64,000 bases of DNA from Neoechinorhynchus agilis. Its lineage: Eukaryota > Animalia > Acanthocephala. The position numbers and the translations under genes are program-made. The notes beneath the pieces are model-generated. The model was given only the letters and a program-made list of their open reading frames with translations, did not search any database and was not told the origin of the DNA. The stretch's first letter is position 1. Each line of letters opens with the position of its first letter. Shown here one piece after another: positions 1-64,000 of the stretch. The stretch is taken from contig CM121341.1 in assembly GCA_051530055.1 (NCBI GenBank), positions 17,834,784-17,898,783 on the forward strand, read 5' to 3'.

Positions 1-85
1 TTCACGAATTCCGGTTTCATATTAGTTTTTAATTTAAGACTAACTAAGATTTTAGAGTCAGAATCGTACTTTTAGATATTAGGAG

Positions 86-547
86 ATGAACAGCAACTTT
101 AGCAACGGCGGCAATAATTCCAGCAACCCAGAGATTCCAGTTGATCTAAGTAAAGATGTTGTTGATAACGATGAATCGGTGATTGACGAATTGGCCGACT
201 ATAGACCGAATGATCCATCTGGAGAATCTGCGGTGAAGAACACTATAAGAAGCATGCAACAGGTAATGCCGGACTGTCCAGAAGACAGCGATGCTGCCGA
301 AGTACTTGAATACACCTACATCCACCTTAAAGCGTGGACAGTTGCGCAAGCCATGATAAGACTACATAGAGGTGATGATTCAACGGAGGATGAAATTAAA
401 AAATGCGTAGAAGCCGAGAATTCAATATTCGAACATGCAATCGATGTGGTCTCAGAAATGTTTGAAGGAACGTCGTTCAACATAGGTTCGACAGTAGAGT
501 CAATGAGGCAAAGGCGTGAGGAAGCCAAAGTGAGCACAGCCAAATAA
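86..547 (+). CDS. HLH protein lacking a basic region (divergent paralog of the USF-like gene at 23814)
   Basis: 153-aa ATG ORF. VKNTIRSMQQVMPDCPEDSDAAEVLEYTYIHLKAWTVAQAMIRLHRG aligns without gaps to IREGVTRIQECLPETNAKESTSEILTRACNRLRFLNITLTMQKYLRG of the 23730 ORF. The basic-region position reads YRPNDPSGESA. Confidence 0.6.
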   Translation: MNSNFSNGGNNSSNPEIPVDLSKDVVDNDESVIDELADYRPNDPSGESAVKNTIRSMQQVMPDCPEDSDAAEVLEYTYIHLKAWTVAQAMIRLHRGDDSTEDEIKKCVEAENSIFEHAIDVVSEMFEGTSFNIGSTVESMRQRREEAKVSTAK

Positions 548-584
548 CCCGCGGGCAGTCATTAAAATTTTCTTAAGAATCAAG

Positions 585-1064
585 CTGAATCATTCACCAA
601 TTTCAGCACGTTAAATGGTTACTTAAAATCCTTTTTTGTGACGAAAGTTAAAATCGATACAATCTCGTACACTATAGAAAATATTGAAACTATCGACTTT
701 ATAGAAATACACAAATCTCATTCAACACAACAGTCGTTATGCTACATTCTAACCGTTCCGATAAATAGTCTTAATTTTGCAACGAGCAAACATTCTGTTG
801 GCATGAGCATTAGGCAAAATTCTATCCAATTGTTCCTCCGAGTGGATGTGTATTCTCAATGGCGAGTTGTAACACACTCGAGTTTTATTGAAATGAAGCT
901 TGCGAATTTTCAATGCCTCAGCCTCCTTCTCAAGCATTGTTAAAGTGTTAACTCTGCACCAAATTTTCTCAAAAATCAATCTGAATCATTCACCAATTTC
1001 AGCATATTAAATGGTTACTTAAATCCTTTTTTGGTGACGAAAGTGAAAATCGATACAATCTCGT
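585..1064 (+). repeat. ~83-nt direct repeat, 2 copies (585-667, 981-1064)
   Basis: ctgaatcattcaccaatttcagca...aaaatcgatacaatctcgt occurs twice, 396 nt apart. Confidence 0.9.
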
Positions 1065-1185
1065 GCCCTTTCAAGTGCGGATTTAACACTTTAACGATGC
1101 TTGAGAAGTAGGCTAAGGCCTTGAAAATTCGCAAGATTGATTTAAATAAAACTCGAGTGTGTTACGATTCGTTATTGAGAATTTA
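820..1185. mobile_element. Hairpin/MITE-like family M1 (arms ~820-955 and ~1081-1185)
   Basis: The arm acactcgagttttattgaa...gcctcagcctccttctcaagc has its reverse complement at 1081-1185. A second copy lies at 20202-20397. Confidence 0.75.
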
Positions 1186-2279
1186 GCAAAATGCAATGAA
1201 TTTGGGTCCAATTTCTAAGCTGAGATATTTTCCAGCAACACCAATCTAAATCGATTAACAAAATTACAATATTTCCCACATATCACAGCATCAAACAATT
1301 CATTCGTGAAATACTGTCCAAGAAACTTGCCACTTTTTTTAAATCAAATGCAGTTGAACGGGACGATTTTTTGCACGTTGATCGGATTAATGTTAAACTC
1401 GTTTGTAATAACATGAAGAGTCATTCTCTCACGACGACTCAATAAATTAAGATGCTGATAATTCATCGACCGGAATAATCGCTCATGATAGACAAGTAGA
1501 ATTCATATTACTGTAATGTGATGATTATCGATGACCTTTGTATTTTCGTAGTTTCTCGGCGAGGTAAACATGATAATTCTGATGTAAGCAGCGTCTAAGG
1601 CTTACACTAACGTTTTACTAAAAATAACCGATTTCCTAATTTTAAGATGCGTCGATTAACCTTCTAGCAGCAAAAATGCAAAATGTAGGAGGGATGAAAC
1701 TCCCGCTCCTTTGATTTTCCTCACATTATGAAGGGTAATGCAACGGGATGAATTGAAACGATTTTCAGTAAAATTTCTAGACGACGGTATTTTTCACAAC
1801 TTTATTTTATCGAATAATCAATGTTTAAATTAAAAAATGTTTATAATTTTTTTCCCTACTGTTCGATTGCAAAACTATCTTGGGATTAAATTAAAAACGA
1901 GGAATTAATAATTCGTTAATCTGTAAAAGATTATTTTCTTTTTTAATGCATCGTAGAAAAGTTAAATGGATTTTAATGAAAAAATTATAGCTTACGAAGA
2001 GACAAAAACGATTTTAAATATGAAAATCTAATGGATTTCGGGAAGGAAACATGAAATACTGTTCAGTTGGTAAAGCGGCTGAAATTCAAACTTGAAACGA
2101 AGCTGTATTATTTTTCAAAATGAAATATTGCTTATAACGCCGTTGCAAAGTTTAAGGTCTACCAGCGTTTTTAGAGAGATATATTTGAAACGAATGTGCA
2201 CGAGTTTCAAAAATGTTCTACCTCGTCGACAAAAGAGATTTTTCTTTAAATATTAGTAATAAAATACCTTCTCATGGTA

Positions 2280-2795
2280 CTACTGAGTTCCACAATTTAA
2301 CGTTCTAGCTGCAGAATTGGCCCGGTTGTTTAACCGATAGTGACGATCGATAACGTGTTGTATTTTCCGTACTAAAAGCATGACAGCGCTCCATCCGTAC
2401 GAATTTAACGGATTTCGAATGATATTCCCAACAATAACATCAAGTTGATTCTCTTTGATTTGACGTAGATTTAATCGAAGACCCAAAATCTGGTCTATAA
2501 CGTTTCGAGCAAATCGCCAATCAACGATCATGAAGCTGTCTTTTTTCATGCAGTTCTTGAGATCGACTGTAAGTCGTCCTAAAATGGATTCAGTGTATCC
2601 TTGGCTCAGATTGTGATCCATTTCAGCATCCAGAAATTCAAAACATTTATAGACCGGTATTGGTGTTGCAAACGTATTCGAATGTCTCACATATTTGCGT
2701 TTCAGTTTGCAAAACATTTGAGTAACACGTAGTCTTGATCGAAACTGTCGCCGGGTATAACGATATTCGGAGCTCGCCGTCCATGAGGTGGTCAC
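2280..2795 (-). CDS. Possible highly divergent bHLH-like ORF (may be a pseudogene)
   Basis: RRQFRSRLRVTQMFCKLKRKYV fits a basic/helix-1 pattern and PVYKCFEFL fits helix 2. The ORF starts at GTG and the first in-frame ATG lies inside helix 1. Confidence 0.35.
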   Translation of the reverse strand: MTTSWTASSEYRYTRRQFRSRLRVTQMFCKLKRKYVRHSNTFATPIPVYKCFEFLDAEMDHNLSQGYTESILGRLTVDLKNCMKKDSFMIVDWRFARNVIDQILGLRLNLRQIKENQLDVIVGNIIRNPLNSYGWSAVMLLVRKIQHVIDRHYRLNNRANSAARTLNCGTQ

Positions 2796-3242
2796 GAGTG
2801 CGGTTTAATCTAGAAGAACATTATGGCATATTTAGCATGCAGTTAAAAAATCGATGAAAGTATTGAATATCAAAAAAAATTTATAGATAAAAAATTGGGA
2901 TTAGCACCATAAAGCGAGGCCCTGTTTTTTATGTTCGCACCTTTGATTGAGTAAAGAGTGAAACTAAAAATGAAGGCTAAACTTTAGAATAAGTTCGATC
3001 AAATTGAGCGAGTGGTCTTAACGACTGCGAGCGGAGAAGCAATAAATAACGAGGTAGGCCCTATAGCGGACCTTCTAAAAACAATCCATTATGTTATAAA
3101 TGGTCTTAACATATTTTGTTGAAATATTTTATGAGGAAGCCACGCCTCGTCAGTCATCTAAAAGGATTTTAGTTGTATGGCTCAGAATGCGAATTAATTC
3201 AATCAAATATTTTTTAAGTGCTGAAGTGAACATCTTTTGCAA

Positions 3243-4075
3243 GGCTGATAATTTTTCCTTGGCCACGCAGCCCATTGATCTGGTCCAGGGAAGCGCATGA
3301 AATCACTCAATACTTTGAACCATTCCTCAAATACCTACCGAGGAGGCGGGACTCATCAGTGAGTTTCCTCCACCCTTAAACAAAATACTTCGTCCCCTTT
3401 CGTTATGAGTCATCGACAATAACGATATTGAAATCTTTGACTCTGCAAAAGGGATTCGGGGTTCAAGTCCGTTGGACCATCTTGACACAACTACGGAATG
3501 TTCAAACTCTGAAAGTTTTCATTTTTAATTCTAGACCAATGAATTTCTCTATTTTTGAAGTCGGGCCAGCAGGTAACTTTTATTCGGTATCTATCTATGT
3601 GCGGCCCTTTTCATGGCTGATAATTTTTCCTTGGCCACACAGCCCATTGATCTGGTCCAGGGAAGCGCATGAAATCACTCAATACTTTGAACCATTCCTC
3701 AAATACCTACCGAGGAGGCGGGACTCATCAGTGAGTTTCCTCCACCCTTAAACAAAATACTTCGTCCCCTTTCGTTATGAGTCATCGACAATAACGATAT
3801 TGAAATCTTTGACTCTGCAAAAGGGATTCGGGGTTCAAGTCCGTTGGACCATCTTGACACAACTACAGAATGTTCAAACTCTGAAAGTTTTAAGCATGGG
3901 CCAATCATTGAATTATTTTTATCGTTATTCCGGTTAGCCGATTACATTTATTCTCAAAGTGTTAAAGTTCGGTATGGAAGCGTAAAAAATTTACAACCTT
4001 ATGGTTCAGGGTATTTTATGCCCTTCCCTGACCAAGATCGGTGGGCTGTGTGTACCCAAGGAAAAATAATCGGCC
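3243..4075. repeat. Family M2: ~275-nt segment duplicated (period 373) plus an inverted arm at ~4020-4075
   Basis: 3243-3518 is near identical to 3616-3890. cttccctgaccaagatcggtgggctgtgtgtacccaagg is the reverse complement of the arm. A related copy lies at 22905-23035. Confidence 0.85.
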
Positions 4076-4159
4076 GTTTAAGGGATATTGTAGAGAAGTT
4101 GTTCATTTCTAAATGTGTTCTTTGGTGACTCGGATTTAAATCTTTACTAATTTATTTCC

Positions 4160-4335
4160 CTGATATTGTACCTCTCGGATAATTCCGACAGTTCAACATG
4201 TAAATTGTTTCGAGATGAATGTGAAATGTATAAAGCTGTTTTTCGCAGTGAGAGTTCGTTAGCGAAAATTGATTACAATGACAAACATTGAGAGAAAATG
4301 TCGGAATTATCCTCGAGGTGAAATATCAGAAATAT
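4160..4335. repeat. Hairpin element (family M4-like)
   Basis: tgatattgtacctctcggataattccgac pairs with gtcggaattatcctcgaggtgaaatatca. Confidence 0.6.
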
Positions 4336-4675
4336 ATTTATTATTCTCAATATATCGTCCGTCTCGTTCTTCAGGTTGCTTTCACTTCAACACTGAAAAT
4401 CACATATACGGCTACAAGTACATTGGGTAAAATAATCCAATAAAATACGTTTTATCCGAAATGTGATTATGATCACTACATCCTCAACACTACCATACCA
4501 AAGGACTTGCTGTTGCTTTTAAACAAAAGTGAAGCGTATTGGAACTGCTGTGCACGACAGAATTCACAAGAAGTCGACGTCATTGAATTTTTAGGTTTCC
4601 TCGGTCGGAGGATATTCCCTAGTTTTCAATTTTCTTGTTTTTAGCTTTTTCTAATAGCTCGAAAAAGTAATTTAC

Positions 4676-4917
4676 TGTAAAGAAATTATTCATTGTAGTT
4701 TCAGTTTCAATTAGCGATGTTTGATTTAGAAAAGTAGATTTATATTGAAAATTTTGGGCTTTTTCGTTGGCTTTCTTCAGTCAATTGTTTCGCAAGTTTT
4801 TAGCACGTTGAAGTGAAAGACTTGCGAAACAATTGACTGAAGAAGACCAATGAAAAGACCGAAATTTTCAAGATAAATCTATTTTTCTGAATCAAACATC
4901 GCTAATTGAAACTGAAA
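4676..4917. mobile_element. Hairpin/MITE-like family M3, ~240 nt
   Basis: Long inverted arms (tttcagtttcaattagcgatgtttgat... / ...atcaaacatcgctaattgaaactgaaa), flanked by the direct repeat aaagtaatttac (4664-4675, 4915-4926). Single-arm copies lie at ~42130 and ~63484. Confidence 0.8.
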
Positions 4918-5070
4918 GTAATTTACTTTGGCAAATCGAGCGTTGTTTTAAAGGGGACTATTCTATCAAACGAATTGGCAATAATATTGGATTTGACGAA
5001 TAGTGATTTTTTTCCTCCACTTTTGCGAATACCTTTTTTATATGTTTTTAAGAACCGTTTCGAAGCTTCA

Positions 5071-6739
5071 ATGTCCTGGACAACCGAGCAAATCGAGAGT
5101 TTGTCCCTTGTCAGCACTTTGTATACAGTTCATGGTGAAGAAGGCGAGGTATCGAGTGCGGATGAATGCGATGATCTTCTTGTACATACGACGGAATACT
5201 ATCGATCCAGACCGAATTGTTTTCCCGCAGTAAGACAAATCGATTTTTCACCTTGTGGACAGTACTTTGCTTCAGCTATCGCAAATGGACACATAAATGT
5301 ATATGATGTAGAAGAGCCCAGTCGATCGGTAAACAACGTAATGTGTCTAAAATATGGAGTAGGCAACGTCAGGTACATTCGGGCCATCCCATCAAACAAC
5401 GATCAAGTATACCATTCGTCCACTAAAGTCAATAATGATATTCGTCTTCTAAACATACAATCTAACAAATACGTTCAATATTTTAAAGGTCACAGCGATT
5501 TAGTCGTCAGTCTAAACACTTCTCCGACCGATGATATTTTTGTTAGCAGCTCTTTAGATTCATCAGTGAGATTGTGGGATAGACGGTCGTCTCAAAGCAC
5601 CAGTTCTATGATGATAAGAAAAGCCGGTCTATCCTCCTTCTCGCGTTATCTTGTCTACGATCGATTTAGTATTTGTGCGTTCGATGGTACGGGACAAACC
5701 ATTGCTGTCGCATCCGGATCCGTTTCTCTGAAGTTATTTGATATAAGATATCTTCATTCTTCGGAATGTATCGACCAAATCACCTTGCCTAATGTTAGCC
5801 GAGAGCTCAAAATAGAGCCTGGTGCATTGTGCTTTTCTTCTATTGAGTAATTCCGGGTAGACTCGTGGCGGTGGTCTAATTATCATTTAATTGTCATTGA
5901 ATGGAGACTGTCAAAAAGATTGCCAATATCTTTTTAAATCAATAATCTCGAATTTTAATCATAAAACAATATTATTCGGCATCGCATACTCGAATTGTAG
6001 TATAAATTCGTTTTATCTTGCTCGGAACAATGATTATCTATTTTAACTTGATCGATTTTTCGAGTCTTGTCCCGTTTTATACAGCCCAAATAACAAGATG
6101 ATATCCATGAATCGATCAGATGGTCTTGTGTATCTGATAGGTCTATCAAATGAAAATCGATGCGCTTCTGTGATCGATGTATATGACGTTGTTCGTGATA
6201 ATCCGTATTATTCCCTTAAATCGATTATTGATAATTGTAGCCGGTTATCATCTAAAACTGGCAAATCGACAAGCAAGTGGCATTGCGACTGCATTGTTTG
6301 CCTTCCCCAACAAACAGTATCATCATTTAGTCCTGATTCAAGGTTTCTACTTTGTCCAACATATCCAAATGGACTTATATGCTACGACGTACAAAACAGA
6401 CAGACCGTGGGAAATTTTGCCACGCTCGGTCGTGTTCGAATGTCTCTATTTCACCCAAAACTTGCATTGGTTATAACATCGAACAGGCATCTTTCCTTCT
6501 GGGCACCGGGAAGTAAGCCCTCCGCTCTTATTGATGAGAATCTTAAATCGATGATTAAGCGATCAGGCGACGTATCACCGTCGCGTTTTAATAAATCCAT
6601 CGTAAAAGAAAGACAAACTGAAACTGTTCCACAATACAACGAGAAACAAATGATTGCCATCGAGGGAAAAAGAAAATCTAAGGAGATAGAATGCTTAGGA
6701 TCGGTGCTGTCTCCTATTGTTGAGGAAGATGCTTCTTAA
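5071..6739 (+). CDS. WDR82: WD40 protein WDR82/Swd2; exons 5071-5846 and 6085-6739
   Basis: IDFSPCGQYFASA, YHSSTKVNNDIRLLNIQSNKYVQYFKGHSDLVVSLNTSPTDDIFVSSSLDSSVRLWD, LKLFDIR and SFSPDSRFL match WDR82. The GT-AG intron 5847-6084 joins the two ORFs in frame. Confidence 0.88.
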
Positions 6740-6869
6740 AAATATACGGGTACTCTATTCATCTAAATGCTTAAAATTTGCCAAATTAAACTTCAGAGAT
6801 CAATTTTGTGTATCTCTTACACAATTTTTGAATTATTCTGCACTACTTGATACACTTGGGCGAGCTGTT

Positions 6870-8092
6870 GTAGCTCGCTCAAGGCATTACCCAGCAGCAC
6901 ACAGTATCACCGGGTGTAGAGTTCCTGGGAAGACTAAAGGCGCGAATACAGAATATAGAATGATTCCTGCTGATTTCAAGTCCTTATTCACATAAGTGCC
7001 ATTGGAATCAGCGATCAACCTTACGATTCCTATATTCCAACGCGATGTAGAAGGATGGAATTTAACGATACCTGAATAGAAGGAACTTTTAAACATGCGC
7101 ACGAGGAATACGAATTTCAACATCGAAGGTAAGAACTATGATCAAGTTGATGAATTATCCATGAGTCCTCTTGCCTCAGTTTTCACCGAATTGCTCATGT
7201 GCGATTGTGAGGCCAAGTATGTATTCAGCCTACCGTTTGTCAAATTCTGGCAGAGATACGTAGATAATACTTTTATCTTAATTGACAAATCCACAGAGAT
7301 TTCAGTTGATATCGCAAACCATGCCATAAAAATATAGCCAAGCATCGAGATTTCCATCATCTTTTTGGTCGACGAAGCAGGCAATTTATGCTGCTGATAC
7401 ACGCAGGGCAGCAATGATTTGCTCATCGCCATTAAAGGAGAAAAGAATGAATATTTGCGTAACGAGATCATGCGTTTCAGCGGCGGTGTGATTCAAGAGA
7501 GAAGAAACGGAAAAATGATCTATCACGGAATCGATATGAAGGAAAACCGGTTCTCAGGATTCCATATATCAGTAAAAAGGTCACTAGTGACGCTCGAAAG
7601 CTCTTGTGACTATAGAGAATGGATGCCCGGATTGTCAACGGAAGCGCACCTACACTTAAGCGAGTTCTGGCGAGAACTGGACATCATGAAACGCCGGAAA
7701 CAAGTCCAGCATCGTCCTTGATGTGTACGCAACCGAGAAGTCAGTCGCGAGTTCATCTATAAACAGGCAAAACTCAGCGTCATTTGATTGAACATTTGAC
7801 GGAACACGTTTGTAATGCACTGAATCCGGACGAAAAATCATGGCCACGCCATGGACAAAGCACCACTCACGGGGCCACGATGGCGGAGAATAAAACTCTA
7901 CGCCAGTTAGGTTTGAAGCCAAGTATCCGTTGGAATTATCTATCACCGCAGCACAGCTTATATTTCGAGCGGTTTGAAGGCGACGATGTTTCCGTAGACA
8001 ATACGAACAAGAATTCTGGACGTCCGCTCGACAGAGCCCCAGAACTGCTCAACAAGCGAGACGAACTTTCCGCTTCGATGTCGTTAATTTAA
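6870..8092 (+). mobile_element. Degenerate Penelope-like element (RT plus C-terminal endonuclease region)
   Basis: YDQVDELSMSPLASVFTELLM...KFWQRYVDNTF resembles the PLE RT motifs. LGLKPSIRWNYL and LLNKRDEL resemble the PLE C-terminus. Frameshifted. Confidence 0.65.
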
Positions 8093-8349
8093 AGTACTTC
8101 ACATGCCGTAAGACGGCGAAAGCTTGAAAATAAAGTCTCTTTATCATTGCAACAGCTATTCCAAGTTTCGATTTAAAAACCGTTGTTTGATTGGAAAAGG
8201 GATCGTGTAATGCAATATTCTTTATCGTTTCATTCGCGGTTGTTATGCTTCCATCAAAGAAGGATTTTTAAGCTTATGCTGAGGAAACCTTTAATGTGCT
8301 CGAAAATAAAAAGGCGCCGTACTTTCCCCTCTCCTCTTTGACATTTTTC

Positions 8350-9240
8350 TAAATGGCCTTCATCCCCTCATACCCCCTACCAAATATTTTCTCTATGCCG
8401 ATGACCTCACAGTCATTACCATCGCATCTCCCTCTCTCCCTCTCCACAACCATGGACGAGCTCAACCATCTCATTTCCTCGCTCTCCACCCTAAACCTCT
8501 CCCTAAATTTATCCAAATCTTTTGAGCTTGTCCCCCACATTTCCAAACGCAACCTTATCCCCGCGCCTCTCCCTCTCCCCCTCCAACACTCCTCTTCTCT
8601 CCGAATACTGGGCCTGACTTTCCAAGAAAACCCTAAATGGTATGCCCACATTTCATTTACCCTCTCTAAAGATAATCCTCGTCTTTACCTCCTCAAACTC
8701 CTCCGGCGTCGTGTTGTATCCCCTTAACACCTTGCCCACTTTTATCTCTCTGCCATCCTCCCTATCCTTACATACGCCTTCCCCGCTTTCCTCGCCCTTT
8801 CCACCAATGCTCTCCATTCCCTCAAAACCTTCCACAAGAGAGCAGCGAAAATATGTGGGACTTCACTCCTCCCCTCGACGCCCACCTCCTCTCCATTTTC
8901 TCCAAAAACGCCCTCCGTCTTCTTCAACCCCCTCCACAATTTTCTTCTTTCATCTCTAAATACTCTTCCTTCGTAAACACCCGTAACCCCAACCTTTTTC
9001 ATCCCCCCTCGCTCGTACGACCCTCTACCAAAAATCTTTACTCCCCCAAACCAATCTTTCCTTAATAACCAGAGAACAAGGAAAGACTCCTAATCTGTCA
9101 TTCTCCTGTAAAACTCCTTCAAAGATAAGTCCCACCTCCCTGCCTCAACATCCGACATCCAGACACCTTCAGCAAAGATAGATGCTGGCAAGTGTATGGA
9201 TCGTTCTTTTCTTAAATTAATAAAACGTGTTTATATAAAT
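8350..9240 (+). mobile_element. 5'-truncated L2/CR1-group non-LTR retrotransposon (RT C-terminus and 3' UTR)
   Basis: LYADDL, LNLSKS, LRILGLTFQENPKWYAHI, RLYLLKLLRR; AATAAA near 9220. Strongly C/T-rich strand. Related copies at 29040 and 61908. Confidence 0.85.
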
Positions 9241-9291
9241 ACAAACCGAGACGCAATTTTTTATTAAATAGAAGTCAATATATTAAGTTTG

Positions 9292-10518
9292 CTATCTTCC
9301 TATTCCAAAACGATAATCATGCTTCTTATTCTTACCTGATGGTGAAACGGCATCCGGTAGGATATCCGGATTCAAAAAGTCATATGTTCCATTATTCACT
9401 ACAAACAGTACATTTGTATAATATGGTGATATAGAGAACGTGAAATTCCTTTCGGGTAAATTATTCCCTATGAGATTCAATACTTGCAAATCTTTCAATA
9501 GCGAAAATGCATTATTGGGAATTGTCTGTAACAGGTTACTCGAGAGATCTAACCATTTGAGTCTTTGCCAGAGTTTGAAATCGTTTTTTCGCACCGTTCC
9601 GATCAAATTAAATGCAACCGAAATATTATGAATTGTTAAATTAGTTAATCGCCCTCCTCGAGGAAATACTATAAGATTTCCGTCAATCAGCTCGAGTGCT
9701 TTCAGATTACTCAAATTCTTTAGCCGGGACGCGTCGAATTTTCGGTTTAACGACCGTTTTATTGTTACCTTCTCAATGCTGGAAACTTTCTGTAATTGAT
9801 TCATTTCAGACGCAATAGGACCATTTAACGAAAACTTAATCTCCCTCAGGTTTGTTAAATCCGCTCCGTCTTCGATTTCTAAGTATTGAATGGGATTGTT
9901 GAGCGCAGTTATTTTTGTTAGTTCGTGAAAGCAATTTTGCCTTGTGAAGTGCAAAGCATTGAGCTTATTGTCATCAATGTTCAATTCCTTTAGAAAACAG
10001 AATTCTCTGAATTCGTCAAGAGTGATTAGGGCGTTTCCTTCAAGATCAAGTCTTTGCAATAACGGCAACTTTTGACCCAGGTCTGTTCTCAAATGTGAAA
10101 CAAAAGATCCCTTCACATACATTTCTTTCAAAATCAAAATTTTTTTCGCTCCAATTGATTCTATGTTCATGTTTTCCAAATGTAAAATTTCAATACTTTC
10201 TGCAAAGTCAAGAGTAACGTTCGAGCACTTCTCTGCATAGTCGACGATCGATAGTTCATGCAGGTTCGGAAATATTTTATTAACTTCAAATTGAACTTCT
10301 TCAATCGATACTTGAAATAAGAATAATTTTAGGACTTGCCGTTTTTCAAATTCATTGAATACTTCATATAACCCATTTCTGCTATAATCCTCATTTCCGC
10401 ATTTTATAAATGCAGAATCCCTTACGTGAAACAATTTGCTGCATTTTCTGACTTGATTGGCATTTATTAATTGAAGTAAAACGAGAATGAATAACATTCC
10501 GAATATCGTCCTCATCAT
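9292..10518 (-). CDS. Secreted/extracellular leucine-rich repeat protein
   Basis: Signal peptide MMRTIFGMLFILVLLQLINA and LxxLxLxxNxL repeats (LQRLDLEGNAL, LKWLDLSSNLL, LQVLNLIGNNL). A strong AG|GTAAG donor at 9335 has no identified downstream exon. Confidence 0.85.
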   Translation of the reverse strand: MMRTIFGMLFILVLLQLINANQVRKCSKLFHVRDSAFIKCGNEDYSRNGLYEVFNEFEKRQVLKLFLFQVSIEEVQFEVNKIFPNLHELSIVDYAEKCSNVTLDFAESIEILHLENMNIESIGAKKILILKEMYVKGSFVSHLRTDLGQKLPLLQRLDLEGNALITLDEFREFCFLKELNIDDNKLNALHFTRQNCFHELTKITALNNPIQYLEIEDGADLTNLREIKFSLNGPIASEMNQLQKVSSIEKVTIKRSLNRKFDASRLKNLSNLKALELIDGNLIVFPRGGRLTNLTIHNISVAFNLIGTVRKNDFKLWQRLKWLDLSSNLLQTIPNNAFSLLKDLQVLNLIGNNLPERNFTFSISPYYTNVLFVVNNGTYDFLNPDILPDAVSPSGKNKKHDYRFGIGR

Positions 10519-11467
10519 TAGATTTGTGGATAGAGTTAAAGCTTTATGAAACCGATATTTATATACCGCTTGCGGTTCGCTAAGCTTCACGCTTAAAGTA
10601 ACACGTCTTTTTTGGGACAAAAATGAGAAACTCTTCACGTACATGAGAAATTTGACATTTCGCGAACTTAAAAAATGTACTTTGAAGTGGGAGATGAATG
10701 ATGAATGTTTTTAGGACTTGTTTCTTTGAGATGGTTTGAAGAGACAACTAGATTATGACTGAGTATATCAAATTATTAAAAACTATTGCCTAGAATTTTT
10801 ACTTTTAGCATGGAATTTAAAACGCGCTTTGAACGAAGATATATCAAAGGTACAAAAATATACTTAAAGTTAAATTGAAATCGGCAGTAGTTTTACTAAA
10901 GGATAAAATTAAAATGTTATTAAAGCTTTTTCCTTGTTTTAATATTTATTAAATTCTTCATAGTATAATTGACACGTTTTATAGGTAAGATTACATTCTT
11001 TTCTTAGAAAAACACCCTTAGGAATATGCTTAAAATTTTGCTTTTTAATTTCTGAGTTTTAGATTTTAAATAATCAACTTCTGTGTTATTTGTGATGAGT
11101 GCGCAGGCCTCTCTTTTTATTAGCATCTTAACACCAAGACTGTTTTTCCTATCTTTAACTTCGTAACATATTATTTTTATCGTCGAACTATAACTAATTT
11201 TCCTAGCCTTTGTATTTGGATGCTTCTTCATAGTTTGAACAAATCGATCTATAATAGCGTATAAAGTTGTGACGAGTATCTTAGCTTTTGAATCGCTAGT
11301 GTTTACTTCGACTTACGTAGTTTTTCATCTTGGCATTTAGTTTAATATCTCTTTAACGATCAAAGTATTTATAACCTTTTAGAGAGAGTTATATTTGTTG
11401 CCCAAAAATTAACCGCGGTAGGTTAAATGTTTTTTCTACGAATTAAATTATTTAGCTTAAAGTTCTT

Positions 11468-11992
11468 TTATAAAGGCGTTGAAGAACACTCACGCAGGCT
11501 CTTTTTCTTTCCTTCATTTTTCTCACGAATTTCAACAACAGTTTTCACTTTTCCCTGTATTGCACAAAGGCATTGGAAAAATTCGTTCTGAAATTTCGAC
11601 TCGTGTACCCAAAATCCATATACGTTTTTTTCGACAATCATTGAACCGGATGTATATGTCCTATTACTTTCATTATCTATGAGCGTCACAGTTACCCGCA
11701 AATCTTGAACGTCTGATCTACATTTGAGTTGTAGCTGCTCGGTTAAACGACTCAAAGTATTATCGGCAATATCGTTGACCATGATTCTCATAAGCGTTTT
11801 TCTCTCTTTTTTATTTAACGAGAGTCTTGCTATAATTGACTGTGGAGTGCTCAGAATCCGTCGAGCAACTGAACATAAAATATTGTCGATTTGTCTGGGG
11901 TCCATTAAACTTTGAATATAAATACAAGTTTTCGTAGTAGTAGTTAAGGTATTGTTCGCATGAGAGATTAAATCTCGTTGCATTTGATCCAT
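11468..11992 (-). CDS. Hypothetical protein, 174 aa (possibly the last exon of a spliced gene)
   Basis: Long ATG ORF in AT-rich sequence with globular-looking composition. No motif recognised. Confidence 0.4.
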   Translation of the reverse strand: MDQMQRDLISHANNTLTTTTKTCIYIQSLMDPRQIDNILCSVARRILSTPQSIIARLSLNKKERKTLMRIMVNDIADNTLSRLTEQLQLKCRSDVQDLRVTVTLIDNESNRTYTSGSMIVEKNVYGFWVHESKFQNEFFQCLCAIQGKVKTVVEIREKNEGKKKSLRECSSTPL

Positions 11993-13796
11993 TAATGATT
12001 TCTAATCTAATTTTTGAAGGTCAGTCAAGAAAGATAACAAATATCCGTGATTTGTAATGAAGGTTGACGTATTTTCCTTCTTATCCGGTTGTGTTGTGCA
12101 TTCAGCATTCATTATATGATTGTTTTTGCACGTGTAAAAGTGGATATTTTAGCTAGTTTAAAAGATCTGTGGTTTTTAGCATTACGGTATAAATTTTTTA
12201 TTGATTTTCACTCGCATATGCACATTTTGTCAACATTTCTTACTTAAACAACAAATAATTTTCCGCACGAAAACAATATAAAACGTTATCCATACTCACA
12301 TCTCGTTTTCCTAGTGTATATGCATCTTTTAAATCTTGTTGTGACAATAACGTCAAAATTAAGTCAAATCACAATCCCTCTCTTCAGATTTCCACCACGA
12401 CAGATATTATATAGATTGAATTTATTTCAATACTTTTATCTTTTTTTTTGAACTAAATGGAATATTTATTAAGCTCTATAACATTTTTATAGGTTAACGT
12501 TGATTTATGGGTTATATGCGTGACTTCTTTGGTTTTCACAAAAACAACGACTTTTAATGGAGTAACCAAAATCCCTTAATTACATTAAAAAATTAATGTC
12601 GTTAATTGGTTCTTCTTAGAATTTGCTTCTAAGTCATTGAACGTTCAAATCAAAAATCCAAAGTGTTGGTTGCTAAGTCTTACAGAACGGAGAGCTTTTA
12701 TGAAAGCAAAGGTTCAATCTATTCGAACCATTATTTGATATTTATTATTAGAGATTATTTCGGCGTTGAAAGTAAATAATTTATGCGTGAAAATGCGAAT
12801 ATTATCTATGCTCGTATCGCAGTCAAATAGCCGATACACGGATTGCAAAAAAATATCCGATGGACAGAAATATTACATTTTCTTCGTTCGAAATTTTCTA
12901 AATCATGTACAAATCTCAACTCTCGATATCCAACTCTCTCTAGTCGACCGACATCCACTGGATCCATCATCCACTCCAAATTCAGATGATCACGAGGACT
13001 CAGAGATGCATGGCTTCTTTTCTTTATCAAAATAAAACGTTTTATTATTATTTTAGGATAATTACGATGACTCGTTCACGATTTATAAGCGGGTAACATT
13101 TATCGGTAATCTACGAAGATCACTTCATCATCATAAATCGCACATCTGAAGCTCAAAACGATCTCAGCCATGCAATGACCACAATTGCATTAGTATTTTA
13201 ATTTGTAACATCGGCACAAATGTAAAAAAGTGACTTTTGTTTTTCATCGAAGCTTTAAGAGTCAATGGCACGCATGACCGAATTTTAAAGTATTTTATGA
13301 ACAATTTAAAATCGCAGTTCAAGGTTATCGAGAACATATCTGAAATATCGTATTTCGGATAATCGAAATTACAACAACCTCAATTATGGACATGTTCATG
13401 ATAATTTCTTTGATCACGTGAAATCAGCTTTCCATTTTGACCAACAAACTAGCTAACCAGTATTTGTGCGACTTTTTCTTCATTTAAGATCTAAATTCGT
13501 TACTTTCGAAACTTTTGATTATCTTATGATGAACCAGTATACTGGGTTTCAAGTGAAAATGAAATACCATTATAGTCTAAGTTAAAATATAAATGCTTAA
13601 TGTTTAATATCATATAAAGGAGTCGTAAACATAAATTCTTCAGCGATTTCGCAATTGATTAAGCCTTAGAAACGCAATTTGAATCGAATGAAATACATTA
13701 GAAGAAAGCTCTCGCAATGGTGTATGCATTTAGAAATTACATGACCTACTTTTAGACGAACAAAAGTCGTTTGCTTAAACCTGACGCGAAATCGAA

Positions 13797-16700
13797 ATGA
13801 ATTATATAATTGTGCTTTTACTGATTTCGTCTATTCGTCCGATCGACGACGAACTCTTTTCAAAAATGGACGCAGTAGATATAATTCTATTAAAAATAAA
13901 CAGTATCAACGCTCAGAATTGTGGTCAAATGGACATACAAACTCTTAATGCGGGAAGCGTTACTGATCTACCGTCTATATTGACCGATGAATTCATTTCC
14001 ACTTCGGCAAATCGCACAGATCTTCTGCATGCGAGAAACACCGCTGTTCAGAATGCCTTGTTCTTCAGTTACATTTTGCAGCTGTTTGATGACTACGATG
14101 AGTTTTATCTAACGCACATATACAGTCTAATATCATCTAACCTTGTATCCTCGCAAATTAATGCTTCTTTTATTGTATTCGATAACGACTCATACTACGC
14201 TCATTGGTATAGGGGGTCGTTCAATACAACTGTTCACAGATTTGGACCTGTTGCTTGGCGTCAGGATGATTTTTACGAACCTTTCAACTTGAAAGGCATA
14301 TGGACCAATGACACAATATCAGGCAGTGAATAAAAAAATATCTTTTAAGTTCAGTAATTTTCGATTTTAGTTGTTGACACCGCAATATTTGGTAATAAAA
14401 TGAGTCAATATCAGTGGTACAATCAATGGCTTCCTGATTTCTCAGAAGAAGAAGGTAAAAGTTCGACGGCAAACTAATGAAAAACCCTTTCTTAATAGTA
14501 AAAAACGTATACAAGATTATTGACGCGAACAAATCACGTCAAAGACAATTTCATGGCATGCCGTTACCAAGAGAAAATAAAAACGGTGAAACTCCGGCCG
14601 AGTGGACGCTGCCTTATTTCGATTGTGGAATCTCGAACAAATGGGTGGTCAGTGTATCGTCTCCAATTGTCGATTTGGTACCGAGGCACGTTGAATATCG
14701 CCACATGCAGAAATTTAGGTAAGTGTTATTGAATTTTTAATCAATAAGTACTTAGCATTTCATTGAAGATTTAACCCTGAAAGCACGTTTATAAGCTGTT
14801 ATCGAAATCGAATCATTAAGTACTGCGTTGATTTTCATGATAATTTAATTCTATAACTGAAACAATCAAATTCACATCTGTAAATTCTATTTCTGCTCCC
14901 CATGCATATATCAATTTCCATGCAATTTCGGAGAAATAACCCTTTGCATTTGATTTTCCACATTTATCCATTTGGAATACTAGGGTATCAGCGCATGCGT
15001 GTATAATCATTTTTCCGATTCGAATATCTAACAGAATGAGCATCTTCTTGCAAAAGCTAATAATTTTCCACGTAGCCGATTCTCATTCAACAACAGTAAC
15101 CAAAAATGATTTGAAGTGTGATTTATGTCTTCAGCCGGTAAAGAATTTTTACTAAAGACGTTTCGAACATCGTCGGGTTCATCATCAGTTTTTTAAAGTC
15201 TTAAGCTTGCAAACGCTCCGCGCAAAGTGACAATATATTTATAATCTCTTTGGCGATATCTCATATAAAATATTAGTTTTACACTGTAAAACGACCGCGA
15301 TAATTGCATTTTTTTCTCAAAACGTCTGCCGTCATAAAACATAATTATAGATCATAAATCTTGATTCGCTTAACGATAACTGCATGTAGCCTCACTTTCA
15401 CCAAATTTCATCTATCTCATTTCACTGACCGTCTTAAAGGTATGTTGGAGTAGCCGTCACCTCCGTGGACTTTTTATCGATCGATATTAATCAATGCGAA
15501 GATTCTGTGTCTCGGCCAAATAACATCTTCGCAGGTACACATAAATGCAAACCAACTACCAGAGTAAGCGCCGCCGAATTTTAATCTATATTCGGTTGTG
15601 AGCAGTGCGAACCAATCGCTGGATTTGGATTTCGGAGGGGCGGATATCAATGCATGTGCGCTCCTGGATACAGGTACCCGCCATACCAGACAACTGGTCC
15701 TTTCCAGGGTGCGGTCATCGAGCGAGCTTCCTATTCGGAGTATCAGAATAATTTTGATTGCATTCAAGTGCATTGTTTGTTTCGTTTACTTGCGATAAAC
15801 TCACATAAACGCTTTTCTTTTTAGATTTTAATCGAATTCCGTTGGAACCATTAAAACGAACTGATACATGTGCGTATTCAGATAGCAAAAGTCTAAATAC
15901 GTACTATTAAGAATGTGCAACAGCGAGAAAGTTTGAACAAAATAGTCATGTCTCGTGATAATGTCGATAACGACGATAAAATTGCTAATATATTTGAAGA
16001 TTTTGACTTTAGTTCTAATTTCCCAATAGAAGAAAGGTAATTTCTCTTCATGAACGATCTTCGAGCGCCAATGCAAACTTCGTTCAGTTTGACTAAATCA
16101 GTGGCACACTATCTTTTATTGGTTGACAAACTATTCATCAATGCCGATTATGCACTTCGAAAGCGAGAAAAACCACTAATCGATACTTATGAACACTTGT
16201 CTGGTCTCTGCATGAGTGCAGTATTATCCAACAGTAAGGCAAGTAATCGAAAAGTGTTTTTATGATTAACCTTTACTTCAAATTCATTTGTGCACATTTT
16301 TTAATTATGACTGTAGCGTTACCACACGCTTAGTCACAGATATCCAAGATCTTCAAAGTCGTAAGATGGCACTAGTATTTTAAAATTAAATCTTTAAATG
16401 GTTTAATATAAAATGCACCTTTAAGTGTAATATCATTAGTCCATATATTTGAAGCTGGTAATCACATTAAGATCGACTTGTTGAGTTATCCGGCACCTTT
16501 CGATAACCATGGCTGACGTTTCCGTTATTAGGTTTTTGGATTCGGAATCTATTTGGAAACAAACAACGGCACAATGACCATTCCTTTCGCTCACCGCCAG
16601 CTGAACACCAATTCGTTTGATAGGGTAGTTTTACTGAACATGTTGAATCGATCTAACCACATCAATGAAATGTCCGATTTTATAAAGGTTGTTGTTTCAT

Positions 16701-17477
16701 TCTTTTCATTTCAGTATATTTATCAAATACACTTTAGAAAACAAAGAAACGACGATTGGAGGAAAATAAAAAGAGGGTGTTCTTAAAATGGTCAATGGCG
16801 ACTATAGCCGGGCGAAATGAAACTCCATTGCAAATTCAATACGTTCCGGAGTACCCAATAAAAATCGATATACCCGAAGCGTAAGCCGAAATTGTTGAAC
16901 CAAAAATTTTTATTTAAAGATCTTAGGAAAAACAATTGGCATTCACGCCCTCGCCGTTTTTGTGAAGATAAATCATGTATTTGGGTCGTTACTTACAGCA
17001 TTCCAATCTTTCTAGAAAGAATAAAAAGGAGGTTTTTTGATTTTGTCTTATTATTTAAGTCTTTATCGGTGAAAAGGGGTTTTTTATGGCTTGATGCAAA
17101 AATGAATCGAATGGACATTAATCAATGCGAAACTAAAGGGTACAGTTTCAATCCTTTCGCTCATACTAATCACTGCGACCGAGAATCGTCAAAGGTCAGT
17201 AGCTCTTTACAGTAAATATGATTTAAATCGGTTAAAGTGCGTTCCATTACGAGGGCACGGGCTGAAGTTCGGTGCGTATAAATGTCAATGCAGACCTGGA
17301 TACGAGTACCCCTTTTACGATCAAAACGATTTTTTCACCGGATGGCAAATTGAAATGGAGCTCTTTGACTCTAACTTTAGGTATTTACTTAAACCTGGTC
17401 TGTTTTTACTATCTGCTTTTAGTTATGGTCAATATGACACTCTAAAATGTCGAGTTGCTGGATTATCAACATATTAA
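13797..17477 (+). CDS. Secreted protein with two tandem GPR158/179-like extracellular modules (Cache-like plus EGF-like), no 7TM; roughly 13-14 exons
   Basis: Signal peptide. Module 1: WYNQWLPD, WTLPYFDCGISNKW, IDINQC (exon 15440-15563), CEPIAGFGFRRGGYQCMCAPGY (from 15603). Module 2: TKSVAHYL, VFGFGIY, WVVTYSIP, MDINQC, CVPLRGHGLKFGAYKCQCRPGY. Last exon 17423-17477 ends LKCRVAGLSTY*. Linker exon boundaries uncertain. Confidence 0.82.
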
Positions 17478-17749
17478 TGACTGAGCGTATTTAAACTAAA
17501 ACTAAAGCGCAAAGTAACTGGATTATCATCACATCAGTGAATAAACGTATTTAAAGGCCTTTATCAACGAAAAATTACTTGCACCCTAGGGATGCGATGA
17601 TGAAATAATAAATTTAATTCAATTTTCGAGAAATATTTCTTCAGATTTTCAACTGAACGCTCGTTCCCCTTACAGCTCGTCACTCATCGGAACACGAATT
17701 TTCAATTCGCTCCCGGACTTATCTCTTTTGGATAATCAATCCTTTAAGA

Positions 17750-18660
17750 TTGAAAACTTACATCGCGTGCTCCCTTAATTTATCACCAATGACGACCAAA
17801 GCAACCTCAATTTCCGTCATTTTCGCCCTCGATTTGCTGAAATCCAAAATTCCCTTGTCCACCATAATCTACTCCAATACTCGTATCCTCCTTCCTAAAC
17901 TAGATGAAATTTCACTCATTTCATCTACCTCAAAGGTCGACTGTCATCTTAACAGAAACGTGGTTAACCCCATTCAACCGCAATTCAGTCATCCTTCATG
18001 GGTACGCTTCCTTCCATACACACCTCGAGGACCGTCCAGGAGAGGATGCATCAATCTTCGTACGTCAATCATTACTCTACTCTTCTTCTCTCATAGGTTC
18101 ACTGCAAAAACCTGATTTAGAATTCATCGCAGTCCATTTCTCCACAAAATAATTGTTGCCCACAAAAACTTTCTCTCCTCCAAGATTCGTTCAGGTAGCA
18201 ATTTAACATGATGGTGGGCCGTCCAGGACTTTCTTGGTCAACGCAACCCTGATCCCTTCCCAAATTTGTAATTTTCTGAACTTAAAAATGTTCTAGAATC
18301 CATAAATCAGAATTTCTACCCTGACTCAAATTATAACCAGTCCCATTTCAGACTCGATACAAACTATCACTCCCACAACCGAAATTTCTGTCAACTCACT
18401 AATGTTCTTCCTAGTTTCGTCATACGAAGTACTAAGGTATCTCATGAAATTACCTAAAAATTCGTCCTCTCAATATGAAATCCCAAACTGGGCTCTTCGC
18501 TGCATCATCCTCGAACTTCTCGACCCTCTTACCCTCATTATAAATCACAGCTTTTTTTGTGGCGTGTTCCCTTTATGCATGAAAACTGCTAAAGTTATCA
18601 TTCTTAACGGACTTCCCCCACCGAATATTCCTATCCGACCGAACCCGTAATCCACCCCAA
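17750..18660 (+). mobile_element. Degenerate non-LTR retrotransposon, APE endonuclease and RT N-terminal fragments
   Basis: VILTETWL...GYASFH (APE) and LLDPLTLIINHSFFCGVFPLCMKTAKVI (RT). Same C/T skew as the L2-like copies. Confidence 0.7.
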
Positions 18661-19699
18661 AATCAACAATTGTATTCCATGACCAAATCTGAACTCAAGT
18701 GTTTATAAGGATTCAACGATACATGGGGCCTATTCTTTGTTAATTAACACATAAACGTGTTATTATAGTATCTGAAGATTATTTAATTTAGGGACTGCTA
18801 AGTAAGGAAGATTTAAAAGCTTTTCAAACAAACGAGTCGGCAATTTCAGTGAATCTACTATATTAAGTAGAAACCTTGCATGTATGAACGCACGGCGAAG
18901 ACGATATAACATGTGACTACTGAGAAGAAGAGAGAAAATGCAATCCTTTTAATCCTTAAAATTTTGGACAAATATGGCGAAAGCATGAGAGAAGACTCGG
19001 CAAAGGTCGCCGAAACAACCCAAGTATGGACCTCATGTTTGATCTTCATATTTTAAACAAGGCCCTCATATTATTAGAAGATAGCAGCCATCAACAAGAA
19101 ACCGCTGCCAAAATTAGGTGTACAATCCCTACTACGAAATGACCATCACGATCTCACAGTGAGCTTCTAAGAGAAGTATCATGTAGAGCAGTGATTTTTA
19201 GCCTTGGGGAAACGGCCCAATTGTTATCTTTTGGCTTTTCTGTTGGGTAATTCAAATTTCTATATTAAAAACGGTGTACAACAGCTTTTTACGGTATTTT
19301 CTGTACACCGTAAATCTCACTACACAATCACAAGCGTTATAAAACATCACAATGTTACTATAAGAAGCACTCGCATCCGCGTGAAAGTGTCGAGCAGAGT
19401 TCTCGACTTCTGCACAGAACACGTTCGCCGGTTTCATTGATTAGTTGGAATTGTTTAAAAGAATAGCATTTCCAAATCCACTCTTCTCGGAAGGACCAGG
19501 CTGTTCTCAAAACATTGAAAGTGGAGATCTGTCTGCACTTGAACAGGGTCCAAAAACAGTTGCAAAACTATTTCTCTGACTTTCCACCCGAGAAACACGT
19601 TTGAGTGGTGAAGCCTTTTTCCATTGCTGATTATGCGAATCTTGACTAAGAGTTTACAATGAAGGCAGAACTTCCCAACCTAAAAAAAGGCATCGCCCA

Positions 19700-19800
19700 C
19701 TGAAAATTCCACTTCTACATAAGAAAATTATGCGCATTTTGCTGCCATTCGTAACAGCCTACAAATTCGAGACGGTTTTTTCGCAATGGCAACCATCAGA
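19700..19800 (+). mobile_element. hAT (Charlie/Buster-like) transposase C-terminal fragment
   Basis: MRILLPFVTAYKFETVFS resembles the hAT dimerisation motif ILLPFxTTYLCExxFS. Confidence 0.5.
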
Positions 19801-20201
19801 TCAAAATTACGGAACCGTATTGTACTGGAAGCAAGTATTCGATGTGTCGTGTCAACGATTTAAATTCGGATATAAGAAATTGTGCAAAGGAAGCAAGCTC
19901 AGCAGTCACCTTAATCAGGCGATGATCGTAGCTACAAACTAATATACCAATGGACTCTAGTTGCCTGATGATGGAAAAAAGGTGCTCTACTGCTTCATTT
20001 ATCGTTTTTTGTAATGTTTGCCTAAATCATACCATTAAATTAATTGTACTAAGAACAGGAGTTTTCTAAGGTGGGATCGTCATCGGATACCAATTTTGGG
20101 TCGTGACCACAAAAAGGTTGAAAACGGCTAATGTAGAGGAACTACGACAGTATGTACACGACATGAAACCTCTTCTCAATTACGATCAACAAAAAAGTTT
20201 A

Positions 20202-20397
20202 CTCTCAATGGCGAATTGTAACACTCGAGTTTTATTGAAGTCAACCTTGCGAATTTTCAAGGCCTCAGCCTCCTTCTCAAGCATCGCTTGTAGGTTTTAA
20301 AACGCCTTGAAAATACGAAGGTTAATTTCAATAAAACTCGAGTGTATTACAATTCGCCATTGAGAATACACATCCACTCGGAGGAACAATTGAATAG
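20202..20397. mobile_element. Family M1 hairpin inserted in the Helitron relic
   Basis: Inverted arms, flanked by the direct repeat aaaaaagttta (20191-20201, 20399-20409). Confidence 0.8.
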
Positions 20398-20941
20398 GAA
20401 AAAAGTTTATGATTATATTACAAAAGCCAAGGCACAAGTTTCACAAACGTGCAAGGTTGTTGTGTGGCCTTCGGAGTACTTATAAACTTACGAAGGAGCC
20501 TCGGTGCTCTTAGCTGGTGACCCGAGACAAACGCTTCCAGTCATAAACTAGTCAACAATTGCTGGCGAAATTAATTCTTTCCTGAAGGCCTCAGCGCTTT
20601 GGAGACATGTTCAAACACTTCCGCTATATACAAATTAGCTTTGAAATGAAATTCCTGACGTATAGTTTTACATTTGCTCAATTCTTTTTCCCTGCGTATA
20701 GAACACTGAACAACGGTAATAACCGCAATTTAGCTCTCCCAACTTACTCATACTTTCTTCTAATAATCGAGTTCTTGAAAAGATCAGTTTCTGGGTAGAA
20801 TTTAGTACATTTGCTTTAAGCCTAGTTTACTATTCCTAAATAAAAATCGTCACATAAAACTACTTTAAAGAAATGACAAGATTATTAAGCGATCCCTTAT
20901 TAAGAACGGTAACAAAATCACGAAATGTTTATTTCGGATAT

Positions 20942-21725
20942 TTATTCATCGAAGTTCGTATTCATTTCATCGTTTGAGGATTTATCCCTTGAGCAGCATA
21001 AAATATCATTTTGATTGTTAAATATCGGACACTGGTCAACAACTCTATTAGGATTCCATCTTCCAACAGAAGCATCTATTTTGTCGTCCTCATCGACTAA
21101 AAATGCATCAAAAGGCGGAAATTCTTCATTTAGGCTAAGCTTCATCAATTCATTCGAACTTCGGCATTCTTTGTACCTCGTAAGCCGTTCTTCATTAATA
21201 CGAAAAAACTCTACTCCCCATCCGAATTCATTTAACACTTTTTGGGACTGAGAAATGAAACCTGTATTAATATCATTTTCCGAAAATTAAACTATTTGTG
21301 TTTTTACCATTACCTGTTAGAAAGAGACCTGCTGCGAAGGCTTCAGCACATGATAGTTTCGAAGGTTTTCCATAATTCGTTGGATTTGCAGCAACAAGAT
21401 ATGGCAGTTTTCGCAAATGAAGTTGTCCGAGTGTTCGTAACCTTTGATCACCTTCCATGGCCTTCCAACTAGAGTCAAGAGTAGCCAAACCACTGGAATT
21501 AACAAACTGTCGGTCTTCACGACAAAGGTAAACCTCAGTGTCATGGTAAAGCATAATGCCACGAAACCCATTCGAATTTTTCATTTTTCGTACGACGCCT
21601 CGTCTACAAAGTCGCTCAGCCGTGCACTTTGAAGGATCGCATTGGTTGAAGCAAATAACGCGTAGAGAAACTTCATTCTGGGTTTTCGTCGATCCATTAC
21701 GATCCTTGTGTTTCCAGTAAAGCAT
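20942..21725 (-). CDS. TSR3: 18S rRNA aminocarboxypropyltransferase; exons 21725-21314 and 21261-20942
   Basis: CFNQCDPSKCTAERL, LDSSW, LRKLPYLVAANPTNYGKPSKLSCAEAFAAGL, EFGWGVEFFRINEERL. The 52-nt GT-AG intron 21262-21313 restores the frame. Confidence 0.95.
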
Positions 21726-21894
21726 ATCTACTCATGAGAGAAGAAAATCGATTAGGAAGGCAAAGCGATTAAATCACGAGCCAGATTTGACTTTGCATCG
21801 CTCAGTCGGTTCATTACAACTACGATATTGTTTGTCCAATCTATCCTTGTGATTTTCCTTCCAAAGAGAGAGGCAAAGAATTTCAAAATCACAC

Positions 21895-22175
21895 TTTCGG
21901 TGAAAATAATCCCGGTCATGACCTATTTGATTTATTTAAGATATTTCGCGAGGTAACCTAGCCTCATCTGGTACTTTCGGTCTTCCAACCATGAAGCTGA
22001 TTGTCGAGATCGAGTCAATTTCATCGAAAATCAGGTGGAATTGAGGTATATCATGGAGAGAAAATCCTTCGGGGTGATAAAGTTTGAATTTTGGTGATAA
22101 TAATTTAGGATAAAAAATATTCTATTGGTGTGAAATATCTTTTATTCGGGATTATCATCACCACAATTCAAAGAT
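21895..22175. repeat. Degenerate palindromic element (family M4)
   Basis: Internal inverted repeats. ggtgaaaataatcccgg...tatttgatttatt..agatatttcgcgaggtaac is shared with 55190-55265 on the opposite strand. Confidence 0.6.
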
Positions 22176-22904
22176 TAAGATATATTTGATTTGTTGAGAT
22201 TAAGAATGTTAATCCTCTCGCTGCATTGGACATGACTGCAAGTTCACGAGAAAAACTTTGATATGGTTTTTCTTACGTGCCAGACAGTTTAATCTGCAAT
22301 TCCATTATCCTACGTAAAGCAAATTATTAATCGACATGATTTTAAATTAAATGTTCTGATATGGAATTTAAGAAGGATAATACATCACGGGTGGCATACT
22401 CACATTAAAATCGAGCAATAAATCTCATATATTTGATGGTTTCTATTGTATGCAATACGAAGAGGATACTAGAGGACAAACGTTTTGTTTGATTGATTGC
22501 AATTATTTCAATCTGCTTTTATGTATTAAATTAGTACTAACACGATTTTTTTATTTGCATCGATCCATGATATGTTTTAATTCCATTTATTTAACATCGC
22601 ACAAGATTGTAAAGGAGCCTCTACCTATCAATAATCTTATAAATCCCATAAACCTGTTCATTTCAACTGCTGCAAGAAACGTTACTGTAAAAAAGGTTCG
22701 ATTACTGAAATTTGCTCGCTATTTCGTTAAGAAAGTGACGGTTGGTACTAGATTTTGGGCCGCGTGAAGTTCGCGATCTCTTGTCAAAGTCAATTGCCGC
22801 GTGAACTTTTTACGCTATAATTTTTTAATTATCGATCAACGGGCGGCTTCCCTACATTTGCACAATGTATGGAAAAACCGCGGAACTTATTATGTTTTAT
22901 TTTT

Positions 22905-23035
22905 TAAACTCTGGCCAGCCGGTAACTTTTTTTCTGTGTCGGTGTGCCCTTTTTCCCGGCGGATGATTTTCCTTGGGCACACAGCCCACCGATCTTGTCC
23001 AGGGAAGCGCATGGAACCATACGGTTATGAGTTTG
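22905..23035 (+). repeat. Dispersed copy of family M2
   Basis: ggccagccggtaactttt...ccttgggcacacagccc...tccagggaagcgcat matches 3565-3670. Confidence 0.75.
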
Positions 23036-23199
23036 TACGCATCCCTCCGGATCCTCAGATACCTCCAGGATTCTGGATTTTTTTCCAGATTGAAAGTAGA
23101 AGTAGCGATCACTTTGAACCAAATAAGTTAGGTAATTCAATTTTAGGGAATTTCTAGACGAAATCGATGATTAGTACAGTCCAAAGAACTATTGATAAT

Positions 23200-23321
23200 A
23201 TTAATTATGATGGTGAACTGAAGGAAAAAATTATGAATATATTAATCAGAATTTTCGACCAATGCGTTGGTCTTATTCATTGATTCATAATTTTTTCCTT
23301 CAGTTCACCATCATAATTAAT
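23200..23321. repeat. Perfect 39-bp inverted repeat with 44-nt spacer
   Basis: 23200-23238 is the exact reverse complement of 23283-23321. Confidence 0.95.
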
Positions 23322-23813
23322 TCCTAAATGAATATCTACACAAAATTGATAATAGTTTACACCCTTCAACGTGGAGATATCAATATTGCGGCTACATTTC
23401 AAACGCTAATGATAAGTGTAATAAATCAAGGAGAAAAATGAACTAATCATCGATCGGAGATAAAAATCCGTAAATTGACGTCATATGTGTAATTTCCTTT
23501 TTCGGCAATAAAATTGATAATGGTTTACACCTTTCAGCGAAGAGATATCAATATTTCGGCTACTTTGTAGAAGATCTCTAAGGGATTATTAAACGCAGTT
23601 GAGCGTCATTAATTTCCGTTTCGAATTGCGCTTCCATTAGTTATTCAAGTCTATTGATTTATTTAATGCGACCCTGATCGATAAATTAATTTATGATAAG
23701 ATCCCATTTAAGCATAAAGTGTATAATTAGTGCAGCCAATCAGCGTTAAGAGATTCTCTTGCACCAAATATAGATCGAGTGTTTCCAATTTTCTCTGTTA
23801 CTCACTAACAAAC

Positions 23814-24779
23814 ATGAGATACGCTTCGAACGAAATGATGAACAGATATATCAGACCCGAGATGAACCCTAACGTTAATCAACAGCATGGAAACTATCAA
23901 CCAAGGAACATATCAAACGGAAATAACCTCGACGCGGCACCAATACAACGAATGCATTCGGGAGCACATGTCAGACTTGCTCAAATAAATCCTGGTCAAA
24001 TGTATCCTGTGGTAACCCCAAGGCCCTTTCGACGAGATGTTAACGAATATAGGGTACGCTACCAACCACCAATCCGTATGAACCCTAGATACCCAAATGC
24101 AACAAGAGCAAGCTACAATTGCCGTGAACCCAATGCTCAGCCTTATCTACAAACTTCAAGCCAACAATTCGATATGCCACCTGCACGTGTTCCACAAGAT
24201 ACTCCCGAGGAAGTTGAATATCTTCCTGAAGCTCAGTCATATTATCTGCCAGATAACGCGATGGGAATACCACAAGAGAGTTTTGACTTTCCGCCATTTG
24301 ATGTAGAACCCGATATATTTCCAGTCAATCGTCAATCTTCACCTGTAAATAGAAACGAAAGCCACAATCAAGTGGAAAAGAGAAGAAGAGATAAAATACG
24401 GGAAGGAGTCACTAGAATACAGGAATGTTTGCCTGAAACAAATGCGAAGGAATCAACAAGTGAAATCTTAACTAGAGCTTGCAATCGATTGCGGTTTTTA
24501 AACATCACGTTAACAATGCAAAAGTATTTACGAGGGAAACCGTTAAGTGTCTTTGAACAAAAAAATTTAAACGAATGCTCAAATCTAGAATATGAAAATT
24601 CGCTCAAGATGAATTTTGAGTTGTTTAATGAGATTCAACCCTCAATTTTCTATTACAGTTACCAAGATATGATGGATCGTCGGTACAGAAAAAGACGATC
24701 TCAAGAAGATGTCAACCTCCAGCAAGACGATGACCAGCAGTTCAGATACTCTCCAAACAAATTTCAAAGACGGCATTAA
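23814..24779 (+). CDS. USF-like class B bHLH transcription factor, apparently intronless
   Basis: RNESHNQVEKRRRDKIREGVTRIQECLP...SEILTRACNRLR has the H-E-R pattern, and the N-terminus is P/Q-rich. First ATG at 23814. Confidence 0.85.
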   Translation: MRYASNEMMNRYIRPEMNPNVNQQHGNYQPRNISNGNNLDAAPIQRMHSGAHVRLAQINPGQMYPVVTPRPFRRDVNEYRVRYQPPIRMNPRYPNATRASYNCREPNAQPYLQTSSQQFDMPPARVPQDTPEEVEYLPEAQSYYLPDNAMGIPQESFDFPPFDVEPDIFPVNRQSSPVNRNESHNQVEKRRRDKIREGVTRIQECLPETNAKESTSEILTRACNRLRFLNITLTMQKYLRGKPLSVFEQKNLNECSNLEYENSLKMNFELFNEIQPSIFYYSYQDMMDRRYRKRRSQEDVNLQQDDDQQFRYSPNKFQRRH

Positions 24780-26238
24780 GTGCCACATGTCACACTTTTT
24801 GTTAAATATATTAAAATTTAATTAATTTATGTTTGTTATTTGATTTAGCAGCAATATACGCATTGATGAATTAAGCTAGCGTTATGCAATTGTTTTCACA
24901 ATTAAGATGAATAATCGGAAGCAAACGATAACATAATGGTGCATGCTACTGGCATTTCACTAATTTGTTTCCCATCAAGTAAAATTTCGCACTGTCTTAA
25001 AATACCGGTAATTAAATTATGCATGATTTTAAGCTTTAATTACAGTGGTTCATATCAAAAGTGAAAAGATCAATTTTGAAAATATGGGCAGCAGTATAAC
25101 CCTTTGTCAATTTAATTTAATCACATCGTAAAACCTAAATACGATAAAAATTAATCACGATCATAAAATCAAATCAAGCTTTTTGGCTAAATGATTAATA
25201 AGACCCTGCAGAATTTTTGACTTCTATACCGGCTTAGTAATCAATCAAAAAAAATGCATAGCGGATTGATAAGAAAATCAAGATTTATGTCGAATTATCT
25301 GCCTTTACTGATTAATGCGATCAATCAAAATTGATATTGTTTTTTAAGTGTGCTGCGTGAAATTCAAAAGATGATTAAAAGGCACTAATGATGTTGTATT
25401 CCAAAAGTATGTCTTATACTTAGAATTTAAGCATAATCTCTAGTAGTTTGTCGTGCATACCAAAATGGCTAAATCGCGTACAATTCGACGTGGATGCTCG
25501 TCTAAAGCTAATTGAAGTCTGGAAACCCAATTTTTTCACAGTTTATCGTGAAAATAAACAAAGTTAGTCTGTTCACCTTCACTTTAAGTTACGAATAAAA
25601 ATGGACTATTTTATGAATTATTTGCAAAACTCAATTGTTCATGACACGCTTGTTCATTTATTAAACCTCTTAAGCATTATAACCAACAATTATGAAACTA
25701 TATAACCGAATCCGGCCAAAAGGGTACTTCAGTTTCAGCGATCGTGCTATAGGTTCCAAACTTCGTTGTTTCCTAACTTTTACGTGCCTGGGTTTGCTTT
25801 AATTAAAATAAAAGGATATATTTTATCCCTGGTATCGAAAAATGGATGATATTGCTTGAGGGAAATATCTTTAGGTCAGCACTGACTTCAATGGCATTTT
25901 AAAGTTACTATCCGGTTCGATAATAAATAGACTTAATTTTTGACTCAGTATCGAACTAATCTTACATGAGAAATCTTTCCGATAGCGTTAAATCCTCAAT
26001 CATTGCAAATTTACTAAGCATAAATCATAGAATTTATTCAGCGAAATATCATTTTACTCGTATCAAAAGGTTTAAATCAAATAAAACTGAATCACTTTTC
26101 CTGTTGAGAACGAAAGCATACTTTTAAAAATGCAACAAACACACAATCGACGTCACTGAGCAATATTTAAATAAGTATCAAATATATACGTTTTGTTGAA
26201 TCGTGATTTTTTAATAAAAACTGCACTACGAACATTCA

Positions 26239-26715
26239 ATGGAAAGGCATGAACGAGAAATCGAAGAGGTATGGAAAGTTGCAGTTGAAAACTATAATAA
26301 TAACATACGAAAACGATCAACAAGGAAAACCCAAACTGAACGACAAAGAAGAGAAAGATGTGTAAAGATTTTGCGCGATCTTGGACGGGAGTTACCCGCT
26401 TTGACCATGGAAACTTCATGCGAGTGCTTTCTTCAACGAACGTTCAATCACGTTAGACAATGGAAACTTAACTGCATTTTATTGAAACTTGTTTTTAAAG
26501 GCAAGCTGAGTGAACTTGAATGTAAATATTTCGTCTCAGCTGAGGGATATGAGATTGAGAAGGCAATTGGGCGGATCAAGATGGAATATAGCAACCTACC
26601 AAAGATTTATTACAAAAATTTGAGTTCACTTAAGCACAAGTGGAATTGTTGGAACAAGAGTAGATCGATGCCCGTATTTAAGAAACGGCCTCCAGGAAAG
26701 TGTAGGCGAAAATGA
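26239..26715 (+). CDS. Divergent bHLH protein, paralog of 23814
   Basis: TERQRRERCVKILRDLGRELP...FLQRTFNHVR...KGKLSELECK aligns without gaps to the 23814 bHLH and its C-terminal extension. Confidence 0.65.
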   Translation: MERHEREIEEVWKVAVENYNNNIRKRSTRKTQTERQRRERCVKILRDLGRELPALTMETSCECFLQRTFNHVRQWKLNCILLKLVFKGKLSELECKYFVSAEGYEIEKAIGRIKMEYSNLPKIYYKNLSSLKHKWNCWNKSRSMPVFKKRPPGKCRRK

Positions 26716-28480
26716 ATAGCGAATAATAAGTCTTTAGAATAATTGCATTTTATTAATTGAGAAACAATTCCCAATTGCTAACTTTTAACTCATGATTTTG
26801 AAGTTCTGTACGTTTTAGATAAGAAATGATGAAATCATCAAAGGGATTGTATAAATATATAAACGTCACAAGTGAGGAAAAGTTTAAATGGAAAGTGCTT
26901 ATACCTGATTTTATGCAAGAAACTTCAAACATTCCTAAACGCGAAATGTACAAGTCCATTACTTTTTGTCTAGTCTAGCTTGAGGATTAAACACATTTTG
27001 CTAGTTCGTTTCTCCTGATCCTTACATCATCGAATTGGATTTTTTTATGTAAAACAATCGAAAATTGTCTTATAGGTTACACTACGAACTTCTCGAAACT
27101 TTAAAGACTGCTTAATTATAACGCCATAAATATTACATCCCTTCATATCACTAAACAACCCGCGTGGTCCAAAGCCTCTTCTATTTATTTTTTCCCTTTT
27201 GAATCCTTTAACTTCAGGTTTATGTGAGTCAAAAATTTCCTTCTAATACCTGTAAAGCGCGACAATTTTTATAGAATGTACTGATTAATTTAATGCAACG
27301 CTTTGACTGAGATAAATTTTTGCTGTTTCAATTTTCGTGATATTCCTTGCTGTAAAGCAATCCATTGCTATTCTTCACCTTGACATTCGGTCTAGCCGCA
27401 CTTAAAGAGATTCACTAATGTCTCTAAAGGCATATTGTAAGGAATTCGAGCGTGAATCAGTACTGCATTCAGAAAAGCATTAGGTATGACCCTTAATGCA
27501 GCGAAGTTTGACATGGAGCCACAGAACGGTTTTGGAACCGTCTACATTGATATATTGAAGGTTGATAAAATGAGCGTCTTAATTCAATGTCTTGATTCGA
27601 ACAATTTAAATGTTATTTCAATGAGCTGCTGAAGATTACACTTAAAGTCGCTTTATTAAACGTATTTGTTACTCATCGCGTCGGATGATAGTGGCGTTTT
27701 CCACTACCTTTTTACTAGAAGGGAAAGAAAAACAACTGCTTTTGTGAGCAATGAAACTTTGACTCAAAGTTTTAAATGTGGTTACATTTGTCTATTCTGA
27801 GGGCTTTATAAACGCTTTCGCATTAAAGAAGGATGCAGAACGTTCTGATACTTCGTAAAGCTATAACAAACCCGTTTTGTCTACCTAACGCACAGAAAGT
27901 ATAAATGCGGCATTTCAAATGGCGATAATGATGGTCTGATTTTCCGAATTTAAAATTGAATGGGCTTAAAGTGGAACGTTGGAATTTCAAAAATATCTCC
28001 TACGGCAATGCCTGAAGATGTTTAACACCTTCTATTTTGATGTGAAATAGTACTCCAGCTATCTAGACAGAAACGATACAGTCTACCTGGTAGTTAAGGA
28101 AATTTGATATTGCTGCAAAGCGAAATAAAGCATTTATTGCCGTTGTCGACATTGACTTTTTATTTTTTGGAATAAGGCACCGAGCTGATAAAATGATTAC
28201 CGAAAATCTCGGTATGGAAGTTAAAGGTTATATGTGATATGGAACTATGATTTCAATTTAAATCAATATCTCAATTTAATAGGATTTCGTCCTCTCTAAG
28301 TACGTAAATACGATAAATCCTTCGGAAGGGCCCCTATCGCTCGTATTTCTTGGCCGATCTGCGCTTTCATTTATAGTTTTTATCCTCGATTTTATATAGA
28401 ATTAGCGTTTATACAGGAATTTAAGGTAAAAACGCGTTATTCTCTTTGATAGCACCTAAAACACAACATCCTTTCGGAAG

Positions 28481-29001
28481 ATGTCAGGAGATAGCGACTG
28501 GAAAGGGAATCGGACACTACATAAGATCTTATATTCCTTTCTTTGACTACAAGATCCGATGTTATAAACAAATCCTTTCAATCTAACACAGATTATAGTT
28601 CCAAAGTACTGAAATCAAAAGAGAAATTAAATGTGCTACCCAGTATTCAAGACTTACAGGATGCCATTATGTCAGCCAACGATGAAATAATAGATTACAG
28701 CGACAGCGAAATGGATTCATTGAGAGACCGAAATTCATTAATGGACGCAATGTTCGACTCATTTCTCGATTCTACGGTAATGTTACCGGCTTGCCAGTCT
28801 GCACTTGAATCCTATGACAGAGGACAGATCGACGAGGAAAACTATAGAAAGCAGAGAGAAATAATCATGAAGCTTTGTGATCTGTACAGAGAAAATCCAA
28901 TGCCAAAAGAAGAAATTTTCAATCAGTTTAGAGAACTTGAGAAATTGGGAGATCCACCGCCTCGATTGATCAGTGCGTTAGATAATTGTAACGTAATGTG
29001 A
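28481..29001 (+). CDS. PEX19: Peroxisomal biogenesis factor 19 (5' exon structure uncertain)
   Basis: MDAMFDSFLDSTVMLP, YRKQREIIMKLCDLY and LEKLGDPPPRL match the Pex19 C-terminal domain, and the protein ends in a CaaX box (CNVM*). Likely ATG at 28481. Confidence 0.8.
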
Positions 29002-29039
29002 TTTAATTAGGAACATCGCAATCAAGAAGAGTAAATGAA

Positions 29040-29772
29040 GACAAGGGAGGTGGGACTGTTTTTTGAAGGGGTGTTGATGTGGGATCGGAGGCTTTGTAAA
29101 GGAGATGACAAATTAGGAGTCTTTCCTTGTTCTCTGGTTATTAAGGAAAGATTGGTTTGGGGGAGGAAAGATTTTTGGTAGATAGTGGTACGAGCGAGGG
29201 GGGATGAAAAAGGTTGGGGTTACGGGTGTTTACGAAGGAAGAGTATTTAGAGAGAAGAAGACGGAGTGCGTTTTTGGAGAAAATGGAGAGGAGGTGGGCG
29301 TCGAGGGGAGGAGTGAAGTCCCACATATTTTCGCTGCTCTCTTATGGAAGGTTTCGAGGGAATGGAGAGCATTGGTGGAAAGGGCGAGGAAAGTGGGGAA
29401 GGCGTATGTAAATATAGGAAGGATGGCAGAAAGATAAAAGTGGGCAAGGTGTTAAGGGGATACAACGCGACGCCGGAGGAGTTTGAGGAGGTAAAGACGA
29501 GGATTATCTTTAGAGAGGGTAAATGAAATGTGGGCATACCATTTAGGGTTTTCTTGGAAAGTCAGGCCCAGTATTCGGAGAGAAGAGGAGTGTTGGAGGG
29601 GGAGAGGGAGAGGCGCGGGGATAAGGTTGCGTTTGGAAATGTGGGGGACAAGCTCAAAAGATTTGGATAAATTTAGGGAGAGGTTTAGGGTGGAGAGCGA
29701 GGAAATGAGATAGTTGAGCTCGTCCATGGTTGTGGAGAGGGAGAGAGAGGGAGATGCGATGGAAATGACGGT
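29040..29772 (-). mobile_element. Second L2/CR1-group RT fragment
   Basis: Near-identical reverse-strand copy of ~8400-9140. Confidence 0.9.
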
Positions 29773-30380
29773 GAGATCATCTAAGTTACTAAGCGCCATA
29801 TCTAAGTTTGTTCAGTCAAACTTTTTTAAAAGTAAAATTTACGAACAAAGTTCACGGAAAAGCAACTTAAACACCAATGTTCGTTGGGAAAATAATCTGC
29901 CATGAAAGAGATCTTTACTTAGCTCGGCACTTAGATTTAAGGAGTTATCGAGTAGACTCCAAGCCAAGACAGGAAATACAAGAGCTGGTGCCTTCCTACG
30001 CGAAAACATTGGTCTCGCGATCCAAAGAAACGCAGCGAGCGTCGTCGCGGCCGCTGAGAGGAGGGCGAATCCTCTACTTCGAGGACGGCGGTCATCTTTT
30101 AACGTTTCTTAGAAAATCAAAAATTACTTCATAAAAGAAAATTACTAAAAATAAGATATGCTTAACATTTCAGATCGCCAGCAGTAACAATGTCTGATCA
30201 CGGATTCTTCCGTATTTTATGGTTGAATGCGTTGTTTTCCTTATTCATAAACGAATTCTTCACAGCAGAAAATGTGAGGACATGGTGATGGTAGTTTCGA
30301 AATATAAGTTCCCGTTATAATTGGGAATTTGGTCACTGTCTTTATGGCGGTAACTGCCACATTTTCGATTTTGTGATCTC

Positions 30381-33300
30381 TGAATAATTCCGGTCATCCT
30401 TCTACGCTGTTTAGTCTTCGATGCTCGATGCAGTGCGCCTGTGTTTCTTGCATTCGTTAGCCTTTTATTTAGTATTCTCAGAAATCAAAGGCGATTAAGA
30501 ACGACGTCCTTAGTGTTTTATTTTTTAAATATAAGCACAAAGACGGAAGACGAAATTTATTAGTTTTTTGAAAGAACCTGGGATAAATTCGGTAGTATAA
30601 TCTGACCGTTTTCACAAATCAATGTGCAATCAATCGAGTTAGATCTTTTAAAATAATAAAACGATTGTTAAACTCTTTTGAATTGACGCACTTGTTAATT
30701 TTTGTTTTCATCGCTTCTCATCATTGTTGAGGGCTTCACTGCATGCGGGATTGCAATCAAATTTTTCTTTAACATTTATTTAGTCAACGGGGACGATCGC
30801 CGGACGTCACGGGCAGGCAGTTTTGCAGGCTACTCCTTTATCAGAATGTGTTAAGGCAAATCTATTTTACTTCATCAAAATCAATAATCATTTGTGTGTT
30901 CGGTCGTACTATCCCCATCGATATACTATCAGGCACAGATTCAATCACTAAATGATCGAAACGGTTCCGATTACATTAAATCCAAAGAAGCTTGTCGTTA
31001 CGATTTCCCCAAAAAAAAAAAATCCATTAAAATGCTTCTCACATTCCAAACGAATCGTTCAGATCAAGGCAGATATATTTTTTTATACAATGTATTCAAG
31101 TGGTTTGATGAATAATTCCGGTCATGCTTCTACGCTGTTTAGTCGTCGTTGCTCGATGCAGTGCGCCTGTGGTTCTAGCATTCGTTAGCCTTTTATTTAG
31201 TATTCTCAGAAATCAAAGGCGATAGAAAACGACGTGATTAGTGTTTTATTTTTTAAATATAAGCACAAAGACCGAACACGAAATTTATTAGTTTTTTGAA
31301 AGAATCTGGGATAAATTCGGTAGTATAATCTGACCGTTTTCACAAATCAATGTGCCATCAATCGAGTTAGATCTTTTAAAATAATGAAACGATTGTTAAA
31401 CTCTTTTGAATTGACGCACTTGTTAATTTTTGTTTTCATCGCTTCTCATCATGGTTGAGGGCTTCACTGCATGCGGGATTGCAATCAAATTTTTCTTTAA
31501 TATTTATTTAGTCAACGGGGACGATCGCCGGACGTGACGGGCACTGCGTTTTGCAGGCTGCCTTTTATCAGAATGTGTTACAATCTATTTTACCATCAAA
31601 ATCAATAATCATTTGTGCGTTCGGTCGTACTATCCCCATCGATATACTATCAGGCACAGATTCGATCACTAAAATGATCGAAACGGTCCTGATTACATTA
31701 AAATCCAAAGAAGCTTGTCTGCGCCGATTTCCCGATCGGTATTAAAATGCTTCTCACATTCAAACGAATCGTTCAGATGAAGGCAGATATATTTTTTTAT
31801 ACAATGTATTCAAGTGGTTTGATGAATAATTCCGGTCATCCTTCTACGCTGCTTAGTCTTAGTTGCTCGATGCAGTGCGCCTGTGTTTTTGCATTCGTTA
31901 GCCTTTTATTTAGTATTCTCAGAAATCAAAGGCGATAGAAAACGACGATTAGTGTTTTATTTTTTAAATATAAGCACAAAGACCGAACACGAAATTTATT
32001 AGTTTTTTGAAAGAATCTGGGATAATCAGCATAATCTGACTGCTTTCACAAATCAATGTGCCATCAATCGAGTTAGATCTTTTAAAATAATAAAATTAAT
32101 CGTTAAACTCTTTTGAATTCGACGCACTTGTTAATTTTTGTTTTCATCGCTTCTCATCATGGTTGAGGGCTTCACTGCATGCGGGATTGCAATCAAATTT
32201 TTCTTTAATATTTATTTAGTCAACGGGGACGATCGCCGGACGTGACGGGCACTGCGTTTTGCAGGCTGCCTTTTATCAGAATGTGTTACAATCTATTTTA
32301 CCATCAAAATCAATAATCATTTGTGCGTTCGGTCGTACTATCCCCATCGATATACTATCAGGCACAGATTCGATCACTAAAATGATCGAAACGGTCCTGA
32401 TTACATTAAAATCCAAAGAAGCTTGTCTGCGCCGATTTCCCGATCGGCATTAAAATGCTTCTCACATTCAAACGAATCGTTCAGATCAAGGCAGATATAT
32501 TTTTTTATACAATGTATTCAAGTGGTTTGATGAATAATTCCGGTCATGCTTCTACGCTGTTTAGTCGTCGTTGCTCGATGCAGTGCGCCTGTGGTTCTAG
32601 CATTCGTTAGCCTTTTATTTAGTATTCTCAGAAATCAAAGGCGATAGAAAACGACGTGATTAGTGTTTTATTTTTTAAATATAAGCACAAAGACCGAACA
32701 CGAAATTTATTAGTTTTTTGAAAGAATCTGGGATAAATTCGGTAGTATAATCTGACCGTTTTCACAAATCAATGTGCCATCAATCGAGTTAGATCTTTTA
32801 AAATAATAAAACGATTGTTAAACTCTTTTGAATTGACGCACTTGTTAATTTTTGTTTTCATCGCTTCTCATCATGGTTGAGGGCTTCACTGCATGGGGAT
32901 TGCAATCAAATTTTTCTTTAATATTTATTTAGTCAACGGGGACGATCGCCGGACGTGACGGGCAGTGCGTTTTGCAGGCTACCTTTATCAGAATGTGTTA
33001 CAATCTATTTTACCATCAAAATCAATAATCATTTGTGCGTTCGGTCGTACTATCCCCATCGATATACTATCAGGCACAGATTCGATCACTAAAATGATCG
33101 AAACGGTCCTGATTATATTAAAATCCAAAGAAGCTTGTCTGCGCCGATTTCCTGATCAGCATTTAAATGCTTCTCACATTCAAACGAATCGTTCAGATGA
33201 AGGCAGATATATTTTTTTATACAATGTATTCAAGTGGTTTGATGAATAATTCCGGTCATCCTTCTACGCTGCTTAGTCTTAGTTGCTCGATGCAGTGCGC

Positions 33301-34080
33301 CTGTGTTTCTTGCATTCGTTAGCCTTTTATTTATTATTCTCAGAAATCAAAGGCGATAGAAAACGACGTGATTAGTGTTTTATTTTTTAAATATAAGCAC
33401 AAAGACCGAACACGAAATTTATTAGTTTTTTGAAAGAATCTGGGATAAATTCGGTAGTATAATCTGACCGTTTTCACAAATCAATGTGCCATCAATCGAG
33501 TTAGATCTTTTAACACAATAAAACGATTGTTAAACTCTTTTGAATTGACGCACTTGTTAATTTTTGTTTTCATCGCTTCTCATCATTGTTGAGGGCTTCA
33601 CTGCATGCGGGATTGCAATCAAATTTTTCTTTAACATTTATTTAGTCAACGGGGACGATCGCCGGACGTCACGGGCAGTGCGTTTTGCAGGCTACCTTTA
33701 TCAGAATGTGTTACAATCTATTTTACCATCAAAATCAATAATCATTTGTGCGTTCGGTCGTACTATCCCCATCGATATACTATCAGGCACAGATTCAATC
33801 ACTAAAATGATCGAAACGGTCCTGATTACATTAAAATCCAAAGAAGCTTGTCTGCGCCGATTTCCCGATCGGTATTAAAATGCTTCTCACATTCAAACGA
33901 ATCGTTCAGATCAAGGCAGATATATTTTTTTATACAATGTATTCAAGTGGTTTGATGAATAATTCCGGTCATGCTTCTACGCTGTTTAGTCGTCGTTGCT
34001 CGATGCAGTGCGCCTGTGGTTCTAGCATTCGTTAGCCTTTTATTTAGTATTCTCAGAAATCAAAGGCGATTTAAGAACGA
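30381..34080. repeat. Tandem array of ~710-nt units (5 full plus 1 partial)
   Basis: tgaataattccggtcat recurs at 30381, 31109, 31823, 32531, 33243 and 33956. Confidence 0.97.
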
Positions 34081-34099
34081 ATGGTGAATTGTAAGTTAA

Positions 34100-34680
34100 T
34101 AGTTTTCGTAGAATCAAAGCATTTTATACCCTCTTACTTTCATGGGCAATCGTGATCTAAGTTACTAATCGAGCTAGATTTTAGCGAAGCTTTTAAGCAT
34201 TTTAACGGAGCATTTTTATAAAGCTTCGGGTCATGTATAAAATTGTAACGATTCTCATTTTAATAGCCAGATATCTACTCGAATCAAAATCCTTTTTTGC
34301 AACATTAACTCATGGCGTACTCAATTCTATTTCCAATATGGAGTCTCGCAAGTATATCCGCTTTCGCCCACACTCGTTTTCGTTGTCATCATCTTTATAA
34401 ACGTTGGAAATCAAACTATTTTCATCCAGTTAACTACATGGATGATATTCGTGATGTTGAATCACAAAATTTTTAAGTTTCTGTACTCCAAGGTCTCGGC
34501 AAATTTTAGTCTTAAATCATTTTGACAATTACCAAACTCTCAAGATAAGAGAGTTACTTTTTACGATGTTGCAAACGAATATCTTATGCGGATTCTCGAT
34601 GTTATTTCTGCAAACTCAAACCTCAAGTTTAGTAGTCCATATGAACACAAATAAATATATGCCAACTACGCCATGATTGT
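34100..34680 (-). pseudogene. Possible decayed paralog of the LRR gene
   Basis: Stop-ridden fragments LESLVIV..NDLRLKFAETLE and LYMTRSFIKMLR resemble LHELSIV..NVTLDFAESIE and MYVKGSFVSHLR of the 9292 gene. Confidence 0.3.
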
Positions 34681-35017
34681 TTTATAGATAATGAACAATA
34701 ATCGGTCACTAAACAAATCAATAGCAGAGAAGAATACAACTGAGAGATTGAATGAGAACAATTGAACACTTAGGTTTATCTCTTTGCTCGATTCAATAAA
34801 AACCTAAATTAGGACTGCTGACTTGTAATTTGATCTGAGTGTGATCAAATGTGTTTGGTGTTCTTTAATTAAATTAAAATTTAGGGGTATGAAACAATAT
34901 TGTTAATGAACGATAGCTTTGACTTTCTATGTTCAATGTAGCACATTTCATTCGACAAATGAAAAGTCGCTGCTTAGCAACAAGCGACAGTAAACTGCAT
35001 CTTTTCAATGCAAACGA

Positions 35018-35983
35018 ATGATAATGGTGCCACCGACAGGTTCGTATATTTCGATCGCTTCTGTTAAAGTGATCGATTCTTTAGTTTTGGTTGTAATCGC
35101 CTTGCACATTTCGACACTGTTGAGTAAATCCTATTTGGACAGAACGACGAATACTCCTCGATTATCCACTTCATCTTCAACTTATGAAGCAAAGCCCACA
35201 TCCGAGGCAACGGTTCGCCATGCTGAGCTAATTCCCAAAGATACAGCAACCACTGAGGAAGACGTTAATGCTGTCGCAAATTTCAAGACAATGGCACCGA
35301 CTTCCAATCTTCCCTCCGATGAAATTCCGCCTGAAATTCAATTACCACAATTAACGACACCGGCGACAATCTCTCGGTTACCCACTTCATCTTCAAGTTA
35401 TCAAGCAAATACCGCACCCGAGACAATGGCTCACCACGCTGTGCCAATTCCAAAAGATGAAATAACCGCTGGGGAAGACGTTAAAGCTGTCACAATTACG
35501 GAGACAATGATACCGACTACCAATCTTCCCTCCACTAAAATTCCGCCTGAAATTCAATTTACGCAGTTAGTGGATACGACAAATGCTCCTCGATTACCCA
35601 CTTCATCTTCAACTCATAAAATAAAATCCACATCCGAGACAACAGCTCACCATGTTGTGCAAATACTAAAAGATGAAGCAAATACTGGAAAAGGCGTTAA
35701 AGCTGTCACAAATTTCGAGACAATGATGCCGACTAAAGGATCCTCAGAGGAAGGTGGAAATGTTAACAAAATGTGGGAAACGTTACTTTTAATCCTACTT
35801 TTGATATTGATCCCAATTCTACTTGTGGTATGCCTCGCTTTTTTTATCCATGAAAAGCGCAAGAATCAGAGTGAATCATATTCCGAATCGTCTTCTGTCT
35901 CGGATTCAGAATTATCTGGAACGAATACGGAAACTACTAAAGCTGGCAAAAATGCATATCAAACGTATTTTGAAACGAACTAG
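35018..35983 (+). CDS. Mucin-like type I membrane protein with three ~72-aa S/T/P repeats
   Basis: Repeat period 216 nt (35159, 35375, 35591), TM helix LLLILLLILIPILLVVCLAFFI, Ser-rich cytoplasmic tail. True start uncertain. Confidence 0.8.
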   Translation: MIMVPPTGSYISIASVKVIDSLVLVVIALHISTLLSKSYLDRTTNTPRLSTSSSTYEAKPTSEATVRHAELIPKDTATTEEDVNAVANFKTMAPTSNLPSDEIPPEIQLPQLTTPATISRLPTSSSSYQANTAPETMAHHAVPIPKDEITAGEDVKAVTITETMIPTTNLPSTKIPPEIQFTQLVDTTNAPRLPTSSSTHKIKSTSETTAHHVVQILKDEANTGKGVKAVTNFETMMPTKGSSEEGGNVNKMWETLLLILLLILIPILLVVCLAFFIHEKRKNQSESYSESSSVSDSELSGTNTETTKAGKNAYQTYFETN

Positions 35984-36075
35984 TTTGATTGATCTTTAAA
36001 TTACCACGATTTTTTATTTTGAGTATAAATTGAGTTTACGTTTTTAATAAAGCGGTTATCTCTTTTACGTATATA

Positions 36076-38975
36076 ATGCCTCCACCACCGATGACGCCGA
36101 TGCCCGCCCAAAACGAGCCAATCGCACGACCGAGCTTCTCAACAGAATTCTGTGAGGTTTGTGATGGAATTTTCTCCCTGACGAAAACAGGAATTCTTAG
36201 CGACCATGGACCCCGTAATTCACGCTGCGGCGGTTCGGGTTCACCCTCTAAGTCCGTTGATGGTGGTCGCCAAAATCCTATCACATCAGCACAAAATGAA
36301 ATTCCATTTGTAGGGAATATTGTGCGGGTTCTGCTCATGAACGTTCTGAATTGAATCCCAAGGGGTGCGCGATATCAGGCCGCAATGGGATTCAACTCTC
36401 TATTGACAGACTGCATCAAGGCTAACTCAGAGTTGTCGTGGATGCATCTCAAAAGAGCGAATAAGTTCTTTTGACGAAAATTTTACTCAATGCCTTTCAA
36501 TAGCATGCGAGCTACGTAAGGAGTGTATCCAGGAGCGTAGCCACCTCCGAAACTCAAATCGGTCGCTTGCTGGACGCGCTTCTTCGAAGCTCGCAAACGT
36601 AGATGTCAAAGGAGCAATTCATCTTTTATCATCAATAAACAGTCTCGCCAAAAAATGACGAAGAAACTTTAGGAACTCCTCGTTCCAAACATCCTAGTGA
36701 CGGCGGTCGGCAGTTTTCCGTTAAATCTACCTCCTTCGATGCGATCCCCAAGGTTTGTCATCGAAATCAGAATTGAAGATGACAATCTCCTCTTTTGCAA
36801 ACGGATCAGCTCACGGGCTTTACGGGCTCTGTCCCCAACACCTAAAGGATATGACTTCCCTTTCAGTAGGTGACGCTGCCCAGTCCCTTGAAAATGCATT
36901 AGCACGCCTAGTCAACCAATTTGAAGGGGGAGAGTTGATTCCGAAAGCAATTGAGCTATTTTTCGGTGCATCTTTGTGTGCCCTCGCGAAAAAAGAAAGT
37001 GGGATTCGTTCCATTGCAATTGGAACAACGATGAAAACAAAACCGGCTTGCCAGTAAAACTTAAAATAAAATTTGAACAGCTCTGCGCAGCTTAACAGCA
37101 AAAATTTTCAATAAAAGGCTCGCGGAAAAAGTAGGAATGCTGCTTCGCCCTACTAAGGCTGCTGTACAGCTTGTGGCGCAGAGGCGATTGTTCATTCACT
37201 CCGCAGGTTCATCACCGGAAACTCAAAGCCGTGTGTGATCTTGAAATGTGATTTCAAGAATGCACTCAACAGAGTTCAGCGAGCAGATTGGCTCGAAGTA
37301 GTTAGAGATCACGCACCAGAAGCATTTCGCTATTTCGTTAATGCATATGGGACCCCAACACTCTTGTTGTTCAATAACTACGTTTGTTTTCAGAAAGAGG
37401 AGTTCATCAAGGATATCCTTTGGACCCAATTACTTTCTCACTTGCAGTCAATTTCGTCGCGCACTCTCTCCGGTCCAGCTTTAACGGCTGGTACCTGGAT
37501 GATGCCACGCTCGGAGGTAACCCCTCTTTAGTATCGCGCGATTTGGAGACACTTGTGAAGAAGGCGGCGAAAATTGGCATTGAATTGAATGCTGCGAAAT
37601 GCGAGATTTTAGTGATGAACGTGGAAGATGGGGGGTCGAGGCGAACTATCGTGAAAGATTTTCAGAACCGGGCTTCCGGGATAGAGTTGATCACTCTAGA
37701 CCGGTTAAGTCTTCTAGGAAGCTGCATTTTTGTTTCTAATGTTGAAGTAGAGATAGTCAATCTTTAACCGCAATTTTCGATGCTGTGCGAACGAGTTGAT
37801 GAATTTTCTTCACACGAGGCTCTGTTCCTGACCAAGAATACCCTCTTGGTCAGGAACTGCGCACAGCACCTTTTTTTAGACATAAGGTTAAGCTGACAAA
37901 ATTAGACGAGGCGGTGAAAGCGTCTCCCGAGAAATTTTTAAATACTCAGCTGTCGGGCGAGGCCTGGCGTCAAGCGTCCTTGCCTGTGCTGTCTGGCTGT
38001 TTGGATATCCGAAAAGCAGTAGATATTTCTCTATCAGCTTATTTGGGATCGTATGAAGCAGGCCGCAAAATATTTCAATCCGCTCTTGGCGAGAATTACA
38101 CTTTGGATGGAGATTTCGTGGAGGCTCTTAATCTTTATTGTGGAGATTCAGGCAGCGAGCAGGCCCCCGTCAATGGTTGCAAACAATCAGTTTGGGACTC
38201 ACCCACTGTAGCGAGAATTCACAACTCTTTAATTTCAGATTCTCGTGACCGGGTGAACCGAACTCGATTGGCGGCAGTCTCTACAAGAGAATCGGGTACT
38301 TGGCTCAACGCTATCCCAATCGCTTATGTGGGTACCCTTCTCTCCGACGAGACATTAAGGATTGCAGTGTCCCTGAGACTTGGGGTTACAATGTGTACAT
38401 CCCATCGTTGCCGTTGCGGAGCGACCGTGGAACCGCCGGGACACCATGGTCTCGTCTGTCGGCAATTAGGCGGAAGGTACGCCGAAGTGAACGCAATGCT
38501 CTTAGTCGTGCCATGAATACTGTGAATGCACCCAACACCATATTGCCGAGCAATCTTTGCCGACTCGATGGCTGCCGTAGACTGGACGGTGCCACAGAAT
38601 TGCCGTGGCGAGAAGGAAAATGCCTCCTCTGAGCGCAACGTGCGTGGACACGCTCGCAGCCAGCAAAATAAAATTCGCCGCCGTTAAACCAGGGGGAGCA
38701 GCAACCGCCGCTGAGGAACGCAAAAGGACAAAATACCACTGCCTAGATCGAAATCATTATTTTGTTCCCTTTGGTGTCGATACGCTCGGGTCGTTTGGTA
38801 CTGCGGCGCAGGACCTGATCAAGCGATTGTCCAAGCGATTGAGACGAATCACTGGCGATCCAAAATGAGGAGCATTCCTCGTACAAAACATTAGTATGGC
38901 TGTGCAACGGGGGAACGCTGCATCCGTCCTTTGGACTATTACACCAGGACGGCAGCTGAGTGATCCAGAGCGGTA
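36076..38975 (+). mobile_element. Near full-length degenerate CRE-like non-LTR retrotransposon (Zn finger, RT, CCHC, restriction-like endonuclease)
   Basis: CEVC..H, IPRGARYQAA, FFGASLCALAKKESGIRSIAIG, LKCDFKNA, GVHQGYPLDP, WYLDDATLGG, CRCG..GHHGLVC, FVPFGVDTLGSFG, VQRGNAASV. Frameshifted. Confidence 0.9.
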
Positions 38976-39930
38976 GTGTGAATGTTTGTAAATATCATAA
39001 AGTAAATTATTTTGGCATTAAAAATATCCATAAGTGGTCTCATGAAATTTTACGATCAACGGAACAGAGTTATTAGGGTCTAAGATAAATGAAGAGTTTA
39101 GGTTCCAAATCCAGCCATTACACATTAACTGAAGATCATGTAGATCCCATTTCGTTTGTTTATCACATTGATGCGCTTCTTTCTGCATCTTCTTTTTAAA
39201 TTTTAAAGCTGTTATTTGGCGGTTTACTGGCATGTAATTAATTCATAATTTTTGGTACACGATATTCTATTTAAGGAAAGCAAAAATTTTTCTTACCACG
39301 CAGCTCTAAATTAATGTTCCATAGGGGGTTTCGTGAAACTTTGAATTTTTCATATCGCATATATTGTCTGTCATTTAAAATCTGATCTTAAATTAAGATA
39401 TTAAGTGTACTAACTATTTCTGTTGTTTCTGGATGTCATAATTTTTAATAAGCTCATAGTAACGAAATAAAATTCTAAGCACGTTGTTGACCGAAACTGT
39501 GCATTTGCTGAAATTATTACAAAATGAAAAAATGAATACTGTTGTCTTTTCAAAATTGGAAATAAATTAAGACACAAGCAGCTAAGCGACGCTCTGCTTG
39601 TGGCTATTTATCGGTTGCTGTGGCATGTTAAGCAGCAGACCTGAACATCAATTTTTTACAGCATCTTATAATGTGTCTGTAGCCTTGCGGATTTTAAATG
39701 AAACTAAGTAAAAATCGGTTAAACGATTTCGGAAAAACACCTTTAAGCTGATTAATCATAATGACATCAAGATTCATTTACTATAAAGTAAAATGAACCG
39801 CTCGTTTCGGATTACTCACACACACAAAGAGATGAATGTAGATCTTCATTGCCGTAATTTCAAACGCACGCAGCAAACGATCCGAATAATCGACTGATCG
39901 AGATTACTCGCGGTCGCGTTTTACAGTCGT

Positions 39931-41221
39931 TTTAGCTTTTCAGTATTTTATTTGATATATGAATTGCAATCTGGAAGCCTTCAAAATCATTGAATTTACG
40001 AGCGAAAAATCGAGTGTGGCGTTTTTTTAGCAATTCACTTAAAATGCGTTTATCATCTAAAGAGAATAATGTTTAATGAGACACCATGTAAACATTTTCT
40101 CCTTTAAAGTGCGGAACAAGAGTGCCGAACAAGTGCCATTAATGCAACTACTTTCACGGATCCATTTGATGAATCGAAGGTCATCATTTATGAAGCGAAA
40201 TGGGATTTTTGAATATATATACAAAAGATTGCAGTATTAGAAGTATGACAGCGTAATGATTAAGTAAATTTTGCTTATAATAACTAAATGAAAGTGAGGG
40301 ATGCCCCTCATTCTCAAGTCGAAAAACCAGTAAAAGATAGAAGCAATCATTTGTATCCTACTGAATAGATGCATGAAAAAAGGTCTCCATTGGAAATATT
40401 GACAACATACTTCGATACCAGATTACAGATTTATAAACAACGGCGTCCAGTATATGGCTTACAAACCTCGCATGAAGTACAAACCAATCGGATCCAAAAG
40501 GTCGCTTCCCTCCACTGCATAATCCATTTCGGATCTTTATTCTCATTATTCTCCTCTCTTCTTGAAAGTAAAACTCGTCTAAGTGCTGTGGCCTTTGTCT
40601 TAAATGCCACTTGCGAGCGAATCGAATAAAGTTTGTGTTTGGGTACAATGACAAAAAACTTTCCAATTTGTTTATTGACTGTAAAGGAAAATCACTCCCA
40701 CTTAAATTAATAAAAAAATCAAAGTTGTAACGGTCACGAGTATACCGCATTACATCGATTATTAATAACAACATCTGATTACCACCCCAAATTGTTTCCC
40801 TTCTTTTTGGCCAAACAGTGATCTTCTTGTAGACTGTTAAATCTAACAATGATTCGTATAGATCATTGTCTCGTTTGTCGGCATGAATTATTACTTTGCA
40901 CTTAAGACAGCTTTGTACGATTACTTTGGTCAAAAGCCGGATTTGGTTAAAGTTATCTCCATGAACGCAGATCAGGAAAACAATACTGACATTCATTCTT
41001 GATCGTGAAGGTAAGAGATTGACTTCCGGTGGAGTTTGAGTTTTTTCTCCTGATAAGAATTTTAAATAATTTCTTACAACCTCACACAGGCTAACGATCG
41101 TAGTCTCCGATTGAAATTCATTCAAATTAGAAATGTAATGGAGACAGCTCATTCGCTGAGAGAATATAAAAGACAATGTGAGTGATATGTAGAATACAAT
41201 CAAGTCGAAGGTATTCGCCAT
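39931..41221 (-). CDS. GT14 glycosyltransferase, xylosyltransferase (XYLT)-like catalytic domain without the C-terminal domain
   Basis: N-terminal TM, IVFLICVHG, IHADKR, TIWGG, FDFFINLSGSDFPL, GSDWFVL, METFFH. Downstream pieces INDDLRFIKW (~40180) and FFARKF (~40000). First junction is problematic (see findings). Confidence 0.75.
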
Positions 41222-41829
41222 TTCAGAAATTCCATTTTAAAGATACATATCTAAAAATGAATACGAAGACATTAAATTAAATACTGATGAAATGCAACTA
41301 AAACCTACGCCTTTATACGGACTGACATAATGAATGTTAGTGCCGCCCAAAAATAGCCGTATTCCACAGTTAATCATATAAAAAGACTTTTTATTTGTAA
41401 TATTTTGAACTACATCTCTACGAGAAATAGTGGTTTTTTATTAAATTCGAAGTAACGAACTAAACTTTATACATAAAGTGGAGCCATAACTAGTTGCATC
41501 AAAACAATTAGGAGCGGAAAGTTCGTACCGCTTGTTGAGCAGTTCTGTGGTTTCCTAGCTGATTTCCAGTGGCCAAAGACCTGGTGGAACTATCAGTCCG
41601 GTAACATTGAACGCAGCGTCGTTGCTTAAATGCAGAAACGATTATTTCGGTAGTCAATGGCCCTGTGTGCCGATTATCTCGCTTCATTGCGATGGCGATT
41701 AGCTCACTACTTCAGAGAACGTGTTAATATGTGCGAGGTGCGGGGGTTTTACTTAATTCTCTGAATGCGAGATGCAATGACTTAAATGGTAGCTACGTTA
41801 TTTTTATTATGTCTCGCTCTATACAAACG

Positions 41830-42100
41830 TCGACAGAGCACTCCAGAAGCGGTTGAATACGAACAAAGAGAACTTAAACCTATTTAGAATGTTACCAACG
41901 GACCTGATTCGAATCACTCAAATTATTTTCGAGGGCAACCTCTTGCGATATAACAACCGACTTTATAGACAAATCCGTGTACTGTTAATGGGAAACAACC
42001 CTGCTCCAGTCTTGGCATTGATTTTCCCCGATGATTTGGAAATGCTGTGTCTTCCCACATATGACGACGAGCCTAATTTATCTCCGCTATGTGAATGATA
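41830..42100 (+). mobile_element. Penelope-like RT fragment
   Basis: FEGNLLRYNNRLYRQIRVLLMGNNPAPVLA resembles the PLE FNGxxYxQxxGxAMGSPxxPxLA motif. Confidence 0.65.
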
Positions 42101-42128
42101 GGTTGTTCACCTACAGAGAAGATTGTTA

Positions 42129-42235
42129 TAAAGAAATTATTCATTATAGTTTCAGTTTCAATTATCGATGTTTGATACAGAAATAGATTTATCTTGAAAA
42201 TTTTCGGCTTTTTCGTAGGCCTTCTTCAGCCAATC
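42129..42235 (+). repeat. Single arm of hairpin family M3
   Basis: aagaaattattcattatagtttcagtttcaatt...cttcttcagccaat matches 4679-4790. Confidence 0.85.
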
Positions 42236-42505
42236 TACAATTTAAAAGAAGCATTGTCAAATAGTTTATTCGGTAGGACTCGCAAGCTGAGTTTGTAGTC
42301 AGCTTTGTTGCCAACAAAAGTACCTGTTTGCTGGATAATTATGGCTTCCATAGTCACTATGTCGTGTCTTACGTTACTCCTCGCAAGAACCTCGACGCCA
42401 TCAAAATTGATTTCATGCCCACTGCCATTGATGTGAGACACTATCGCCGAGCTCACGTCAGACTTTTTGATAACTGCCCTACTGTGCCCAGCAATCCTTC
42501 TTTTT
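42235..42505 (-). mobile_element. Penelope-like GIY-YIG endonuclease C-terminal fragment
   Basis: LKRRIAGH...SSAIVSHINGSGHEINFDGVEVLAR...MEAIIIQ. Cut off by the satellite. Confidence 0.7.
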
Positions 42506-42509
42506 AGAT

Positions 42510-45500
42510 TGATTTATTTAATAGATAATGTTTTCCAAAAGCGCGTCTAAATAAAAGTAAAGGAAAAAATAGTGGGGTACACAAACGCGTTTTAAAGATT
42601 AGAGTTTTTATCAAATACGTAATGTTTTCCAAAGGCGCGTTTAAATTAAAGTAAAGGAAAAAGAAGTGGGAACACGAGCACTTTCTGAAGTTTAGAGTTT
42701 TTATTAAATGGGTAATGTTTTCCAAAAGTGCATCTTAATTAAAGTAAAGGAAAAAGCAGTGGGGAAACGAACGCGCTTTCAAATTTAGAGTTTTTATTTC
42801 ATAAGTAATGTTTTTCAAAAGCGCGTCTAAATTTAAAGGAAAACGAAGTGGGAATACGAGCGCGTTTTCAAATATCGAATTTTTATTTATTTGGTAATGT
42901 TTTCCAAAAGCGTGTCTAAACTAAAGTAAAGGAAAAAGAAGTGGGGAACACAAACGCGTTTTAAAGTTAAGAGTTTTTATTTAATACGTAATGTTTTCCA
43001 AAGGCGCGTTTAAATTAAAGTAAAGGAAAAAGAGGTGGGAACACGAGCGCATATGTTTTCCATAAGCGCGTCTTAATTAAAGTAAAGGAAAACGAGGTGG
43101 GAATAAGAACACGTTTTAAACTTTGGAGTTTTTATTAAATGGGAAATGTTTTCCAAAAGCGCGTTTAAATCAAAGTAAATAAAGAAGAAGTACGAACACG
43201 AACGCGTTTTCTAATTTCGAGTTTTATTAAATTGGTAATGTTTTCCAAAAGCGCGTCTAAATTAAAGTAAAGGAAAACGAGGTTAGGAATACGAACGCGT
43301 TTTAAAGTTTGGAGTTTTGATTAAATGCGAAATGTTTTCCAAAAGCACGTCTAAATTAAAGTAAAGGAAAAAGAAGTGGGAACACGAACGGGTTTTCAAA
43401 TTTCGAGTTTTTATTTAATAGATAATGTTTTCCAAAAGCGCGTTTAAATCAAAGTAAATAAAAAAGAAGTACGAACACGAACGCGTTTTCTAATTTCGAG
43501 TTTTATTAAATTGGTAATGTTTTCCAAAAGCGCGTCTAAATTAAAGTAAAGGAAAACGAGGTTAGGAATACGAACGCGTTTTAAAGTTTGGAGTTTTGAT
43601 TAAATGCGAAATGTTTTCCAAAAGCACGTCTAAATTAAAGTAAAGGAAAAACAAGTGGGAACACGAACGGGTTTTCAAATTTCGAGTTTTTATTTAATAG
43701 GTAATGTTTTCCAAAAGCGCGTCATAATTAAAGTAAAGGAAAAAGCAGTGGGAACACGAGCGCGTTCTGAAGCTTAGAGTTTTCAATAAATGGGATATGT
43801 TTTCCAGAAGAGCGTCTTAATTAAAGTAACTGAAAAAGAAGTGGGAACACGAACGCGTTTTCTAATTTCGAGTTTTTATTTAATAGATAATGTTTTCCAA
43901 AATCGCGTCTAAATTAAAGTAAAGGAAAAAGAAGTGGGAACACGAACGCGTGTTAAAGTTTAGAGTTTTTATTAAATGGGAAATGTTTTCCAAAATAACG
44001 CCTAAATTAAAGCAAAGGAAAAAGAAGTGGGAACACGAATGCGTTTTCAAACTTCGAGTTTTCATTTAATAGGTGATGTTTTCCACAAGCGCGTCTAAAT
44101 AAAAGTAAAGTAAAAGAGTTTTTTTAATGGGAAATGTATTCCAAAAGCGCGTCTAAATTAAAGCAAAGAAAAAAGAAGTGGTAACACGAACGCTTTTTAA
44201 AGTTTAGTGTTTTTACAAAACGGGTAATGTTTTCCAAATGCGCGTCTAAATTAAAGAAGAGGAAAAAGAAGTGAGAAACCGAACGCGTTTTAAAGTTCAG
44301 AGTTTTTATTAAATGGGCAATGTATTCCAAATGCGCGACTGAATTAAAGCAAAACAAAAAGAAGTGGGAACACGAACGCGTTTTTAAATTTCGAGTTTTT
44401 ATTTAATATGTAATGTTTTCCAAAAGCGCGTCTAAATTAAAGTTAAGGAAAAAGAAGTGGGAAACCGAACGCGTTTTCAAATTTCGATTTTTTATTTAAT
44501 ATGTAACGTTTTCCAATGCGCGTCTAAATTAAAGGAAAAAGAAGAGGCAACACGACCGCGTTTTAAAGTATAGAGTTTTATTAAATGGGCAATGTTTTCC
44601 AAATGCACGTTTAAATTAAAGCAAAGGAAAAAGAAGTGGGAACACGAATGCGTTTTCAAATTTCGATTTTTTATTTAATATGTAACGTTTTCCAACATCG
44701 CGTCAAAATAAAAGTAAAGGAAAAAGCAGTGGGAACACGAACGCGTTTTAGAATTTGGAGTTTTTATTTAATGTGTAAGGTTTTCCAAATGCGCGTCTAA
44801 ATTAAAGTAAAGGAAAAAGAAGTGGAGAACACGAACGCGCCTTAAAGTTTAGAATTTTGATTTAATGGGTAATGTTTTCCAAAAGCGCGACTAAATTAAA
44901 GTAAAGGAAAAAGAAGTGGGAACACGAACGGGTTTTCAAATTTCACGTTTTTATTTAATATGTAATGTTTTCCAAATGAGCGTCTAAATTAAAGTAGAGG
45001 AAAAAGAAGTGGGTAACCGAACGCGTTTTTAAATTTCGAGTTTTTATTTAATAGGCAATGTTTTCCAATGCGCGTTTAAATTAAAGGAAAAAGAAGAGGG
45101 AACACGAACGCGTTTTAAAGTTTAGAGTTTTTATTAAATTGGCAATGTTTCCCAAATGCACGTCTAAATCAAAGCAAGGGAAAAAGAAGTGGGAACATGA
45201 ACGCGTTTTAAAATTTCGAGTTTTTATTTAATATGTAATGTTTTCCAAATGCGCGTCTAAATTAAAAAGTTAAGGAAAAAGAAGAGGGAACACAAACGCG
45301 TTTTAAAGTTTAGAGTTTTTACTTTGATGTGTAATGTTTTGCAAAAGCGCGTCTAAATTAAAGTAGAGGAAAAAGAAGTGGGAAACTGAACGCGTTTTCA
45401 AATTTCGAGTTTATATTTAATATGTAACGTTTTCCAACATCGCGTCTAAATAAAAGTAAAGGAAAGAGAAGTGGGGAACACTAACGCGTTTTAAAGTTTA

Positions 45501-48103
45501 GAGTTTTTATTAAATGGGTAATGTTTTCCAAATGCGCGTCTAAATAAAAGTAAAGGAAAAGTGGGAACACGAACGCGTTTTCAAATTTCGAGTTTGTATT
45601 TAATAGGTAATGTTTTCCAAAAGCGCGTCTAAATTAAAGTAAAGGAAAAAGAAGTGGGAACACGAACGCGTTTTAAAGTTTAGAGTTTTTATTTAATATG
45701 TAATGTTTTCCAAAAGCGCGTCTAAATTAAAGTAAAGGAAAAAGAAGTGGGAAAACGAACGCGTTTTAAAGTTTAGAGTTTTTATTAAATGGGTAATGTT
45801 TTCCAAATGCGCGTCTAAATTAAAGTAAAGGAAAAAGAAGAGGGAACACAAACGCGTTTTAAAGTTTAGAGTTTTTACTTTGATGTGTAATGTTTTGCAA
45901 AAGCGCGTCTAAATTAAAGTAGAGGAAAAAGAAGTGGGAAACTGAACGCGTTTTCAAATTTCGAGTTTTTATTTAATATGTAACGTTTTCCAACATCGCG
46001 TCTAAATAAAAGTAAAGGAAAGAGAAGTGGGGAACACTAACGCGTTTTAAAGTTTAGAGTTTTTATTAAATGGGTAATGTTTTCCAAATGCGCGTCTAAA
46101 TAAAAGTAAAGGAAAAAGAAGTGGGAGCACGAACGCGTTTTCAAATTTCGAGTTTATATTTAGTAGGTAATGTTTTCCGAAAACGCGTCTAAATTAAAGT
46201 TAAGGAAAAAGAAGTGGGAACACGAACGCGTTTTTACATTTCGGATTTTTATTTTATATGTGATGTTTTCAAAAAAGCACGTCTAAATTATAGTAAAGGA
46301 AAAAGAAGAGGGAACACAAACGCGTTTTAAAGTTTAGAGTTTTTACTTTGATGTGTAATGTTTTGCAAAAGCGCGTCTAAATTAAAGTAGAGGAAAAAGA
46401 AGTGGGAAACTGAACGCGTTTTCAAATTTTGAGTTTTTATTTAATATGTAACGTTTTCCAACATCGCGTCTAAATAAAAGTAAAGGAAAGAGAAGTGGGG
46501 AACACTAACGCGTTTTAAAGTTTAGAGTTTTTATTAAATGGGTAATGTTTTCCAAATGCGCGTCTAAATTAAAGCAAAGGAAAAAAGAAGTGGGAACACG
46601 AACGCGTTTTGAAATTTCGAGTTTGTATTTAATAGGTAATGTTTTCCAAAAGCGCGTCAAAATTAAAGTATAGGAAAAAGAAGTGGGAACACGAATGCGT
46701 TTTAAAGTGTAGAGTTTTCACTTAATAGGTAATGTTTTCCAAAAGCGCGTCTAAATTAAAGCAAAGTAAAAAAGAAGTAGGAACACGAACGCGTTTTGAA
46801 ATTTCGAGTTTTTATTTAATAGGTAATGTTTTCCAAAAGCGCATCTAAATTAAAGTAAAGGGAAAAGAAGTGGGAAACCGAACGCGTTTTCAAATTTCGA
46901 GTTTTCATTTAATAGGTAATGTTTTCCAAAAGTGCGTCTAAATAAAAGTAAAAAGAAGAAGGGCACACGAACGCGTTTAAAAGCTTAGAGTTTTTATCAA
47001 ATAGGAATTGTTTTCGAAATGCGCATCCAAATTAAAGTAAAGGAAAAAGAAGTGGGAACACGTACGGGTTTTCAAATTTCGAGTTTTAATTTAATAGATA
47101 ATGTTTTCCAAAAGCGCGTCTAAATTAAAGTAAAGGAAAAAGAAGTGGGAACACGAATGCGTTATAAAATTTCGAGTTTTTATTCAATATGTAATGTTTT
47201 CCAAAAGTGCGTCTAAATTAAAGCAAAGGAAAAAGAAGTGGGAACACGAACGCGCTTTAAGGTTTAGAGTTTTTATTAAACGGGTAATGTTTTCCAAATG
47301 CGCGTCTAAATTAAAGAAATGGAAAAAGAAGTGGGAAACCGAACGCGTTTTAAAGTTTAGAGTTTTTATTAAATGGGTAATGTTTTCCAAATGCGCGTTT
47401 AAATTAAAGTAAAGGAAAAAGACGCGGGAGCACGAACGCGTTTTAAAATTAAGAGTTTGTATTAAATGGTAATGTTTTCCAAATGCGCTTCTAAATTAAA
47501 GTAAAGGAAAAAGAAGTGGAAACACGAACGGGTTTTTAAGTTTAGAGTTATTATTTAATGTGTAATGTTTTCCAAAAGCGCGTTTAAATTAAAGTAAAAG
47601 AAAAAGAAGTTTGGAAAACGAACGTGCTTTAAAGTTTAGATTTTTCATTAAATGGGTAACGTTTTCCAAATGCGCGTCTAAATTAAAGTAAAGGAAAAAG
47701 AAGTGGGAACACGAACGCGTTTTAAAGTTTAGAGTTTTTATTTAATGGGTAATGCTTTCTAAATGCGTGTCTAAATTAAAGTAAAGGAAGAAAAGTCGGA
47801 AACCGAACGCGTTTTAAAATCAAGAGTTTTTATTAAATGGGTAATGTTTTCCAAATGCGCGTCCAAATTAAAGTAAAGGAAAAAGAAGTGGGAAACCGAA
47901 CGCGTTTTCAAATTTCGAGTTTTTATTTAATAGGCAATGTTTTCCAATGCGCGTCTAAATTAAAGGATAAAGAAGTGGGATCACGAATGCGTTTTAAAGT
48001 GTAGAGTTTTTATTAAATGGGAAATTTTTTCCAAAAGCGCGTCTTAATTAAAATAAAGGAAAAAGAAGAGGGAACACGAACGCGTTTTAAAATTTCGAGT
48101 TTT
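42510..48103. repeat. ~93-nt satellite, about 60 copies, with higher-order structure
   Basis: Unit ttttccaaaagcgcgtctaaattaaagtaaaggaaaaagaagtgggaacacgaacgcgttttcaaatttcgagtttttatttaataggtaatg. Confidence 0.98.
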
Positions 48104-48199
48104 GCTTCACTTGGTGCCTGATTTAAAAACCTGCAAAGTCATTAGTAATTACACCTATCGAAAATTGTCATGTTTGCATGTTATCTACGATGGGTGTTA

Positions 48200-49474
48200 A
48201 ATCAATTCACTAAATTTTGTTCAACAAGCATTTAAATATGGCGCTGCGGAAAGCAGTAGCCTAAACAACGTTTTTGCAACAGATTGCAGCGGTGTGGGCG
48301 TTGAGACCGTACCATCTTCTATTTCAACTTGAAACATAGTAGATACGACCAAAATCAACACGGCTGTAAAATGACAGTTCAACACCAATTAAATCGAATT
48401 ATACCTAATCCTATTTAGCTAAATTCTCCACCATTTACTTTCTCATACGGTTTTTCGTCTTCGGGATTTATAAGAGGCTAATATGTACTCGTCTCTTTTC
48501 CCTTTGTTCTTCAAAATAGCTTCCATAACAATTAAAGGACCTAAGATACTTTAAGAAATCTTTAAGTCGGATTTCTTCCATTGTTGTAAAAATATTTTTG
48601 ACCGATCGCTTCAGATCAAATGTCGTACGAAACAAGCTTTTCTTCGATGATTTCTCGTTACATTCGGCATCCAATCAGAAGACTATAAAACTGTGTGCTC
48701 ACAAAATTATTATTTTAGATATTTTTGGTGAAGATCTCTATCTCGCTGTAAGCTGGACAAACATTTAACCTATGATGCTAAATTGCTCATATGATTTTTG
48801 AGTAAAGAGCAAGATGCACAACAGTGAAAGTCCAAATCGCTTATTGTTGATATATTTGATTTCGATTTATAAATCGGGATAAGACGAAAATAGTGTTATG
48901 CCCGCACTCGAAGTAACCCATTTCCGTTTCTTTACATACTAAAAGGTTCAGCAGATCAATCCATTAGAAACGAACCAAAAGATGCAACATAATTTGCGAA
49001 AGGCGATATTAAAAATTCGTGTCCAACACTGATAGTAAAACATATCATGATATTCAATCTGTAAAATTTGCTCCAAAAATAATTTCCAAAGAGGTAATAT
49101 AAAATCAGAAAAATCAATTATTTGCAGTCATTTTATAAGAAATTATGTTGATTCTTGGAGAGTTGGAGACAAGCGATATCAACATGATTTAAACCGTAGC
49201 TAGGTAAGCGAACCCAGGCTAAATCTTTAGCAAGAATTCGTTCAAGACTTTCGTCATCATCATCATCAATATTAGCATCGAGAATCAGTTGCAGTCCTAT
49301 TGACGATGGAATTATTAAAACAATCTTCGGTATTTTGTATATGATTTTCGTGACAGGCAATATGACATAAAGTTTCATGAGTGGTACAAATAAGATAATC
49401 AATTCACCAGCAATCTTTAACCGAAAAAATTCGAACTTCAAGTGCACAGAAAAGGAATCGGCAGGTCGAGACAT
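48200..49474 (-). other. Unresolved putative multi-exon gene fragments
   Basis: Several protein-like stretches with plausible splice sites (DDDDESLERILAKDLAWVRLPSYG; FTTMEEIRLKDFLKYL; FQVEIEDGTVSTPTPL). Could not be assembled or named. Confidence 0.3.
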
Positions 49475-50449
49475 ACGCTTGGCTCGAAAAGGGACATTGC
49501 ATTTTTAAATGTTTGATTTAAGGGAAAGTTGACTTCAACTAATGGAGATTATCAATTAGAAGCAGAAATTAAAATGGAATCTTATGTTGCCAGATCAGAG
49601 AGTGAGTGTGTGTTGAATGAGAGGTCCAATACAAGGTTGCTACGTAAAAGAGATTGAAGTATAAAGAGCTAATGAATACCGGGCGGCATGTTTCCTACGC
49701 TAGTATGATGAAGCTTTTAAGGATAGGAATCGCCAGGCTGATCGCATCAGACGAATATTGGTAAAGCAAGCGAATAATTATAAGCATAAAATTCTATATA
49801 TTAAAGTGGACAAAGTTACTGTTAGTACATCGGGGAAAGTAATGGAGACATGTTTAAGTTTACAAGGAACGGAATTGATGTCAAACGACATTGCCCATAT
49901 TCAGTCTCAATAAATATTTGCCAATGGAAAATGTTCACAAACTCTAAAATATTATCGCACGCGCTTAAAATACAATGCTTTGATTTCGACCAGCACAGCA
50001 CTAACCCTTCATAGCCCCAACGTGAGGAGGCATATATCGAAATCATTTTGAGTTGGGTTCAACGGCGAGAATTGATTTCTACAGGACAATTAATAGAAAA
50101 TTAGTGCACGTTTTGATCATTAATTCGCTGCAGCTACAAAAAGCCAAATAATGACGGCAAACGATATATCGTAAACGAAAAATTTCAATTCGATTCGTTA
50201 GTTTTAATCTGAGTGCAGGCATTTCACTGTATAAATAATAACCATCCAAACTAAAAGAAGTGTGAATATCCACTGTTCGATTGAGTAACCAATTAAAAAA
50301 TCTATTTAAAGTAAAAATATTGGCCTTCAAAAGTTCAGGTCTCGAAAATGATCACAAACAGTCGATTTGGGATGTAAACCCAGTCAAGTTGAACTCGGCA
50401 AGCAATTGAATTCAGAATACAACGACACGTGATGTAATACATGCATTCA

Positions 50450-51500
50450 CATTGGTGCTGTCCATAAATACACATGGAGCGATAACTAACAAGCTACCTT
50501 ACCGAGTAAAAATAGCAGATATCACAACGGCAACAAACATTCAGTTCGGCCGGCATTTCACACTGAATTGTGATGCAAGGCCTCTACTATATATACTCAT
50601 CTATCATCCCAAAAGGAAACTATGCAAACTTACAGAAGCTGACGACATCCTTGATGGAGTTGAGCTTGCAGAATGGTGTGCTCAAAAGAATACCGGCGTA
50701 CAAGTGTATTAGGTCTTGAGCTCGGACCTAATAGAATGGATTATCCACCAGGACTGTCCACAATGGACAAAATACCAATTTCCTTTGCAATGAAACGATT
50801 GATGTCAATCGAATGCACTTTTGACAAACCGGGCTTTTTCAAGACCTTAATATGGGAACAATATTTAAATCTAGCTCACTAGTAATTGAAGATGCCGATA
50901 GAGTTACCAATTTATGTTTGCGTTCGCATCACAATACTTACGAGGTGTGGATATTAATGGATAATGATTGCTATTTTTAAAGATTGGGGCGAAAAGCGAA
51001 GTGCCAAGAGTATTCGCAGCAACTTGTTTTCCGCCATACTCAAATACGAAAAAGCTTAATCTCCGAAAACTGTTCATTGTTTTAAGCATGAAGCATTAAA
51101 CTCATACTATGGCAGAGACAAAAATGTGATGTTCTATGGGACAAATGGTGATTTAATGATGGTTTATATGCAAGAGCAATAAGCCGAGGCACCAGGCGGA
51201 ATTTCTATGGGTTTAAAAAACATAATCGCTATCTAGTGACCAGGATTTTACACCCAATTCGATCATTACTTTTCGAATCAGTAATTGTTAAGCCTTCATC
51301 ATGGGATATTACATTAAAGACTTCAAAAACGACAGGAATATCATCGCGCTCTTCGAACACGATAGTTTGCGCCACACTCGATTTAGTTGCAGTAAGATAG
51401 ATTTCCCCGATCTAATAATTGTCATTAATGAAGGAGCCCCATAAAAAAATTACAGTTACCACCACCTTAGCTCAGAACATTCGAAACAAAGATTAGATTT
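50450..51500 (+). mobile_element. Highly decayed Gypsy pol fragments
   Basis: FGRHFTLNCDARPL and IPISFAMKRL resemble RNase H motifs GRxFTLxTDHKPL and PIAFASRxL, but out of normal order. Confidence 0.4.
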
Positions 51501-52175
51501 AGTTCCCACAATTCCAACGGCTACGAGATAAAGATGTTCAATTAGACATTATCAGAATCGCGAACATGCTTAAGTGATGGTTTCACAATGTTCAAAAAAG
51601 GTTAAAAAAACTAGTGGTAGAAATGTGTGTCGAATATGAGCTCAGATTGGAACGAAACCATTCCTCTGTAAATGTCCCCATGCCATTATTGATATTCGAT
51701 GTTGTCGACCTCACTGAGATGATATTCGAACGAATAAGAATGAAACCGGGGTTATTCCAGTTAAACACAACCCTCAAAAATGATGATTTCACACCCACAA
51801 TTCAAATATTTTTCTCCAGTCTCGAAATGTAATCCGACAATCGCGTTGACCATTAATTTACGCGCCGCGATCGTATTTGTACAACCTCAATCAAATTTTC
51901 AAATGATGTTTTTGATTTAAATTGATTGACCAGTTTACCGCGAAGTTCCGGCCATTTTTGCCGTTAAGACACGCCATTGTACTCTTAAAAGATAGGGCAA
52001 TAAATTGATTTTATCCAAATATAAAGAAACACTAAAATACGTATTATCAACGAGCAACTTGAAGCGTCATTATAGGACAAAAGGCTTTTTATACTTTCAA
52101 CAGTAATGCTTCAAAAATAATGATTTTCGAATGAAAAAATTGTTAAGAAGTTTATAAAAATGAGACTTAGAAGTA

Positions 52176-54813
52176 GGTGCCGGTCCCAAGCCCGGGTAAA
52201 TGGAGAGGGCTGACGTCAGGAAGGGCATCCCATCGAAAAACCCTGTGCCAAAACTATCTATGCCAATGTCAAGTCCTTTAATTTCGAACGATCTGACTAG
52301 GGCGTACCCCTTATGCGACGCGCAGACTCGGCGCCCGGAGGATACGAAAAATGAATTAGGGTTACCGGGTCAACGACGGGCCTGGCTAAAGAAACGAGTC
52401 GTCACAAAAATGAGAATTGGTTCTATGACAGAGAGAACTCGAGAAGTGGTCGATTTGATGAAGAGAAGAAAAATTCAGATACTCGGCAAAGAAGAAGTAC
52501 GATGTAAAATATGCAAGGCTAAAGAGCTGGGAGAAGGTTATAAACTAATTTATAGTGGCGGAACAAGTAGTAGAAACGGGGTCGGTAAAAGAACAAGTGA
52601 TCGAGTTATGGCGGTAAAGATAAAAGTGAGTAATGAAATCACGACAGTAGTGGCGACATACGTACCGAAGGTCGGTTGCAGCGAGGAGGAGAAAGATGAA
52701 TTTTGGCTGGATCTATATGAATTGACAAGGACTGTATGGGAACGACATGTGATAACCGGCGATTTCAACGGGCACGTTGGACAGAGAGAGGGATACGAGC
52801 GAATCCATTGTGGACACAGTGTGGGATCAAGAAACGTCGAGGGTGTAAAACTGTTGGATTATGCAACAGCGTTGGATTTACGTATTTCGAATACTTACTT
52901 TCAAAAAAATCCAAGACACCACACATACTCGAGCGCTGGAAGGTCAAGTCGAATCAATTTTATTTTGTACTCGATAGCGAAGTTGGGCGAAGTCTGGAAT
53001 GCCAAGACCATATTAGGCGAAGAGTGTGCGATGCAACACAGAGTACTCGTGGCCAACATCAGAATTAGGGTAAAAAGCAAGCGGCAGACACCGAGCATCT
53101 TGCGAAAAATCAATTGGTGGAAGCTAAAAGATCCTATCCTCAAAGAAAAGATGAGGATTGTGCGCACCCAGAAACTAAGCGAAAACGTGGTCGAAGTAGA
53201 AACCTGGTGAGATGAGACGGCCGAAGTTATCCTCCGGGAAGCCAAAATCATCTTAAGAATGACGTCGGGGAAACCCCACCTCCGAACAAAGGTGCATGGT
53301 GGTGGAATCAAACGGTCAAGGACGCCATCAATCAAAAAAGAGCAGCAAGGAAAATATTAGATTTCGATTCTTCAACCCATAACAAAGACGCATACAAAGA
53401 CGCAAAAAGGAAGGCTGCCCGAGAATGTGCCAAAGCAAAGAGGGAATCCGCAGCTGGAGGAGAGATAACAGGAGGGATATTATCTTCAAGTTGGCCAAAA
53501 TTCGGGACAAAAGGTCAAGGGACATCGTACGACACAAAATGATCAACGACAGTGAGGGTAGGATGCTCGATCAAAACAACGATATTTTGAACAGATGGAA
53601 AGAGTACTTCGGATCCCTCCTGAACATAGAGAATAAAAGATTGCCTATTGAACAAGTACAGCCGAATATCAATATGGCTAGACCGTATTCATACGATGAC
53701 GTCGCATCGCAGATCAGAAAGATGAAGATTGGTAAGAGTGCCGGTCCAGATAATATCCCGATAAGCATAATTGTGCCGATTTTTAAGGGTAAAGGAAATA
53801 TTCTGCAGTGTAGCAATTACCATGGCATCAAGCTGATGTCCCACACAATGAAATTGTGGGAGCGAACGGTTGACAATCGGATTGGGGAGGATATCCAAAT
53901 CAGCGAAGCCCAGCGCGGCTTTATGCCAGGTAGAAGCACAATCGACGCGATCTTCGTGCTAAGACAGCTGTATGAAAAATTTAATGAGAAGCATTGTCCG
54001 TTGCATAGCGTCTTCATCGACCTGGAGAAAGCATATAACACCGTGTCCCGAGACCTGATTTGGGCCTGTTTGAGGAAGAGAAACCATCGAGAGCATTATG
54101 TGACCACGATCAAAACGATGTATGAAAAGTGTTACACCAACGTACAATGTCAAATAGGAAGGACAGATTATTTCCAGGTGTCCATTGGTTTATATCAAGG
54201 TTCAGTGCCTAGCCCATTCTTGTTCGTGGCAGTCATCGATGTCCTAGGAAATGAAGAGATGAAGATGAACGCGCCCTGGACGATATTATTTGCAGATAAT
54301 CTGCTGCTCACGGCAAGGGACTCGGTGACACTCGAGAAAATGTTGGAGAGTTGGCGACAGTGCTTAGAAAGCAACGGCCTGAAAATTAGCAGGAGCAAAA
54401 CGATATGGGACCAGGTGAAGTAGGCACGCTAGGAGTTAACGTCGAAAAGAGGAACAACTTGCATGTCCTGGGAACTTGCACCAGAGATCGGACAAAGAGT
54501 TCAATGCGGGTGGAATAACTGGAAAAGAGTAACGGGCATCCTGTGCGATAAACGTCTCCTGAACAAGCTCAAACGGAGCGTGTACAAAGTCGTGGGAAGA
54601 CTTGCAATGGTATACGCAGCGGAGCGGAAGACGATTGGATAAAGAGCGCCGGACGTACTGAGGCCAAGGGGAAGATGAAACGGGAAAGGTCGAAAAAAAG
54701 ATGGATAGATAGTGTGATGGAGGACCTAAGACGATTGGATGAAGTTTGATTTTTGAGGACAAGCTGGCAAAGCTACCTCTCTAGTATGAGAGAAAGCTAT
54801 AAGAAGTGTGTGT
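52176..54813 (+). mobile_element. Near full-length RTE-clade non-LTR retrotransposon (APE plus RT), frameshifted, with target-site duplication
   Basis: GYKLIYSGG..RNGVG, ITGDFNGHVG, LRISNTYFQK, YHGIKLMSHTMKLWER, FMPGRSTIDAIF, FIDLEKAY, ILFADNL. ttagaagta is duplicated at 52167-52175 and 54820-54828. Confidence 0.92.
52178..52210 (+). ncRNA. Twister ribozyme remnant (P4/L4 and 3' strand only)
   Basis: UGCCGGUCCCAAGCCCGG-GUAAAU-GGAGAGGG matches, from memory, the core of the Oryza sativa twister (UGCCGGUCCCAAGCCCGGAUAAAAGUGGAGGGGG). The 5' P1/UAA strand is absent. Confidence 0.7.
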
Positions 54814-55189
54814 AGACTTTTAGAAGTAATCAACAAAAAATTCAGACGAATCAATATTTCAAAAGTTTAATCAGATAGTAATTAACAAGTAAAGACAATA
54901 CCGTCATTCGAAACGGAAATAATTACTGAAAAATGTTTTAATACTTGAGAAGGCAATAAAAAAGACAATTCCTTACGAAAATGCAAACAGCAACAAAGAC
55001 GCCGACGCAAATAATAAGGCAACGCGAATTGGAAACGAAATGCAGATGTTGACGAAATACAGAAGAATTCGACGTAAAACGTTTTTCACGTGTTCTTCGT
55101 ACGTCACGATTACTTATTGGATGCAGATTCTGAGTTTTCGTTATCGTTATGTTAGAAAAAATATCATCGTAAACACTTGCAAACAATGA

Positions 55190-55420
55190 CTGATGAGGCG
55201 ATGTTACCTCGCGAAATATCTCCAATAAATCAAATATGCTATTACCGGGATTGTTTTCACCAAAATTATACTTTGACTAACCTGAAGGATTTTCTATCGA
55301 TGATTATAAAAATCATATCGATAAAATCCATCGGGGTAGTAAATTCTGACTTGTGGTGCAAAAATAATGATTGATGAGACGAGGTTCGGTATTATCTTCA
55401 CCACAAGTCAAAATTATAAG
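55190..55420. repeat. Degenerate palindromic element (family M4)
   Basis: Shares ~70 nt with 21895-21970 (reverse) and has the inverted pair tgacttgtggtg / caccacaagtca. Confidence 0.6.
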
Positions 55421-55689
55421 AAATCGATTTTATTGAAGACCATTTAATAATTTACCAGAAAAGCATTTATATTGACTAAGACATTGATCAGTTATTAGTT
55501 ATAAAAATTTAGATAAGCTTTTAAACTTTCCGAAAAAATAAATTGTAATAACGTTCACTGGCAATGATTAGCTAGTATTCAACTGCAAATAATAACTTGA
55601 GACTAATCTAAATTTTTTGGTCAAAAAATCAATTCTTACAAATAATAGAGCACAAAACGTGCAATCACCACCGTCCGCAAAATTGGAGC

Positions 55690-55775
55690 TTCTCTCCTTC
55701 CTCAGCTGTCGCTATCACGCTAGCAACATTGCCTCGTTGTGCTGCAAGGGATATATTTTGTAAAACAGACAGGCG
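55690..55775 (-). mobile_element. CRE-like element 3' fragment
   Basis: The reverse strand reads LQNISLAAQRGNVASV, the same terminal motif as at ~38900. Confidence 0.65.
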
Positions 55776-56053
55776 ATAACAACAAAAATCTATGCGAAAT
55801 TGTAAATGGCATGGAATTTAAGAACCGAAAAACGTATTTATTGCCGGAATTCAGACAAATGAACGATTTCTCCTAAATGTTAAGTATAAGTAGTGCAGTA
55901 TGTTAACATTACTGTGGCTTTTGGTTCTCGTTGATTCCTTAAATAGGTTCTCTTAGTTAGTTCAAAAATTAAACCATTTGATTTATATAATTATTTTCAC
56001 ATCGTGATGCACGCTTTGATTGAGAGGACAGTTTCTTTTACATTACGATTCAC

Positions 56054-59000
56054 TTAATGGATAATTTCTATCACAAAGTCTTGTTCAATTTTAACTCCAG
56101 GTTTTCTCACTAACAAATGATTTCCGTATTTCCCCGTGGTTTGTTCGTATTGCAGCGTGTAAGTTTGATTTAAACTAATAATGCTTATTTTAACAGCCGT
56201 TACAATGGGTCCGTGGTTACAGAATACGATTCGTTCAATCCATTGATGGTTTGTTGTCCTCCATTTAGTGGGTTCTTTATAGTCGACATAACGTGTTGAT
56301 TTGAACGTATCGTGTTCGAACACAAGCATGCGATGAACGAAATGTCCTTGTTTGTATGCCATGGTAACTCCATCATCAACATAAACTTGTCCATTGGCTT
56401 TACCACTCGAATCTGGGCACACAAACAATGTTAATGGATCACCAAGCGTCGCTAACAGACTTCTTCGTGGTCTGAATTTGAAAGGGAAAATCCTCCCTAG
56501 CTTAAGAAGGACATTAGCATATCCATCGAGAGGCGAAGATTCTCTGTACCATTGACCTCCGTGAAAAACAGAAAGATCTAGCATGGAAATCCATGCATCA
56601 TCAGTATCAGATTGTGAACTTTGTGGAACGTAAAATTCGATGGTTGATTTACCTGGGTATAGGACCGGGTATATGAGAACCGAACTTCCTAACATAAAAG
56701 CATCCTCTATATCAAGAGCATTTTCATCTGAGGGGAATCCCATCCATAGTGGCCGGATAACGGGATCGCCTTGAATTTCGTGCAGTCGAAATAAAGTGTA
56801 TACAAGAGGCGAGAAAAGGTATCTACGTTCAATTTGACGACCTATAATCGATGAACATTTAGGATCAATGTCGTCAAATGACCATGGTTCTTTACGCGTA
56901 CTTTCTTTGTGGCTATGAGTTCGGTAGAATGGAAGGAACATTCCAAGCTGGTGCCACCGTGTATATAACTCAGCATCTCTTGTTTTTCCGTCGAAAAATC
57001 CGCCGATGTCAGCGCCTGCAAATGATATTCCGCTTATAGATAAAGATAAAATCATTGAAATGGACACTCGCATCTGCTCCCAACTCTGAAAATTATCGCC
57101 CGTCCATACGGCAGCGAAACGCTGAGTGCCAGCAAAGAAGGCTCGAGTGAGCACAAATGAACGTTTGTTCCCCGGTCGCATGTAATGTCCTTTTTGAGTA
57201 TAAAGGGACATCAAATGACCATATAGGTTGTGCACTTCGAGATTCGTTCGATTATCGTGATGAATTGCATCACGGGATATTGTGACCTCGTCGCCGCCGA
57301 AAACACTCATTTCGTTCATATCGTTCCATGTGTAGTCCGTGGTGATTATATCCGGACGATTGTACAATCCCGAATACCATTCCCCCGCTTTAGGATCAAA
57401 GTAATCTACCCAACACGATTTACCAGGCCAACAATGTCCCTCGAAATCCGTTCCTAACGATGATTTCACAAAACGATTTTGATCCTTACCTTCCTTATAT
57501 ACGAAATATGAATCGTCCACTTTTATGTGAGGATCTATTATTGTTATCAGATTACGCTTATTTTGATTTAAATGTTTAATAAGGTTACGAGGGTGAGGAA
57601 ATTTATGATTCCATGTAAGTCAGACATTCTGGAGATTTCTGTAATAGTAAATAAGATTATAAATACCATTGATGTAAGATGATTTGCTAAAATGGCTAGT
57701 GAGTTGGTAAAGAGCTAAAAGCACATATTTCTAGACCGTTTCAATACTAAATAACAGGATTTTCTCCACCCTGTGTGACAAGTTTCGTCAAAAAGTTTAC
57801 TCTTGTACAATATCTGCATTTATTTTTGAATCTTGATGTACTATCCTCTAGACAATAAACTTTGCAAGCATTTAAAATCGTAGATAAGCAGTTAAAAGGG
57901 TTTTATTTTAGAGAAGTTTAATAGCGACTATTTAAACTTCTAGTTCAAAATGGTGTTAGAAAGGGATGTTTCCTTTCATGAATTCATACTTATAGGAATC
58001 GATTACAACCAAAGAAACCATATCAAAGTCTATAAAGAAAATTTTCTTCAACTTTACAAAAATTGACATGGAACATATTTGGACTTTTGAGTCCAACTTG
58101 TAAGCAGTAAAAATATTTGCTTCATGCAGTCGAATAAAATACAAATAAGTAAAATTTTACGATGCTCTAATTTAATTTTGTGATCATTTGCGTCGTAATT
58201 TTGAGTTATCCTGCAAACAGCGTGAAATATTAAGCCAGCATGACTTTTACAGTGCGGTTTCTTCGGTTGCATGAGTGAAAAGTAAGCTATAACAGTTTTA
58301 GAATTAAAATTGTAAATGTAATCAAATTTCCAAAAAAAATATTTTGAACCGCTTCAGAAAAAAATCCAAGAATGTATGAAATAAAATATCGTATACCGTC
58401 AGTGTAGTCGAGATCTAACCATATATTATCAAGTGGTATGTTCTTTTCATCAAATAATCTTTCAAGATTCATAACTTCATCTTGGCTCATGTAGCTCCAT
58501 CTTGATTGATGATAACCAAGTGTGCTCAGTGGTGGAAGCGGTGCTGTACCTGTCAGATAAGTGAACTGCCTGACGACATTCAATGGATTGTCTGATCCAG
58601 TCATGAAAAACACATCAACAAGTCCACTAGAAAACATCCAATGCGCGGATACATTTTTCGATTCGTTATTTCGAACTGTACTAGCTTTTTTCCCAGAACT
58701 AAACAATTGACGCATCCATTCGGACAACGAATGTATTGCCCGATTTACCCCAATAGGTTTTCGTGAGTCGATTGAATCCTTTCCAAGGTCAATATCGATC
58801 CAGCATTCGGCTGCATTCAACCAGAGTATTCCCACAGTTCTCGGTAAATCTCCATTATGAGATGTTCGATGTGCGTATATGATTGGAATTGATCCATATA
58901 AAGCAGCTTGACTGCCCACCTCATATTCAAAGACGTCTAAATTAAACAGACGATATGGATCGTTTAACTTGACTGTTGATTTGAGACTATGCGAATCTGC

Positions 59001-59564
59001 ATGTTCAGGTAAACCGTAGAGACGATCGAAGCCATGGAAAGATATATCTCCACCGATCGCTGGATTCGCAAAATACAGTTTCTGGGCTGAATTAAAGCTC
59101 ATCACAGCCATACTTTTTTCGTCTTTAATCTCCATCAAAAATGGATCAGAACTGAAAAAGATTGAATCATTGCACAGTGCACATTTTACTGTCATTTCCG
59201 TACTCGTTCGATCAATAATGGTGAACGAAATGAGCGGTGCACTCTCAACTTCATTGGTCAAAACATGAGCAACGCGATATCGACTACCGATTGTTTTTTC
59301 TTCTTCGATTGTCAATCGATATACTCCAGGTCGATATGCTCCAATCACGGCCAAAAGAATCTGCCCCGTTTGCTTTTCAGTAACATTGAAAACAAATTCA
59401 CCCTTTGCGGATTGTTTCACATTCGAAAAATCAGCCTTATAGGCAGCGAGAGTGCGAAACCGCTGCTTTGAACAAAAATCAGTTTGGCTGCAAGTATGAA
59501 ACGAACTCTTATCAACGCATTGGCAAACAGTCAAAAACGTTAATATTAGGCCCAGTGCAACCAT
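56054..59564 (-). CDS. GANAB: Neutral alpha-glucosidase AB (glucosidase II alpha, GH31); two large exons, ~59564-58389 and ~57619-56054
   Basis: Signal peptide, VDKSSFHTCSQTDFC, LYGLPEHA, PYRLFNLDVFEY, GYHQSRWSY, IWLDLDYTDG, IIDPHIK, FEGHCWPG, catalytic WNDMNE, WTGDN, RSFVLTRAFFAG. Confidence 0.95.
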
Positions 59565-60274
59565 ATTCACGAAAAGAAGTCTTATGGAAATTTCTTTTAT
59601 ACCGTTAGATTCTGTCGTATCTTTGCTAACGTAAATTACACCGCTAATAGTTTCGATGTTTTAGAATAGTAGGCTTTTAAATTCGTCATACATAAGATTT
59701 ATTCGAAGGAAGACATTGGATGATTAACCGAGGAATAATTATGATTCGATAGTAATAAAGTTATGTCATCGCTGTCCATTTAAGTGCTTTGTCATCCCAG
59801 ACGTTCCATTGTTTCCAGCAGTAAGGGAGTTTGCTCAAAGCCTCTAGTAAAGTGCTAATGTACTTTAGTATAAAAAACTAGGCTCGAGAAATTCGTCAGT
59901 GTAGAATTTAAGTCGTGCAGATGAAACTTAAAAATCGACAAATAGAAAGTGAATTCAACAAAATGCGTTCTTTATTCACAGTTTTCCAGTATTTTCACTT
60001 GAATAGTTCAAGATGTAACGTGTTAATGTTTCTAGTCGATTTTTTACTTTTTTTACAATGACAACCATTTTATTGTCTTGGATTATTAACGTCGGGGAAA
60101 ATAAACTTGCTTTTGATAGCTTTGCAACTCCAGTTTTACATTCACTAATTTATTTTTGTTACTTCATCAAATCCGGGGTGGCAAAACTATAAAAAGAAAA
60201 TGACCATTTTTTATATATTTTTTGTCTTCTTCGAAGATTGAATTGTTCATGTTTACTTATGGCGGAAAAATTAA

Positions 60275-60430
60275 AGGAATTTATTAAGTCCGATATTTCG
60301 GAGGCACAATGTTGTACGCGTTTATTAAGGTTGCTTGCAAGTTTTTAGGCTGTGCGATCGTGTAACGTACAAGCAACCTTAATAAAGGCACAAGATTGTG
60401 CCAAAACATCGGACTTAATAAATTCCTTCA
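60275..60430. repeat. Hairpin/MITE-like element
   Basis: aaggaatttattaagtccgat...ttattaaggttgcttg pairs with caagcaaccttaataa...atcggacttaataaattcctt. Confidence 0.85.
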
Positions 60431-60489
60431 ATTTTTCTACCATAAAAACATATTCTATCTTAGTTTTTAAACACAGCAAAAAACGATCG

Positions 60490-61000
60490 TCAGCCCAGTG
60501 TGCGCTGAACCTTAGACGTAACATCTAAGTGACCATTAAAGGCCAAACTAAGAACACACAAAACTACGAGATCACTGTGTCCCGACTCCTCTGCCCAACC
60601 ATCTCGAGTAGCCAAAGCTGTATCTAACTCGTCCATACTTCCATCTTGGATCGGAGATTTGCTTTGATAACTTCCTCGTGTGATACTTAAAAGGATTCCA
60701 AAATGTGCCATAAATCAGTGCGCACCGTCATACCCCGCAATACTTTTGAAGGGTGTCAAAGATCAGAAGGACCTTAGCTGGTTGTAAGTTTACCAATGTC
60801 ACCAAGAAGCGTCTCGCGTTTTTCGATCAGATGTTTGAGAACGCTAAAAAGAAAAGCACAGAGTCTGCAATATGAAGAATGAATCGACGCAAATCTAGTT
60901 CTGATCAGGCTCACATCAGTAACCGAGTCTCAGCAAAACTGGCTGATGCTCACGTATGTGGTTCAGTCAGGATATTATGCTCAATTGAGTCGTTTACGAA
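60490..61000 (+). mobile_element. CRE-like element N-terminal fragment
   Basis: RIPKCAINQCA and VSAKLADAHVCGSVRIL parallel IPRGARYQAA and KLANVDVKGAIHLL of the 36076 element. Confidence 0.55.
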
Positions 61001-61907
61001 TAACGACGAGTCTATCTTTTAGAACCGTGAAGCTTATCATCCTTCTGCGTTCTCGTTCCGCCAAGATTTATACCAATTGTATATCCTTTTCCCTTTCGCA
61101 ATATTTGAGAATCATTCGATTCATCAAAGCTGCAGTAAATTGATGCTTTGCAATTGAAATTTTTTAGTCAACATCTAAAGCTTTAAAGTATATATTTTGT
61201 CGAAAAATTCTAATGCCACACACCTTCGATAAGTGGTATTCCAAAGTTTAAACTGTAAATACGATCTCGAATTGCATTCTTTGAAGAGTCAAGACGTCCG
61301 CGATGGAGCAAACAAATCGATGTTATTGTTATCCGTAAGTAGCATACTGTCTTCGGTGAAATCGCGAATAATGATAGTCGTTATAGAAAAATTAGTTCTA
61401 TAAAAAAGTTGATCTTAGGTATAGTCGCCTCAGAAATCAAACAGAGTAGAAATTTAATTAATAACTAACGATCAATTATCCGTTAACAATCGCAGTTTGG
61501 GCCATCATGGTGTTTTTTATCAGCAGAGTTGAGATATTTACGGCACTTAGAAGTTGATACAAATGTAAAGCGTGATATGAACACCACGAATGTACTTGAC
61601 GCTTTCTTCATAATTGAAATATAATTGAGCCCCATGCAACGAATTAGAAAAGAGATGCGATTGAATAGAGGGTACTTCTTGGGCAGTCCGAGTCCTTCGC
61701 GTGATTGAGTGAACGGATTAATTGTGTTCCTGCATTTCGCTAATCCTTCTTAAATGTACTTAGCATTTTCAAGTCATATTTCTTCAAGTACCCCAACAAA
61801 TTCTCTGAAATTGAACGTGTTTTATTTTCCTTGTAGCGTATGCAATAGCAACAACCACACAAGCAATACGCGCTCCGGCGTACCCCGTAGTAGTACTATG
61901 AGAAAAT

Positions 61908-62160
61908 ATATAAACACGTTTTATTAATTTAAGAAAAGAACGATCCATACACTTGCCAGCATCTATCTTCGGATGTTGAGGCGGGGAGGTGGGACTTGTC
62001 TTTGAAGGAGTTTTAATGTGCGATCGGAGGCTTTGTACAGGAGATGACCGATTGGGAGTCTTTCCTTGTTCTCCGGTTGTTAAGGAAAGATTGGGCTTGG
62101 GGGAGGAAAGATTTTTGGTAGAGGGTGGAACGAGCGAGGGGGTATGAAAAAGTTGGGGCA
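61908..62160 (-). mobile_element. 3' end of the L2/CR1-group family (third copy)
   Basis: Reverse complement of ~8995-9235, including gatgctggcaagtgtatggatcgttcttttcttaaattaataaaacgtg. Confidence 0.9.
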
Positions 62161-62179
62161 TCCAAAATTATCTCCGTCC

Positions 62180-63270
62180 CTATGAAGAACCATCGATCGC
62201 TCTTAGGTGCTATTCAACCATATAACGTTGCCACTTGATCGCAAAGGAAGTGATAGCTGTTATCAAAGATAACAAAGAGTGGATAGGGAGTTCCAGAAAT
62301 ATGAGGGTGTCCAGTCGATATTCACAATGTTTACGCAGACGTTATGTAAGCTGTGATGAAGGAACACCTACAAATTTTGCGAAATAGTGCCAGAAAAAAG
62401 GTGACATATTTGCGAATAGATTCCGATGCAAAACGTGTTCGATGTCCAGCAAGACGGATTTCCTTCGCTTTAAATAACAGTTAGAGGATGAGCGGGATCG
62501 ATTAGTTCGTCGTGGAGTATTAAAGCCTGTGGATAAAAGGATGATGTAGGTTAGGTTATATCAATTGTTATAATGAGAAAAAATGACGGATCCGTGAGAA
62601 TATGCAGCGATTTCCGGATGGCTATAAATCAGAACATAATAGAAGATCCATCTAAAACGTCAATGAACTTCTTAGTAAATTGAAGGAAGAAAAAATTGTT
62701 CGAATTGGGAAAATGATCCATCTAGATTTCGCAGGTGCAATCAAAGGGTGCATAGCTGTCGATGTGATGAACAAATGGTCGAGGTTTAAAATCTATATCG
62801 AAATGCGAAAAAGCCCGAAGTGTTGTAACGAGATTTCGTGAATGCTTTTCGAGAATAAGAACACCTCGGTGGGTGGTAATCGATAATGGGCCACGATTGT
62901 TAAGTGGAGAATTCGACGCATTTTGTTAAGAGCAAGGGATCATCACCTTAGATCGAATTTCTATCACTCGTAGTCTAATGGGTTAGCCCGACGATTTGTT
63001 GGTACATTTAAAAAGTGGACTCTGTCGCAGATTCGGTGTGGATGAAGCATGGTTGGGATTTCCTGAAAGCAAAAATAACCGGCCAGGCGCTCGCAGAACT
63101 GTTGATGGAACGGCGATTGAATGCTAAGTTGGATAATCTGAGGCCGATGTTGTGTTCAAATAATGACGCTAATAGCAGCCCATTTGGTGGGAGAAACCGC
63201 AAAACGATAAAGAGAGCTAATGACTGCTCGCCCGATAGCAAACCAGTGAAAACCCCGCTAGTACCTTAAG
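62180..63270 (+). mobile_element. Decayed Gypsy pol (RT N-terminus and integrase)
   Basis: GSVRICSDFRMAINQ, MIHLDFAG, VVIDNGP. Many stops. Confidence 0.7.
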
Positions 63271-63483
63271 AAATGAAAATCATTAGGAAGGAGATTTGTT
63301 ATATGTGTCAATCAATAATTACGGTATTTTCCATGAACGCATTTTCATAAAAATAGAGATGTTATGAGTATGTCTTCAGTTTTTTAAATATCGAGATCAA
63401 ACGATTAGGGTGTTTGGTAACTTTGCTTCTAAAAACGAAATGGTACGATAAACCAAAAATAGGAATTAAATCTGTTTTCAACA

Positions 63484-63572
63484 CGAAAAGGCCGAAAATT
63501 TTCAAGATAAATCTATTTCTGAATCAAACATCGCTAATTGAAATTGAAACTATAATGAATAATTTCTTTACA
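63484..63572 (-). repeat. Single arm of hairpin family M3
   Basis: gaaaattttcaagataaatctatttctgaatcaaacatcgctaattgaaattgaaactataatgaataatttctttaca. Confidence 0.85.
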
Positions 63573-63646
63573 AGAAATAAAACGTTATAAATCACAGAAT
63601 GGTACAATCAACACGGGGAAGGGAATGAAATGTTTAACAAGTAATT

Positions 63647-63820
63647 TCACTTCGAATCACGTTCAGCTTCAAACTTTTTCTTTTGCAGGTCGAGCATCAG
63701 ATCTCGCTCTGCTGTCTTCACATAATTGTCCAAATCATCAAGAGGTCTATAAATCCAATATACGAGCATATCACCTGCGATAAAACTTGAGAATAGAATA
63801 CTGTTGATCGGCGGTTCCAT
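63647..63820 (-). CDS. 57-aa small ORF, BRAWNIN/UQCC6 (Sloth2)-like mitochondrial complex III assembly microprotein
   Basis: MEPPINSILFSSFIAGDMLVYWIYRPLDDLDNYVKTAERDL... resembles, from memory, Drosophila Sloth2 SMMAGSQAVHLYYKPLEDLRVYIE. Below the ORF-track length cutoff. N-terminus may be spliced. Confidence 0.65.
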   Translation of the reverse strand: MEPPINSILFSSFIAGDMLVYWIYRPLDDLDNYVKTAERDLMLDLQKKKFEAERDSK

Positions 63821-63948
63821 TGGAAAGATCTTTTACACCGGAACCAACGATATAAACCACCACGCGATTATTTCTTAACATTAAATGATTTTTCCTTCCG
63901 TTTTATTTGCACTTCACGTTTCAAAAGTATCGGCTGTTCTTTCTCAAA

Positions 63949-63969
63949 ATGGCGGAAGAACTCTGCATG
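63949..63969 (+). CDS. Putative first coding exon (MAEELCM) of a gene continuing beyond the window
   Basis: Start context aaaATGGCGG followed by a phase-0 donor ATG|GTACGT. Confidence 0.4.
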
Positions 63970-64000
63970 GTACGTAAGAATTGTACGGCGGCGAAATTAT

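Follow-up and report, generated by a model that had tools for sequence, protein, structure and literature searches.

In the Max/Myc/Mxd system of bHLH proteins, long effector-bearing members pair with the short protein Max, which has little beyond a dimerisation and DNA-binding module. Zipper, Orange and PAS domains shape partner choice in other bHLH classes, the Orange domain being the one that modulates it in Hes/Hey, and the group D proteins Id and Emc act through heterodimerisation. Group B bHLH proteins have K/H-x-R at sites 5-8-13, and group D is defined by an HLH without a basic region (PMC2258200). In lophotrochozoans, lineage-restricted new bHLH families have been described that arose largely from local duplication and are clustered (Bao et al. 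2017, PMC5381572).

We analysed a stretch of 64,000 nt (the window) of the Neoechinorhynchus agilis chromosome CM121341.1; the genome of this acanthocephalan has a GC content of 36%. An earlier note on this DNA had placed intronless bHLH paralogues at positions 86, 23814 and 26239. All three ORFs are present there, on the + strand, and the annotation, which used RNA-seq hints to call them as genes, gives each a span equal to its CDS length; the three genes go unmentioned in the N. agilis transcriptome paper. Their positions in the window are as follows.

86 to 547, + strand: ORF1 (P0003), annotated single-exon gene of 153 aa, HLH without a basic region followed by the post-HLH family domain
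23814 to 24779, + strand: ORF2 (P0001), annotated single-exon gene of 321 aa, canonical group-B bHLH followed by the post-HLH family domain
26239 to 26715, + strand: ORF3 (P0002), annotated single-exon gene of 158 aa, short and most divergent member, basic region kept

ORF3 follows ORF2 after 1.46 kb in the same orientation, and ORF1 and ORF2 are separated by unrelated genes. The account that we favour, and consider on balance probable by a small measure, is that these ORFs belong to a species-restricted family of bHLH paralogues with a dimerisation network of activator, partner and inhibitor.

Sequence comparison identifies ORF1, ORF2 and ORF3 as true paralogues, that is, as very divergent copies within the bHLH family. 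The alignment, previously put at about 57 aa without gaps, was found to be ungapped over about 97-100 aa, with pairwise BLOSUM62 z-scores of 5.5-6.6 and the real score reached by 0 of 20000 shuffles. In phmmer searches among the 657 window ORFs, the best non-self matches of each of the three were the other two. Leave-one-out HMMs made from two sequences recovered the third ORF at E = 1.2e-7 (ORF1), 3.1e-5 (ORF2) and 7.7e-7 (ORF3, from the profile of ORF1 and ORF2), whereas the next window ORF was found only at E about 0.5. Shuffled controls, named beforehand as a possible refutation, gave at most 10.8 bits for the best of 2000 shuffles compared to 22.6-28.5 bits for the real sequences. Furthermore, in leave-one-out profiles of seven copies of the family compared with shuffles, the HLH and the post-HLH part were each significant alone in every window ORF. 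Identity is only 14-19%, and HLH identity between members only about 24%, with the hydrophobic core columns conserved. The strings at the basic position, YRPNDPSGE (ORF1), HNQVEKRRR (ORF2) and KTQTERQRR (ORF3), had been read correctly, and the motif M..xxRG / KG..LS..E.K was found after helix 2 as described. A weaker fourth candidate, at 2280-2795 on the - strand, showed no family similarity (E > 10 with a six-sequence profile) and no Pfam match, and was rejected as unrelated. The part of it from 2280 to 2717 is an annotated 145-aa gene.

Relatives were sought exhaustively, with a profile, across 1.84 billion representative proteins. Besides the window ORFs, the only full-length relatives found were P0004, P0005 and P0006 (E = 7e-15 to 7e-12). 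These three come from N. agilis and are named as hypothetical proteins, and no orthologues in other species were found among these 1.84e9 proteins. The family comprises at least seven genes: three in the window, three others on this chromosome some 550 kb upstream (two annotated genes and one unannotated copy, the seventh) and one on another chromosome. The seventh copy sits between two of the other relatives (locus L003). The paralogues are part of a family of at least seven and not a single locus of three or four genes. The proposed lineage specificity was borne out as far as the representative proteins show, N. agilis being the only species in which the bHLH subfamily has been seen to date.

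The profile and basic-region comparisons indicate that the family derives from group-B (USF/Max-like, CACGTG-type) bHLH proteins. Pfam HLH was matched by four of the six members searched (ORF2, P0004, P0005 and P0006), and the sequences of both ORF2 and ORF3 have the group-B combination of K/H-x-R and E9. The best PDB match of the family profile was USF2 (8ia3; E = 4.4e-9, 39.7 bits), with USF1 (1an4) at E = 1.5e-6 and Max as the third-best relative at E about 2.5e-6. The basic region is nearly identical to that of USF, HNxVE[RK]RRRDKI with H5-E9-R13, and the P-x-C end of USF helix 1 (IIPDC) has counterparts in ORF1 (VMPDC), P0004 (VLPNC) and P0005 (VLPGC). The family loop is shorter than that of USF, the alignment to which requires a 5-residue insertion, and is similar in length to that of Max. 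On the bHLH alone, the USF1 bHLH-only construct scored 31.6 bits and Max 31.0 bits; USF and Max are therefore equal in this respect, and orthology of the family to either is at most putative.

It might be argued that the ORFs belong, as very fast-evolving orthologues or co-orthologues, to a known group-B family, either USF or Max/Mlx, the extension being an eroded zipper or a known C-terminal domain. In keeping with this, the alignment to USF2 reaches the zipper region up to profile position 84, yeast Cbf1 (a USF-like bHLH-zip protein) aligns over positions 2-111 (E = 0.022), there is heptad-like hydrophobic spacing for about three turns right after helix 2, and acanthocephalans have fast-evolving, strongly reduced genomes, in which 45% of the metazoan BUSCO genes are absent. 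However, in USF the leucine zipper is continuous with helix 2, whereas in the N. agilis family helix 2 runs on only about three more turns and is broken by a conserved Gly (then a Pro in ORF2) about 11 residues past the HLH, after which AF2 predicts three separate helices. An extension-only profile matched no zipper protein in the PDB, where nothing but a designed helical protein was found, and Pfam gave no accessory domain in any of the six members. The extension HMM also found nothing in human MLX at E <= 1000 (Z = 1; provisional MLX sequence), which speaks against the dimerisation and cytoplasmic localisation domain (DCD) of Mlx/Mondo as its source; the PDB set searched contains no Mlx structure, and the family bHLH scored 26 bits on the same MLX sequence, below USF and Max. 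Together with the equal standing of USF and Max on the bHLH, these findings make such an origin unlikely in our view.

We conclude that a conserved domain, about 55 aa long and predicted to be helical, takes the place of the leucine zipper and is a previously undescribed hallmark of the family; the claim of a shared novel segment that is not a USF-type zipper was upheld by the Gly/Pro break, the separate AF2 helices and the absence of Pfam and PDB relatives. A short basic tail resembling a nuclear localisation signal usually comes after the domain, and the proteins end about 60-90 aa past the HLH. Their N-termini are of low complexity and do not align to each other. The architecture of bHLH, short linker and small helical domain is analogous to that of bHLH-Orange proteins (Hes/Hey/Dec-CWO, group E), but membership in that group was rejected: there was no Hairy_orange match at E <= 10 in the six members and no relevant PDB match for the extension, and the family sequences have neither a Pro at basic site 6 nor a C-terminal WRPW/YRPW. 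The bHLH-PAS proteins (group C) were likewise rejected, as there were no PAS matches, and Foldseek matches to CLOCK covered the bHLH only, longer alignments having an rmsd of 8.6-10 Å.

ORF2 is the member with the canonical features, which are positioned as follows.

23814 to 24356, + strand: N-terminal region of ORF2 rich in N/Q/P/Y/R (aa 1-181), ending in the acidic-hydrophobic stretch ESFDFPPFDVEPDIFPV
24363 to 24389, + strand: basic region HNQVEKRRR of ORF2, with H5, E9 and R13
24390 to 24533, + strand: helix 1, loop and extended helix 2 of ORF2 (aa 193-240)
24534 to 24701, + strand: post-HLH family domain of ORF2 (aa 241-296), beginning at the G-K-P break

The Pfam HLH (PF00010) match of ORF2 had E = 6.9e-9 and 35.8 bits, compared to a cut-off of 20.7, and its post-HLH part scored 29.5 bits in leave-one-out comparison, a score reached by 0 of 1000 shuffles. 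Its closest paralogue is P0006, with 36% core identity. The AF2 model of the core (pLDDT 87.8, pTM 0.72) has five helices, of which those of the HLH span residues 2-24 and 35-59 (pLDDT 85-93) and those of the post-HLH part residues 66-74, 77-91 and 103-115, with the break at residues 60-65. In Foldseek, the bHLH part superposed on the CLOCK bHLH with an rmsd of 0.9-1.5 Å over 45-54 columns. No Pfam domain was found in the N-terminal region, which may be an activation region.

ORF3 was found to have the following features downstream of an N-terminus of only about 27 aa.

26326 to 26352, + strand: basic region KTQTERQRR of ORF3, with K5, E9, R10, R12 and R13
26497 to 26667, + strand: post-HLH family domain of ORF3 (aa 87-143), the least well supported of the three

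In the seven-copy comparison, the HLH of ORF3 scored 9.1-11.5 bits and its post-HLH part 8.6-15.7 bits, and in both cases the score was reached by 0 of 1000 shuffles; an extension HMM built solely from the out-of-window copies missed the ORF3 extension. ORF3 had been described as a form of altered specificity, for which the basic region gives no ground, K5, E9 and R13 lying within the standard group-B K/H-x-R.

ORF1 is the basic-less member, with these features.

200 to 226, + strand: degenerate, non-basic stretch YRPNDPSGE of ORF1 (residues 39-47), equivalent to bHLH sites 5-13
227 to 370, + strand: helix 1, loop and extended helix 2 of ORF1 (aa 48-95), based on the alignment
371 to 535, + strand: post-HLH family domain of ORF1 (aa 96-150)

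That this stretch is non-basic, as first reported, is clear from its composition: the 16 aligned residues contain 2 K/R, 3 D/E and 3 P/G, whereas the five copies that keep E9 have 5-9 K/R and 0 P/G in the same 16 residues. With Y5, D9, E13, two Pro and one Gly, ORF1 falls outside the group-B definition. In the AF2 model, the basic-equivalent stretch is coil, helix 1 begins only at residue 44, the HLH helices span residues 44-60 and 70-95 (pLDDT about 90) and the post-HLH helices residues 101-108, 112-125 and 137-152. The ORF1 monomer model was not recognised as an HLH by Foldseek; therefore, the HLH status of ORF1 comes solely from its sequence homology to the paralogues. In the seven-copy comparison, the HLH scored 10.8-14.6 bits (reached by 0-1 of 1000 shuffles) and the post-HLH part, the best-conserved portion of ORF1, 35.5 bits (0 of 1000 shuffles). 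An extension-only HMM made from the four out-of-window copies matched ORF1 at E = 8.4e-10. The loss of the basic stretch combined with the conservation of the extension argues for selection on interaction surfaces and not on DNA binding.

ORF1 resembles Id/Emc proteins in that helix 1, loop and helix 2 are kept and an acidic Pro/Gly stretch replaces the basic region, but it differs from them in having the family post-HLH domain and in being closest to two group-B-like paralogues, P0004 (24% core identity) and P0005 (19%). Descent from the Id/Emc clade was rejected because the only relatives of ORF1 detected are its group-B-like N. agilis paralogues and there was no Id protein among the PDB matches of the family profile. 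ORF1 would be a basic-less HLH protein that arose independently, by convergence.

The divergence of ORF1 and ORF3 could also mean that one or both are pseudogenes or over-predicted genes, duplicates that are decaying or have no function. Only ORF2 and the copies with a good basic region would then be functional transcription factors, and there would be no network. Neither has a Pfam HLH match at E <= 10, and ORF3 has no Pfam match of any kind at this threshold; the in-frame codon-usage signal of ORF3 was 0.098, below that of three other frames, and thus absent; and identity is extremely low (14-19%). Clustered at 90% identity, ORF1 and ORF3 are each the sole member of their cluster in the searched collection, on one contig, which is this genome. 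The seventh copy, which lacks E9, has no in-frame ATG ahead of the HLH and is unannotated, indicates that decay happens in the family. Against this, ORF1 and ORF3 have intact frames of 153 and 158 codons, respectively (the three ORFs range from 153 to 321), whereas chance would give only about 0.16 stop-free runs of at least 153 codons in the window as a whole. The codon-usage signal of ORF1, 0.208 in frame, exceeded all 1849 intergenic controls and was the strongest of the ORFs tested, and its extension is conserved at the score given above. A gapless alignment of about 100 aa at 16-19% identity with the hydrophobic core positions kept supports the protein-coding status of the ORFs, since neutral decay with indels would not keep such an alignment. 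Taken together, we regard decay as quite improbable.

With the ORFs read as functional paralogues, a network of activator, partner and inhibitor is plausible. The members would dimerise via the four-helix bundle that their HLHs form, and the post-HLH domain peculiar to the family would add to or restrict partner choice. ORF2, with H5-E9-R13 and a low-complexity N-terminus of 180 aa that ends in an acidic-hydrophobic stretch, would be the DNA-binding, activator-type member. ORF3, with K5-E9-R13 and nearly no N-terminus, would bind DNA as a short partner or competitor; it is like Max in its size and missing N-terminal region, although the N. agilis family is without a zipper and the likeness to the Max/Myc/Mxd network would be a functional analogy. 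ORF1 would be an independently evolved Id/Emc-like inhibitor, forming dimers unable to bind DNA. The CACGTG sequence was not enriched in the window (5 sites compared to 7 expected), which gives no hint of autoregulation.

Alternatively, the paralogues could be functional in the absence of a common network, as homodimers or with unrelated partners, and the extension could have another role, for example in localisation, stability or the binding of cofactors; in that case, ORF1 may work via its extension alone and not as an Id-like inhibitor. The better conservation of the extension than of the HLH, both in ORF1 (35.5 vs 14.6 bits) and in the seventh copy (21.8 vs 2.6 bits), suggests that it may function independently of HLH dimerisation, and an HLH identity of about 24% could suffice to alter partner specificity. 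However, ORF1 still keeps the hydrophobic positions of the HLH core, and the basic-less group D proteins that have been studied, Id and Emc, act by heterodimerisation. We consider the absence of a network very doubtful.

The N. agilis genes stand beside the orphan bHLH clusters of lophotrochozoans, as an instance of the same evolutionary phenomenon in the Acanthocephala (Syndermata), whose gene set is drastically reduced. The N. agilis family differs from those clusters in having its own accessory domain and a basic-less member.

Three open frames of the window, all on the + strand, were found where an earlier note on this DNA had placed them, and its statement that they are intronless agrees with the annotation, in which each is a single-exon gene whose span equals its CDS length. 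The same note had proposed a weaker fourth member at 2280-2795 on the - strand; this candidate was rejected because it gave no score with any family profile and has no Pfam domain.

ORF1: 86-547, + strand, 153 aa, annotated single-exon gene, span equal to CDS length
ORF2: 23814-24779, + strand, 321 aa, annotated single-exon gene, span equal to CDS length
ORF3: 26239-26715, + strand, 158 aa, annotated single-exon gene, span equal to CDS length
Gene at the rejected fourth candidate: 2280-2717, - strand, annotated, 145 aa, no Pfam domain, unlike the HLH family

The annotated start of ORF2 is the ATG at 23814, and its longest open frame begins with a GTG at 23730. ORF2 and ORF3 adjoin each other, 1.46 kb apart, and ORF1 lies 23 kb upstream; unrelated ORFs and genes stand between, including those for the 145-aa protein and for WD40, LRR, GPR158-like and TSR3-type proteins.

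Pairwise BLASTP matches between the three proteins were marginal (E = 2e-5 and 3e-4, with the third pair not significant). With phmmer, the top two non-self matches of each ORF among 657 window ORFs (stop-to-stop, at least 40 aa) were the other two, and a profile made from two of the sequences recovered the left-out ORF at E = 1.2e-7, 3.1e-5 and 7.7e-7, the next-best ORF being at about 0.5. The real score of the left-out ORF was 22.6 to 28.5 bits, versus a maximum of 10.8 bits in 2000 shuffles, so that the similarity withstands the shuffled controls named in the earlier note. The gap-free alignment, which had been claimed for about 57 aa, is indeed ungapped and extends over about 100 aa, with BLOSUM62 z-scores of 5.5 to 6.6. 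The similarity of ORF1, ORF2 and ORF3 is real.

Representative proteins, 1.84 billion in all, were searched exhaustively by HMMER with a three-sequence profile. Besides ORF1, ORF2 and ORF3, the full profile including the part after the HLH was matched only by P0004, P0005 and P0006 (E = 6.8e-15 to 7.3e-12), all from Neoechinorhynchus agilis (N. agilis) and named hypothetical protein by NCBI; the remaining matches, ten in total at E <= 1e-3, were bHLH-only or spurious repeats. The family thus exceeds the window. These relatives surfaced in the exhaustive search only: word-indexed protein searches with ORF2 and with three- and six-sequence profiles returned the window's own proteins alone. The genes for P0004 and P0005, a divergent pair, are on the chromosome of the window, some 550 kb upstream of it (and absent from the 10 kb upstream of its edge); in both, the gene span is 43-50 nt longer than the CDS, which implies a single short intron. 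The P0006 gene, on chromosome CM121342.1, has no intron. When these loci were scanned with a six-sequence profile, a further copy, the seventh and one that the annotation lacks, came up between P0005 and P0004 (L003, the upstream locus, 6769-7338, - strand, E = 1.9e-10; CM121341.1 at about 17.29 Mb, between ACOME3_004145 and ACOME3_004144). In this copy the glutamate E9 is missing, and the HLH is preceded by no in-frame ATG. Conservation is good in its post-HLH domain (21.8 bits), and its HLH is degenerate (2.6 bits). Either the annotation missed a gene that has an upstream exon joined by splicing, as in both neighbours, or the copy is decaying. For six of the seven genes the only annotation label is 'hypothetical protein'. 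Over the core, identities among members are 14-36%, with the exception of P0004/P0005 (50%). By this measure ORF2 groups with P0006 (36%) and ORF1 with P0004/P0005 (24% and 19%), and ORF3 is equally distant from every other member.

The segment after helix 2, a conserved stretch of about 55 aa that we call the post-HLH domain or extension, is not a zipper. Beyond the HLH, helix 2 keeps a heptad-like spacing of hydrophobic residues over no more than about three turns, as far as a helix-breaking Gly that is present in six of the seven copies and is followed by Pro in ORF2, which bears out the earlier view that the extension is unlike the USF zipper. In a seven-copy leave-one-out test, the post-HLH columns alone scored 35.5 bits in ORF1, 29.5 in ORF2 and 15.7 in ORF3, and none of 1000 shuffles equalled these values; in ORF1 and the seventh copy the post-HLH part was more conserved than the HLH. 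An extension profile built from the out-of-window copies alone found ORF1 (8.4e-10) and ORF2 (0.007) and left ORF3 undetected. The presence of the domain is thus beyond doubt for ORF1 and ORF2, and less well supported for ORF3. The N terminus of ORF3 (HEREIEEVWKVAVENY; window 26242-26340, residues ~2-33) also gave a weak second match to the family profile at positions 78-109, the post-HLH part that contains GYEIEKAIGRIKMEY of ORF3 itself; either a small duplication within ORF3 or chance may account for this.

Known accessory domains were considered as the identity of the extension. Orange and PAS were ruled out, as Pfam at E <= 10 gave no match to these or any other known accessory domain in the family. 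The basic region of P0006, AHNQAEQRRRDKIK, which we take to resemble that of Mlx, was the origin of the idea of a Mlx/Mondo DCD; the extension HMM had no match in a provisional human MLX sequence, and this identity was tentatively rejected. Against PDB sequences the extension-only profile had one match, to a helical protein designed de novo; the E values of 1.8 and 84 for its stretches are not meaningful. At the C terminus, most members carry a short tail rich in K/R (KKRMRF, KKRRFK, FKKRPPGKCRRK, RRYRKRRS) that looks like a putative nuclear localisation signal.

Pfam HLH was matched by ORF2, P0004, P0005 and P0006; ORF1 and ORF3 did not match it even at E <= 10. The closest solved relatives of the family profile were USF2 (4.4e-9), USF1 (1.5e-6) and Max (about 2.5e-6), followed by SREBP, CLOCK/BMAL1, MITF and Myc. 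On the strength of these profile matches we class the family as group-B bHLH, USF/Max-like; because USF and Max are equal in score on the bHLH alone, it is not assigned to USF. The definition of group B asks for K/H-x-R at sites 5-8-13 (PMC2258200). ORF2 has H5-E9-R13 and ORF3 has K5-E9-R10-R12-R13; the ORF3 basic region is therefore still within the group-B definition, and the altered specificity previously suggested for it has no evidence in these residues. ORF1 reads YRPNDPSGE at sites 5-13, and its 16 aligned residues include 2 K/R, 3 D/E and 3 P/G; in the five copies with E9 retained the count is 5-9 for K/R and zero for P/G. The description of ORF1 as non-basic thus stands, and in having an HLH but no basic region ORF1 resembles group D.

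A confident AlphaFold2 model of the ORF2 core, built with the six-sequence alignment (pLDDT 87.8, pTM 0.72), has the basic region and helix 1 at 2-24, a loop, helix 2 at 35-59 and a break at G-K-P, followed by three helices (66-74, 77-91 and 103-115). In a Foldseek search with the whole core, the bHLH part superposed on the CLOCK bHLH (rmsd 0.9-1.5 Å over 45-54 columns), and the part beyond it had no match in known structures. The ORF1 model (pLDDT 73) has the helix order of ORF2, with residues 1-36 disordered, coil at the positions that align with the basic region, and helix 1 beginning at residue 44. Foldseek returned nothing credible for this model and did not recognise it as an HLH, so the structural support is confined to topology.

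Several observations count toward these being functional genes. The frames are open for 153-321 codons, versus about 0.16 stop-free runs of at least 153 codons expected in the window; indels are absent over about 100 aa although identity is 16-19%; hydrophobic core columns are kept in the family alignment; and all three ORFs are gene calls in the RNA-seq-hinted annotation. The in-frame codon score of ORF1 was higher than that of all 1849 intergenic controls. This codon-usage test, which has a small training set (2329 codons) and a weak bias to work on, was informative for ORF1 alone. The lack of a codon-usage signal in ORF3 counts against its function. The N. agilis transcriptome paper makes no mention of bHLH genes, transcription factors or locus tags.

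The composition of the window is eukaryotic (about 36% GC, few ORFs, a satellite array and retrotransposon pieces), and the ORF2 protein is encoded on CM121341.1 (19.4 Mb) of GCA_051530055.1, from an eoacanthocephalan parasite of fish. The published N. agilis genome is 46.2 Mb in three major contigs; 13,655 genes were predicted by BRAKER with the help of mRNA-Seq hints, and 44.7% of the metazoan BUSCO set is missing (PMC12690905). The satellite, at 42513-48103 (about 5.6 kb, 93-bp unit), was resolved by TRF into separate arrays with up to 43 unit copies, matches of 77-84% and a higher-order period of 186/187 bp, and has G in large excess over C on the + strand (GC skew +0.18 to +0.33). Two 2-kb blocks with strong, opposite GC skews, 8001-10000 (-0.32) and 28001-30000 (+0.30), flank the LRR gene region and a Pex19-like ORF (28543-29001); no tandem repeats scoring at least 150 were reported within them. 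Non-LTR retrotransposon remnants lie on the + strand at 52200-54423 (an endonuclease-like ORF with a weak match, then RVT_1 at E = 6.6e-24) and 37384-38516 (a shorter RVT_1 fragment, E = 1.4e-8). A 321-aa ORF at 35018-35983 (+) has 2.7 tandem copies of a 216-bp (72-aa) S/T/P-rich repeat, followed by a hydrophobic stretch resembling a transmembrane segment, and no Pfam match; its product may be a mucin-like parasite surface protein. A GH31 alpha-glucosidase gene on the - strand (56054-57520 and 58287-59570, two long exons with a gap of about 770 bp; Glyco_hydro_31 E = 1.4e-72) is presumably of the glucosidase II alpha type, an ordinary housekeeping gene.

Taken together, the paralogy and the family description hold with near certainty. 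The paralogy, the architecture and the basic-region states are established; beyond them we propose a dimerisation network. The proteins would dimerise through the HLH, and the private helical post-HLH domain would extend or restrict the dimer interface, by likeness to other bHLH classes in which accessory domains act on the interface. ORF2, with a long N/Q/P/Y-rich N terminus ending in an acidic-hydrophobic stretch, would be a DNA-binding effector on CACGTG-type E-boxes; ORF3 would be a short form still able to bind DNA, comparable to Max; and dimers with ORF1 would be incapable of binding DNA, making it an Id-like inhibitor of independent origin within a group-B lineage. Enrichment of CACGTG in the window, which might have hinted at autoregulation, was looked for and not found (5 sites versus 7.0 expected). 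These roles of the three ORFs are tentative, with the chances leaning against them, and the explanation as a whole, description and network together, we hold to be slightly on the probable side. A further reading, which we think rather doubtful, is that a gene-poor parasite, many of whose conserved metazoan regulators (a large share) are lost, has built a private bHLH dimerisation system. A post-HLH interaction domain that is new and without relatives elsewhere would define it, and it would consist of long forms that bind DNA, a short form like Max, and ORF1 as a convergent Id-like inhibitor; if true, the Myc/Max/Id logic would have been re-invented independently from a USF/Max-like ancestor.

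The classification of bHLH proteins goes by the module after the HLH (zipper, Orange, PAS or COE), since this part determines which proteins pair. An accessory domain carried by seven very divergent paralogues and having no detectable relative would add a new bHLH architecture. HLH inhibitors without a basic region are a known class, in which ORF1 would be a clean animal case independent of Id/Emc. In lophotrochozoans, local duplication is well known to have generated lineage-specific bHLH families (PMC5381572). What is new is the accessory domain itself, the basic-less member of independent origin inside the family, and a private expansion in a phylum marked by regulator loss. There is also a practical point for annotation, as the HLH nature of ORF1 and ORF3 is unrecognisable by Pfam. 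Our literature search found no relevant paper linking Acanthocephala to bHLH genes, and the acanthocephalan transcription-factor repertoire is explicitly unsurveyed (PMC12256650). About 45% of conserved metazoan genes are absent from acanthocephalans, and the losses are enriched in regulatory genes (PMC12256650, PMC12690905). A private bHLH expansion runs counter to this trend and could relate to parasite-specific development.
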